Source: Lama guanicoe
Taxonomy: Eukaryota
DNA length: 64,000 nt
Direction: 5' to 3'
Assembly: GCA_013239625.1 (NCBI GenBank)
Contig: MU053810.1
Span: forward strand, 3,690,071-3,754,070
Shown here: one piece after another, positions 1-64,000 of the stretch
How the letters are laid out: each line of letters starts with the position of its first letter
Numbering within the stretch: position 1 is the first letter of the stretch
Position numbers and translations under genes: made by a program
The notes under the pieces: model-generated
What the model was told of the DNA's origin: nothing
Seen by the model: only the letters and a program-made list of their open reading frames with translations
The model's database searches: none

Positions 1-780
1 CTCGGATGTGCCATGCACCCTGAGCCGTGTACCAAGAATTTGGATTAGGCTTGTTTGTTGGTGAAAAATCTAGTGAGTTGAGTTTTGCTCAACAGAACTC
101 ATCGTTTGCATTTGCAAGATGCTACTTCACTGTGCTGCTTTCCTCTGTGATGGAAGAAACTGCCTCCCTCCCCCTCCTCCACCTGTCCTGTCCTATGGCC
201 CCTCCCCCACAGCCCTCCATCCCCCAACCCGGCAGGGCACCCTCGCACCCAGAGCAGGTCAGCTCCCTGCTGCTCTGGACAGCCTCCTCTGCTTCTTTTC
301 CTGCTCAGGCTCCTGAACAGTTCCTACTCACATTTGAGACGCTTTCAATCAATGGGAAGTACAAGACACTGTTTTAAATAGCCATGAATAGAATGTAAGA
401 GAAGAGATATGGAAGCAAAGATGAAGGAGGGTTCACTGAGAGGCAAAGTCGCTAGACAAAATATACAGAAAAAGAGGACAAATGGGTTCATGCCAGGAGG
501 CACCCAAAGCTTGCATTCCTGGCCACGGTGCATCCTTGCCCCGAAGCCGCAGCTGGGCACTCACTGGGGCTACCTGCGCTCTTCCTGCAGAGTCAATGCC
601 GCTGTCTCCCTCCCCTGTTGGCTTGACTTCATCCTAGAGTCCTCAGTAATCCTGCAAATCCGGATTTGCATGTTTCATCCCAAGACTCCTTGTGAGCTCT
701 GTTTCGCTATACTTTTTATCACGTGGAAATGAGAGGACTCACCTCCACTGGCCTTCAGAACAAGTTCTAGTTAATAGCAG

Positions 781-1217
781 TGTCCTCGGTTCCTAGGGCT
801 GCGGTAACCAAGTCCCACAAACTTAAAGCATGGCTTAAAATGGCAGGAGTCTGCTCCCTCTCTGTTCTGGAGGCTGGACTTCTGAAATCTGGTGGCAGCA
901 GGGCCATGCTCCCTCTGGGACCCTGGGTGGAACCCTTCCTTGCCTCTCCCTAGCTTTTGGGGGTGGCTGTGGGTCCCCGGCAGCCCCGGTTTCAGCTGCA
1001 CAGCTGGGGTCCTTCCCTCTGTCGGCTGTCTCTCCTCTCCCTCTTACAAAGACACCAATCTTATAAGGACACTGTTAAACATCCACCCTACTCCACCATG
1101 ACCTTATCTTAACTAATTATATCTGCAACGACCCTATTTCCAAATGAGGTCACATCTTGAAGTACTGAGGGTTAGAACTTCAATATCTATTTTGGGGGGC
1201 TACAGTTCAACCCATAG
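781..1217 (-). mobile_element. MLT1 (ERVL-MaLR) LTR
   Basis: ttcctagggctgcggtaac...atctgcaacgaccctatttccaaatgaggtcacat...ttcaacccatagc. Confidence 0.8.
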
Positions 1218-2033
1218 CTAACAGTACCCTACGTTTTTCACGTCCAACGGCAGCAGCATATTAGAGGTCAGTTAAAGGAGGGGTAGAAGAAAGCGAAGCT
1301 GGAAGAGGAGTCTTTTCTGCCTTTAATACTATTTTAAGTTGATCCTATTTTGATTTAAAATGTCACGATTTAGCAGTTAGAGTTTGGGGGCTTTTCATGG
1401 CTTTTTTGCTTTGTTTTCTCCATCATGGTCCCTAACAACCCCTCCCTCTACCATACACACACAGAAGATTACAGACACACTATGCAGGACGACTTGTCTG
1501 GCCTCTAATGACCCCTTAATCTTGTAAATGTCTTAAATAAAGGTCATGTGTCAGAACTAAACTAAATGATGTAAATTTGCATGCACAGGGCCTGCCGCCT
1601 GCACTGCGGGCAGATAAGCATTTTATAAACAATCTGTTCGAATGAAAATACTAAAGAATTTGATGCCATCATTTCATTTTATAAAATTCTATTTGAAACA
1701 GTTTAGAGCATGGGAAGAATTTCATTATGCATAGATTTTACTGTAATGCCGTTTATAGTTATAGGAATTTGCTGTATACTAAACAGTAGATACTGAAAAG
1801 TCATAGATTATGTCTATTTCCCACTATTGGCAATATGTAGTTAAAGGGAGTGTTTCGGTGTTGTCAGCTGAAAGTTTGCTTATTTTTGTGAGTTATTTTG
1901 GAAGTGAATCTGGAATAAGTTACGGGAACATTGTAACTTACAATTTTCCTTGTTAGAAAATAGAATTTCTCCATTCTTGAGATAATATTTTGCCTTAAAA
2001 ATCACTTATTTGATCATTTGTATTTCATGGCAG

Positions 2034-2228
2034 GATATTCAGTGCCGAGCTACACTTCAAGAACTAAATGCAATCCCTCCGATATTAGATCTCTTGGAAT
2101 CAGAATACCCAATTATTCAGTTGTTGGCTCTCAAAACCTTAGAAGTTGTTACAAACGAAAAGGAGTTTCGGGCAATGCTCAGAGACAGCCAAGCACTGGA
2201 CCACCTTATTAAGATCCTAGAAACTAAG
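2034..2228 (+). CDS. ARMC3: ARMC3 coding exon (about exon 7), armadillo repeats; the gene's 5' part lies upstream of the window
   Basis: cag|GAT ATT CAG ... ACT AAG|gtac; 195 nt; DIQCRATLQELNAIPPILDLLESEYPIIQLLALKTLEVV...ILETK. Confidence 0.95.
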
Positions 2229-2559
2229 GTACCTGTAACATTCGTTCACCTAAGAGGAGATGTATCTCTCCTTAGTGTTGTTATAAGAAACAAATTACTG
2301 AATTTTTTTTAAACTGAAATTTTATTATATGTAAGCTTGGTACTAAGTATAATGCTTATTGCTACATAGTTTATCAGCATGATTACATCAGACTAATGAT
2401 AGAGGCCATTCCAAAATAATTTTTTTAAATCTTCTGGTTTAAAAGATTTAAGATTTTAAAATTCTTTTTTATGATCTTAAGATTTCTTGAAGCACCTAAA
2501 ATTAATCTTTTAACCTTTGTCTGCCAGATTTTTCTCTAGGGTAAAGCAAGAAGAGTCAT

Positions 2560-3400
2560 TTACCCCCCATTCTAGGGGGCATCTGCTTTACTCAGTCTAC
2601 TAATTATAAAATTTCATTGAAAAAGGAATACCTTCACAGAAACTTCTAGAATAATGTTTGACTAAATATCTGGATACTGTGGCCTGGCCCAGTTAAAATA
2701 TCACAAGTCTATCATTAGTCAATCTGGCACCCAAACACAGCTCCTTAAATCATTAATCTTCATGTAAAGACAATGACAAGATCATACTTCCACCTAACAC
2801 AATACGAATGTCCTGTGTAGAACCAAAAACACAGCGGCCCCTTCCCCAGAGGAGGATGCAAAGTCCTTGGATGACATTTACGCTTCTTCACATCCCACAA
2901 CTTTTAAATACTAAGATGTGAAGTTAACAATACTTAAATGCTATTTTATAAAGTCAATATGTTTCATGTCACCTGAAGGGTAAAAGAGAGAAGGAAACAA
3001 AGATAGTTCATACACCCACAGATACACATCCATAACAGAATAAAAAAAAGAAATAACTCGTAATAATTACAGTCTGGGTGGCAGTCTTAGCTTTTAGTTC
3101 AATGGACTGATTGTTGTGTCTCCTGGTGTGAGCATCCCCTTCCTGTGGAACTGAGACTTCTAGATCAGAAGTGTATAAGTTATGGGTACAGGTAACAAAA
3201 ATGTTGCTCCTGAATCACTCTGGGTAATGAGTGGGGCCCCTCCCGCATCCACTCCTTGACTCCTGGACCCACAGACCCGGGCTATGGGAGCAAGAGCACC
3301 ATATATTGGATGCTGTGTCAGTGCACCCACGATCCCTGTGCTTGGCTCAGCTGTGACTGAAGTCTTCCAGAGGCCATTCTGTCAAACCAGCTAATTCAGG
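2560..3400 (-). mobile_element. MLT2 LTR fragment plus ERVL internal fragment
   Basis: ctgctttactcagtctac...ccttcacagaaacttctagaataatgtttgactaaatatctgg followed by ERVL-like internal sequence. Confidence 0.6.
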
Positions 3401-4038
3401 ATGGTGGGGACCACGGCAAATCCAGTGACTTCTGTGACCACGTGCCCACTGCCGTGCTTCCCCGGCTGTGAGTTCCTTGAGCAGAAGCAGTGCTGTGTGG
3501 AATGCCACGGCGGCAGTGCGGCATCCTTGCCATGTCTCTCTCACTTTAAGGATTTCCACCTTAAGTTTCTAACTGTTCAGGCAAGGCTGCAGTTTCCCAC
3601 CGCCTTGGGGATTCTGGAGATTCCTCAGGCAAGAAAGCCACACACTCGCAATACTCCCCTTTAGAGATTTTAAGAAATATACTTTTCCTTTAGCTCCTGT
3701 CTGCTTTTTCAAAAAAAAATTCTTTCTTTACATTTTGAAATCGTTATTGGTAGAAGTCTGTTGGAGCAGCTTCACTTGGATACCATTCCTGGAAGTTTCC
3801 AGGAATTATTTTTTATCTATAAAATGTCTTGGAGTAGGGGAAATGAGAAGAGATGGATGGGGCAAATGGTTAGGGAGAGTGATGCTACATTAAACAGAAC
3901 TGTCTCGTTGGGCCTCTGTCACAACAAAATTCATCACATTATGTTCTGAGTGACCTTAATCCCTCTTGTAGTAAAATTTGGAAAGTGTGAATTTCTTTTA
4001 TTGTAGTTTTCTGAAGTTGTGTTTGCTTTTACTGTTAG

Positions 4039-4222
4039 GAATTGAATGACCTTCATATAGAAGCGCTTTCAGTGATGGCCAATTGCCTGGAAGATAAGGA
4101 GACGATGGTGCTGATTCAGGAGACAGGAGTTCTTAAAAAGCTCCTATCATTTGCAGAAAACTCAACAAATCCTGATATTCAGAAGAATGCAGCAAAAGCA
4201 GTTACTAAAGCCGCCTGTGACC
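4039..4222 (+). CDS. ARMC3: ARMC3 coding exon (about exon 8)
   Basis: ttag|GAA TTG AAT ... GAC C|gtacgt; 184 nt; ELNDLHIEALSVMANCLEDKETMVLIQETG...DIQKNAAKAVTKAACD. Confidence 0.95.
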
Positions 4223-5949
4223 GTACGTCTCATTTTATCACACCTGTTTCCTCTTGTGTTCTTGACTTTGATTAGTACCAGCAAACGCTAGAGTATTTGT
4301 CTACATTCAAATGGTCATTTGAAAATAGTGCTACACTTACTACTTAAGGCCAAAATTCATCTCAATGCCAATAAGTAAAAGTAGAGACTGCTTTGTCAAG
4401 GACACAATAAACTCAGTATGATTTAATTATAAGCCCTTTAAAAAAAACCCAATTCATTTCTAAGTTAAATTTTAAGCCTTATTTCTCCTGATTTTGAAAT
4501 TTTACAGAATGCATGCATTGTTTGTGATCCTGGAAATGTTGTTCCCATAAATCCGCATTTTGAATAATATCTATACAGTAATTTCAAGTTGCAGATGGAG
4601 TCTAGCTGTGCCACATTGTATAGCTGGGAAAAATAATGTGTTCATACTATATACAGAATACAATTTTCATTTCACTGGCAAGCTATGTTGACATAAATCT
4701 GTAAAATATGAGAGATTAATTACATCATAAGCATGAAAGATGAAATTATAGTTTAATTTATGTATATTTGGAGTATTTTCTTTAACAAAATACGTGATTT
4801 TATTTTCCCCCTTCCACGTAACTCCTCTTATAAATGATGACAGCTTTGACTAGTTTAAGTGATATATATTCTAAACATATATACTCACATCTGTATATAT
4901 GTTTGTGTGTCTATTACAAGAAACATTTCCTTTTCAACCTGGAGTGGATTTCTTCAAGGCAAAGTTTTAATGCAGGATGCCGAACTTCACCATCCAGGAC
5001 CAAGTTAGTAGAGAGGGGCTTCCTGAGTTAGATCATAAAGGCCAAGTATAAAGACAGGCTGTAAAATGAAGAGGTTTAATCAAGCAAAAGCTGCCTGATT
5101 CTGTATTTTCAAACCTGGTCAGTTCTCTTTTCTATCTGTCCCAGGTATGGTAAGAGGCCAAAAGAGAGGCCAATGGGAAGACACGGGCAATGTCAAACCT
5201 AAAATTTTTACATATCTTAACTTCTCTTTGGTTTGCAGCCCCTCTTGGGATAATGAGTTTCTCAGGTTTATTGCCCATCCTGTGACAGAGAGGTGAAAAG
5301 AGTGCTGGGGGTGGGGGTGGGGGGGCATCCCTGGATTCTAGTTCTACTGCTGGTTTCGCTGCTGGCCCTGCAGTGACCTAGGGATGCGACTGTAAGCGAA
5401 AGACAGCCTCTCTGGGTCTGTTTATTAATTCGTTTATTAATGATTTACTCAGCCCCCTCCCTTTGTGTCAGCAAACCCAGGGCAGGCAAGTAAATAGACA
5501 ATCACAGTGCAGTGTTAAAGGTGCCTGATGGCGGGAGAACAGGAGGGCCACCTGATGCAGATGCGGATCAGACAAGCTTCCCAGAATAGGTGATTTACAG
5601 ACAGACAAGGACTTAGAGTAGGTGATGGGAACTGGCTGGGCACAGAAGGTCCTGCTGGGATGGGGAGGCTCAGCAGTGCTCCAAGGAGAAGGAGCAATGT
5701 GTAGCCAGAGAGGGACAGAACATGGGAAGTTCCAGAAAGTGGAAGTTCAGAACAGCCAGTGAATAGACTACCGCAGAAAACTGAGAGTTAAGGCTGGAGA
5801 AGCAATGAGGTACCAAATGCTAATGGGCATCACAAACCAAGTTAAGGGCTTTGGACTTTATTTTCGTGGCAACAAAGTGCCACTCAAGTGACTCGAGAAG
5901 GGAGGAAACATTAATTTTTTGTTTTTTAAAGAAAGAGCATCTTTAGAGA

Positions 5950-7923
5950 TGGGCCAAGATGGCAGAGTAGAAGGACCACTAGCTCACCCTCTCCTACGAA
6001 TATGGCGAAAATACATCTACGTAGAGAACCAATCACATAGAACACCTACTGAAGTTTGGTAGAATATCTCTTACATTGGAAATACAAGGAAATCATCACA
6101 AAACCAAGTAGGAAAAAAGAGAAAAAGAAAAAGGAGATCAGCGTATGACCTGTCCCCGCGGGGAGGGAGCAGCAAAGGAGGAAAAGCGCCCTCACTCTGG
6201 GAAGCCCCCTCCCCAGCAGGGAGGTCAAAGGGGACAGAAAAGGGGCTTCAGAGGCTCAGAGCAGAAAGCAGCAGCCGCTTGGCAGACAGACCTGAGCGAC
6301 ACCGGCACAGGGGGTCCCTGCACTCCCTTGCCCAAGATGCCAGCCGGGGGGGACCGGGTTGGGATTAGCTGCTGGACCCTGGGAAGGGGACTGGGGCTGA
6401 CTATGCAGGGACAGCCTCAGGGGGCTGGAGTGTGGTGCAGGCTGAGGCTGGGACCGCACACAGAACAGAACAGGCTGGGACCCCCATTAGAAGCACCGCT
6501 GCTGGTGCGTACTGGGGACAAGGGTGTCACACTGCCACGCCGTAGGCACGGTTGCCGCAGGCCCAGAGGGCTCTCCTGGCACCGTTGTTGGTGCGTTCTC
6601 ACGGGCAGAGGGGCAACGTTCAGGCACAGCTGTCTTCCCGCCTTTCTCCACGGGGCACAACAGCTAGTGCACGGCTTCCCCCACAGAGGCAGGGTAGAAG
6701 CCTGAATCCGTTCCCAAAGGGCCTGCCACTTTAGGTGGAACTGAGATTTGATTTGGGCCCCAAGTGGCAGTGGCAGATTTGTGCCACCAGGGCCTTTCTG
6801 GACGTGTGCCTCTGAGAGTCCTGAACAGAGTTCTGGCACACGGTGGGGGCGGCTCTAGTGTTAACAGCAGCCAGTGTACAGGGACGCAGGGCTGGGGTCT
6901 GTGGCTCACGGTGGCTCTGGGTGTGTGACTGCACATGCGCCACGTCGGGTCTAGTGCTGGACTCCAGCAGATCTGCACGGGTGGCTCCGCGGGTACAGAA
7001 CCTGGGGCACACCAGGGTGGGTTGGCCAACATTCCCATGGCTGAGGCAGGGACAAGGGCAGTGTCAACAGAGTGTGCTTTGTAAGCCTGCGTAACAAGTG
7101 ACAGACGCCACAGAGGGCACTTCCCAGCAATTCCTTTTCCAACAGAAGTGCCTCAATCCCACCTTCCACACACTGCAACTCACAGATGTGTCTGGAAGCC
7201 TCCATCCCAACAACGGGAAGCAGGCTTGGCCCCCGGCTTGGCCCCTGTCAGTGCTGTGACAACCGCAGAGCAAAGAGGAGGCCCCACTCAGCAACCAGGG
7301 CAGGCTCTGGTCACAACACCGTCCACACCCCTAATCAAGGGGAGAGCGACCAGCACACATGGAGGAAAGACATGGCAACCATCTGGACTGAAACAGCCCT
7401 CATGCTGAAAATATTAGCTGCACACAATCTATACGGGCACACTACTACATTAAAAAAAAAAATCACCCTTCAAGACCACAGTAGGTAACTGTGACTCCTA
7501 AATTCACAGAGTCAGAGAAAAATAAGTAAAATGAAGAAGTGGAGGAACCACTCCCAATTAAAAGAACAAGAGAAGTCCCCTGAAAGACAAACAATGAAAC
7601 AGACCTTGACAGTCTGCTAGATTTTGAGTTCGAAAAGGTGACAAAAGCACTGAAGGGAATAAGAGAGACTATGAATGGAAATGCAGAATACAATGAAAAG
7701 GGAATAGAAACTGTAAAGAGGAGCCAATTAAAATCAGAAAACTCAATGGCTGAGATAAAAGCCAAGGTCAAGGCAGTCAAACAGCAGACTAAATAATGCA
7801 GAAGAACAAATAAGTGATCTAGAAGACAGAATAATGGAAATCACCCAATCAGACCAGCAGACAGAAAAACGAATGAAAACCAACGAAAGCAATGTAAGGG
7901 ACCTGTGGGACAATACAAAGCAT
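5950..7923 (+). mobile_element. LINE-1 5'UTR plus N-terminal half of ORF1, 3'-truncated
   Basis: GGGCCAAGATGGC start (YY1-type motif); GC-rich UTR; ORF1 remnant from ATG 7531 (MKKWRNHSQLKEQEKSPE...) ending at NVRDLWDNTKH. Confidence 0.88.
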
Positions 7924-10900
7924 GGGCCATTTCTGCTCTCTTTCTTCCATACCTATGATGCACTCTTTCATAATTTTGGCTTTTAATGTTTTATTCACCA
8001 GAAGTGTTCTGCCTAGGCCTGGTAATAATAAACAGACAAGGCTTATAGGGTGCCCTGCCCCGTCCTCCCCACCAATTAAGGTGGCAATGGCATCCTTAAG
8101 CCCAGTTTTGGATGACAAGGCAGCATTCCTCTAATATGGTCTTACAACACAAACATGCTACTTCCTCCTGGTATGTAGGAGGAGCTGATATAGGTTTGGA
8201 ACATTCTGAGGAGCTCATAATTCTTGACTGACCAAGAATAGTTTATAGAAATTTGTTTCTTCCTCTCTTGCCCCTGCCCAAGGGAGGGCCCTCTTTTTCT
8301 TCTTTTCTTCTCAATCAGCTTCCCATCTATGCATCTAATCTCCATCTCCTGACCTACTGCATGTGATTTCTGCTTCCACCTTCTGCCAAAATGGTCCTTG
8401 TAGACTTTGACAGTGACCTCCCAGCAACTAAGTTTTATAGACGCATTTTCAGTCTTTACTTGATTTCTCTGCGGCACTCCACATGATTGATTGCCCCTTC
8501 TTCTGAAAACTCTTTTATCCCTTGATTTCCATAACATCCCTCTCCCCTGATTATTATCCTAATCATCAGACCAACCTCTGTCTTCCTCTTCTCTGCCTAC
8601 CATTTCAGTATCAAACTTGCCTTCCCACCTTCTGTCTTGCTGTCTTTTCAGCTGACTCTTTGATTGCTTATGAATCCCAAACCTGTATCTAATTATAACC
8701 TGTCTTCTGAATTCCTGCCTGTATTTCTGATGACTTCCAAGCACATCCAACTACACTGCCCACACTCAATTTCTGAGGGGCCTTGCATTTCTTTGAAAAT
8801 CTGATGAAAGAGTACCCTTCCCCTAGTACACAGATGCACAACATTCTGCATATAATTTCAGGAAGTTCATGGACTGCCTGAAACCCATCTATGCCCCCTG
8901 GATCCACGGACCCCAAGTTAATACCTCTGGGATTAGAATGAACAGGATCAAGTCCAGATATCCTAGATTGGAATCAGAGATTCTTGCATTTCAAACAATC
9001 ACATGGCCATTGGTTATCAATCTATTCTTGCTCAGACACTCTCCATTGTGCTCTGGAATATATGACTTATGCTCCACCGTGACTTTGTACACATTTACTC
9101 TGGTTTAGGTGTTTAGTCTGGATTCTCTTTCCATCATCAGCAAAAAAAATTTTTGTAAGCTAGGTAATGCATTATCATTGCATGTCAAAAACAGAGTTGA
9201 AAGAAACACACATAATATACACTTTTAAAGTTTTGCTTGCTGAGTAAAGTTTTAACATGCACCCCTAAATCAGTATGCCTTTGACCAGGCACCAGGAGGA
9301 GGAAGGTGTTAATTACCATGTTGCTATGAGGTTTATGCACTGACATTAACATCTCAGCAGGAGCACAGGTGGCTGGACAGCAACTTCCGAGAATGAGTAA
9401 AGAAAAGCATCATTACATACAGATTTATTTTCAGATACAAAACCTCATGCTTTTTATTTTAATGATACTGAACAAATGTCATTTTTAAAGGCCATTACTC
9501 TATTAGTAGCAAAATTACCTTGCCATCTTTATCATCTGTGTAATTAAAATATAAATACTTCTCAGGGTAGTAATTCGTTGAAGGTACGTGGTTAATATGT
9601 TAATTCATCTTTAAAATCTATTATAGCCACTCTGCAGTCAGCACTTTTGAGGTTTGGTGAACACAGCTGGATTTTGAGAACACTCCCAGCAGGGTTGAGA
9701 AACTAATTGCCCACAGTATTTAAATTATTTTTAAAAAATCGTTCCAATAACTGCATATACACTGTTTTTTGACTGTAACAATCACATACTCCAAAGTTAG
9801 GTCGATTTTCCTGATAGAATCCATGCTCAGAGTGTTCTGTTAAGGAAAGTCAATTCAGCGCCATCAGGGAAGTCTTAATTATAAATCTGAGCATTTTAAG
9901 TCAGGGATTCTGGTACAGTACAAGATCTTGTTTATTCAGTGAAAACTAATAAGGACTGCACATATTTTAAAACGTTTTAGGGGCCACATACTTGATATTT
10001 AAGTATAAATCATAGCTTTTTAATGAGACAGTTATGGCCTGACTGAATCCCAATTTTAAATGAAAGGAGCAAGGGATTAAAATGATAGGATTACAGGACA
10101 TGGTTCATGACTGGTTTAAGACTAATGAACAGAAGCACTAGTGACTTAGCTTGTGGCCAGGATGGCCAGATTGCTCGGCGTACATCTGTGTATCAGATGA
10201 ACAAAGGCCAAAGAGAGTGTTTGCAAATATGGTGACATCTGACTGTGATACTGCTTCTGTGGAAAAGGGTTGCTTAAAGCAATCACGTTGAAAGAAGTTG
10301 TAACTCCTATATTAACTTAAAATGGAAAGCTTGTTGCTATAATTTCTAAAGATATTTCTGGAGGGGGAAAAAAACAAGTTAATTAAAATACATACAAGTA
10401 ATGAATGAGCCCCACATGTTGCTGTAATGTAAGTATCAACATTTTTTCAGAGATAGTTATTCAAACAAAATACTCTTCTCTTATATGTCAACATCCTAAG
10501 AGCTTATATCACACATTCTTCTCTTTTAACCATCTGCATTGACTTTATAAAGGTTAATTAATGGAGAATCAAACCCATGACAGAGTTTTCTAAGGAGCTG
10601 TAAATAAATTAGCAAGGAATTATTTGTAAGCTGTTTCTTTCCAAACTTGTCTCTGATACTTATTATGGCATTAAAACTGAATTTGATTTAATACTGTTTA
10701 GTACATGCTTTAAATGAATGGTAATTTATTCAGAATTAGCTATAGAACACAAAACAAAAAATTGTCTAATATTCTGATTTAATTTAAGGCAATATTTGCT
10801 TTTGTATAGTAATGAGATTATCATTTTTTTTAAAGATCAGACTAAATCAAGAGAAAAACATTAGGGAACAAAAAGAACGTTAAAAATACTTTGGTTTTTA

Positions 10901-11551
10901 ATTTAGTGTTTTATGGGGTGAATACCGTGCTATGTACTCAGAGTCATAACTCTGTTTTCAAACAAAACTGTGCTTAATGTATGTTTATGATAACTTACCA
11001 TTAATAATTTTAATTTTTGCTATGTCAGCATGTATCATAGTAAGATAAAAGATGATTATAAATTCCTTCAGATGTGGGATCATACTTCATTACTCATTGT
11101 TACTGTCTCCTCTTCTCTGCTCTTCTCTTGAGCATCCAGCTCACCAGTTTATACATCTTAGGCATTCTTCAAATACTGAGTTTTGTATTTAAATAAACAG
11201 GGTTTTGTGCTTAGTGAGAAGAGTGCATGTGTGAACACAGGACTACACCAGGCACATGACTGGTGTTAAATAAGTTCTTGCTAAATCTGAAACTTGCATC
11301 TTTCTTATCACAGAATATTCTCTGCCATAGGATTGATATCATATAAGGGAATATGAAAAAATGCAATATCCATTCATTTTGCATAATCACTGTCTAAAGG
11401 TTAAGTAGGTACGTATTTGGTTTAGCTTAGACTGTAAAGCTAACAAATTATTTGAATTCCTATCATATTTTGGATGGGGAAGTCTTTATTTTGCTGCACA
11501 GTTTTTGCAGCAAAATTCTGATTTTCCTTTTTCCCTGTTGGTTTTTGACAG

Positions 11552-11704
11552 CTGAAAATAGAAAACTGTTTCACGAACAAGAGGTGGAAAGATGTCTCGT
11601 AACCCTTTTGGAGTCTGAAAACGACGGAACTAAAATTGCTGCTTCCCAAGCTATCTCGGCAATGAGTGAGAATTCGAGCAGCAAACAATTTTTCAACAAT
11701 CAGG
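11552..11704 (+). CDS. ARMC3: ARMC3 coding exon (about exon 9)
   Basis: acag|CT GAA AAT ... CAG G|gtgagc; 153 nt; PENRKLFHEQEVERCLVTLLESENDGTKIAASQAISAMSEN. Confidence 0.95.
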
Positions 11705-11803
11705 GTGAGCAAACTGGGAAAGAAGACACTTTGAACGTTTTTAGGTTACCGTATTCTAGTTCACATGGATGTCTATAAAGTTGCATCTTTTCTTTTTGTG
11801 TAG

Positions 11804-11909
11804 GGATCCCGCAGTTAATTCAGTTGCTAAAAAGTGACAACGAGGAGGTACGGGAAGCTGCAGCCCTCGCCCTGGCTAATCTGACCACTTGCAACCACGC
11901 GAACGCAAA
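11804..11909 (+). CDS. ARMC3: ARMC3 coding exon (about exon 10)
   Basis: gtag|GG ATC CCG ... GCA AA|gtaagt; 106 nt; GIPQLIQLLKSDNEEVREAAALALANLTTCNHAN, a classic ARM repeat. Confidence 0.95.
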
Positions 11910-12006
11910 GTAAGTACTAAAAGACTCATTCAACAATGTTACCTCGATAAAAAAAGAAAGAAAGAAGATTAAAAAAAAAACTATTTACCCTTCCTAAATA
12001 TGGTAT

Positions 12007-12447
12007 GTGTATTAGTCAGGGTTCTTCAGAGAAACAGAACCAATAGGAAATATATATGAGATTTATTATAGGGATAAGCTTGTGAGTTTACAAAGGCTGA
12101 GAAGTTCCAGAATCTGCCACCTGCGACCTGGAGAATCAGGAAGGATGCTGGTGAAATTCAGTCCCAGTCTGAGAACCAGGACCACTGATGTCCGCAGGCA
12201 GGAGATGGTTGTCCCAGCTCAGGCAGAGAGCAAAGTCACCCCTCCTCCTCCTTTGTCCTTTGTACAGTTCCTCAACGGATTGGGTGATGCCACCCACACT
12301 GGTGAGAGGGACCTTTATTCAGTCCACTGATTCAAATGCTGGCCTCTTCCAGAAACACCCTCACAGACACACTCAAAATTCATGTTTTACCAGCTATCCA
12401 GGTATCCCTTAGCCCAGTCAAGTTGGCACTTAAAATTAACCATCACT
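12007..12447 (-). mobile_element. MLT2B-like ERVL LTR
   Basis: tgtattagtcagggttcttcagagaaacagaaccaatagg ... aagttggcacttaaaattaaccatcac. Confidence 0.82.
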
Positions 12448-13992
12448 GTATGTTAGTTTTTAACATTCGTATATTATCGTTTTGTGGCATTGTGGCTAAA
12501 ATTACCTTTTCTAGCTTGAAATAAATCCTCCCCCACCTCCTCCACACACTTAATCTATCTCTGACCCTTTCTTTCTTTCTCTCTACTCCCACGTGAATAT
12601 TTTGTAAGACCTGAATGAAATGACTAAAAAAAATCTAAGAATACCCAATGAAAACACAGCTGAAATGCACAGGCATCAAGACAAAATCGTGTTCCTTTAA
12701 CAGCGACAATCTTTGACACAGTAATTTCCTAATTCAGGGCCATCATCATCTGTGTGAAAGCACACACATTTCTAGAACATTGGGTCATAGTAAGTAGCAA
12801 TTTGCAAACAGCATATTCAGTGATTTTTTTCCAATATAGGCATGCCAGTGCAAAAATCTTATCAGTGACATGAAAACACTTCTATTTCTTGTGTATTTAT
12901 ATATAGAGAGAATATAGAATACTCTAATAGGCCTTGTACAGCTGCTTGATTTGATGTGAGTTTGCCTGGCTTACAACATTTCACAGTTTTATATAAAATC
13001 ATAGAAAATTAGGATGGTAAATAGTCCTAAAAGAAACCTTCAGATTTTCTCTCTCAGTTATCTGTTTGTCAGATTTTTGCCATCTGCCAGAGTCGTTCTG
13101 TTTTGTCAACACAGAAAGGTCAATTGGGACTAAACAATGCCTGACTTTTCCTCTGTGAAGAGAAACTTTGTTTTTGTCATTTAATTTTACTTTTTTATAA
13201 ATTTTAATCACTTATTGCTTTAACCTATTACATGCTTTACATTCTGACTTCTTTTTTTCCCATTTGTGTTTGGTAAGGAAAACAGGACATGAATGAAAGT
13301 GGTTTTATGGATGTTTTTTGAGATCTATGTAGTTTTTACTCTGGACTTTTTGAGCTTAAGAGATCATTGAAAATAAATGGTTTTTGAGGAGGAAATAGAG
13401 TCAGATTTGACCTGTTTGTGCCAAACGCTGAAAACTGGGGTCGACAAAGATTCTATAATCAATCAAAAGGGGTAAAAAAAAAAAAAAACGAAACAGGCCC
13501 CGTTGTGGATCCTTCTAGCAAGTCTCCCCCTCGGGTGTTACTTACTGAAGCTACCCACAGCAGGAGACAACAGAGATGATTGGTTATCTGTAGTAAAAAT
13601 ATTTATACCCGGATCATCTTTTAAAAATTATCCTAAATGTGGCATTGGTGAGTGTTTCCAGCATCACTTTTTAGAAGCAGTGCATTTCATCACCATTCCT
13701 AGCAAACTGCTACAGGACCAAGGCTGGTTGCCAGCATGGTTCCCACTGCTGGGTGTCTGGAGTTGGGGATTAGAAATACAGAGTTGCTTTTCCACCACAC
13801 CTAAGTGCTAAGGGAAGAGGGCAAAACCCAGAGCTAATACCTTCCAGGTACATTTGATAGCTGTTTGGATACCTGATAATTGCTAGTTTAATTTTTTTTA
13901 ATGCAGTTAAGTACTGAGAATTCTAATTTCGTTTGTTAAAATGTAACCCCTTCCCCTACACTCATCTCTTCAATGTGCCTAAATGGACTTCT

Positions 13993-14131
13993 TTTTTCTT
14001 GTTTTCTTTTTTGGTGGGGAGGTAATTAGATTTATTTATCTACTTATTTATTTTAATGGAGGTACTGGGGATTGAACCTAGGACCTCATGTGTGCTAAGC
14101 ACACACTCTACCACTGAGCTATACCCTCCCC
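13993..14131 (-). mobile_element. Vic-1-like tRNA-Ala-derived SINE (camelid)
   Basis: Reverse complement GGGGAGGGTATAGCTCAGTGGTAGAG...GGTTCAATCCCCAGTACCTCC with A and B boxes and an AT-rich tail; TSD aaatgga(c/t)ttct at 13981-13992 and 14135-14146. Confidence 0.88.
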
Positions 14132-16974
14132 ATAAAATGGATTTCTAATTTTTAAACTCAGGGTACTTTCTGGAGCTGGAGACTCATTTCGTGAATTGCA
14201 TAATCATTAGCGTGTAATGACAACATATAATGCTGGTATAATTTCCTTTAAGTAACTGATTTTTGCCTGGAAAGTTGTAGATAAATAAAAAATTTCTAAA
14301 GTGAAAAATCAGTTGGAGGAAGGAGGGGCATACTTTGCCATGACTCTTTTTAGAAAACTGACCAATGCTTTTTAAAGTATTTTTATCATATAAATTAAGG
14401 TATTTTTATAATCTAAAACATAATTTTTAAATATATGTAAAATAATTTATAATCTAAGATATGTGAATTCAGATTTGCACACCTTGCTTTCTTGGCAAAA
14501 GAAAACACACTCAAATGTAATGAAATAGTACGATGATTGATTAGAAATTCTGTAGCAATGATAAATAAATAACCAGACCATCCATACCCCTTTGTGGAAG
14601 ATTTTCAACTTTACCTATAAGTATCACTTTAATTGGTACCAAAAGATTGTACCTAATCGCTGGTCTCTGTTGAATAAGGCTTCCCAGATACTCGAGTCTT
14701 CGGGATATTTGAAAATTTACTTCTATAATCAACAAAGCTTCTTAAAATATGTAATGCATTTGAATCAAAATCTTCTAAAATCCTTCCCTGACAATTTTCT
14801 GATCGTACTACTGTTAACCTTTAGGGGAGAGTATGGTTATCAGTTTGAGTAAGTGGCTGTCATACGCTCCGCCGGGGTGTGGTCAGAGTCCCGGAGGGAA
14901 GGTGGGTGCTTGCCCCCTCTCTGAGTATGGCCTCCAGGAGGAGTGCCTTTGGGATGGATGGATTTTCCTGACTCCTTATTGGCAGGCTGGCAGTGTTAAC
15001 GTTCATTACTGTCTGTAGATCTGAGTGGCAGGGCCAACCCTGTCAAAGGTTCTCTTCAAATCCCTTCCCTCTGGTCAGTGAAAAACTTGGACAGCAGGTA
15101 ACTAAGCTTTCTCAAATGTTATTTAACAGTCATAAAGGAGGGCCTGGGCCAGTTCTCTAAGTAGTGTTTTGATCCTCAGGGGCCATTTCTTTCTTCTCTG
15201 TCTCTTTTTTTCCTTCCTCGTGTGTATTCTGGGTATGTGAAGTCTCCAGGTATTTGAGTTATGAATAAGTGAAATTGTAGCTTAAAAAATAATTTAACAA
15301 ACACAATTCCCTTTACTTACAAACAAGCCAATGTCAAAGAGTAAAATGATGAATAGTAAAATAGATAAAATGTATTCTGGAAGTATGTTCACCTTTCAGG
15401 AGTATTTTTATTAAGCCTTTTGTATGACCATCCTCTCTGCAGGGATGTTCTTCCATCCCAGGATGCCACGGCTCAGCCCCTCACCCCTTCAGGTCTGCCC
15501 AAAAGTCAGCTCAAAGAGGCCTCTCATGACCATGGTGTTTACAGTCATACCCCCACCCCTGAAACGTGTCCACAACCCTCCTTCCCTGCTGCCCTCTCTT
15601 CACAGCACTTTTCGTTGTCTTCTGTACCATACAGCTCACTCGGTATGTTCTCTGACCAGCACCCAGCACCTCTGTCTCTTTAAATCACTGATACACACCA
15701 AGCATCTAGAATAGTGCCCATCCCATAGTAGGCATTCGGGGGGTGGGAGGGAGCCTTCCACTAAAAATACAACCAAAAGTAAAAACAGAAAACAAAAAAC
15801 AAAACATAAACAGTGAAAAACAGAAGGTCTATCTGACATCAACCAGTGCACGTAATTTGAAACAAAGTGATCAGCTGCATTGTTCTGTTAGTTTTCACAT
15901 AATTTGGATCAGGAAGTGGAGAGTAACTTAGCTCTAAGAGTCTTCTAGTTTTACTTTTCATTGTTTATTATCTGCAGAATAAGGGCCACTCAAAGTGGAT
16001 AAAGAAGGCAATGAATAAGAATAAAAATAACTATTTGAGGATACAGGAAAGGTGGACAAAAACAGCCAGATTCACTTATTTAAAGTGATAGGAGGAAAAG
16101 GTAAAATCATTTTTAAGTGAATAAATAAAAAGTGAGGTTAAAACAACCTGTACAGAAAAAAAAAACCAAAAAGATGGAAATGAGAACAAGCAATAATGAA
16201 TTTTATATAAAAATGGTGTCCATTTGGTTATTTTGTATACCACTATCCTTTTTTGGTTCACTGTTAATCTTTTTTGACACTTCTCAATTTATAATACATT
16301 TTGGAAAAGAAAAGTTACTCATTTTTGAAACAGGAAATACTATTTCAGCTAAATTTCAGGTTATGTTTACCTTATACTCTTTTATCCAATTAGTCATATC
16401 AAACTTTTACATTATTTACGCAAGTACTGAGAGAATTTATTCTTGGTTGACAATTTCTGAGGGGACGGATTCTACATATTATAAGATTATTTTAAACCAT
16501 TAGTTTATAACATCACTGCCATCTGTTGGATGGATCTGATCAGAATAAGAGTTTTTTAAGTTATCCCAAGAATGAAAAGGGTTCAATGCTTTTTATTTCC
16601 CACTGCCAACACTAAATTTTGGCTATTGGTAAACACTTAAATGATTATAGAGAATAATATGATTGTTGACTAGATAGTTTTCAAAAGATACAATTATTTT
16701 AGGAAATAAAACACAATAAAATTAAATTATAAAATGTAATAACTACAATTATTTTAATACATATAGAGAAGTAAGTCAAAATGTAGTTTTGCTATAGAAA
16801 ATACTCAATCAAGTCTCTGTTGTTTACACATGGATCATACTAAGTAAGTCTGATTCTTCATACTTATCTCACATTATCTCCATAAAGACCTGGATCATAT
16901 TCTTACCTTAAAGTCTTTGTTATCTCCATTTCCTTATTTTTAATTTTTTGTTTGTTTTTTATACCCTTTCTTGA

Positions 16975-19276
16975 CTTCCCACAACAGCAGTGACTCAAGG
17001 AAATTCTAAATGGCAGCCCATAAAGTGGTAACTTTAAAAATTTTTTTTCTTTTTTGATTGATGGCTGGGCCACTGCTGGCTTCCACAATACAAGAGACAA
17101 ATAACTCTTCTCTAGGGACTGTCCTGCCATCGTGTGACCTACAGTCAGGACCACAACAAAGGAAATGAGATGAGTAAGGAGTACACTCCAAAGGGACCCC
17201 AGAAAGAGACAAGAATGCCCCCACATCATAGGGATGTGCATTTTGAGTGCTTTGGGAACTTTTCAGCATCCTTAACTATATATGGATGACCTGTCATCCT
17301 GTGTTATTGGTATTAATATTTTTCCTAACACAGAAATAAAGCATTGACTGAATAATTTTAATACCTGGTAGAATTATTCATGGGGCACTGCGCGTAAGAA
17401 AGCCACGTACTGTGTAGAGAAAATTTTAAAAAGATACACGGCATCCAGGACTTCAAGAAAAGGCAGCAAGGCATTTATCCACAACCCCCTATCCATTCAG
17501 TATTGTCAGGGAAGGGCCTGACCCCGAGGGATTTCTTGCAGTGTTCTATCTCTCTAGTGTGAATACAAAGCACTTTTCAAGGCTTTTTTTTTTTCCATTC
17601 TCACCCCATTAAATAGAGTTAGTTAAAGGTAATGTACTTCCCTATTTAAGAATATTTCTTTTAGGCCGCCGCCATCGCCGCCGCGCTCCGCGGCCCGCCA
17701 GGCGCCCTCCTTCCCTCCCCCCGCCGGCCTGGGTGCGTGGGCGGCGGGGCGGCCCAGCCCGGCCGGCTGGCGGGGGGCAGGGGAGGGGCGGGGGGCACCC
17801 CCAGCCCCCGCCCGCTGAGTCCCGGGGGCCCCGCCGTGGCCGAGGCCATGCTCTCCGTGTTCCCTTGCACGCTGCTGACCCCTCCTCCCCCAGGCCGGGC
17901 CTGGATTCCCGGGGGGTGGGCGGCCTCCTGAACTCCTTCGCGCCAGCTCAGGGTCACGCTCAGAGCCCCCTGCGGGTCGGGTCTGAGCTCCAGTCCCGCT
18001 TCTTTGCCCCCCAGGGCTGCGCCCAGGGTCCCTTCCAGGCCGCGCCCCTCCAGGTGGGCTGCTCCCGGTTCTCGCCGCCGCGGCCGTGGGCGCCCTCCCG
18101 TGCGTCTCAGCCACTCCCCTCCCAGCCCCGCTGAGCTCCGAGCTGGGGGGGAGGGGGAGGGGAGGACGGAGGGAAGTTCCTGGACACCATCTCCTCTTCC
18201 CCCTCTCTCCTCACCGACGCCTCACTACCCCCCCCCCAACCGCGGAGCCTCCAGAAGGGAGGGAGGAAGAGTGTTTTCTTAGGGGAATTCACTAGGTTTT
18301 AACGAGTTGTTTCTCCTGCTCCTTTCTCCTCCCCATCAGACCTGACCGCACACACACCTGTCCCCTCGGCTGTGTTGAAGCCCCCTGGACAGTGAGTGGG
18401 CAGGGGTGGCAGAGGACAGGAGCAGCCACTGCCCTCACCCTCTCTCCTCTCTGTAACCCCCTGCCACGGTGGTCCTTCTTGCTCTCCTCCTTCCAGTGCC
18501 CACCCCCATTGTCTGCTGCCCCTCCCTGGGGAGATGGGGCTTTTTTTTTTTTTTCCCAGGGGGAGGAAGGAGGGGAAGCAAAGATTCTGTCCCAGAGAGG
18601 GGAAAAGGTGAGATCTGAGAAGGGGCAGAAGCAGAGAAGGCAAAGGCTGTACCTTCATAAGGTGGGGTTGTTTGGGGTCAGGCCCTAAACATCATCCTAC
18701 TTGAGAATCTCAGTGGAAAACAAGTCAAGGGGAGCAAAAGAAGGAGCCACTAGGGCCAGAGACAGGACAAGAGATGGAATCTTAGGGGGCCAGGGTAAAT
18801 GGGGGGATCCAGGGACTAGAGGTGCTTCCTGGGGGTGGGGGGAATGCAGCCGCAGTGTCTCCCCCTTCCCTCTTCCACCCCAGCTCCAGCCCTGGCCTTT
18901 TGTTTTCATCCCTCTCCCCCAGGACAGAAGCTGTGTCATCATGTTCCTGTGTCGCCTGCATGTTCCCCACCCTTCACCTCCCATTTTGCGAGGATCCCAT
19001 TACAATAATTTTTACATTAAAAAAAAAGAATATTTCTTTTAATATCTTTCATTCTATAGACTTCATTATAGACCAGTGCTATTCCTTAGAATTGCCTGTA
19101 TTTTCTCATGCATTTGAAGCTGTAGTGCAGTGAATGACGATGGTCATTTTGAAGGAGGAAAAAACCCACTTCTCATAAAGTCAGCAAAACACTGCAAGAT
19201 TTACTTCCCTGTCTCCACTCTACGGGAAGAGATGGGACGTATACCTCTGAGATGACTGGAGACAGACACCATCACC
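16975..19276 (-). pseudogene. NC1 (C4-domain) region of the collagen IV-like pseudogene, split by the MAZ retrocopy
   Basis: Motifs in NC1 order: RSGFF (19159-19173), IVIH (19130-19141), CLAAFS*SP (17447-17473), STWLS (about 17397-17411), SLWS-G-YSLL (17172-17196), GQSL (17113-17124), SHCCC (16981-16995). Confidence 0.7.
17664..19027 (+). pseudogene. MAZ: MAZ processed pseudogene (5'UTR, internally deleted CDS, 3'UTR, short poly-A)
   Basis: ATG at 17848 reads MLSVFPCTLLTPP, then a frameshift to GLDSRGVGGLLNSF...ELQSRFFAPQGCAQGPFQAAP (MAZ N-terminus), and SQPLPSQPR* at 18134 (MAZ C-terminus). 16-bp TSD AAGAATATTTCTTTTA at 17648-17663 and 19026-19041; TTT/AAG endonuclease site; A9 tail. Confidence 0.93.
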
Positions 19277-19809
19277 CTTTGAAAATAAATGTTAATGTCT
19301 CTTCTAGATCACACTTCTTGGCCAGTCTGCACAGATTCACTTAGAATAAGTAATCCTGTCATTTAGAATACTTTTTTATTAAGCACTGACCACAGAAGTA
19401 ACCCATTTAGTAATAATGCTAAAGTTGTGCAGTTATTGTCTTTGTCAGGGTTCTCTTCCCACCGGGTAAATGTTTTCAGAGTTCTAGTTTCCTTCTGGCA
19501 GTGGAGGAACTGTGTCTTCATACTGACCCCTAGTGGCAGTTTGGGAAGAAGTTGGGGGAGGGGCAAAAAAGGTAATGGAAGGCTTGCAGTGTCTGTTAGT
19601 GAAACGCGCACTAGTTTAATTAGAAATACTCCTCAATGTGTCTAAAATAATATTTTAAAAAATTATTGAAAGATAATAGGGTATCACGATTTTAAAAGGC
19701 TTTTGAAATCAATAGAGAAAATAGATGGGAAGAATCTTCGTGGTAAACTTAAGTATTATTCTTGCCACATTTCAACCCAGTTTACTGAGCGGACACTTTC
19801 CATTCCTAC

Positions 19810-22800
19810 CCCTTAGCGCCTGGATTCCTTCTCTGCCTGTTGTCCTAACATAGCCTGTACCAGATTGGAAAAAAAATCGTACAGGATTTGAAGGAAGATA
19901 TACCATAAAAAGCTGGATTTTGCAATAAAACAAGTTGTTTCTCTATCCCCGTGTTGTGTCGGTTGATACCTAGTGTGGACCTTCATGGTTTGAATTTTAT
20001 TAGCCACCAGTTTTGTGAGGCTAGGTGAATCCCACAAAATGCTCAATTAGAAAATTATCTTTGCTGTTTTTATTACCTAGAGAGCAGAGACTGACATTTG
20101 CATCACCTAATTCTAAATTTGCTGGTACTTCTTTCTGGCTTAATTTCCAATGTTACTGAAATTAAAGAGCTATCAAATACTTTGGATACTTTAATATTGT
20201 GTGACTTTTCTCTCAGCGCTCTCAGTTTGAAGCAGTACTTAAAACCTACATAAATTACGTTTTTGCTCATCCTTGATTTTTTTAAATATTAATCCTTTCC
20301 CGTGATTTTTCTTCCCTCTGGAAATGGCCTCTATTGCTCATTGATTACCCAGGGAGACTTGGGTGGGATTCCTGAGGAAACTGCTTCAGCTCTAGCCCTG
20401 CGGGGGTTGGAGATTTGACCATCTAGCTGAAAAGTTGTCTGAAAATGAAAATTTCATACACACATGCAAATTTGGAAATAGGATACCATTCTGCCATGAT
20501 CCAAGAAATGGAGTCAGGGCATGAGAAAGTGTCTGCCCTTGTGGCTCTCCGAGTGTGCATGGATGTTAATGCTGGTGATGATGGCAGTGATGATAAGGAT
20601 GACGGTGATGAAGAGAGCTGGCCTGTGTGGCCAGGCACTGAGCTGAGTACTCTGGATGGAATGTACCATTAAATCCTTGAAGCAGCGTCTGGGGCAGGGA
20701 ATATTATCATCACGTCCATTCTGCAGATGAGGAAACAGAGGCATAGTCCTTGCTCAGGGTCACAGAGATGAGATGGACACTTCACCCTGAGGCAGTGGGC
20801 TGTGTACATGCAGAGGGAACTCATGACTTTTCTCTCCCTCTACCTGCTGCTCACTATCTCCCTGACTTTGAACACCAAATCTTCCCACCAAAATGCTTCC
20901 CTTTGCCTTTCTGGTCTCTCTGGATTCCCCTGGTGCTGGAATGGCCAGGGAGCCTTGTGAGTTTCCATCCTTCCTTTCCCACCTTTCTTCTGTCTCTCTC
21001 CCCGGTTCCTTTCCCCATTATCCCTCCTCTCCTCCTCTACCTCTTCCCCCTCCTCCTATAAAGAGAATAAGAAAGGGGGGGGGGATGTATCCCAATCACT
21101 AGTAAGAATTTCCCACTATGCTATTCTTCAAAATTTGTCGTCATTCCCTGAGGAATGATGAAGTGAACCAAGCAGATTCTGGATTCCCGCCCCCCCCTAG
21201 AAAATATGGTACTTTCTAAAATTTAAGAAATGGATAATTGTAAAGATACTGGACTGAAAGTCAGAATACCATGGTTTTAATACTGTGTCCGTTGATTGAC
21301 TTGCTTCATGAGCAAATCGTAGTTTCTCTACATTTTACCTTTCTTAACTATAAAACAACCAAACAGGTGAACCTAGATTATCTATTCTAGTTTGTGCATG
21401 TAAGGGGTTACCTTCAATCCAGTATCACAGGGAGCCTGGAACCCAGCCTCCACTAGAAACTAGACGGGGTCACTCTTTACCACTTTTATCATTTTATCCC
21501 AAAGGCTAAGGAAGTTACTATCTATGAATTTCACTTTCTTTTGTAGTTATTTTATTGTTACCTGGGCATTCTTTATGTGCTAGGCACCGTTCTAGGCTGT
21601 AGGGATGCTGGAGGGAACATGGCAACGGGTCCACTGAAACTGCTTTCATGAAACTTACATTTCAGACAGGGAGACAGGCAACACACGAGTGATTTTAAAA
21701 AGGTAGTTTCAGAACCAGTAACACTATAGATCACATAAAACCGCACAGTGTCACAGAGAGGGGCATGCATGGCACCAGGGCTGGGGAAGGGGCCACAGGG
21801 ATGACACAGCTTGTCAGAGAAGGTCTCTCTCAAGAAGTGACACTGGAGGTGATGAGATGGGGGTAGTCCTGTCAAGGGCCAGTGGTGTTCTAAGTGCTGT
21901 CACACTAGAGATCTCAGCATCCTTATTATTTGGTTAAGGAAATCGACGACGTGGTGTCTCTAATTCCTTTGGGATTGTCATTATTCCAGGTATGTAAATA
22001 GACTGATTTGCAGGCTAAACAGAAGCATTTGGTAACTGCAGAAAGGCACTGATTGTGAGTGTGCTAACACCTTGACCATTATTCCTACTTTATCGGGGAA
22101 CAGCTCAGCCATGTAAAACGAAGACAGTTGTTCTTTCCTGATGGCAGCTAGTTAACTGTTGGCAGGCATTCCTGCTTTTGAAACAGAAGGTGGCATGTAT
22201 GGAAGTGAAGTATCGTGAACAGATAGGTCAATAAGGATTCCATGTCACTCGTAAGAAAATTACATTTGATCTCCCTGCACTTTGACTGACTGCCTTGTAA
22301 TTGGTAACAAACACCCGCGTGCGTTATCTGTGGTGGTACCAGATGGGTGTGTACCTGTCTCTCTTTAACTAGCAGTTTTCTCTTGAGAAGTCATGTTGTC
22401 ACAGCAACTGTAGCATAAAAGTACATTCTGTAAGTCCCCAGATCATACCTGCTAAGGCACATCAGTATGATGGAAACAGTTTGGTGTCACGCACTTTAAA
22501 ATTTTTTTTTTTGCATTTTTTCTTAATTTTTTTATAGGACACAAAACTTCCTGCATTTGTTTCTGTGTCTGGGTTTCACTTCATTTTAAGCTTTTTGCCT
22601 GCAGTTAATGGTGATTCTCTCCCTTACTATGGATAAGCATCTTTAAATAATGTTTCTTTTGAAGGAGATAATTCTTTTGACTACTTTTGTCAATCCTGGG
22701 GTTCAGCCAGAATTGGGGGGCACATATATTAGTCTTCTGCAGCTGTGGGGCTGCAGTGGGGCGAAAGTTGTTCAGGACTCAGAAATTGATCAATTTAACA

Positions 22801-23635
22801 AACACCCTCAACTTCTTGGATCATTACCTTTGTTGAAAAGCTGGCTGGGATGAGAGTCAGGAATCCCATTCACAGCATTCCAGATCTGGCTGTGATAACC
22901 AGGAGACCTGTTTAAACTAATGGCCAGCATCCCACCCGCCTTGCACCTGTACAGACTCGCTGGGAGCCCACAAGCTTTCAACTCACCAACCCTGAGTCAC
23001 TGCAGCAAAGGCATCTCTCCCCGCCACTCCCAGCGTGTCTGCCACTGATATGTCTTCCTTGGTGTGACAAACCTCACGGAGACATATGAAAAGTCATGCT
23101 GGTGGGAATGGTTGTAATCACTGTTAACAAACAAGGTTCTGATTGCCAATATTACCATCTGTTCCATCGGGTTCCACAGATTACCCTGTATGTGGGCTCT
23201 GTTAAACAGATTTCCCGTACGGCCCAAGGTCACCCTTGATTCACGTTACCAGCCTTTGCAGATGGGTTAAATGTGAGCCTCCAAACAGTGGCAAGGATCA
23301 AAATCTGAGAGGTACCAAATCGTGTCCCCTGATAACACAGCCTAAATAGACAGTCAACGATGTTTCCAAAGACAGAATGGAGATGTCCCTCGAAGTAAGA
23401 AAGTGATGTCCCCAAGACATTGTCTAAAGTGCAAGGTTCCATTTATTTAACTTCATGTAAAATTTGTTTCACTATATAATTAGAGAAGCATGGGGATGAG
23501 GAGGAAATAAACTGATTTCAAAAGCAAGGGAACATCCCAATTTTGGGGGGCCCTGTCCCTTTGTGCACCCTTAAAACTGAGCTGAGTACTTTTCCCTCTC
23601 CCCTTCTCAACGCTGGAAGAGGTTTCCATCACTCC
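19810..23635 (-). pseudogene. Collagen pseudo-exons (19810-19854, about 20295-20397, 20844-20929, 21412-21505, 22828-22907, 23156-23341, about 23525-23635)
   Basis: 45-nt exon GYV RTT GRE GIQ ALR G; GNP ERP ERQ REA; PL G*N DKS GKE *PR...GFQ...DT GLK|gtaac; *IK GDL GPY GKS V*Q SPH...EPD GTD G|gtaat; most have AG/GT ends. Confidence 0.8.
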
Positions 23636-26185
23636 CTGTGAGTTGATTCACGTCAGTTAAAATCTGTTGATGATCTCAGCACTGGGGATATAAATAAGGC
23701 TCACACACTGCCTGGGAGAAGTAGGTACCAGCCATAGACCTAGCAGAGGGGAGGGAGTGATTGACAAGGAGGGGCAGTGAGGGATGTGGATGGCTTCACC
23801 GAGGACGAGATGGGTGGGCAGGTTTTGCAGGTGAGCTAGTGTTCCCCAGTGGAAATGCAGAGGGACAGGGAAGGGTATTTTGGGCAAAGGGAACACAAGT
23901 ACCAAGGCACACAGACGTGAAACAGCATAGTATTTTCAGGGAGGCATAAGTAGACATCATTTGTGCAACTGAATTTTTCCCTAACAAGGTTCTTAGTGCC
24001 CGAGCTATAAGTGCGTTTTCACTGTGGGGCTTTGGGGACTTAATACAAAAAACTTTGTGCCAAATTCCTTTCCATAACTAGGTGCTGTAAAATAATATTT
24101 CAGGATTGTTATTATTCTCCAAGTGTGAACTTTGTGCCAAAAATCTCACTTTTTTAAACAGAAATGTGTATGTTTAGCAAATGCATGCTCTGAGTTCATG
24201 TGAAAAAAGAGAGCTAAACTAGTTTGCGGGTCAAGAAATGCTCCCTTGAGGAAGAGACATCTGGGCCAAACCTTGCAAGATGAATTACCAGGGGGAAGAG
24301 ACCTCAGGGAGTGGGACTGGCATGTGGGAACACCCTGAGGTGAGACGGAGCCTGGCATATGGCAGGTGGCCAGGCAGGCCCGGAACACAGCAACAGGAAG
24401 AGGCCGAAGGGCACATGGGCTGGTGAGGGAGGTGTGGTCAGCTCCTGCTCAGCCTCTGAGATCATGTGAGAAACTTGAGGCTTTATCCCAAGCAATGGGA
24501 AACCATGGAAATTTTAAGTAGGAGAGAAATATGATTGTATTTATTATTTTAAAAAATCACTTTAGCTGTAAGATGGAGAAAGGATTAGAGGGGAGACCTG
24601 TTAGGGGAGTACTGAGGTCAGTCCACAAACTAGGATGTTGGACTGTACTCAGTGGGAGAGATGAAGATGGGAAAAAGGAAGAGATCTGAGAAATAGGCAG
24701 GAGGGAAATACTGAAGACTCGGTCACGTGACATGTCAAACTTCACTTCTGTTTACATATATCAACTTACATAGACAGATGTTTTTATACATTCCCATATC
24801 TGGTTTTCAGTCTGGTTAATTTTCTTTTCAGTTTAGATTTGAAACTCTTATCTGATTAAACTCCAACCAGATGGAGACAAATGATAGTAAATATCAGAAA
24901 ATATTTTCATACCTTTGTGATGACACGTGGCCCTGTAATTCTGGATTTTGTAACGAAGACAGTTTGACTTCTGTCCTATTTGGATAATGCTGTACCATCT
25001 AGGAGACTAAAATGTGTCTTTAAAATCTGACAGGTCTTCCGCTTGTGTATATGTTAGACACAGGACAAAATAAGACACAATGCCTTGGATTTGAAAGACA
25101 CAAAATTAATGTATTTCTTTTTTATTTTTTAAGTACAAACTCTGCACTCTATTTCTATAACTGAAATTAGGTTTTTTTTTTAAGACTAATAGCTTGATTT
25201 TTCACATCATAATTTAATCTGTTAGCTTTTTACCCCTAGAGCTGCACATAGCAAATTATGGGCAGCTACATGCATACAATACACGTTGCTTTCCCAGCTG
25301 TGCATGTACGATTTGTCTTTTGGTGCTGGCAGTTATGTTCCATTTAGTAAAAGCTATATTCCACTGTGTACTAGAACCTCTTTTTTTTTTTAAACAGCTA
25401 GGTTTTTATGTACTTCCCTTTACTGCCTCTATAAAGAGCAAAGAAAAAGGAGAAGGTAGAGTATAAATGAAACAGGGCCAGACATGCCTTCATACAGGAG
25501 AAAGGAAGACACAGCAAAAGCCAAGCAGAAAGGCTGTGGGCAGAGGCACACCTGATGACAATTCCTGTTTCCATGACCCAGTTCTATATATATAAACTAA
25601 AACGATGGCGTACGATCCTATGTATTTGCTTAAATTTTCCCTAAACTCCCTGATACACACAAAAGACAAAGCCTTTGAGAATTTACTGTTACGTAATTAC
25701 CTAAAACACTGCTGGCTTCTATCATGAATGCCGTTGAAACACCTCCATTATGTGGTTTCCTTACTCTCCGATATGTTTTTAAAAGTGAGCATCGTCAAAG
25801 GAAAAACCACTAAGTGACAAAGGCATCATGCATTTTAGCCAAGGTGTATGTATAATGATTAAAAATCACAGACTATTAAAAAAATTCACAGAGTATTTGG
25901 TTTAAGGAACTGACTGTATTAAGTACATGAAAAATGAGTCAAAGGAAAAAGTTTTGAGAAGGTTTAAGCACACATAAATTAATTAATTAATTAGAATATA
26001 TGCATAATTTCAAAATCTTGCTGGCAGTGTTTTTGTTTAAGTCAACATTTCAAATGTAAGTTGAATATGAGAAGTTTCTGTTAGGCTAATAAATATATTA
26101 GAGCTTCCAAAGTTTCCCTTATTTGTCAAATCAAATGATTGCCATGTCAGTTAATATTAGGAGGGAGATGTAAATATGAAATTAC

Positions 26186-27744
26186 CTTGAGGGTCTATTT
26201 TTATCCTCTAAGAAAGGAAATTAAATGCCATCCTTCAGGCTGTCATAGGGAGACGCACAGCCTTCCTGTCAATATTTTTCTTTGGCTTCCTACCAGATTT
26301 TGATCACGTGTCATCTCACCAAATTTTAGTTAAGGGATGCCTTCCCGGAAAAAGACTGGGAGATGCTACAGAGGGTTAAATAGACACCAAGAACTAGAGG
26401 AAGGGAAACAGGAAACTGAGTGCTGACTTTGCCTTGGTATCAATCAGTATGGTGTGTTTTCCGGCTGGGTTCATATAAACCAGGGGTAGGAGGTACCTCC
26501 AAGGTCAACACCAAGGATCCCTTCATTATCCAGGGCTGTGGCCTCTTGTCATTCCGTTCCTGCCCAATTGCTCTCTGCTGTTCAGTCTCCTTCAGAGCTG
26601 GCTTGTGCCTTATCACAGCTTCCTCTCACCTCGAGCTACCAGTCTCCTTGTCGAAGTTGTCCTTCCATTGTGCTTTCTGATGAACAACTACAACAAATTC
26701 TGTTCTTGACATTGTCAGTTCCCCTTCACAACCAGCAAATTTAGGTGACAAAACCAAGTTACATTGAACTTGTCAGAATACACAGGGCCATGGGCTAAAC
26801 CACATAGCCTAACTTTTTTTTTTCAATTTTGGTTATTAATATGATCCTAAATGAAAAAAAAATATGTCAAACAGAAACTGAAAAGAGATGTTTGTATTGT
26901 TGGAGTCTCAAGTGCATTTTTATTGTCTTGATTACCTCCATTCCCATGATGATTTAAATGGATTTTTAACCTAACTTGGGGCCTTCCTTTAAAACCAGGA
27001 TGCTCTGATATATATCTTATTGCTTGGAACATCTCTTATTTGAAGCAATTCCAAATATTAAAGAACATAATTAAATCATCTTCCACTTGTTAAAATGATC
27101 TCTTTTTTATTTTTACTATTTTATGAGCTTTTTGAGCAATTATAAAGCAAGGACTATAAAAACTATGCCAGTTTTAAAAGGAGGAGTAGACTTTCTAATT
27201 GTGAGAAAATGTTAATATATTGATGATTGTAGTCTTTTTGTACTAAAAATAGGAAACTTAACAACTGAACATACCTACATTACTAAAGTTATTTTTCAAT
27301 GTCATGACTTTGATCCCTGATGTTTAATTTGTAAAAGCAACATTCACCTCCAAAAATGATGTGCTGTCTTCAAACGTGTTAACATCTGCCCACCATTAAC
27401 AACCTCATTTAAAAAGGAGGAAGATGACTTGAAGAATTTTAACTTAAATTCCCATGCTCATTCATGCCTCCTATTTAAAGCTTTGTTTTCCTACTGGTTA
27501 GGAATATTTTAATAGGCTTTCTTGGAATAGAATTTCCTGGTCTCATAAGTATCACTGAGTTTAAAAATGAACAGGTGTGGCAGGGTTTCTAAGAAGCAGT
27601 CGTGCATTTTTCTAAAACCAAAAGCTGTAGACGATAGGGAAAGGATTATTTAAATTCCTTCATACCTGACATTTTACCCCAGACTCCATTTAAATCCCTA
27701 GGGCCTGAGTTCCAGGTTCATTGCCCAGGTAAATTCATTTACGT
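26186..27744 (-). pseudogene. Collagen pseudo-exons (about 26186-26366, 26430-26740, 26936-27004, 27666-27744)
   Basis: EHP GFK GRP ...G|gtaatc; GPR DLN GVW GKM S G|gtatga; DNE GIL GVD; PGLY EPS RKT. Confidence 0.65.
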
Positions 27745-27852
27745 CTAAAATTGCATTTATGCAGTTGTTTGTTTCATAAGCTTAGTGGAAGGCTCCAGAG
27801 ATCGTTTCTTGAACTGCAGTGAACGGTATTCCTTTCTTCTTCACTGACCCAG

Positions 27853-28102
27853 CGCTGCTGCCAAAGCGGACGGTATCGAAGCATTGATCAACACCCTGTC
27901 CAGCAGGCGGAACAAGGTGGTCGCCAATGCAGCCACGGTGCTGATGAACATGGCCATGCAGGAACCTCTGCGCCTGAGCATCCAGACCCACGACATCATG
28001 CACGCCCTGCTCAGCCCCCTACGCTCTGCCGACAAGGTCGTGCAGAGCAAAGCCACTCTCGCCATCGCTGCCATTGCCTGTGATGCCAAGGCCCGGACCG
28101 AG
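27853..28102 (+). CDS. ARMC3: ARMC3 coding exon (about exon 11)
   Basis: ccag|C GCT GCT ... ACC GAG|gtgagc; 250 nt; AAAKADGIEALINTLSSRRNKVVANAATVLMNMAMQEPLR...ARTE. Confidence 0.95.
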
Positions 28103-28199
28103 GTGAGCCTTTTCATCCCTCATGTTCATTGCTCCTTCCTTCTGGTCTTTTGAAACATTTTCAAGGGTTTGAACCCACCCATCACTTAAATCCCTCAAA

Positions 28200-28830
28200 T
28201 TTGGTGCAACGTGTTGGAAAACAAATCGGCACCATCCAGCAAAGAAGGTGAGCCTTCCCTATCATCGGGCAATTCTGTTCCTAGGTCTGTACCTAAGACA
28301 CACTCTGGCCTCTGTGCACCAGGAAGCATTGCTTATAATACCCCAACAGCTGGAAACAAACCAGCTGTCTTGTTGTTAAGAGAATGGATGCATACATTTG
28401 TGGTATATGCATAAAATGGAATCTCATATCAGTGAAAATCAATGAACTGCAGCTACAGAGAAGAAATCAACAGAGCAGACACTCAACCAGCATAATGCTG
28501 AGCAAAGTCAAGCTCAGAAGAAGACAGACTTGTGATTCTATTTCTCTGACGTTCAAACATATGCAAAGCTAAGCAATGTGCTTTTAAGCACACACGTATA
28601 TAAGTTAAAACTATGAAGAAAAGCAAGAGAATGACTGGCCCTAAATTCAAGGAAGTGGTTGCCTCTTAAGGGATCAAGAAAGTGCATGTGATTGCAGAGG
28701 GCATGTAGGGGTTCAAGGTCACTGAAATGTGCCATTTCTTCAGCTGAGTGGTAGACAAACAGGTGTGCCTTTTACTATGATGCTTGAAATTATGTGTGTG
28801 TATGGGTTACATACACTCCTCTTTTCCTTA
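28200..28830 (+). mobile_element. Old L1ME-like 3' fragment
   Basis: gcaattctgttcctagg..., aatgaactgcagctaca..., cataatgctgagcaaa... are typical L1ME 3' motifs. Confidence 0.65.
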
Positions 28831-29089
28831 CATTTCAAAAATTTAAAACATGGAATCGCATTTTTTACAAGTGTGTTGGTCCTATTCATAGACAATATAA
28901 ACCTAGAAGTGTATATTTTTCTCTTTTTTCCCATTTGCTTATCACATGGCACTCATTCAAACAGCCTAGGACTCTGTCCCTCTCTCTCTCCAATAGAAGT
29001 AACAATGTTGAGCACTTACTAAGCATCAGGCACTGTGCCAAGCACTTTCCATGCATTTAAGCCTCACCTGAAATAGGTATATTTATCAC

Positions 29090-29672
29090 TAATTGGAAAG
29101 ATACATGCTCCCCAATGTTCACAGAAGCATTATTTACAATAGCCAAGAAAAGGAAGCTGCCTAAATGCCCATCAACAGATGAATGGATAAAGACGATGTG
29201 GTATATATACATAATAGAATATTACTCAGCCATAAAAAGAGTGAAATCCTGCCATGTGCAACAATGTGGTTGGACCTAGAGTGTATTGCACTTAGTAAAA
29301 CAAGTCAGAGAGAGACAAATACTCTGTTATCATTTACATGTGGAATTTAAAAAATAAAACAAATGACTATAACAAAACAGAGACTCACAGATACAGAGAA
29401 CAACCTAGTGGTTACCCATTGGGAGAGGGAAGGGGGAGGGGCAAAGTAGGGGAAGGGGAGTAAGAGGTATAAACTATTAGGTATAAAATAAATAAGCAAC
29501 AGGATATATTGCACAGCACAGGGAAATACAGCCATTATTTTGTAATAACATTAAATGGAGTATAATCTAAAAATATTGAATCACTGCATCCTAAAACTAA
29601 AACTAATATGATAAATGAACTATATGTAATTTATGTAATATGTAAACCAATTATACTCTAATTAAAAAAAAA
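29090..29672 (+). mobile_element. LINE-1 3' end (L1MA-like) with A-tail, nested in a MIR
   Basis: cccaatgttcacagaagcattatttacaatagccaag...; A-run; degenerate TSD gaaataggtata / gacataggtaca; MIR-like sequence on both sides. Confidence 0.85.
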
Positions 29673-31261
29673 GACATAGGTACACTTGTAATCCCCATTT
29701 TACAGATAAGGAAAATGAGGCTTAAAGAAAGAATATTTACAGAGTTGGTCGGTGGGTGAATCAGGGATGTGAGAACATATCTTTCTGAGTCTATCTGCTC
29801 AGACAACTGACAAATCTATTCTCTTCTGTCTCTTAGTTATCTTTTCCATCCTCCTTCTTTGTCCCCACTGACTCAGTTCATTTGTATTATTCCATTAAGG
29901 TAGTAAGACAGCCATCAAGTATTTATTTACCAACTACTATGTGCCAGGCACTACGTTAGGCAGTGGCAACACAGTAAGAAACACCGGTGTCTCTCGGTCA
30001 CACCTCCGTGTGGCTTACACAGTGGTCCATCTGCTTCCTGGAATATTGCAGCGGACTCTACAGCTCTCCCTACCCCTGCCATTTCCTCCTCCCCAAACTG
30101 CCTCTGAACTGATCTCTCACATATAAGACCCTCATCACATCATTCCAAGTCCCCAGTGGCACATCATTTCCCGTGGGAAAAGCTAAGCTGCCTAGTAGTG
30201 CACTACGTAAGGGCTCGCCCCTACCTGCCTAAGCTGGAACTCTCTTCCCAGGTGTAACTCTACACTCCAGAGATACCATAGGATTTGTAATCTGTCAGCA
30301 TCCTCTGTTCTCTTATTTATACCTCCTTGATGTCTCTGTTTGGGAAGCTAGTCTCACTTTGTCCACCTGATAAATGCCTGTTTCTCCTTCAAAACCCAGC
30401 TCAGCCATCCTGTCTTCCATGAGGCCTTTCTTCAGTCCTTAAACATGGACTCCAACATCCTCCTCCGTGCTCCCACCACCCCCTCTGCATGTCCTCTGCT
30501 TTGCTTAGCTTTTGTATGAAAGGCTAAAAGCTCCTCGAGGCTTTAGGGACGGGAACTGAGGTTTTTCTTCCCTATTTCCCTGTCATTGACACATACCTGG
30601 CCCACAGTCCACATTTCATAAACAGCTAGTGAGTGAATAAGCGAGTGAATGAATGAGTGGAGAAATTAATAAATGAATTAGATCTTTGCCAAAAGAACAC
30701 ATGGAGTCAGATTCCTATCTTGTATTATACTCAGAAATAAAGATGTTCAGAGATCTGGCTTGCTAAACATAAGATGCTTCAAGTAAACTTTTCAAAGCTG
30801 TCCAAGTTGAGTTGCTAACATGCAATCCCCGTCAGAGTCCCTTGTTTGAGAAGGAAATGCCTGGAAGCGGATCATTTTCCTCAGTGTCTCTCGTCTTCAG
30901 ATACTACGTGGAGAGACCAGTGCAATATTCTTTTGTCCTCGAGGCTCAGTTAATACCACATTACATTTCAGACAGTGAGACAAGAGCTCTGTCAAATCTT
31001 TTTTTTTCCCCCTGATTGGAAGCATTTTATACATGAGTAATTTCTTTTAATAATGTAATTAATGTAGTTGTGTTCAATTTCCCTCTTGTTCTTCTTTTTT
31101 TTTTTTCTACTCCTTGAAGAAAAGTGAGTGATGACAAAATGGATCTCTTTCTGGGGAACTGTTTCAGTATTGTTTTTGGCCACACTGCTGACTTGGCGTC
31201 AGCGTCCAGTCACATGGGTGGCACTTGCCTGCATTGGTTCCTCCCACCCAGCCTTGGAAAC

Positions 31262-31675
31262 TGTATCCGGTCATTTGCTGAAACAAACGACCACAGCTTA
31301 GTGGCTTACAGCAATACAAATTTGTTACCTTGCAGTTTGGGAGTTCAGAAGGCTGACAATGGGTCTTATGAGTTAAAATCAAGGTATCAACAGAGCTGTG
31401 ATGCTTCTGGAGACTTGAGGGGAAAAATCTGTTTCCCGGCACTTTCTAGCTTTTACCATCCACCTACATTCCTTGGCTCTCGTGTCTTCCTTCACCTTCA
31501 AAGCAGATTAATGCTCCTGACACCCTCATCTCCCTCTTATAAGGACACTTAATAGTTAAATGGGGCCCACCTGCTAATCCAGGACAATCTCCCCACCCTC
31601 AAATCCTTAACCACATCTGCCAAATCCCTCCCAGGTACACGGCCATCTCTGGGGGTCCATTACTTTGTCCACTGC
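31262..31675 (-). mobile_element. MLT1 LTR
   Basis: ccacagcttagtggcttacagcaatacaaattt...tcttataaggacact...taatccaggacaatctcccc. Confidence 0.75.
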
Positions 31676-32031
31676 AGGTCCAAAGTGGACCTGCAGTGCT
31701 GAGGAGCAGAGTGAATGAGCACACGGCAGCCCACCTGCAGGCAGGGAGAGGACAGGCTCTCTGCCCCGTCCCTGCACCGAGTAAACTCACAATGACCTCC
31801 GCCACTTTCCTGTGGCCTCTTCTTGACTTTGAACAGAAAACTGGGCTATCTGTAAGGTCTATTTGCAATAGATTCTTTTCCCCTGGATTTAATAAATCAA
31901 AAATATGGATACATCTTAAAATATTTTTACATAGACAAAACCTTTCAACAGTCAAATAATCAGATTTTTTTAAAGCATTAATGTTTATGTTCTGTCCTCT
32001 CAATGTGTATAATTTTGGTTCCTCCTTCTAG

Positions 32032-32168
32032 TTGAGAAATTCAGGTGGACTGGAGCCGCTGGTTGAGCTCCTGCGTTCCAAGAACAGTGAAGTCAGAAAT
32101 CACGCCAGCTGGGCCGTGATGGTCTGTGCCGGTGATGAGCCCACGGCCACTGAGTTATGCAGGCTCGG
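32032..32168 (+). CDS. ARMC3: ARMC3 coding exon (about exon 12)
   Basis: ctag|TTG AGA AAT ... CTC GG|gtgagt; 137 nt; LRNSGGLEPLVELLRSKNSEVRNHASWAVMVCAGDEPTATELCRLG. Confidence 0.95.
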
Positions 32169-32337
32169 GTGAGTGGGGCAGAATCGGGTGTCTGGTTCAG
32201 ATGAAGAAGCTCGGTCACAAGCTTCAGGCCCAAGAAGGTCAAACAGAGTCCACGCACCGGAGTGTTCAGAAGTCCTGCCTGTCCCAATGGGGGGGGGGGG
32301 CGCTTACAGAAGTGGGGCCCTTCCCCATTGCTCCCAC

Positions 32338-32652
32338 CTAGAGATCTCCCTCACCACCGCCATAAAAAGCATCCTCAGCATTTCCTTTTCCACCTTTTTC
32401 ACCTTGATGAATGCTTCTCTTTCACTTTCCTCTGCTCTGCTAGACACAATCTTATTTGTCTCTCAGCTTTCAAGGCTAAAATAAAATGGGCAAGCCAGGA
32501 CTGGCATCTCTCCTCCTCTCCCCGACAAACCTTTCCACCAGAATTATGCATTTAACCGACCTCACCAAATCGCTTCTCCTTACTTACAGCCGATGTGTGA
32601 GCTGCCTTTAGCATATCAGCAAATAGGGTTAAAACAGGTAAACAGGTTTACC
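32338..32652 (-). pseudogene. Collagen pseudo-exons inside the 802-nt ARMC3 intron
   Basis: HQ GEK GGK GNA EDA FYG GGE GDL at 32341-32409; GEV G*M HNS GGK VCR GEE at about 32510-32565; GKP at about 32645. Confidence 0.8.
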
Positions 32653-32970
32653 CTATTTCTAACCATTTTTATTCTTAGTGTATATTGCCTGGTTAGCTGA
32701 AAGAGCTGGAGTCCAATACTAATTTTGCTTCACATGAAGAACTTTTTCTTCTGAAAGTATTCTTTTCAACTGTTAGAATATGAGTTACTACCTGGCATAT
32801 ATGCTCTCAAGAAGGACTGATTTGTCTTCATAATTCTGTCAGGATCAGTTTATTGAAAAGGGTGGGATGGTTTTAATCTTTCCTCCTCAATTCCTCATTC
32901 AGGACTTTAGTGAGGTATGTAAATGGGTCCTTATGAAAAGCAAATCATGTTTTTTGGCTTTTATTGACAG

Positions 32971-33139
32971 AGCTTTAGATATCCTTGAAGAAATTGATCT
33001 ATCAGTAAGTCGAAAAAATAAATTCAGCGAGGTAGCTTACAACAAATTGCTCAACCACCACCTGTCTCTGAAATACAGCAAGACTGGCTATTTGTCCTCA
33101 AGTAACATAATTAGTGATGGATTCTATGACTATGGTCGG
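32971..33139 (+). CDS. ARMC3: ARMC3 coding exon (about exon 13)
   Basis: acag|A GCT TTA ... GGT CGG|gtaagt; 169 nt; ALDILEEIDLSVSRKNKFSEVAYNKLLNHHLSLKYSKTGYLSSSNIISDGFYDYGR. Confidence 0.95.
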
Positions 33140-33609
33140 GTAAGTGGCAGCCCTAATTTTTATATTAGTATGTGTGACCATTTCTTCTTTAATCATGGTG
33201 CCATTACATTGCAATTATAACTGCTTAACACAATTTATATTTTTATAGACAGAAACTTGGGAATCAGAACTTCATCCTTAAATTTTGTCTGGCTATAAGA
33301 TTTTGTGTTATAGTTTTAACTAGAATCTGGCTACTTATACTTAAATCAGCTTGCTGATGCTAGTCTCAAGTTTCAGAGAAAATATCAAAGAAACAGCTTC
33401 CTTTGTATTACTTTTAGGGCTCAGTATTAATGATAAGGATAAAATTATAAGCTTTTCATTTTATTAATTATAGTTGAAATTAACCAAATTGTAATGCTGA
33501 ATTTTAAAATGAAACATGGGAGAATATTATTTTACTTAGCTGCATTTATGATTGTGATTTTCAAAAATTTAAAACAATTTATGGTGAAATTCAGTGTTAC
33601 TGTTGAGAG

Positions 33610-33689
33610 AAATGGGAAGCCGAGCATTAGAATCTTGAGGACTTTCGGACATTACTGTCTCAGTCAGCACTTTCTACTTCTTCTGGAAA
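33610..33689 (-). pseudogene. Collagen pseudo-exon
   Basis: ctttcag|TTT CCA GAA GAA GTA GAA AGT GCT GAC TGA GAC AGT AAT GTC CGA; five consecutive triplet-start codons are each one base from Gly; ends in GGC TTC CCA. Confidence 0.6.
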
Positions 33690-33805
33690 CTGAAAGCAAT
33701 AAAGGAGAATGGGGACATTTTTTAAAACCTACAAATCCCATTTTAGGCAAAAAGAGGAAACAGGTGTGATCCACAGACTTCAGAAACATTTAAGAGTTAA
33801 AAGTC

Positions 33806-33894
33806 CCTCATTGTGCTGTACATCAGAAATTGACACATTGTAACTGACTGTACTTCAATAAAAATAAACAAATATATATATATATTTTAAATGA
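33806..33894 (+). mobile_element. Very short, 5'-truncated LINE-1 3' tip with TSD
   Basis: tgctgtacatcagaaattgacacattgtaactgactgtacttcaataaaa; 14-bp TSD AAGAGTTAAAAGTC at 33792-33805 and 33895-33908. Confidence 0.85.
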
Positions 33895-35515
33895 AAGAGT
33901 TAAAAGTCTGTGAGATCAGGCAGGAGTATATAGGAGGAGGAATGAAAAGGGGAAAAAGAGCAGAGGGAGGGGCAAGAGTGGTGGCGGATCTCAGAAAGCA
34001 CCTTCAAATTCTATTCTTCCTGAGTGGATGGAGAACTCAGAAGTGCACAGACTGATTGTTCAGTTTGCCGGGGGGCAAGTGGGCTGGGGTGAGCAGCGCT
34101 GGCAGCAGAATCCCTCTTGGGCCAATTTGGTTCAAAGAAGCAGAGGAGACAGGGCCATAAGAGAATCACAGCTCAGCCATGTTTGCAGGAAACACTGCAT
34201 CACGGTAAAATAATCAGAGACATTCTGAATAATCAAAACAGCCAGCCTAAAACTTTACTCTAGCTCTTTCTTCTGCTTCCCCCGACTACTGCCACCACTG
34301 TATTCTCTATAACGCACACACAAGCTCGGAGAATTTACTGCTCCCGTTCAATGAGGAGTCATTTACAGAGAACTGGTCCAGCATCATTAGTACAAAGCTG
34401 CTTTAAGAAAAGTGAGGAAAAGAGCAGAAAAACCACCAAAGAGCCCTTACCAGAAAAATGTTGCCATGGGACAGATAAAATTGTGACAAAATGTATTTAT
34501 ATATTTTATTATGTAAAACTAAGGAGACAATTTCCTTGTGAAAGAGAATTCTCTGGTTCATTCATTCAGTAAATATTAAGTTTCTAACATTTTAGGCTTA
34601 AAAAATGTCAGTACACAAAAGAAACAGCAATCTCTACTCCATGGCACCAGTGAGAGGAAACAGACGATAGACAATAAATCTCACAAATAACTTATATCAC
34701 ATGATCGAAATGGGAAGAGCTACAGTTGGGTGGGGAGTGGAGCAAAGGAGGATAAGGGTGCTCCATCGTACTGGGGATACTGGGGTTGATGGTCGTGATT
34801 TGACACGATGGCCAGGTAGCCTCACTGAAAGCAAAAATTTGAAGGAGGCGAGGGACTTAGCCACGAGGAGAGTAGGGACAGGAGCTTTTGAGGCAGAGGA
34901 AGCAGCTAGTGCAGAAGCCATAAAGGGTCAACATGGTTGGCACATTTAAGGGACAGCAAAGTCAGTGCAGCCAGAGCTGAGTGAACCAGGGATGGAAAAG
35001 CAGAGATGAAATCAAAGAGGTAAGGAGCCAGCACACCATGTCAGTCTTGTAGACCATTGCAAGGATTTGGGACTTCACTCTGAATCAAGTAGGGAAACAC
35101 AGCAGAGTTCTGACCAGAAGAATGGCCGTGATCTGTCTTACTTTAAAAGGATCAGGAAGAGTATCTTGGATAAGAGAGGGCCCTATTTCTTGATTGGAAA
35201 AAGACCTCAGAAGGCGATCGGGTCTCCCCTTCTTCACCAGGCTGATAAAATTGTTGGTATAAGGCTTTGTCCAGCTTGTCTTTAGTTATCCTCACAACAT
35301 TTTTAGTGGTCTGTTTAGTAATTAGTTATTCTTACAGGCAATAAGCCCTCCCTTATGTATATAGATGGATTTTCAAACTCAAATACTTCCAGGGGCCAAG
35401 CTGATTATTATGGTGGGAAACAGCCGAGTATAAATCTACAGAGACTGCAGGGGAATTGGGGGCTACATCTTCCCCAAAGGCAAGATGCCCACAAGCTTCA
35501 GGCTCCTATTTCTAG

Positions 35516-35546
35516 GTGTGTGTGTCTGTGTGTGTGTGTGTGTGTG
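35516..35546. repeat. (TG)n microsatellite
   Basis: gtgtgtgtgtctgtgtgtgtgtgtgtgtgtg. Confidence 0.9.
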
Positions 35547-35646
35547 ATATGAGACACCTCAAACAGTAGAGAACCTATTTTATCAATATTCATTAAGAAA
35601 ACATATAACCCATGCAGATACTACTTTTTAATTCTTATATCTACAG

Positions 35647-35747
35647 ATACTGATTGGCACCAAACTTTTGCCTTTGAAGGACCTCTGCTTACAAGAACCA
35701 AGCGATCTACATACTGTACTCTTAGTTAACAGCAAATCTTCTGATGT
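35647..35747 (+). CDS. ARMC3: ARMC3 coding exon (about exon 14)
   Basis: acag|ATA CTG ... GAT GT|gtgagt; 101 nt; ILIGTKLLPLKDLCLQEPSDLHTVLLVNSKSSD; phase fits both neighbours. Confidence 0.9.
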
Positions 35748-35779
35748 GTGAGTCTTTTCAGGGGAGAAGGGATGCAGGG

Positions 35780-36010
35780 AGGCACATAATTTTTTCGGTT
35801 TGCCCATCACCATGCAACTATGTCAAGACTCCCAGTATGGTATCTTTTTTTGTTGTTTTCCTCCCTGTATCTAACACCACCATGAAAGTAGCCGCTGGTC
35901 CCTACTCTTACAGCCTGACACAATAAAGACCACGGAATCTTGGCCCCCATGGTTTTCCCTCTGATGCCTTGTTACCAGTCAATTCCTTATGTATTTCTGC
36001 CATCAGCGCT
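35780..36010 (-). pseudogene. Collagen pseudo-exon inside the 714-nt ARMC3 intron
   Basis: GAA TTG ACT GGT AAC AAG GCA TCA GAG GGA AAA CCA TGG GGG CCA AGA TTC CGT GGT CTT TAT TGT GTC AGG = (G)LT GNK (G)SE GKP (G)GP (G)FR GLY (G)VR. Confidence 0.75.
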
Positions 36011-36461
36011 TCTTACCCTTCCGGGTAACATGAAGTAATTGAAGAAGTTATAAATAGGAGCAAAGTGAGATGAATTATGTTTACAAATCTCTAAAACTAT
36101 ATGCAGGAATACCACTGCTGCCCAATTTTTTTTTCAAAATAAGAAGTAAATAGTAGTGCTAATAATGAAAGCTTCAACTGATCTTGAAATAGTCTTGTAT
36201 TCCTATATATCTATATAATACATTCTATGTGACATAGTTTATAAAAATATTTCCAGTTCTAACTTCATGAAAAGCTTTATAATATTCATTTTGCCTTATC
36301 TTAACCTCTCCTTTATGCTTTTAAAAATAAAACATCACTGTTAAAAGTCAGCTCCAAACATGATTTTTTCAGGAAAAAAAAATCTATTTTGTAGGAGAAA
36401 GTCAATGTTGACAAACACATTATCTTAATTTGTACATAATTTCAAATATGTAAAATTTTAG

Positions 36462-36563
36462 TTCTCCACCTCCAGCTATGGAAGATAAGCCATCAGACGT
36501 TGGTAATGGACGAAGTATCTCCTCTTCATCTTCTTTACGAAGAGCAAGTAAAGAAAAGACCAA
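36462..36563 (+). CDS. ARMC3: ARMC3 coding exon (about exon 15), Ser-rich linker
   Basis: ttag|T TCT CCA ... ACC AA|gtaggg; 102 nt; SPPPAMEDKPSDVGNGRSISSSSSLRRASKEKT. Confidence 0.88.
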
Positions 36564-36949
36564 GTAGGGAAATGATGTTTTATCTATACTCAGATAATTC
36601 TCTCCCTCAGTTTGGGAGTGAACAAAAATTTAGATTTTAGATTTTTGGCAACTTAAGTTTTATTCCTTCTCCTAGTCCTATAATTTCATGATTAAAGCCC
36701 GGAGACCTGGTTTGACATTCTGGCTGCTGTGAAGCTAGACGGACACCTTGAGCCCCTGAGAGTGTCCGTGAACAGGCTTTGTTTCCTTATCTGTAGATGG
36801 AAATATACCTGGTGCCCGGCTTCCTCTGCATACGATGAAGTGAAAATGCCTTATCGATTATAAAATGCCTCACAAATGTAGTGTATTGTTATTTTCTATC
36901 TGATTGAAATTGGTTGTGGTTTTTTTTTTTCTTTTTTTCAAATAACCAG

Positions 36950-37066
36950 AGAACATAGTTACCATTTTAGTGCTGGATTTGGATCTCCCACCGAAGAGAA
37001 ATCAGAACCTACTTCGGGACGCAATACTGCTCTTAGCAAAAGCGCCACTAAAGAGAAAGGATCAAG
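36950..37066 (+). CDS. ARMC3: ARMC3 coding exon (about exon 16)
   Basis: poly-T tract, ccag|A GAA CAT ... TCA AG|gtagaa; 117 nt; EHSYHFSAGFGSPTEEKSEPTSGRNTALSKSATKEKGS. Confidence 0.9.
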
Positions 37067-37229
37067 GTAGAAGATGCGTTATTTTCTTCTCCTAACTGTA
37101 ATCCCGTCAAGCGTTAATTTTCCCCGGAAAGCTGGTGAATGGGAGGGGTGGCTTTTAACTAGGAAGTTCAGCTTACGTAATCAGATGTAGCTACGAAGCA
37201 GGACCCAGGAAGTGTGGTGAAAATTAACT

Positions 37230-38700
37230 TCATTTCTGTCTCTTGTCTCTTTAAAACTTTACCCAGAGGGAATTACTCCTCCTGCCTCTGGGTGAGAACC
37301 CAGGGCACTTGGATCACGTAAACTCCTGCAGACACTTTAATTCAGAAATGACAACAGAAACAGCAGTCTCCAGTCATTCTTTTCAAAGCCCAACCGTGTG
37401 TAGTAATCAACTTAAAATGAACTTCTCTGCCCTCCCCTGGCGGCTGCCTTTGCAGGCAGTGAGCTACGCAGGCTGGAGCATCACCCCTCCCTCCTCCCTG
37501 CCTCTTGCTTCCATGTCCCCTCCCTACCTCGCTCGCCGAGATCTCTGACCTTCAGGAAGCAATGAGACGAGGAAAGGGGAACAAGCAGGACCACATTCTT
37601 GACCTGGTTGGGACGGTTATAACGTGGTTTCGTGTGTTTTAGGTCTGGCGTATTTGAAACATACTGTCTACACGCTGATGCATTTTTAAACGTATTCTTC
37701 CTCTTATGATCATTTTCCTGGATTCTTCAACAAACCACTTGGACCTCCTGCCACGAGCCCTGATCCTCCAATTATTGTTGACTTAAGCTCTTGAGAACCA
37801 CTGGGGTACGGGAGGCGAGTTGCCACACATGTATATTGAGCATCCACTTTCTAAACCGGGACTGTCCCCTAAGGTCTCCTAAGGAGGTGTCTGCCGGCCT
37901 CCTCAGACCTCAGAGCTGTGTATTTTCTCTTTCTGCGTTTATGTTCTGTCCTCAGTCTCTGCTGCCCACTCTTCTGGTCTCTGCTTCTGATCTGCTCCCG
38001 TCAGTCCAGTCCTCATCCTTTCTGCCCTCCCCTCCCCTCCCTTCCCCACCTCTTCTCCCTTTGTCTCCTCACTTGGCCTCTCGGGACTTCTCCTCCAGCT
38101 GGACTGAAAGTGCCTTCAGGACAAGCACATATTCTGACTTGAAGAACTTCTCTTTTGGCCCCTCATGTTTAGCATAGTGCTTGGTTGGCAGACATAGGGC
38201 ATTCGTGTTTATTCAAGAGAAGAGAAATCCAAACTTTTGTAGGAGAAGGTTGTTTTCAACAAGGCCCACACTTAACAAACCAGGTCTCTTGGGCAAATAG
38301 GTTACCTTCTCTTTGCCTGAGTCTGCTTATTGGTAAGATGGAAAAACAGTAGTCCTTCCTCATAAGTGTTGAGAAGATGAAATAATTTAATGAATGTAAA
38401 GGGCCGAGGGCAGTGCCTGGCCCAGAGTAAACACTCAACAAATGTTAGCTCTGTTGTATGGAGCCCAAACCCACTCCAGCCTTGCAGGGGTTCAGAGGAA
38501 TCCCCAGAATCCAGCGGTCGACAGGAGCTGGAAATAAAGTCCATAGCCACAGGGTCTGCTCGCCTCTCCCTCCAGTGTCTCTGATGCCACATCACTGTCA
38601 TCTTGGGTAGTTCTGCCATCCTCAACTCTTTTCCCATTATTTTATTTTTCTTACAGGTCATTCTGGTTCTTGGTCCTAAATCTTTTGGAGGAGAAACCTT
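37230..38700 (-). pseudogene. Cluster of collagen pseudo-exons (about 37230-37325, 37529-37603, 37690-37878, 38460-38700)
   Basis: GGS GLV AG GPS GLL KNP GK*; GPA CSP...PEGQR...DLGER G|gtaggg; SDV ASE TLE GEA SRP CGY GLY. Confidence 0.7.
38300..38450 (+). mobile_element. MIR SINE (others near 20620-20770, 40080-40220, 49160-49400, 56640-56870, 61830-61970)
   Basis: gttgagaagatgaaataatttaatgaatgtaaagg...cagtgcctggcccagagtaaacactcaacaaatgttagct. Confidence 0.7.
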
Positions 38701-38899
38701 CAAGGTTGAAAGTTATTTGGTATACTTGTGAATGTTGAAATAGCGGTCTTCCAACAGCTGTGGGTTTTTAATTGTGATATCCAGTATTCATATTTTTCCA
38801 TAACATTTTGAAGCATTCACGTGTTCATCTCATTTGACCCTAGTCGCCTTGTTCTGTGTGTAAGTTCCGTCTTTTCTGGTTCTTTAGCTATCTCCTCAT

Positions 38900-39560
38900 C
38901 CTCCATAAATATCTTAAATATTGGTATTCTCCAGAATTCTTCATCGACTCCTTTATTTAGTCTCCATAGTCTTGGCTACCACTCACGTTTATGTGCCAGT
39001 CTGCACCCCTCTCCTGGGTCCAGACTTGTGTATCCAGTTGCTTTTTGGACTTCTCTATCCTGTTACCCTCTAACAGCTCAAATTCGATATGTTCCCAACT
39101 AAACTCACCGTTCTCCCAACTCCCAAACCACCTCCTCGCCCGTTCCCTGTGCCGGTCGATTTACCCTCTTCCCATACAACTGCCCAAGCCTAGGAATCAG
39201 CTCCACGTCCTCCTGCCTTCTCCCCAGTGCCGAATGCGTCGTAGTCCTGTTGCCCTACGCCTTATTTACCCCCTAAATCGCTCTTTTTTTATTTCCACCT
39301 TATCTTCCCTAGCTAAGGCCTTTATCTTACATTTCAACCACACTGACCTCCTTATTGTAAGATCCTCCTGCCTCGGGAATAGCCCTCCTTAAACCCGCTC
39401 TGCATGCTACACCAACCCCCCTAGAATCACCTTTTTGAAATGAAAGTCTGATCATATTATTCTGCCTGAAATAGTGATTCCCTGTTATCGTCCAGATGAA
39501 GTCCAAACTCCAACTATGGCAGGTTGTGGAATAACCTTCAGTGTCTTGTATGCACGGCAA
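38900..39560 (+). mobile_element. L2 LINE fragment (similar L2 pieces near 8400-8760, 21570-21880, 24230-24730, 34600-35160, 47570-48120)
   Basis: ccagacttgtgtatccagttgc...ctcaaattcgatatgttcccaactaaactc...aagtctgatcatatt...aagtccaaactcc. Confidence 0.65.
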
Positions 39561-40224
39561 TGCCTAGTCTTCATTCTCTTCACCTTTTTGTTTCTGTGAG
39601 GCCTTCCCTGATCACCCCAGGTTAAATATTCTCTTCACGGCCAGTCCTTTGTGAATTTGATTCTCTCTCTTGTATATAACCTGAACTGTTAATGCTGATT
39701 TGTTTGTCTTTCTTACTGGGCACTGAGCTGCTGGAGACCTGAGGCCATGCCCTTTTTTTTTTTTTAATCTGTATATTCATGGAGCCTAAAATAATACCAG
39801 GCACATCAGGAACAGCAGAGGAATATTTATTGATTAAATAGTCACACGTTATTTCAAATATTGAATGCTGGTTGTTGAAAGGAATAGATGTTTGAGTCCC
39901 TTGCAGCATGCCCGGGGAAAACGTTATAAACAAGTGACGATAATTATCTCTTCCTCACACCATTTCCACTCTGCTCCTTGTCTCTGCATATTCTGGCATG
40001 TCACTCCCCACTTAAATGTGAACCTTACTGTGCTCCTAACATTTAGAGGATTGTTGACAAGGAGGAGATCACACTGACTTTGGATTCAAACAAAAGCGGT
40101 CTTTGGTTTTCATATCTGTAAACTGGAAATGATGGTCCCTACCTCACAGAGCTGCTGTAAGAGAGAGTGAGATGATGTATGTAAAGTTCCTAAACCACTG
40201 CCTAGCTTATTTAAGTGATCATTG

Positions 40225-40352
40225 TGTGTCCAGGCTCTTTCCTCATCTTAGCCCTTGGTCCACTGTGTGAGAGATCTGTCATAATCTCATTGTCCCATTG
40301 TTTATCTTTTGGTCAACCTTTCTCGTCTTGTGACTGCTAAAACTTTGGACCT
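40225..40352 (-). pseudogene. Collagen pseudo-exon
   Basis: RGPK..DEK G*P K DKQ WDN EIM TDL SHS GPR AKM RKE; codons at the Gly register are mostly one substitution from GGN. Confidence 0.65.
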
Positions 40353-40760
40353 CTGGACATAGAGTAAAATATTTTAACTCTACTCATCTGATAATGTCAT
40401 GGAGAATGTTTAACACTGACAAAAAGATCCTGAGCAATACTGACAAAGAATAATGAGACATCTGGAACCACAGAGTGGCTGAATTTTTGAAAGGGAGAGG
40501 AGAGAAGAGCTGGGAGACAAGTCAACCCCCTGCATGTGAGGTGCCCTAATACAGACAAGGAAAGTGAAAACGTGGGTTTCTGTTTTTCCGGATGAATATC
40601 ATTGCCATATACCATGTAAATTAAAATTTTTAAGCAAGAGGCTCTCGTTAGGTGACCATCCTATTTCTGCCTTTGAAATTTAATTTTAATTGCACTCTCT
40701 TTGATGGCACAACACTCATAGGAGAGGTGATCAATTTATTTCCTGTCTATGCAATCACCT

Positions 40761-40849
40761 TCTTCCATCCAAGTACTGACCAGGCCCGACCCTGCTTAGC
40801 TTCCAAGATCAGACGAGATTGGGCGCGTTCAGGGTGGTACGGCGTAGAC
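40761..40849 (-). pseudogene. 5S rRNA retropseudogene, 3'-truncated (first ~89 nt)
   Basis: Reverse complement GTCTACGCCGTACCACCCTGAACGCGCCCAATCTCGTCTGATCTTGGAAGCTAAGCAGGGTCGGGCCTGGTCAGTACTTGGATGGAAGA; TSD CA(A/G)TCACCTTCTT at 40752-40764 and 40852-40864. Confidence 0.93.
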
Positions 40850-41079
40850 TCCAGTCACCTTCTTGATACTTCCCCAGGCTTCACTGACACCAACATGTCT
40901 AATGCCCTCTAAAGCTTTTCCTTGTAAAGACCATTCTCTTTACAATAAATATGTACTACACCCATTCATGAAATGAAGTATAACTTTGTGTCTATACTCT
41001 ATTTTTGTATTCAGACTAGTCTTCATAAATATTTAAGTTGATTGCACATGAGTTTATTATACACGCTTGAAAGTTTAAT

Positions 41080-41195
41080 GTTTTCCTGTCTCCTTTTTCA
41101 CATCCTTCCAGTCTGTTCATCTTTGGAGACTTTTAGACTTTAACATTTCTGCTACTTAGATCATCTTGATCCCCATCACAATGACTTCCCCAAAC
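41080..41195 (-). pseudogene. Collagen pseudo-exon
   Basis: GEV ... GDQ DDL SSR NVK ... RLE G CEK GDR. Confidence 0.6.
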
Positions 41196-41221
41196 ATTTT
41201 TGCTTTTAAAATAATTTCCCT

Positions 41222-42261
41222 CAGAAAACTGGATAGCCACATGTCTAAGAATGCAACTAGGTGACTATCTTACACCACAAACAAAAATTAACTCAAAACT
41301 GTAAGACCTGAAGCCATAAAACTCCTAGAAGAAAACTTAGGTGATAAGCTATTGACTTTAGTCTTGGCGATACATTTTTGGACCTGACTCCAAGAGTACA
41401 GGCAACAAATCAAAAATAAACAACTGGGACTACATCAAACTAAAAAGCTTCTGCACAGCAAAGGAAACCATCAATGAAATGAAAAGATAACCTACTGAAT
41501 GGGAGAAAATATTTGCAGATCATATATACAAAAAAAAAGTTGGTATCTAAAATACAAAAATAATTCATAAAATTCATGAGAAAAAAAATCCAATCTGATT
41601 TAAAAAGGGGCAAAGGATCTGAAGTTTTTTTTTTCCAAAAAAGATATACAGATGGCCAACAGGCACGTGAAAAGATGCTAAACGTCACTAATCACAAGAG
41701 AAATGCAAATCGATACCACAGTGAGCTGTCACCTCACACCTGGTAGCATGGCCATCAGGAAGACAAGAGATGAGAAGTGTTGTCCAAGATGTAGAGAAAG
41801 GGAACCCTCATGCACTGTTGGCGGGAATGCAAACTGGTGCAGGCACCAAGAAAAACAGTATGGAGATTTCTCAAAAAAATTAAAAATTAAAATGGTCCAG
41901 CAATTCCATTTCTGATTATCAGAAAAGAATGAAAACACTAATTTGAAAAGAATTCTACACCCACATGCTCATTGCAGCATTACTTTAAATAGCCAAGATA
42001 TGGAAACAACCTAAATGTCCATCAATGGATGAATGGATAAAGAAGAAGTGGTACATGTAGACAATAGAATAGTACTCAGCAATAAAAAAGAATGAAATCT
42101 TGCCATTTGAGACAACATGGTTGGACCTTGAAGGAATTATGCTAAGCAAAATGTCAGAGAAAGATAAATAGCATACAATTTCACTTATATGTGAAATCTA
42201 AAAAACAAAGCAAATGAACAACAAATCTAACAAAAAGCATAAAGAGAGCAGAATGGTGGTT
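41222..42261 (+). mobile_element. Older LINE-1 (L1M/L1MA-like) ORF2 3' end and start of 3'UTR
   Basis: ENWIATC...IKLLEENLG...[14 protein letters not shown]; aaatgtccatcaatggatgaatggataaag. Confidence 0.9.
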
Positions 42262-45139
42262 GCATATATTTTCTTCTAGGAGGTTTATTGTATCTTGTCT
42301 TATTTTTAAGTCTTTGATCCATTTTGAGTTTATTTTTGTGTATGGTGTAAGGGAGTGTTCTAGCTTCACTGATTTACATGCTGCTGTCCAGTTTTCCCAG
42401 CACCATTTGCTGAAGAGACTGTCTTTATTCCATTGTATATTCTTGCCTCCTTTGTTGAAGATTAGTTGACCAAAAGTTTGTGGGTTCATTTCTGGGCTCT
42501 CTATTCTGTTCCATTGGTCCATATGTCTGTTTTTGTACCAATACCATGCTGTTTTGATTAGTATTGTCTGAAGTCTGGGAGAGTTATTCCTCCAGCCTCT
42601 TTCTTTTTCTTCAGTAATGCTTTGGCAATTCTAGGTCTTTTGTGGTTCCATATAAATTGTATTATGATTTGTTCTAGTTCTGTGAAATATGTCCTGGGTA
42701 ATTTGATAGGGATTGCATTAAGTCTGTAGATTGCCTTGGGCAGCATGACCATTTTAACAATATTGATTCTTCCAATCCAAGAGCATGGGATATCTTTCCA
42801 TTTTTTAAAGTCTGCTTTAATTTTCTTAATCAGTGTTTTATAGTTTTCCATGTATAAGTCTTTCACCTCCTTGGTTAGATTTATTTGTAGGTATTTTATT
42901 ACTTTGGGTGCTATTTTAAAGGGGATTGTTTCTTTACTTTCTTTTTCTGTTGATTCATCATTAATGTAAAGAAATGCAATTGATTTTTGAATGTTAATCT
43001 TGTAACTTGCAACCTTGCTGAATTCTTCAATTATTTCTAGTAGTTTTTGTGTGGACCTTTTAGGGTTTTCTATATATAGTATCATGTCATCTGCATACAG
43101 TGACACTTTGACCTCTTCTTTTCCAGTTTGGATCCCTTTTATTTCTCTCTTGCCTGATTGCTAGGGCTAGGACTTCCAAGACTATGTTGAATAGGAGTGG
43201 GGATAGTGGGCAGCCTTGTCTTGTCCCAGATTTTAGTGGGAAGCTTTTGAGTTTTTCACTATTGGGTACTATGCTGGCTGTAGGTTTGTCATATATAGCT
43301 TTTATCATGTTCAGATATGTCCCCTCTATACCCACTTTGGTGAGAGTTTTTATCATAAATGGGTGTTGAATTTAATCAAATGCTTTTTCTGCATCTATTG
43401 AGATGATCATGTGGTTTTTGTCCTTTCTCTTGTTAATGTGATGTATTACATTGATTGATTTGCATATGTTGAACCACCCTTGTGTCCCTGGGATGAACCC
43501 CACTTGATCATGACGCATAATCTTTTTTATGTGCTGTTGGATTCTATTTGCTAATATTTTGGTAAAGATTTTTGCATCTATGTTCGTCAGTGATATTGGT
43601 CTGTAATTGTCTTTTTTGGTGGTGTCTTTGCTTGGTTTTGGTATCACGGTGATGGTGGCTCCATAGAATGAGTTTGGGAGTGTTCCTTCCTTTTCAATCT
43701 TCTGGAAGAGTTTGAGAAAGACTGGTATGAGTTCTTCTTTGTATGTTTGGTAGAATTCCCCAGTGAAGCCCATCAGAAAACAGTATTTGAAACCTGTGTA
43801 TAATCAATAACAGGAGATTAAAATCAAGAGAAATAAAAACGAAATGAGGTAAGTTTTTTAAAATGATAAAAATAAAAATATTTTAAAAGAAAAATTTTAA
43901 AGGGATTAAAACTGTAGACATATACAGTTGTTTAAAAAGTAAAAATTAAAAAGGTAATAGAAAATAGAACAGATATAAAAAAGATTTATAAAAAAAGGGG
44001 GTGTGTTCGTCTGGAGACTGTGTGCTCTTAATGATTTTATGGAGAAGTCTTTCTGCCTTCGCCTTGTTTTGAAAACTCAGCTTGCTGTTTCCAGAGGCCC
44101 TCCATTGGCGCCCTTGTCAGTGCTGCTCCCAGTGCCAGATGGCAAGCAGACAGCACCCCCTCCCAATAGTGGGTCAGGTGCTGAGCTCTCACCCAGTGGG
44201 CAGGCGGGTCACTCCCCGAACCGATGGCACAGTCAGATGCTGCACTCGGGCGAGGCAGGTGGGCAGATCGCGCCCCCTCCCAGCACCGTGGTCAGGTGCT
44301 GCGTTCCTGCCAGGAAGGCGGGTGGCCGCCCTCCCTCTCCCGGCATCCGCTCCGCTGCTCTGTGCAGCTGCCCGCTCTGCCTCAGGATGGCGCTCTGTAG
44401 TCGGCTGGGGGAAGACCACAGAACAGCCCCGCCATGGCCCCGGCGCGGCGCACAGGAGGAGGTGGCGGCTGTGGCTGCGCCCCGCCTCTCTTCTCGCTGA
44501 GAAGCACCAGCAATGGCGGCGCAGGTCTGAGGAGACAAAGGCTACGGCGCCCCTCCCCCCAGGGCACACCAGCCATGTTGCTTTGCTTTTTTTTCCCCAT
44601 CATTTATGCAGGACCCAGGTGGTTCCGCTCCGTATCCCCTCCCAGCCACGGCACGCAGCCCCCTGCAGTCCCCGGGGCTCCCTCAGTGCAGCGGCCCCCG
44701 TCCTCCGCCCGGCTCGGGCCGCCTGTCCCGGCTGCCGGCTCGCATCTCAGGCTGGGTGTCGCAGGGACACTTTATGCCCGTTTAAATTAGTTCTGTTGGT
44801 CAAGGGCTGCTCCGTGCAGATCTGAGCCTCGGAGGCTCCCACTCTGTCCCGCTGGCCTCTCCGTTGGAGGGGGGAGACCCAGCGAACGAGGGCTAGTGCT
44901 TTGCCGCTCCCTCCCTGTGGGACTGGTCCCACACTGTTTTGCTTTTTCTTCTTTCTTTTTTCCCTTTCTCCTACCAGATTTGTGGCATTTTTGTCTTAGG
45001 AATAGGGCAATGTTTTGTTGGAGTTAAGCAGGTGCTCCGGTTGGCTAGTTGGGTCCGTGGTTGTGAGTTTTGGTGTGTTTGTGGGAGAGGGTGAGCGATG
45101 AGCATCCTTCTACTCCGCCATCTTGGCCCCTCCCCTCCA
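42262..45139 (-). mobile_element. Relatively young LINE-1: CpG-rich 5'UTR joined directly to the ORF2 RT region; lacks ORF1, EN and the 3' end
   Basis: GGGGCCAAGATGGCGG at the 45139 end; ORF2 peptides [46 protein letters not shown] at 42262-43773, with a nonsense codon and frameshifts. Confidence 0.95.
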
Positions 45140-45173
45140 CTTGGTGATTTTGATTGCTGTCCTTTACTCTAAG

Positions 45174-45374
45174 GAAAGGCAGAGGCAAAAAAGAGGAGGA
45201 AAAAGTGAAGGAGGAGGAAGAGGTTGCAGCAGCACCAAAACTGACTGGAGAAGGAAGCACTGATAAAGAGTGGTGCCCTCCCTCCGACCCTGACTTCTGT
45301 GTTTATGTGTGTGAAGTGACCAAATCCATCCTTCCCATCACCAATATCAGGGAACAGATTGAGCTTCTTGCCAA
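45174..45374 (+). CDS. ARMC3: ARMC3 coding exon (about exon 17)
   Basis: taag|G AAA GGC ... GCC AA|gtaagt; 201 nt; KGRGKKEEEKVKEEEEV...EWCPPSDPDFCVYVCEVTKSILPITNIREQIELLA. Confidence 0.93.
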
Positions 45375-46032
45375 GTAAGTCATTTATATATACATACACA
45401 TATACATTTTTTTATTTTCTGAAAAAATGTTTTTGATTTTAGCGGTTTGCATTTTTTAGCCAATTTTCAGACTACACCATAATAAAACTGAACTTTACAG
45501 CACCCTACCTCTGACTCTGAAGCATAAACACAGTGAACTGAAAAAACAAAAATCCTCCATTTCTAGTTTAGATCCTATTTCTGCCAAGAATCAGAGCTAG
45601 GAGTTGGAAATGGCATAAAGAAAAATGACTAAGTCATTTTCCCCAGCTAAACCTTGAAAAGCATCTTTCAGGGTGATCCTGAAGAAGTTATGAATGAAGG
45701 AATTCTATTGTGAATTATTTGTAAACTCACAAGTTATTTTCTCATACAAATCACCACCCCCTACTTTTATGTCATACGTCCGATACTTTGTGTCTCGTGT
45801 TGCTCTGAAGTGGGCTTGTGGGTATTCTAAGAGATGGCTCAGCACTTTGAAGAAGCCAGTGAGATCGCCTTCTAAGTTAGAGCATTTAATCTGATTCCGT
45901 TTAGAGGAGGCTGAGAACGTGACTTGATAGCTGTAAGAAAACTAGAAACAGAGGACTGCCTTCGTGCCTGACACCAGCCAGTCGTGAGCCCCTGGCTTGT
46001 GCAACAGCTGCAGTCTCCACAGGAGCTTGTAC

Positions 46033-46126
46033 CTACTCCAAATGGAAGTGTGTCACAGCCGTCAAACCTGGATGTGACAACTGCAGAAACACAGCCGCCA
46101 GGTCGCCGACGTCCCGGCAGCCGGAG
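46033..46126 (-). pseudogene. Collagen IV-like pseudo-exon carrying the 7S PGxDGC(N) motif
   Basis: cttccag|...CTG CCG GGA CGT...CAT CCA GGT TT- GAC GGC TGT GAC...|gtacaa; resembles the PGYDGCNG motif of COL4A chains. Confidence 0.6.
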
Positions 46127-47182
46127 CTGGAAGAGAGTTGTTTCTGGCTACGGAAGTTTTCCCAGTGTCCTTGAGAAGTGATGACTCAAGCAGAACTCTA
46201 ACTTAGCTCATTTCAACATTTGTCAAATTTCCTCATGCTCTGTTCCTATCCGAAATACTTTCTATCATTCCCAAATAATTAGGCTTTTAACCTGAGCCCC
46301 CACCAAGATAGATATTCAGAGACTTGTCCTCAAGCTTTTGGTTCCTAGTGGTCATTACAGCACACCTGGCTGGCTGGCACTGCAGCTTTCTACCCAACCC
46401 TTTCTCTTGGTTTTCACCATTGTTCTTCTTTGCTTGGTTCCACATACAGCAAGAGGAAATTCTTTCTTTAAAATGTGCAATTCTGCCTTTACTCCAAGAT
46501 GAAGTAGGCTGAGCTGACGGAGGATTTTTGCAGGTGTGTTCACTGACATCTTGAGGGAGAGCCTGATTTTAGGAGAAACCCACAGGCAAAGTATGCCCCA
46601 CACATCTCACCTCCTCACCTAACTGTTACTTCTTTTTTCTTTCTGCTTCTTCATCTCTCCTCTAACTTTAGTGTTATATAAATGCCATGTCTTTCTCTAA
46701 ATTAAAAAAAAGATAAAATTTAAAAGAAAAAGATGATGAAACTTGAAAATATTTGTGAACCTATTGGGAAAATTTCTTATGTGTTTGTCTTTGTTTCTGA
46801 GTTTAAATTCCTAAAAAGAAAGTTAGTATAATGCCTTGGATTTCAGATGGAAACATTTGAAAATACTTTCAAGAGTAAGAGAACATTTAATTGTGTTGAT
46901 ATAAATTTAGTGTGATGTGAATTTATATCTTGCTATAAATATTGGGAAAATTAGCATTCCTGTCTTTCTTCCTGCTGAATGATACTGTTAGAATTTCAGT
47001 TTACATTTGATAGTTTGAATAGATTAAGCATAATGTTAACAGCTACTTACAGTAAGTACATTTTAAAAAGTAAAGCAAACAGAAATTAGAGGGGAAATAT
47101 TTTTAACACATACAGTTACACTCAAAACATCCAAAGTGAGATACTAAACTTGACTGATTTGATCTCAATGTGATTGACACAG

Positions 47183-47345
47183 GTATGTGGCAGAAAAAAT
47201 GGGTGGTAAGATTCCAAAAGAGAAACTACAGGATTTCAGCTGGCAACTTCATATAAGTGAACTAAAATTCCAACTTAAATCCAATGTTGTACCGATTGGA
47301 CAGATCAAAAAAGGAATCTTCTGCCATCGAGCTTTGCTTTTCAAG
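47183..47345 (+). CDS. ARMC3: ARMC3 coding exon (about exon 18), EDR1/CTR1-like C-terminal domain
   Basis: acag|G TAT GTG ... TTC AAG|gtattc; 163 nt; YVAEKMGGKIPKEK...SNVVPIGQIKKGIFCHRALLFK. Confidence 0.95.
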
Positions 47346-48199
47346 GTATTCAAAATGTTTGGCCTCATTTCTGATTAGGTAAAAATGTTTCACCTTTATG
47401 ATTGTGGAGTGAGCCAGTTGCTAACATTCAGTTGGGTGATATTTCTCCTGCCATTTAGATGTACTTATATTTGACATGTATATGTATGTGTACAGCCACA
47501 CACCTACATACATATTCACTGGACTATTAGAAGCACATTCAGTTGACACTTATCACAATCTACTATAGGCCAGGGTCTCTTCCAGGGTCTGGAATACAGA
47601 GATACTAAAGTGACAGTTCCTGTAAGCAAGGGAAGCCTGAGCCACACCTGTGGGTCTCAAGTGACATCAGGGAAAGTTCCAGGGGAGAAAAGGATATGTG
47701 GCCTCAGTATTAGAGGCTAACTAGGATTTCAGTGGGTAAAGAAAGAAGACAAGAGTGTTCTAAACAATGTGAACATGTGATTCAAAATAATAGGTGTGAG
47801 AGTCAGTGGTCCATTGGAGGGATGTAGTTTGTCTGGATGCAGAAAAGAGGGGAAGGGTTGGGGGAGGCTACAGGGCCAGATGATAAAGCAGCATGTGAGT
47901 TTGCACTTGATACTAAATCTGTGAGCAGCCACTGAAAGTTAAGGGGAAAGTGGCAACATGATTTTGAAAGACCATTCAGGAAATGAATTAGAACAGGGGT
48001 GAGACTGGAGACAGATCAGCTGGAAGGTCACTGGAGCAAGAAGCAAAAGTGAGCGAGACTAAAGCCAGGGTGGAGGATGTCAACGATGGGATGAGTTTAC
48101 AGGGAGATATAGGAGATAAAACCAATCAGTAAATATTTTGGAATTGATAATTACATGTTTATTTTTGTGTCTCTACCGCCACTATGAGTGTAAAATGAT

Positions 48200-48968
48200 T
48201 CTAGGACTAATTTCAAAGGGGTGGGAGATGTTTTCCACACATGCAAGCAATTCTTCAACACCAGCCAGGTGTCCTGCAATTGAACTCAGTTCTGACACGC
48301 CCTGCCTGGAGAGAGTGTCAGATCCCACAGGTTAAGGGACCAGTCCTAAAAGACTGCCCCGCCCCACCCTCTGCCCACTTCGGATGCCAATCACAAGCCC
48401 AAGGTGCATCTGACTGACCAGGCTGTAGACTGGAGGTTCCAATGACCTCCTCCTGGGGTTCAATTAGTTTCCTAGAGGGGCTCACAGAACCCAGAGAAAC
48501 ATACTACTGAGGTCAGTGGTTTATTATAAAAGAGTATAACTCAGGAACAGCCAGGTAGGAGAGATGATCAGAGCAAGGTATGGGGAAAGGGCCCAGGGCT
48601 TCCATGCTTTCTGAGCACACTGTTCTCCCCAAACCTCCACCTGTTCATCAGCCCCAGAACCTCTCCAAATCCTTCCCTTTTGGGTTTTTATGGGCACTTC
48701 ATTGCATAACATGATTAAATCACTGGCCATTGGCTACTGATTCAACCTCCAGCCCTTCTCCCTTCCCCAGGGGTCTTGGGGAGTGGGTGTGAAAGTTCCA
48801 AAGTTGAGCCTCCTGGCAACAAGCCCCCTTCCTTACAAAAGTCACCCCATTCATATAACAAAGGACACCTTTATGGCTCTCATCACCTAGGAAATTCCAA
48901 GGGTCTTAGGAGCTCTGTGCCAGCAAGTGGACAAAGACCAAATATGTGTTTCTTACTGTATATCACAG
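48200..48968 (-). mobile_element. MER21-like LTR
   Basis: gtgtcctgcaattgaactcagttctgacac...cagatcccacaggttaaggg...ggaaattccaagggtcttaggagctctgtgcc. Confidence 0.7.
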
Positions 48969-49449
48969 AGTGCCACATAGCCAGATACAGTCATGTTATA
49001 GTTGCCTGTTGACCAGACTAGATAGAGTGTAAGGCCCTAGAAGTGACAACCGTGTCTTGGTCATCTTGGTCGAGCCAAGATGGTAGCAGTCATTACATCG
49101 TAAGCAATCAGTAATTACTTTAATATATAAACACAGAGATGACTGGAACAGCGCAAGAGTTGCCTTCTAGTACTGAGCACGTTCGTCGCGCACTTACTCT
49201 GTGCCAGCGTTCATAGCGTGCGTTCACTTCATCTTCACACCCAGCTGATGAGGAAGGTGGTTATCCCTTTGTTAGCCTCGTTTCACAGATAAAGACGTAG
49301 AAGCACAGAGAGGCTGAGTCATTTGAGGTGACAACTACTAGTCAGTGGCTGACCCTAAATTCAAACCCAGCCATCTCCGTTACCCACTATGGTGTGCCTA
49401 AGAAGCTCCCAGATTATTTTAAAGGTACATTCAAAATAACCTCAAAATC

Positions 49450-49625
49450 AGGACAAATTGAAGAGGCCATTTCCAAGGAACATAGCAAGCCCTGAGAACG
49501 GGGCAGCAGGCAGCCCTAGACGGGCCCACCGCCCACGACCCTGCCCCTTCCGCCCCGGGACACCCGTCTACACCACCCAGAACAAATGGGCTAGAAACAG
49601 GCCCCCAGCAATTCGACCCTTCCAT
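49450..49625 (-). pseudogene. Collagen pseudo-exon (Gly-X-Y)
   Basis: ORF-track peptide ...GVD GCP GAE GAG SWAV GPS RAA CCP VLR... Confidence 0.75.
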
Positions 49626-49689
49626 TCAGTCCCACTGCATATCACACCCCAAGAGCAGCCCAGAAGCACAGAAAGATTGATAGACACAC

Positions 49690-49766
49690 TAGTGCCGAAA
49701 GCCCGTGGAACAGCTTTTCTCCAATTACATGATCAATCTTGTGCTGATACAATGCAGCGTAACTGC
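49690..49766 (-). pseudogene. Collagen IV-like pseudo-exon: 7S N-terminal Cys region
   Basis: tttttcag|G CAG TTA CGC TGC ATT GTA TCA GCA CAA GAT TGA TCA TGT (+1) ATT GGA GAA AAG CTG TTC CAC GGG CTT TCG = C-x6-(C)-S-C-I-G-E-K-x-F-H-G-L-S. The phase matches an upstream GG|gtaagt donor at 49843. Confidence 0.6.
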
Positions 49767-50028
49767 CTGAAAAATGTCACTTCCCAGCAGGACTGACACA
49801 AATTTTTGAGTCCACAGAATCTTGAGGAACAAGGAAACTTACCCCATTTTATCGACTCCTATCACAACACTCCACATTTTTCCCCCAGCCTTCCTCCTAA
49901 GCACTTTTTTTTGAGGAGGGGGCAAGAGTTTTATATCTCACCTTCAACCAAGGTGCATCTTTCAACCAAGCATTTTTCTCCACCCCTCCCCTCCTCCCTC
50001 TTAATTGATGTCACGTTTTCTCCCACAG

Positions 50029-50238
50029 GCTCTGGCTGATAAAATTGGCATTGGCTGCTCTCTGGTTCGAGGGGAGTACGGCAGAGCCTGGAATGAAGTT
50101 CAGCTGATGAACGAACCCCAAAAGAGGTTGACTGGGGCTTTCTCTCCCCCTGAATTTTACATAGTTGACCTCATGTTCCATCCAGGGACACTGATGAAGT
50201 TAAGAAGCCAAGAGGCAGATCTTTACAGATTTCTCTGA
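50029..50238 (+). CDS. ARMC3: ARMC3 last coding exon, ending at TGA
   Basis: acag|GCT CTG GCT GAT; ALADKIGIGCSLVRGEYGRAWNEV...FYIVDLMFHPGTLMKLRSQEADLYRFL*. Confidence 0.95.
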   Translation, partial: ALADKIGIGCSLVRGEYGRAWNEVQLMNEPQKRLTGAFSPPEFYIVDLMFHPGTLMKLRSQEADLYRFL

Positions 50239-50325
50239 ACTTCCAAATGAACACAAGAGGGGTTCAAACAAGAAATACATTTCATACACTTTCTGCGACG
50301 CTCATCAGTAGATTTTATTTCTTTA

Positions 50326-50331
50326 AATAAA
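50326..50331 (+). terminator. Probable ARMC3 polyadenylation signal (alternative AATAAA at about 51238)
   Basis: AATAAA about 90 nt after the stop codon. Confidence 0.6.
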
Positions 50332-51999
50332 AATGTTAGAAATGTTTTCCCCGTGCAGAAATGAGATCACTTGCATTGGACTTGGTCCTGCTTCTGATTT
50401 CAGGCTTTTGGCAAATGTTCCATCTGATGAGATCATATTATGCTCATAGTCCCTCATGTAAAGCCTATTATTCTCAACATTAACCCACCCCACTGTTTCC
50501 TAAGGAGCATCTCTGCCCTTTGGGAATCACATGGAAAAGGCTCCAGCTGCTGTCCCCAGGACAGTGCCTTGTGACTGTCCTCTGTGTACAGAATGCTCCA
50601 GGAAGACTTGGTTAAATAAGTCAAACCAACTCTATTTTTTGTATGTCTTTATGTTTTTAATGTCTTCAGTCGCCTTGTCTCACTCTCATAAAATAAGGTT
50701 ATTGATATTTTTGAATATTTATAAATCTCGATTAGTGTTACAAATTCCTTCCTAAAATTTTTTGTTCATATTTTCCCAAATTTATCATCAAGAACACCAT
50801 TTAATATGTGTCACTGAGCTAAGAATAATCCTAAAAACTATTGCCATTCACTGTCCTTGTCTATGTTGACTTGGAAATATACTTTCAGTTAAAAACAGCT
50901 CTGATTTGCTTGTACATGTTGCAATGCTGGGTCACAAACTCATGTAACTTAAAAATTCTTTTCTGGAAAATTTTGAAATATAAGAACTGAGTAAGTCTTT
51001 GCTGAGGAATTTTGTTTTCAGTACTGAGCACAAAAAGGGGAACCCATTTCAAATGGCAAGAGAAAATGAATCTCATGAGGCATACATTTCCCAGTCAAGA
51101 TTTAAGTCTAAAGTTTAGCCATCTAACCGTTTTACTGGAAGGTTTCTAAAAGTGAGCTTGAGTTTAGAAATTTGAGCTAAGATTATTCTGTGTGAACTGA
51201 TCTGTACTTTCAGAGAATGTGTCAGTCTTTATTTCAAAATAAAGTTCTTTATATCAAATGGTGTGGTAATTATATTTATCCTGCAGTTTCATGAACGAGA
51301 GCGCAGATTATCAGATACATACCTGCCGAAGCAGTTCTAAGTCCCTCTTGATCCAAAAAGCACTGAAAGTGGATTACAAAGATATGTAAGATGTAACAAG
51401 ATAAAAATAAGTGAACAAGAGGCTTAAGTATAGGAAAGAAAGTTCAGCAAGGCCAGGAATAAGCTTAGAATTCAAAACGCAAGCCATGAAAATCCTACAC
51501 ATTTGTTAGAGGTGCGTGAAAATTCGACTCCAAGCTCTCTAGCGGCCAGCGCAGAGGGTGATGCTATCCGTTGCGTGATTTACAGAAGGGACCACTAGAG
51601 AAAAACACAAAGCAGCGGAACAAAGTCCAGGGGAATTCTTTGAGAGCTTCATACAGATGACAAATATAATATAGAAAATAACATCTTTGAAAAACAACCT
51701 CCTAATAAGTTCTGGAAAGAGTTTTCATAGGCCAATGGCCAAACGTCAAAAAAAAAAAAAAAAAGGAGAGGGATGTTCCATGCAGAGTCCCTATGATGCA
51801 GTCCAGGCAGACACTGCGTTTTTCAGCCTGGTGCAGACCAAAGATGCGTTTTTCTCCATCTTAGAGATGATTCTGTATTCTGTCTCTCTCACTTAGATTC
51901 TACGTAATAACGGAACAGGAATGATTTTAAATTATATTCTCAGACAGGTCTTTGAAGTTCATCTATTCTGTGTTTCCAGTTAAGTATAGAGCCATAAGA

Positions 52000-53000
52000 T
52001 CGATAATAAGCCAATCTATTATAAAAAGTAAACACTTTCACAGTAGCAAACATTACAAAATACCTAGACACAGATTTAACAAGCCATAAGCAAGGAAAAC
52101 TATAACATTTTAATGAGACCTGAATAAATGAAGGTACATACCATTTTCCTTGATGGAAAACTCAGTAATATAAAGATTTCAGTGTTCCCTGTATTAATAT
52201 ATACATTCAGTATAATTTCAGCCAGAATCCCAACACATTTTCTTTCCTGGAACTTGACAAATAATAACATTTATCTGGAATGAGTGCATATGAATAATAA
52301 CAATATTTTGAAATAGAAAAATGAATATGTCCATCACATATCAGAACATTTATTAAAAGCAATAGTAAATTACCATGAGACAGGTATAAAAATTTTAAAA
52401 AAAAACTAAGAGTCCAGAGACAGATCCACATATATAGGTAGGGATTTAGTGTTGATAAAAATAGCTTTTCTGCCTAGTGGGGAAATGATAGCCTATTTAG
52501 TAAATGGCAACAGGGAAATTATAATCTTGGCAAAGAGAGAGCCCTTCTATTTATGGCAGAAAAACTAGAAGCCATAGAAAAATATATCAGACAAGTTTGG
52601 CTACATGAAACTTTTAAATTCCTATTCAAACAACACAGCATAAGAAAAATATTTGTTTAGCAAAATAAAATGTAAGCATAATTATAGACAGGGAGAAAAA
52701 TGTGCAGCATATGTAATAGCCAAATGTTCACATCCTTAATGAACAAAGAGCTCCTATAAATCAATGAGAAAAGGGCAATCCACTTGGAAAATAGGCAAAG
52801 AACTGTATTTGAATAAGACCTCTAAACAGTGCTTATAAGCAATCCCAGATATCCCCATATTATAATATATACATTTAGTATAATTTCAATTAAAATCCGA
52901 ACACATTTCCTTTTCTGGAACTTGGCAAATAGTAATATGCATCTAGAAGAGTGCATTTGAATACCTATAATATTTTGAAATAGAAAAATGAGGAGGATTT
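52000..53000 (+). mobile_element. Degenerate old L1M ORF2 fragments
   Basis: aataaatgaaggtacataccattttccttgatggaaaactcagt; aaaactagaagccatag; gagctcctataaatcaatgagaaaag. Confidence 0.6.
52195..52991 (+). repeat. Direct repeat, about 130 bp x2 (about 52195-52324, about 52864-52991), within old L1 sequence
   Basis: taatatatacatt(c/t)agtataatttca...ctggaacttg(a/g)caaata...aatattttgaaatagaaaaatga in both copies. Confidence 0.85.
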
Positions 53001-53559
53001 TTCTCCCAGATCTTAGTAGGATAAATGTCTTTTATCACATCACATGCACAGGTCAGTGGAGGGGACTCTGCTTCATATGGTCACTCAAGGACCCAGGCTG
53101 ACAGCAGCTCCACCACTTGACACCTGCAGTAGGTGGAATATTTGAACTTCTCAGTCACTGGAGCGGGAGGAGAAAACATGCTAAGGAACTCTTTCAGGAT
53201 TTACATGCTTTGGGCTGGAATAACATGTTAGGGCAGAACTGGACTTAGGCAGGATGGGGTAATGTCTGAAACCAAGGAGATCTGAGTTTGAATCCTGACT
53301 CTGTCCCTTAAAAACTTTAAAGATTCTGGCAACTGCTGTGGTTGTGAGATTTCAAAGCAATTTATATGAAGTAACTTGTTACTCTATCAGAATCAAGAGC
53401 TACCGTTTCTCTTCTGGAGATCAAACCATTTCATTAAAACGAATATCAAACTTTTAAAAATAACTGTGAATTAAACTGGAGACAGTTAAATAGACACACA
53501 GACATGCTCACTGGCTTTGGAGCTCGTGTCTGCAATCATTCCCCATTTGGCCTATCTTT

Positions 53560-54463
53560 TCTTTTGATTCCATGGTCTTTACTTTGAGAAAAACTTTGAA
53601 AAACCCAGATGAGCGTATTTACATCTCTACTATCAAGTCATTTATCTGCTAAATCATTGAGGGTCATAATCCTGTGGACACCACTTTCTGATTGTGGAAT
53701 CATTCCCCCATCACCAACACCTTGCCCACCCTCAGGTGTGACCTGTGTGTCCCCAATTCATTGGGAAAGGACCTAGCGTTACTTCCTGGGTTTGATGACT
53801 TCCTACTGCTGCTTGGTCCATCTTGCCTGTGATTTTGAAAGGCTTGTCTTGCGTATTTACCTTTGAAAGCACTTTTAATGTGTGTGGTTAAGACTACTTA
53901 CGTCCTTTTTAACTTGCTAACAAGGCATAAGTTTCCCTATTGGCTCAGACCTTTCCACCAAGCAGAACCTACACATGGGACGGGACGGGCCCTGGATTTA
54001 ACAAGTCCCCAGGAATATGCATCTGCTTTAGGAATACGTTTCAGTCTTGAGCATCTGGGTCTGACCTCATCAGGATGAGATAAGGGCCCTCCACTTCCTT
54101 TCTTAACTCATGGTATCAGCCTCCAAACCCTGCAGACGGACAGACACTGGTTATCTTGAGAAAGTCCCAGTTTGTTTTACGCAAGAACAGCTGGCATACA
54201 AACGGAATCAAGCACTTTTAAGTAGTCATTAATCATACTGATGAGAGCAGCTGAAATAAACAGTGTTCTCTAAGTACTTACATATCTGACATAAAATCAA
54301 GTGATAGTCCAATTAGTTTATTTATAGATTTCTTTCTTTGAAAAATCTGAGTGACTGTCTTTTGATTCCATAGTCTTTGAGGAAAACTTTGAAAAACCCA
54401 GATGAATGCATTTATATCTATTATCAAGTCATTTATCTGCTAAATCATTGATAGTCGTTATCC
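53560..54463 (+). repeat. Dispersed direct repeat, about 110 bp x2 (53560-53673, 54358-54463)
   Basis: Both copies read tcttttgattccat(g/a)gtcttt...aaaactttgaaaaacccagatga...tatcaagtcatttatctgctaaatcattga. Confidence 0.9.
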
Positions 54464-55795
54464 CTCATACACGATTTCCTAGATGTGTGATTTCATTTAT
54501 TTCACTTTCTAAAAAAATTTTTAAATCTCTTTTTATTAATACAAATAAGAGAGACAGAAAAGGGAGATAAATATGCTGGTTCTTTGGACTCTTCGAAATT
54601 GAAAGCTTGGCTTGTATCCTTTGTATAAATTACTTACTGCTTTGAGACTTAGGATGAAAGGAAAAAATTAACTGCTGAATAAGATAAGGAGATTTTCCTT
54701 GTGCAGTTTTTTTTTCTTATCTAATTAGGAGCGTAAAAAATAAAAAGGGAGCTAAGAGTTGCCAGAAATGGACTTCAGTGCCCCACTCTGAAGTAGTCAC
54801 ATGGAACCTATCCTTGCTGGCTTTAAGAAGTGGCACAAAATTTAGCAATAAGAAAGGCCTCTCCATGCCCAAGATCTATGATCGCTACACAAACATTATT
54901 GATGAGCTAAAAACATTTACAGGATAACTCAAATGGTCCCTTCTTACGCATGTTCTTTATGAAATGAGTGCCCTGAGTCTCAGTATCGCCACATCCAGTG
55001 CTGGCACACCATCACATTCAGAGGACATGCTCTCGAATATGAAATCCCACAGAAAGGAAACAAAGGAACGAGCAAAGCCTTGGTAAATCTCTTAATGCAG
55101 ACCATCTGCTTTCTTCCAGGCTTAGATTCAGGCTCACCACCGAGTTATCGCTCAGTCCCGAAAGCCTGGGCTGGGCGGGGGATGGCATCTAGCTGGGAAC
55201 ATAGTCCAGAGCCTTAAAGTAAATCACTTTGGGAGAGAAGCCAAGTCTTGCTTCAATCTGTCCCTGGCTGAAATTCAGAGCCCTCGGAGTCAAAGTTCGG
55301 GGAGAGGACACTTGGAAAGTGGTTCCTCCAAGGACACGTCCTGTTACCATTTTTTACATACAACGTCACTGTCAAAGACACCATGACGCAAAAAGGCACA
55401 GAGTTCAGCTGTGAACTAGAAACTTCCATAGAGAAGGTCAGAGTCAGTCTTCGGTGAGTGCCCCAAAGTGTTCCCGCAGCTCAAATTTCCACATCCAAGG
55501 TTAAGTGTGGATGTTGAGACATTCAGCCAAGGAGTGATTTGCAAGTAACTGTTTTTCAAACTTTTTAAAAAATTGGGACCAAACTTTTTTTTAGATGTGT
55601 GTTCATGTCTATAAAAAGACAATTAAAAACATATGAAATGAATAGTCTAGGAAATGCGAGACCCCTGTTGTACCGACTGCCTTGGTTGCAAACACCGTCA
55701 ACTTTAAAGTTTTGTTATTTCACTTTTGTGGATTGCTGATGGCAGGGCTGAGAACACACCACTCCAAAGCCTGGCAGCTTGGCAAACTGAATGGT

Positions 55796-56254
55796 TGTAG
55801 CTGAAAGAATGTGAGAAACGACACGTGCAGGTGACTCTCCCTGACCTCCTCCATCCCGCAGAAGTGGGTCGCGGGACCCTCCTGTGAGCGGTGCCCTCCT
55901 TATAGCAAGAGGAAAGCAGAGACCTTCTCTCCAACGACCAGGGGACTCAGAGGAATCGGAAGAAACAGGCTTTTTCCACTTTTCCACACTTTACTACAGT
56001 CAGCTTACATCCTTGCATCCTATCACGTTTTTTTCCACAATGTTCCACTCTTCATCAAACCTCCCATAAAACCCCTCAGGTCTCATCTGTCCTGGGGTGT
56101 TCATTTCCTATGAAGGCTCCTATGTCGTGTAAAACTTATATTAAATAAACGCGTATGTCTTCCTTTTGTTAACCTGCATTTTGTCAGTCTAATTTACACG
56201 GCCCCAACCAGAGAACCTAGGAGGGCAGTAAGAAAAGACTTTTCCTCCCCGGCA
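55796..56254 (+). mobile_element. ERV1-type LTR (MER34/39-like)
   Basis: gaaggctcctatgtcgtgtaaaacttatattaaataaac...aagacttttcctcccc. Confidence 0.6.
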
Positions 56255-59200
56255 CTGCAGCGAGCTGACTTGAGCCAGTTGGCCCACCTCCTTGTTTTTA
56301 ACGATTCATGCCACTGGGTTGTTTAATCACTAAAATCCTTGGACCTTGAAAATATTTAGTTGATGGGCTACCACTGGGCACCAGTGCTCGTTGGTATGCT
56401 ATATTTATTCCTAGGATTTGGGTCTGTGGTTTCCACACGGAGTTAATATTTGTACCCTCCTTTTGCGAGCAACAGAATCACTCACTCCCCAGTCTCCTAA
56501 TTACGGATGTCAATTGTGAGCGCATTATAATTAGCATAATGCATGGAAAGGTATTCTAGTATAATTATTTTTTTAAGACTTCTACGCACAGATGTAAGCA
56601 AAACTGGCAACGGCCATCTGCAGACACCACGGTGGGAGGCAACGTGCATCGTGGTTATCAGCTGAAGGCCACCACCGAACCCCCGGGTTCACAGCCTGGC
56701 TCTGCCGCTCACTCACTGAGTGGTCTCAGGCAAGTGACTCCCTGGTCCCCACTTTCTTTGCCTGGAAAAGAGCAATGACAGGAGCTCCTCTCTCATCGGG
56801 TTGCAGAGAGAGTTAAATGGGCGAATAAACGTAAAGCCTGGCACAGAGGAAGCACCCAATGAGTGTCCACAAAAATGTTCATCCACACCGTGCCCCTGGA
56901 CCCAGAGTTAAGGACACAATCACCATAAGGGCAACTCTGCAGACAGAAACAATTCCCAGCCTCCTTTCATTCAGTGAGGGCTGCCCTGAATGTAATGAGA
57001 ACAGTCCATCAAACCACCTCCCTGACCAAACCGGAAATCCTCCCTCCTCTCCTCACTGAGGTTGGTAAGCGCGAGCTGGGGTCTGGACAGGTATGCCCCC
57101 CTGCTTTTGCATCTAAAAACAAGACTAGGAAAATCTGTCCAAATGGCTTCTGACAGCCCCAGGACTATGATAAAAGTCTTCTTTTTTATTAAAAGAAAAA
57201 TCACTTTTAATCACTCAGTGTTGGGAGCTAGAACTTTCTGTTGTCAAACACCTGAAGCCTCTGGCTTCCTTTTCTGCCCCCTTCAGAGAGAGGGCAGGAG
57301 GGGGTGAGGGCCTAGACAGAAAGAAATCTTGAAACTTGAGGGCTGGGGAGGGGCCCAGATTGTCCAATGTTTCCAGACAACAGCTGGGCTTTCCAGGAAT
57401 TCAGCACAGAAAAAGCAGGGGTGCCCTCACATTTGTACTTCAGAGTTCCAGTTGCACCCCTGGCAAACCCTGTGGTGGGCAAAGCTGGTCTCCCAACCTG
57501 CCTTCCGGTCTTTTCTCCCAGCCCCCTGCCCCACACCCCTCATCAGAGCCTGCTCTGGAGGGAAGTGGCTGGATGGGGGAAGGACATCAACTCCAAGGCC
57601 TAAAGACACCTTCTACCAAAATCCACATTTTAAAAGCATAAAAAACTTGAAGCTGAATGAATGATTCTTTAATTGTGGGATTTCAAGTATCAGTGAATGT
57701 ACAGAAAATGTATTATTTTGTTGTTAAGAAATACACACTTATTACAGACAGTATGGAAAATATTGCAAAGAAGACAGAATTTTCTATCAACCACAGTATT
57801 TATGTTTTGATATATTTCTTTCCAGTCTATTCATCTGAGCTCTTAAAAATGTAATGGCCTACTGAAAATGCAGATTTTTCTATCCCCAAACACAGAACAC
57901 ATTTATTTAGAAATGATATTGGAGAGAAGGGCATAGACAAGAAAGAGAGAGAAATGCCCCCAGCATCCAGAAGTCACACTTCAATTGGCAGCTCCCTTCC
58001 CCTGTTCAGGGGATGGCTGAGCAGTAAGAAGCAAATGGGGAGAAAAAAACTTGAAAGTGTTACCTCTTCCTGTGCTTTGAGTCACTGGCCCTTTCTCTAA
58101 GGTCTGGCTTTACGGAATAGCAGCCACAACCCGTGACAAGCTGGGTGATAAATAGGATATTGATGGGTAATTACCTGACACCAAATAGCTCCATAAATCA
58201 ACGTGCTAGAAGCTGTACCACAGTCAAGGGCAGCTCTCAGCCAACGCAGGCCCCAAGCCCTGTGCGGTGAGGCTGGGAAGCAGGGGCGGCCTTCTGAGCA
58301 CCTTGCAGTGACCTGGAGATTTCCTTTTCGGGAGCCAACAGCCCTCCCCAGCCACCGGCGGCAGTTTGGGGAGTCACTGGCAGGGTTCCAGGCCCAACGG
58401 GGCTGCCCTCCTATCTCAGCACCTTCCTACAACTATCAGCTCCATGATACCCCCTGACTTCCTCCAGGATGGGGAGCTTTAAAAAGAATTAGTGTTTTAG
58501 GATTCTGAGAGTGACACATTCTCACTGTAGAGAGTTTTGGAAATGTAGACAAATACAGAAAGAAGCAACTGTCACCCACAGTCCCATGACCAGAGGTAAT
58601 TAACCACTGTTAACATACTGCCCCCTTACAGGCTTTAAAAAAGAAAACGGTGTATCCATTATCCCGGATGCTAAGAAGTGGTACATTTTCATCCTCTGCC
58701 TGCCCAGGACACCCATGCAAGGAGGAAGCGTCCCTCCCGTCCCTTCACCACAGAGCCAGTTCAGCTTTCTCTTGCTCAAAAGGCAGGAAGCTCGAATTTC
58801 AGGCAACCACTTTCTTGCCAAAAGATGGCCCCAACTAGCTGCCCTGATGCTTGAGAGGCTAAATCCTTCCTGCTCGGTGTCACTCAGCTACTGCCAGATG
58901 TGCCATCCCAGCCACGGCACACCACCCCAGGCAGGGAAAATATCTTCCCACAAAAAGCAGCAAAAACAAAACTTGTAAATCGGGTCTTCAAGATGCACAT
59001 TTTAGAGGCTCCATGCAGAACTGTTTACAGAAGAGACTGTCACCTTTACAGACCAGTGAACCTCCGTCGTGGGAGGAAGAGAAGACAGAACAAAGGCCTT
59101 TATTCCCTCGCTCCTATGGGAGTCATGCTTAGAAACAATAAATGAAGTGAGATTGTATGATTTAACAGAGTCCCCTAATACAGTTATTTTGCAGATAATC

Positions 59201-61233
59201 ACCAAAGCTTTTTAAAAGAAAAAATTCCTTTACGACACTGTTTTAAATACATAAAAAGCAGGAATTGCCCCCAAATGAACATTCTTGAGCAGCCTGCATC
59301 TTTCAGCTGGTCTGTGCAGACCGACAGCACAGATATGCTGACTTGCTGCGGGGACAGAGTTCATTTCTCACAAGGTTCCTTATCAATTACAGCCGAGATG
59401 GAATTTACCCCTTGTGTTCATAGTCACGCAAGCATGTCTTAATGAAAAACACACCTTGTCGGGCCCTCTAACAAAATCAATCCCTCAGCAGGAGAGTGAG
59501 AGCTTGTCTCTGATCCTGCATGGAAATGCACATTTGCATGCTAATTACCCAGAAAGCTCCTCCAATTCACCGAGGTGTTATGGAAATGCTGGGTCAGAAT
59601 TCTAGAAGCCGGTCCACGGAGAGCAACAGGAACAGAATGGTTTTAGACGGAAGCCATTGGGATACAACTTATTTTTAGTCATTAAAAAAAATCCACTTTA
59701 GCTGAATTAGTCATGTCTGGCTTAACCAGAGAACGCTCTCTTGGAATTACTCCGATTGTGAATCAGAGCAAACAGATTTTTCCCCCCTGTCATTTACAGT
59801 TTAAGGAGGCTCTTTCACTCTGAGCCCCAATACAAGAAAATACGAACATCAAAACTGGCAGACTGCTCCATGAAACTACCTGATCACGGCTTCGAAACTC
59901 TGTTCAATGACTAAAAATATATTGTTTTCAAATAGGGTTATCATCCAAAAGAATTATTTTCCAATGGAATAAATGGAAGCCGGATCTACACAGGAAAGTC
60001 AATCTGCGAAGACAATTTGAAAAGTGATTTCTTCTGCTGGAAACAACAAGGGAAAGATGGGGGAACCTACTTTTATTCATGCATGTAAATGAAAAGGGAA
60101 AAGCTCTTTGGTTTTCTTTTCTTCATCCTCTGTATCCACGGGTGATGGGCAACAAATTTCCCTCGTTCCCTTTTTAGGAAGATGCTGTTTCTTTGGTTCT
60201 GCCATTTTTCTGTTTTGCTTCCGGAAGGTTGTGCAACCCGGAGGATGCCAAAGGGAAGTGAACATTCTTCTTACTGTTTCTTAGACTTTGACCAGGGATA
60301 ATTTATGCTCTGACTTCTTTCCATCTGGGCCAACCTTTCTTCTGTTCTGAAGGCTCTTTCACATGCCTGTGGGCCCCATGATCCTGTGCCCCTCACAGCA
60401 GCACTCCCATATTAACCAGAAACTCCTGGAAGGCAGAGCCAGTGGGCCTGTCTCCCCATCCTTACTGACTCCAAACCAGCCCTACCGGAGCCCCTGGGAT
60501 GAGAGGCCTTGGTGGAGGGCACAGGTAACAACAGATACCCCCTTTACTATCCCCTCAGTTTAAAATCTCTCTCTTGACATTGTGTGCATTTTCAAATCTT
60601 GAGTTAAAGTAGTGGATTAGGGCCCAAGAAAATGTGTTCTCCATTTTGAACTGTTTGATAGACAGGAACACTGAACTCCCAAAACCAAGGATCCTGAGTA
60701 AACATGGGGATGGAGCAGTAACGAAGAGGGCAGGGTATAGAATCATGCAGTGTAGACAATGTGATATGTGTCTACACTGTGATATTCACTTAGCACTTTC
60801 TGAACGTTACTCAGTAGTACACAGGGTTACTAAAAGTGTTTCCTCTGCAAAATGATGGAACTGTGAGCAATGCAAGAAAGATGCTGGCACTTGTCTTCAC
60901 ATAGTAAACACAATGTAATGGCAGCTATTTTTCATAGACATGAAGGGTTCAGTCTGGTCTCAGGAGCTGATTCCAATGTAGTTTGTCCCCATGTCATACA
61001 ATCCAAGATTCCAAGCTGCCTACAAATATGAGTGCTCTACAGACAGGTGATTGAAGATAGTGTCTTTCTTATTAACCAAAGAGGAACTTATCCTTCCACT
61101 AAACCCCCGTCCCCTCCTCCACCATTTAATTTACTTGTAAAACAACTATGAAGAACATATTGTTGGATAATTATACAAAACATTCTCCTAAAAATGATTA
61201 TACTGTCCTTGAAATTAGATTATTTCCTCCCAC

Positions 61234-61583
61234 TGACAAAGATTCCTTTCTTGACCAATTTTAGCCTAGTCCAGTTGTAGTAAAAATCCTGCTAAATCAG
61301 TTTAGCAAGAACCCTGCCATCCCTGAAATCTGATCACCCTTGAAATCTGATCAAATTGCTTATTCCCCACCCTTGGTATCTGGTCACCCCAGCCTGCCTC
61401 CAGCAAGAATCCCCCTACTCTTAGTGATTTTCATCCAATGACCCCCTCTGCTACTTAACTGTCCAACCCCAGCAGCCTTTACTGTATTTACAGTTAAGCC
61501 CAGTCTCTCTCCCCTATTGCAATAGTCCTGAATAAAATCTTCCTTACCCCTTCAACAAATGTCAAAATAATTTTTTCCTAGCA
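61234..61583 (+). mobile_element. MER31-like ERV1 LTR
   Basis: TGACAAAGATTCCTTTCTTGACC start; cccctattgcaatagtcctgaataaaatcttcctt; ends in CA. Confidence 0.75.
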
Positions 61584-64000
61584 TCTCCCATATACTCTTA
61601 TTTAGAGCACACCTATATGAATTGTCCACTAATATTTTATTGTTACATTTTCAGAAGAACTTTTATGTGTTGTCTTCCTCATTGCACATATACCACCATT
61701 AAAGATGTAAATGAGTCATAATATGCTTAGAGCAACCAAGGGATTCCAGAGCAAAAGTGTGTTTCAGGCCTACAATTCATAAAACAAATGCTGTTGCCCC
61801 TGTTAGGTTCACTAAAAACAACAGAGTTTTAAAGCTTGAAGGATTCCTAGAGACCACCTTGTGCAAACTTCCTATTTGATAACAGAGAAAAACTGAGGAC
61901 CAGGGAAGCAAGATGATTTGCCCAAGGTTTTTAATAAGTTCCTGGCAATGCTGGCTCTGAATACAGGTCTCTGCACTCGGAGGGAAGCTGTCTTTCCACT
62001 CCTTAGGGAGGGAGGTGTGAAACCAGGCCAACTCGCTCCTCAAGAGCAAAGACAATGAATGCTTCTTTACTGTGGCCTCCCCCCACCCCCACCCAGCCCT
62101 CTCTCCCAGGAGCCAGCACCATCCTGGGTGCTGTGAGAGTGTCCACCACGTCCTGGGTGAGGGGGTGAGTATGGGAGCAAGTGCAAGAGGGAGGCTCTGG
62201 TCTGAACACTGAAGAGGGTTCGTTTCCTCACCCGGGAAATGAAAGGGCTGGGTCAGAGAGCACGCACTCCTGCAGGTGTGTTCGGGTTTGCTGGGGGATC
62301 CACGTGATGGTTCAGAGACCCGGGAGGCAGAACAAGTGCCGCTCATCCTCATCCACAGCTCAGAGAAGTGAGGCTCGGTGAGGTTGTCACCTGCCCTGTT
62401 ATTCCATAACCTTCGGGTGCCAGGAGCATGACGACAACCTGGAGGCAGCCCATGACTCCAAACCGTTTACTCTTTCCTCTCTCCCATGTGGATGCTTCTC
62501 TGGGGGATTTCTAAGTCTTCTACAGTTTGAGACAGAAGATAGAGGAGGATGAGGGGGGGAGGAGGGAGAAGGGAAGGAAAGAAAATCGAATCTATGCCTT
62601 TGTGTGCATATGTACCTTTCCACATCTCCTTGCTAAGATGACTCATGAGAAAGTGTCCTTACTGCATCACTGGCAAGTTGGAAAGAAAATAGTTTATAGT
62701 GATCCTAGTTAGACTCACAGCCCTGTGTCCACATTATCTATTTCCTGAAGGAGCTTAAATAATCCAGAAATCATGGCAGACGACTGGCCTTGAGCAGTCA
62801 CCACAGTGGCTGGCCTTCTGTCCTGGGCAGAATCACATGGACTTGTCCTATCCTGCGAGCCAGGTCCCCTTCCTTGGTGACTTTGTAGAAATTCTCTCAC
62901 AGTCCAGCCAAATCAGAAACTGGCTGACGTGAGGGAATTCTCTTAATGCAGGGAGAACGCAATTTCTCTCTGCCTGGAGTGTGTAAAACACGAACGACAT
63001 AGCATAGAGCAGCTCTTAAATCACTTATATTTCCCCTTTTTATGATGCCATTGCAAATTAGCTGTTTTTTGCATTTGTAATTAGAGGCTTGAACAGATGG
63101 GGAGGCCGCAGTGTAAGGGGATAAATTTGCAAATGTGCAATGGCTATGCAGGATCTCCTGGCCGTAAGTCACCCAAATGCTTCCCAGAACAAGTCTCTTG
63201 CCCCCATCACCCCCAGCAACCTCTCTCCCATTCGGGGAGACTCCTGCTTACCAATGAGGGCGCCTTCCCAATTACCGCGGGGAAACCTCCAAAATGGATG
63301 CCACATTTCTCACAAGTATTCTTCAGCGCTCATCTTGATCTCGAACAAGTCACAAGAACTCTATCCATCGCATGTAAACCTGGGGCACTGGTTTGAAAGT
63401 CACAAAACTAAGCATATTCAAACAAGAGCTGGTCATAAGTCAGGCGGTATTAGGGAGAGAAGTAGGGATCACTGCTTATCGCCAATGTCTTGTTTTGTCT
63501 GGAAAACAAATTCCAAGGAAATAATGCAAATGGATCTTGAATGTTTTGTGCGGCTTGGTGTCTGCCACACAGGAAGCGCTTAATCATACGTGTGAAAGGA
63601 CGCTTGGCAGGGGGGATAAAATACAGAGGAGCTGAAAGGTCATTTTGTTGTACAAGCCTCTTCCTGGAGAATCCAACCAAACCAGGGATTCCCCCATCTT
63701 AGGCTGAGCCCCTGGACCCTGGGAGCTGCCCCAGAGCCAGGAGCCAGGCAGGGTCCACCCTGTCCCAGGAACGCTCCAGCTCCCACTGCCCCCAGCTGGA
63801 CCAGTCACCCCCTTTCTTTCCCAGAGTATCTCCTCTGCTCTGAGAGCCCATCCAGCTGCAACCAAGAAATTGGAAGGCCTCAGAAAATGAAAGGTAAACT
63901 TTCCAAAAGTTCAGCCCGTTTTCCAACCCCGCAGGAAGCAGTTTACGTCTGGGGTATCGGATAGCCGTTTGGGCCCAGTTAACACATCTCTCCCACCACA

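What the first reader, a model, noticed from the sequence alone, without database searches (positions are those of the whole stretch)
27666..49766. Interdigitated gene architecture: exons of two opposite-strand genes alternate
The collagen remnants are not confined to one intron. They occur in nearly every ARMC3 intron from 11910-27852 to 47346-50028. They occupy large parts of two short introns (32169-32970, 35748-36461) and come within about 110 nt of the exon at 27853 and about 35 nt of the donor at 35748. Such exon-by-exon interleaving of two long coding genes is uncommon. It would imply transcriptional interference, or mutually exclusive expression of a ciliary/sperm gene and a matrix gene (inference).
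Basis: partly seen in the sequence, partly recalled or inferred. Interest (0 to 1): 0.7.

Follow-up and report, generated by a model that had tools for sequence, protein, structure and literature searches.

The report
Unproven antisense collagen fossil in ARMC3
This is the ordinary, intact sperm-tail gene ARMC3 of an alpaca-type camelid, whose introns hold a few broken collagen-like patches on the opposite strand that are likely mostly chance, so the claimed exon-by-exon interleaving with a second gene is not shown, although a long-dead collagen gene remains possible.

Summary
ARMC3 is real: 13 exons, an open frame, 12 of 12 GT-AG introns, and 658 of 661 residues identical to alpaca ARMC3. The second gene is not shown.

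Across 11910-50028 the minus strand has no 9-base Gly periodicity, no collagen X/Y polarity and no excess of spliced Gly-X-Y exons. Every homology search for the patches failed. Five of the nine claimed introns show nothing.

A weak local signal remains. One patch at 32340-32570 exceeds window-wide shuffles with one motif (0-1 of 60) but not another (13-14 of 60). Three neighbouring short introns and the long intron reach nominal P of 0.02-0.12, but the plus strand scores nearly as well. Simulated genes decayed by 30% or less would have been seen; 40% decay could not be told from chance.

Verdict: mostly chance patterns (about 0.55). A very old antisense collagen pseudogene is possible (about 0.3). 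No outgroup genome or RNA reads could be examined. The scan's earlier findings hold no such case on other DNA.

The parts
2034..50238 (+). ARMC3, 3' part (residues about 180-872 of the human protein). Exons: 2034-2228, 4039-4222, 11552-11704, 11804-11909, 27853-28102, 32032-32168, 32971-33139, 35647-35747, 36462-36547, 36952-37066, 45174-45374, 47183-47345, 50029-50238 (stop).
   Evidence: open 689-codon frame; 658/661 identical to alpaca P0001 and 567/687 to human P0029; 12 of 12 introns GT-AG.
32340..32570 (-). Best Gly-X-Y-like patch: period-9 GGA/GGT register, no proline, three stop codons; in intron 32169-32970.
   Evidence: 20 against 3.6 pairs, 0 of 300 shuffles; window-wide 0-1 of 60 with GG[AT], 13-14 of 60 with GG; 10 of 26 triplets. 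No Pfam or PDB collagen hit.
35783..36030 (-). Gly-X-Y-like patch, top scan score (17-23 bits), with stops and frameshifts; in intron 35748-36461.
   Evidence: 4-5 of 100 shuffles reach it. No period-9 excess (3 against 2.6). No collagen relative.
34252..34401 (-). Weak Gly-X-Y-like patch behind a pyrimidine tract, seen mainly with the low-proline model. A shorter patch lies at 35212-35241 in the same intron.
   Evidence: No Pfam hit.
23130..23255 (-). Weak Gly-X-Y-like patch (15-16 bits) in the long intron.
   Evidence: No relative.
19769..19858 (-). Gly-X-Y-like patch (18 bits) behind an AG acceptor-like site; best hit of the splice-aware scan.
   Evidence: No collagen Pfam hit.
27666..27740 (-).
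   Evidence: 11.2 bits, while the plus strand has 31 hits at 10 bits or more. No Pfam hit.
49500..49766 (-).
   Evidence: Absent from the hit lists at 10 or 11 bits. Intron depleted of period-9 pairs. No Pfam family in 3 frames.

Best explanation
The region is a normal, intact ARMC3 gene, and the opposite-strand 'collagen exons' are broken non-coding intron stretches that likely resemble Gly-X-Y mostly by chance. G- and A-rich patches of old intron and old repeat DNA place GG every nine bases now and then. A reader who may allow substitutions, stops and frameshifts can then read collagen into them on either strand. Shown: ARMC3 exon structure, broken frames on the minus strand, comparable scores on the plus strand. 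Inferred: the chance origin, and that several plus-strand look-alikes are LINE-2 remnants (recognised from memory, no repeat library available).
For: No strand excess with the model fixed beforehand (top-five sum minus 83.8, reached by 1 of 40 shuffles; plus 81.4, reached by 0 of 40). No period-9 GG signal over 30,974 unmasked nt. No X/Y polarity among 136 in-register Gly pairs (z -0.8; 7 typical against 8 swapped). Splice-aware scan: minus 8, plus 12 hits at 12 bits or more. 5 of 9 introns blank, and two depleted. 0 of 24 minus-strand frames hit Pfam Collagen. No family above E 0.2 in 30 longer minus-strand frames scanned for end domains. No collagen. The best patch has 0 Pro in 52 X/Y positions. 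Simulated genes decayed by 30% or less give 13-23.5 hits at 14 bits or more and 1.5-14.5 at 20 or more, against 5 and 0 observed. The window and strand were picked by eye out of many, which inflates any nominal P (inference).
Against: The minus strand exceeds shuffles inside the claimed span but not outside it (top-five sums 83.8, 89.6, 83.4 against about 68-71 inside; 62.5, 58.4, 63.0 against 58-66 outside). With the low-proline model, tuned after seeing the patches, there are 5 minus hits at 16 bits or more against 1 on plus and 1 on reversed DNA. Three neighbouring short introns all reach nominal P below 0.1 on the minus strand under both models. The 32340-32570 register survives a window-wide correction with GG[AT]. 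None of 10 minus patches has a second copy in the window (weak, since that test also missed presumed LINE-2 remnants). The homology searches have little power on short, frameshifted queries.
Confidence: 0.55

Rival explanations
1. The patches are the last remains of a multi-exon, proline-poor collagen-domain gene that ran antisense through ARMC3 and died before or near the origin of placental mammals (unitary pseudogene). Convergent transcription through a testis- and cilia-expressed gene would have favoured separate tissues and eased its loss (inference).
For: Inside-versus-outside contrast on the minus strand. Nominal signal in 4 of 9 introns, three of them adjacent (Fisher P 0.053 and 0.013). 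Period-9 cluster at 32351-32750. All 10 exact Gly codons there are GGA/GGT, with several Glu at X and Lys/Arg at Y (the preference is general knowledge). Observed counts lie between an unplanted control and a gene decayed by 40%. Embedded antiparallel pairs exist and are poorly conserved, 3 of 16 between human and mouse (PMC2330155).
Against: No relative, no end domain, no X/Y polarity and no splice-site excess. Plus strand nearly as enriched. No proline in the best patch. Five introns blank. No paper found that places a collagen at this locus. Lost collagen genes are few, so the prior per window is low (inference).
Confidence: 0.3
2. Only one or two patches are real periodic sequence (chiefly 32340-32570), from a local source such as a decayed 9-base minisatellite, an unrecognised ancient repeat or a short retroposed piece of a collagen-domain mRNA. 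There is no interleaved gene.
For: Only 1 of 24 intron-strand tests exceeds shuffles for period 9. The register runs about 230 nt with a single 1-nt shift, longer than the 54-108-nt exons usual in vertebrate fibrillar collagens (general knowledge). The locus took up other retroposed pieces.
Against: Tandem Repeats Finder reports nothing there. No poly(A) or target-site duplication was noticed by eye (not tested formally). Other patches on the same strand score as high in the codon model.
Confidence: 0.15

Closest known systems
ARMC3 (armadillo repeat containing 3); bovine gene with 19 exons, frameshift linked to a sperm tail stump defect (PMC4770540, passages)
   Same: Same gene: 658/661 identical to alpaca P0001, 567/687 to human P0029; open frame and canonical introns.
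   Different: Nothing unusual in the coding part. The exon at 36462-36547 is in frame here and in the human protein but absent from the alpaca record P0001.
Embedded antiparallel overlapping gene pairs (Solda et al. 2008, PMC2330155, passages): 16 of 749 human overlapping pairs, 3 conserved in mouse
   Different: That class needs two annotated coding genes. Here the second gene has no open frame, no relative and no transcript shown.
Nested genes under transcriptional interference in mammals (Assis 2021, PMC8467205, abstract only)
   Different: Concerns genes within a single intron, and finds no extra expression divergence between nested mammalian genes, which does not favour the 'mutually exclusive expression' idea.
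Fossils of protein-coding genes lost before the mammalian radiation (Hezroni et al. 2017, PMC5577775, abstract and supplement searches)
   Same: Precedent for ancient unitary losses; its section heading says retained sequence similarity is rare.
   Different: Its four readable supplements do not mention ARMC3, MSRB2, PIP4K2A or 'collagen'. The lost-gene table lists identifiers only, so a collagen there would not be recognised by name.

Membership tests
Collagen gene or pseudogene (Gly-X-Y triple helix) | Gly at every third codon over long runs | tested here: inconclusive
   None over the whole span. One patch with 10 of 26 triplets, window-wide 0-1 of 60 shuffles with GG[AT] but 13-14 of 60 with GG.
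Collagen gene or pseudogene (Gly-X-Y triple helix) | Proline-rich X and Y positions | tested here: not met
   0 Pro in 52 X/Y positions of the best patch; 2-6 CC dinucleotides in each of six patches of 75-231 nt.
Collagen gene or pseudogene (Gly-X-Y triple helix) | Polar X/Y preference (Glu, Leu, Phe at X; Lys, Arg at Y) | tested here: not met
   136 in-register pairs, z -0.8, 7 typical against 8 swapped. In 32169-36461 only 16 pairs, z 1.2.
Collagen gene or pseudogene (Gly-X-Y triple helix) | Sequence similarity to a known collagen or to Pfam PF01391 | tested here: not met
   0 of 24 frames in Pfam; none. Low power on short broken queries.
Collagen gene or pseudogene (Gly-X-Y triple helix) | Non-collagenous end domains (COLFI, C1q, C4, vWA, TSPN) | tested here: not met
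   No such family in 30 minus-strand frames covering 7949-11540, 12449-17660, 45379-47180, 48949-51050, 53249-55650 and 56249-62200. Other stretches were not scanned this way.
Collagen gene or pseudogene (Gly-X-Y triple helix) | Exons bounded by AG/GT in phase with the triplet repeat | tested here: inconclusive
   No minus-strand excess in a splice-aware scan (8 against 12 hits at 12 bits; 3 against 1 at 16). Old splice sites decay.
Collagen gene or pseudogene (Gly-X-Y triple helix) | Intact orthologue at the syntenic position in an outgroup | not testable with these tools
   No own genome. The genome collections are prokaryotic or viral. A metagenome scan gave one distant ARMC3-like locus at 25% identity.
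Embedded antiparallel (interleaved) gene pair | A second gene on the opposite strand | tested here: not met
   No open collagen frame or relative on the minus strand. At most a fossil.
Embedded antiparallel (interleaved) gene pair | Its exons spread over more than one intron of the host | tested here: inconclusive
   Nominal signal in 4 of 9 introns, none in 5; plus strand nearly as enriched.
Embedded antiparallel (interleaved) gene pair | Both strands transcribed and spliced | not testable with these tools
   RNA runs holding part of the stretch exist, but no reads or contigs could be laid.
ARMC3 | Orthologous sequence, open frame and canonical introns | tested here: met

The most novel reading that the evidence does not exclude
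An undescribed, proline-poor collagen gene once ran antisense through ARMC3, its exons alternating with those of a sperm-tail gene. It died on the stem of placental or therian mammals and should still be intact at this locus in birds, reptiles or fish.
Probability: 0.3. Interest if true: 0.58.

Novelty: not a real feature. Interest (0 to 1): 0.2.

Why it matters
As the evidence stands, this is an ordinary gene and a caution: collagen-like text can be read into purine-rich mammalian intron DNA on either strand. If the fossil reading were true, it would add a lost member to the vertebrate collagen repertoire. It would also be a rare case of a multi-intron antiparallel overlap (16 of 749 human overlapping pairs; PMC2330155) resolved by the death of one partner, which could be tested by comparing tissue expression of both genes where both survive.

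Tried and rejected
Whole own genome: none held.

Exact Gly-X-Y run search in six frames: nothing convincing on either strand. First nucleotide model: dominated by GC content, minus and plus equal, dropped.

The reversed-minus control keeps the G spacing of the same sites, so it is not independent. It was also the background of the power test, whose 'unplanted' row is therefore slightly high. One hit (27824-28160) was an artefact of joining across a masked exon; spacers were used from then on. The low-proline model was set after seeing the patches and is reported beside the model fixed beforehand.

Protein searches: alignment of 8 patches, 479 candidates, none at E 10 or below; 91-residue patch, 84 candidates, none. 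phmmer of an 80-residue patch against 1.84 billion representatives gave one hit, a triplicated bivalve carboxylesterase (P0112, E 3.7e-4), rejected as chance because it has no collagen domain and no collinear match elsewhere in the window. ESM Atlas: no usable hit. PDB: no collagen. Metagenome scan with ARMC3: one 25% identical locus, not vertebrate-like, unused. RNA: 23 runs listed, none could be laid; their word shares are not used as evidence.

Literature: nine searches found no paper placing a collagen in ARMC3. Supplements of PMC5577775 and PMC10208646 have no 'ARMC3' or 'collagen'. Supplements of PMC3296468 could not be read and may bear on the claim. The quail matrisome (PMC6447691; 30 of 41 places seen) was built from human orthologues and cannot list a gene lost in mammals. 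PMC12141075 (passages) and PMC5012577 (passages): nothing relevant.

Earlier scan findings: six look-ups, none on this feature. Resemblances to particular collagen chains recalled from memory were not testable and are not used.
Full report
Host gene. The exon at 27854-28102 matched alpaca ARMC3 (P0001) at 100% and 109 other records, nearly all named mammalian ARMC3. tblastn and exact mapping placed the exons. The assembled model has 13 exons from 2034 to the stop at 50238, an open frame of 689 codons, 12 of 12 GT-AG introns, 658 of 661 residues identical to P0001 and 567 of 687 to human P0029. ARMC3 is testis-biased in chicken (61%) and zebrafish (72%) (PMC6609395, passages and supplement rows), and a frameshift in it is tied to a sperm tail defect in cattle (PMC4770540, passages).

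What the patches look like. Three-frame reading of the minus strand shows Gly-rich stretches with stops at the places named. With free use of substitutions and frameshifts they read like collagen. The same exercise works on the plus strand, so I tested them against controls.

Whole-span tests were negative. A frameshift-tolerant codon model of decayed Gly-X-Y with local background, fixed before tuning, gave 21/5/2 minus hits at 10/14/16 bits or more inside 11910-50028, against 31/5/1 on plus and 26/0/0 on reversed DNA. Adding splice-site terms gave 8 minus and 12 plus hits at 12 bits, and 3 and 1 at 16 (unmasked, so plus includes real ARMC3 acceptors). GG pairs at lags 9, 18, 27 and 36 over 30,974 unmasked bases numbered 497 on minus against about 518 from other lags. 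Among 136 in-register Gly pairs there was no collagen-type X/Y polarity (z -0.8; 7 typical, 8 swapped).

Local tests gave a weak positive. For period 9, only intron 32169-32970 on the minus strand exceeded shuffles, 1 of 24 intron-strand tests (20 against 3.6; 0 of 300). Intron 35748-36461 did not (3 against 2.6), and the last two introns were depleted. Corrected over the whole window and both strands, the 32351-32750 cluster was reached by 0 of 60 (400-nt windows) and 1 of 60 (800-nt) trinucleotide shuffles with GG[AT], but by 14 and 13 of 60 with GG. In that patch 10 of 26 triplets begin with GGA or GGT, allowing one 1-base shift; no X or Y is proline. Best codon-model scores per intron were nominally high on minus in 4 of 9 claimed introns, three of them adjacent, and ordinary in 5. 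Fisher P was 0.053 (prior model) and 0.013 (low-proline model, tuned after seeing the data) on minus, and 0.158 and 0.047 on plus. Top-five score sums inside the span were 83.8 (1 of 40 shuffles) on minus and 81.4 (0 of 40) on plus with the prior model, and 89.6 (0 of 40) and 79.2 (2 of 40) with the tuned one. Outside the span the minus strand did not exceed shuffles (20, 26 and 6 of 30 reached it), while plus still tended to (3, 3 and 0 of 30). Real DNA therefore beats these shuffles easily, and the inside-outside contrast on minus is the best argument for a fossil.

Power. Synthetic collagen exons (30 of 54 nt, 20 of 108 or 12 of 216; two replicates each) decayed by 20-30% gave 13-23.5 hits at 14 bits or more and 1.5-14.5 at 20 or more. 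The window gave 5 and 0. At 40% decay the figures were 6.5-9.5 and 0-3, not clearly distinct from the window. A collagen gene that died within camelids or artiodactyls is thus unlikely; one that died before the placental radiation cannot be excluded (inference from typical neutral divergence).

Homology. No collagen was found for any patch: Pfam 0 of 24 minus frames and 0 of 24 plus control frames; word-based searches of 5.8 billion proteins; phmmer against 1.84 billion representatives, with one chance carboxylesterase hit; ESM Atlas; PDB. Thirty longer minus-strand frames up- and downstream held no collagen end domain (partial coverage). These searches are weak for short broken queries, so they remove support rather than refute. 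None of 10 minus patches has a second copy in the window, and Tandem Repeats Finder marks none. No repeat library was available.

What could not be examined. No own genome, no vertebrate outgroup locus and no RNA reads, although RNA runs holding part of the stretch exist.

Comparison with what is known. The proposed layout would be an embedded antiparallel pair, 16 of 749 overlapping pairs in human and 3 conserved in mouse (PMC2330155, passages). Mammalian nested genes show signs of interference and of elimination but no added expression divergence (PMC8467205, abstract). Traces of genes lost over 100 million years ago may have decayed (PMC3296468, passage; its supplements could not be read). 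Nine literature searches and six look-ups of earlier scan findings found no collagen placed inside ARMC3.

Verdict. The claim as written, alternating exons of two long coding genes in nearly every intron, is not shown. I put mostly chance at 0.55, a very old antisense collagen pseudogene at 0.3 and a single local periodic insert at 0.15. These odds are a judgement: they weigh the small number of lost collagen genes and the selection of this window by eye against the local signal. One look at the locus in a bird, reptile or marsupial genome would settle it.

Noticed in passing
window 17648-19041 (+): GC-rich retrocopy with a poly(A) tail and a 16-base target-site duplication at 17648 and 19026. 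The start resembles the N-terminus of the zinc-finger gene MAZ with the finger region missing (name recalled; the Atlas gave no hit at 0.9 or above).
   Followed up: partly
window 40743-40850 (-): 5S rRNA pseudogene in ARMC3 intron 37067-45173 (Rfam RF00001, 54 bits).
   Followed up: partly
window 14057-14128 (-): tRNA-like head (Rfam RF00005, 44 bits), probably of a tRNA-derived SINE (inference).
   Followed up: no
window 41220-45135 and 5940-7930: LINE-1-like pieces (identity recalled from the ORF translations). Their GC-rich ends match each other in opposite orientation at 66% over 552 nt.
   Followed up: partly
window 36462-36547 and 36950/36952 (+): An exon present in human ARMC3 but absent from alpaca record P0001. 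Including it keeps the frame only with the second of two tandem acceptors, at 36952; skipping it appears to use 36950.
   Followed up: partly
window 52186-52991 and 53560-54497: Two short local duplications past the ARMC3 stop codon, 83% over 141 nt and 79% over 147 nt.
   Followed up: no
window 45375-50028 (-): Unexplained deficit of GG[AT] pairs at multiples of 9 (0 against 5.1 and 5 against 16.2). It shows that this statistic has heavy tails.
   Followed up: no
literature, PMC5542427 (passages and section 21): A transcript labelled ARMC3 is among 43 genes changing in embryonic duck breast muscle along with COL1A1, which is odd for a testis-biased gene. It could reflect an overlapping transcript in birds, but nothing shows this.
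   Followed up: no
literature, PMC5577775 supplement 2 row 298: A gene lost in placentals has chicken identifier ENSGALG00000007803, numerically near ARMC3 (ENSGALG00000007864). Its name and position are not given and nothing ties it to this locus.
   Followed up: partly
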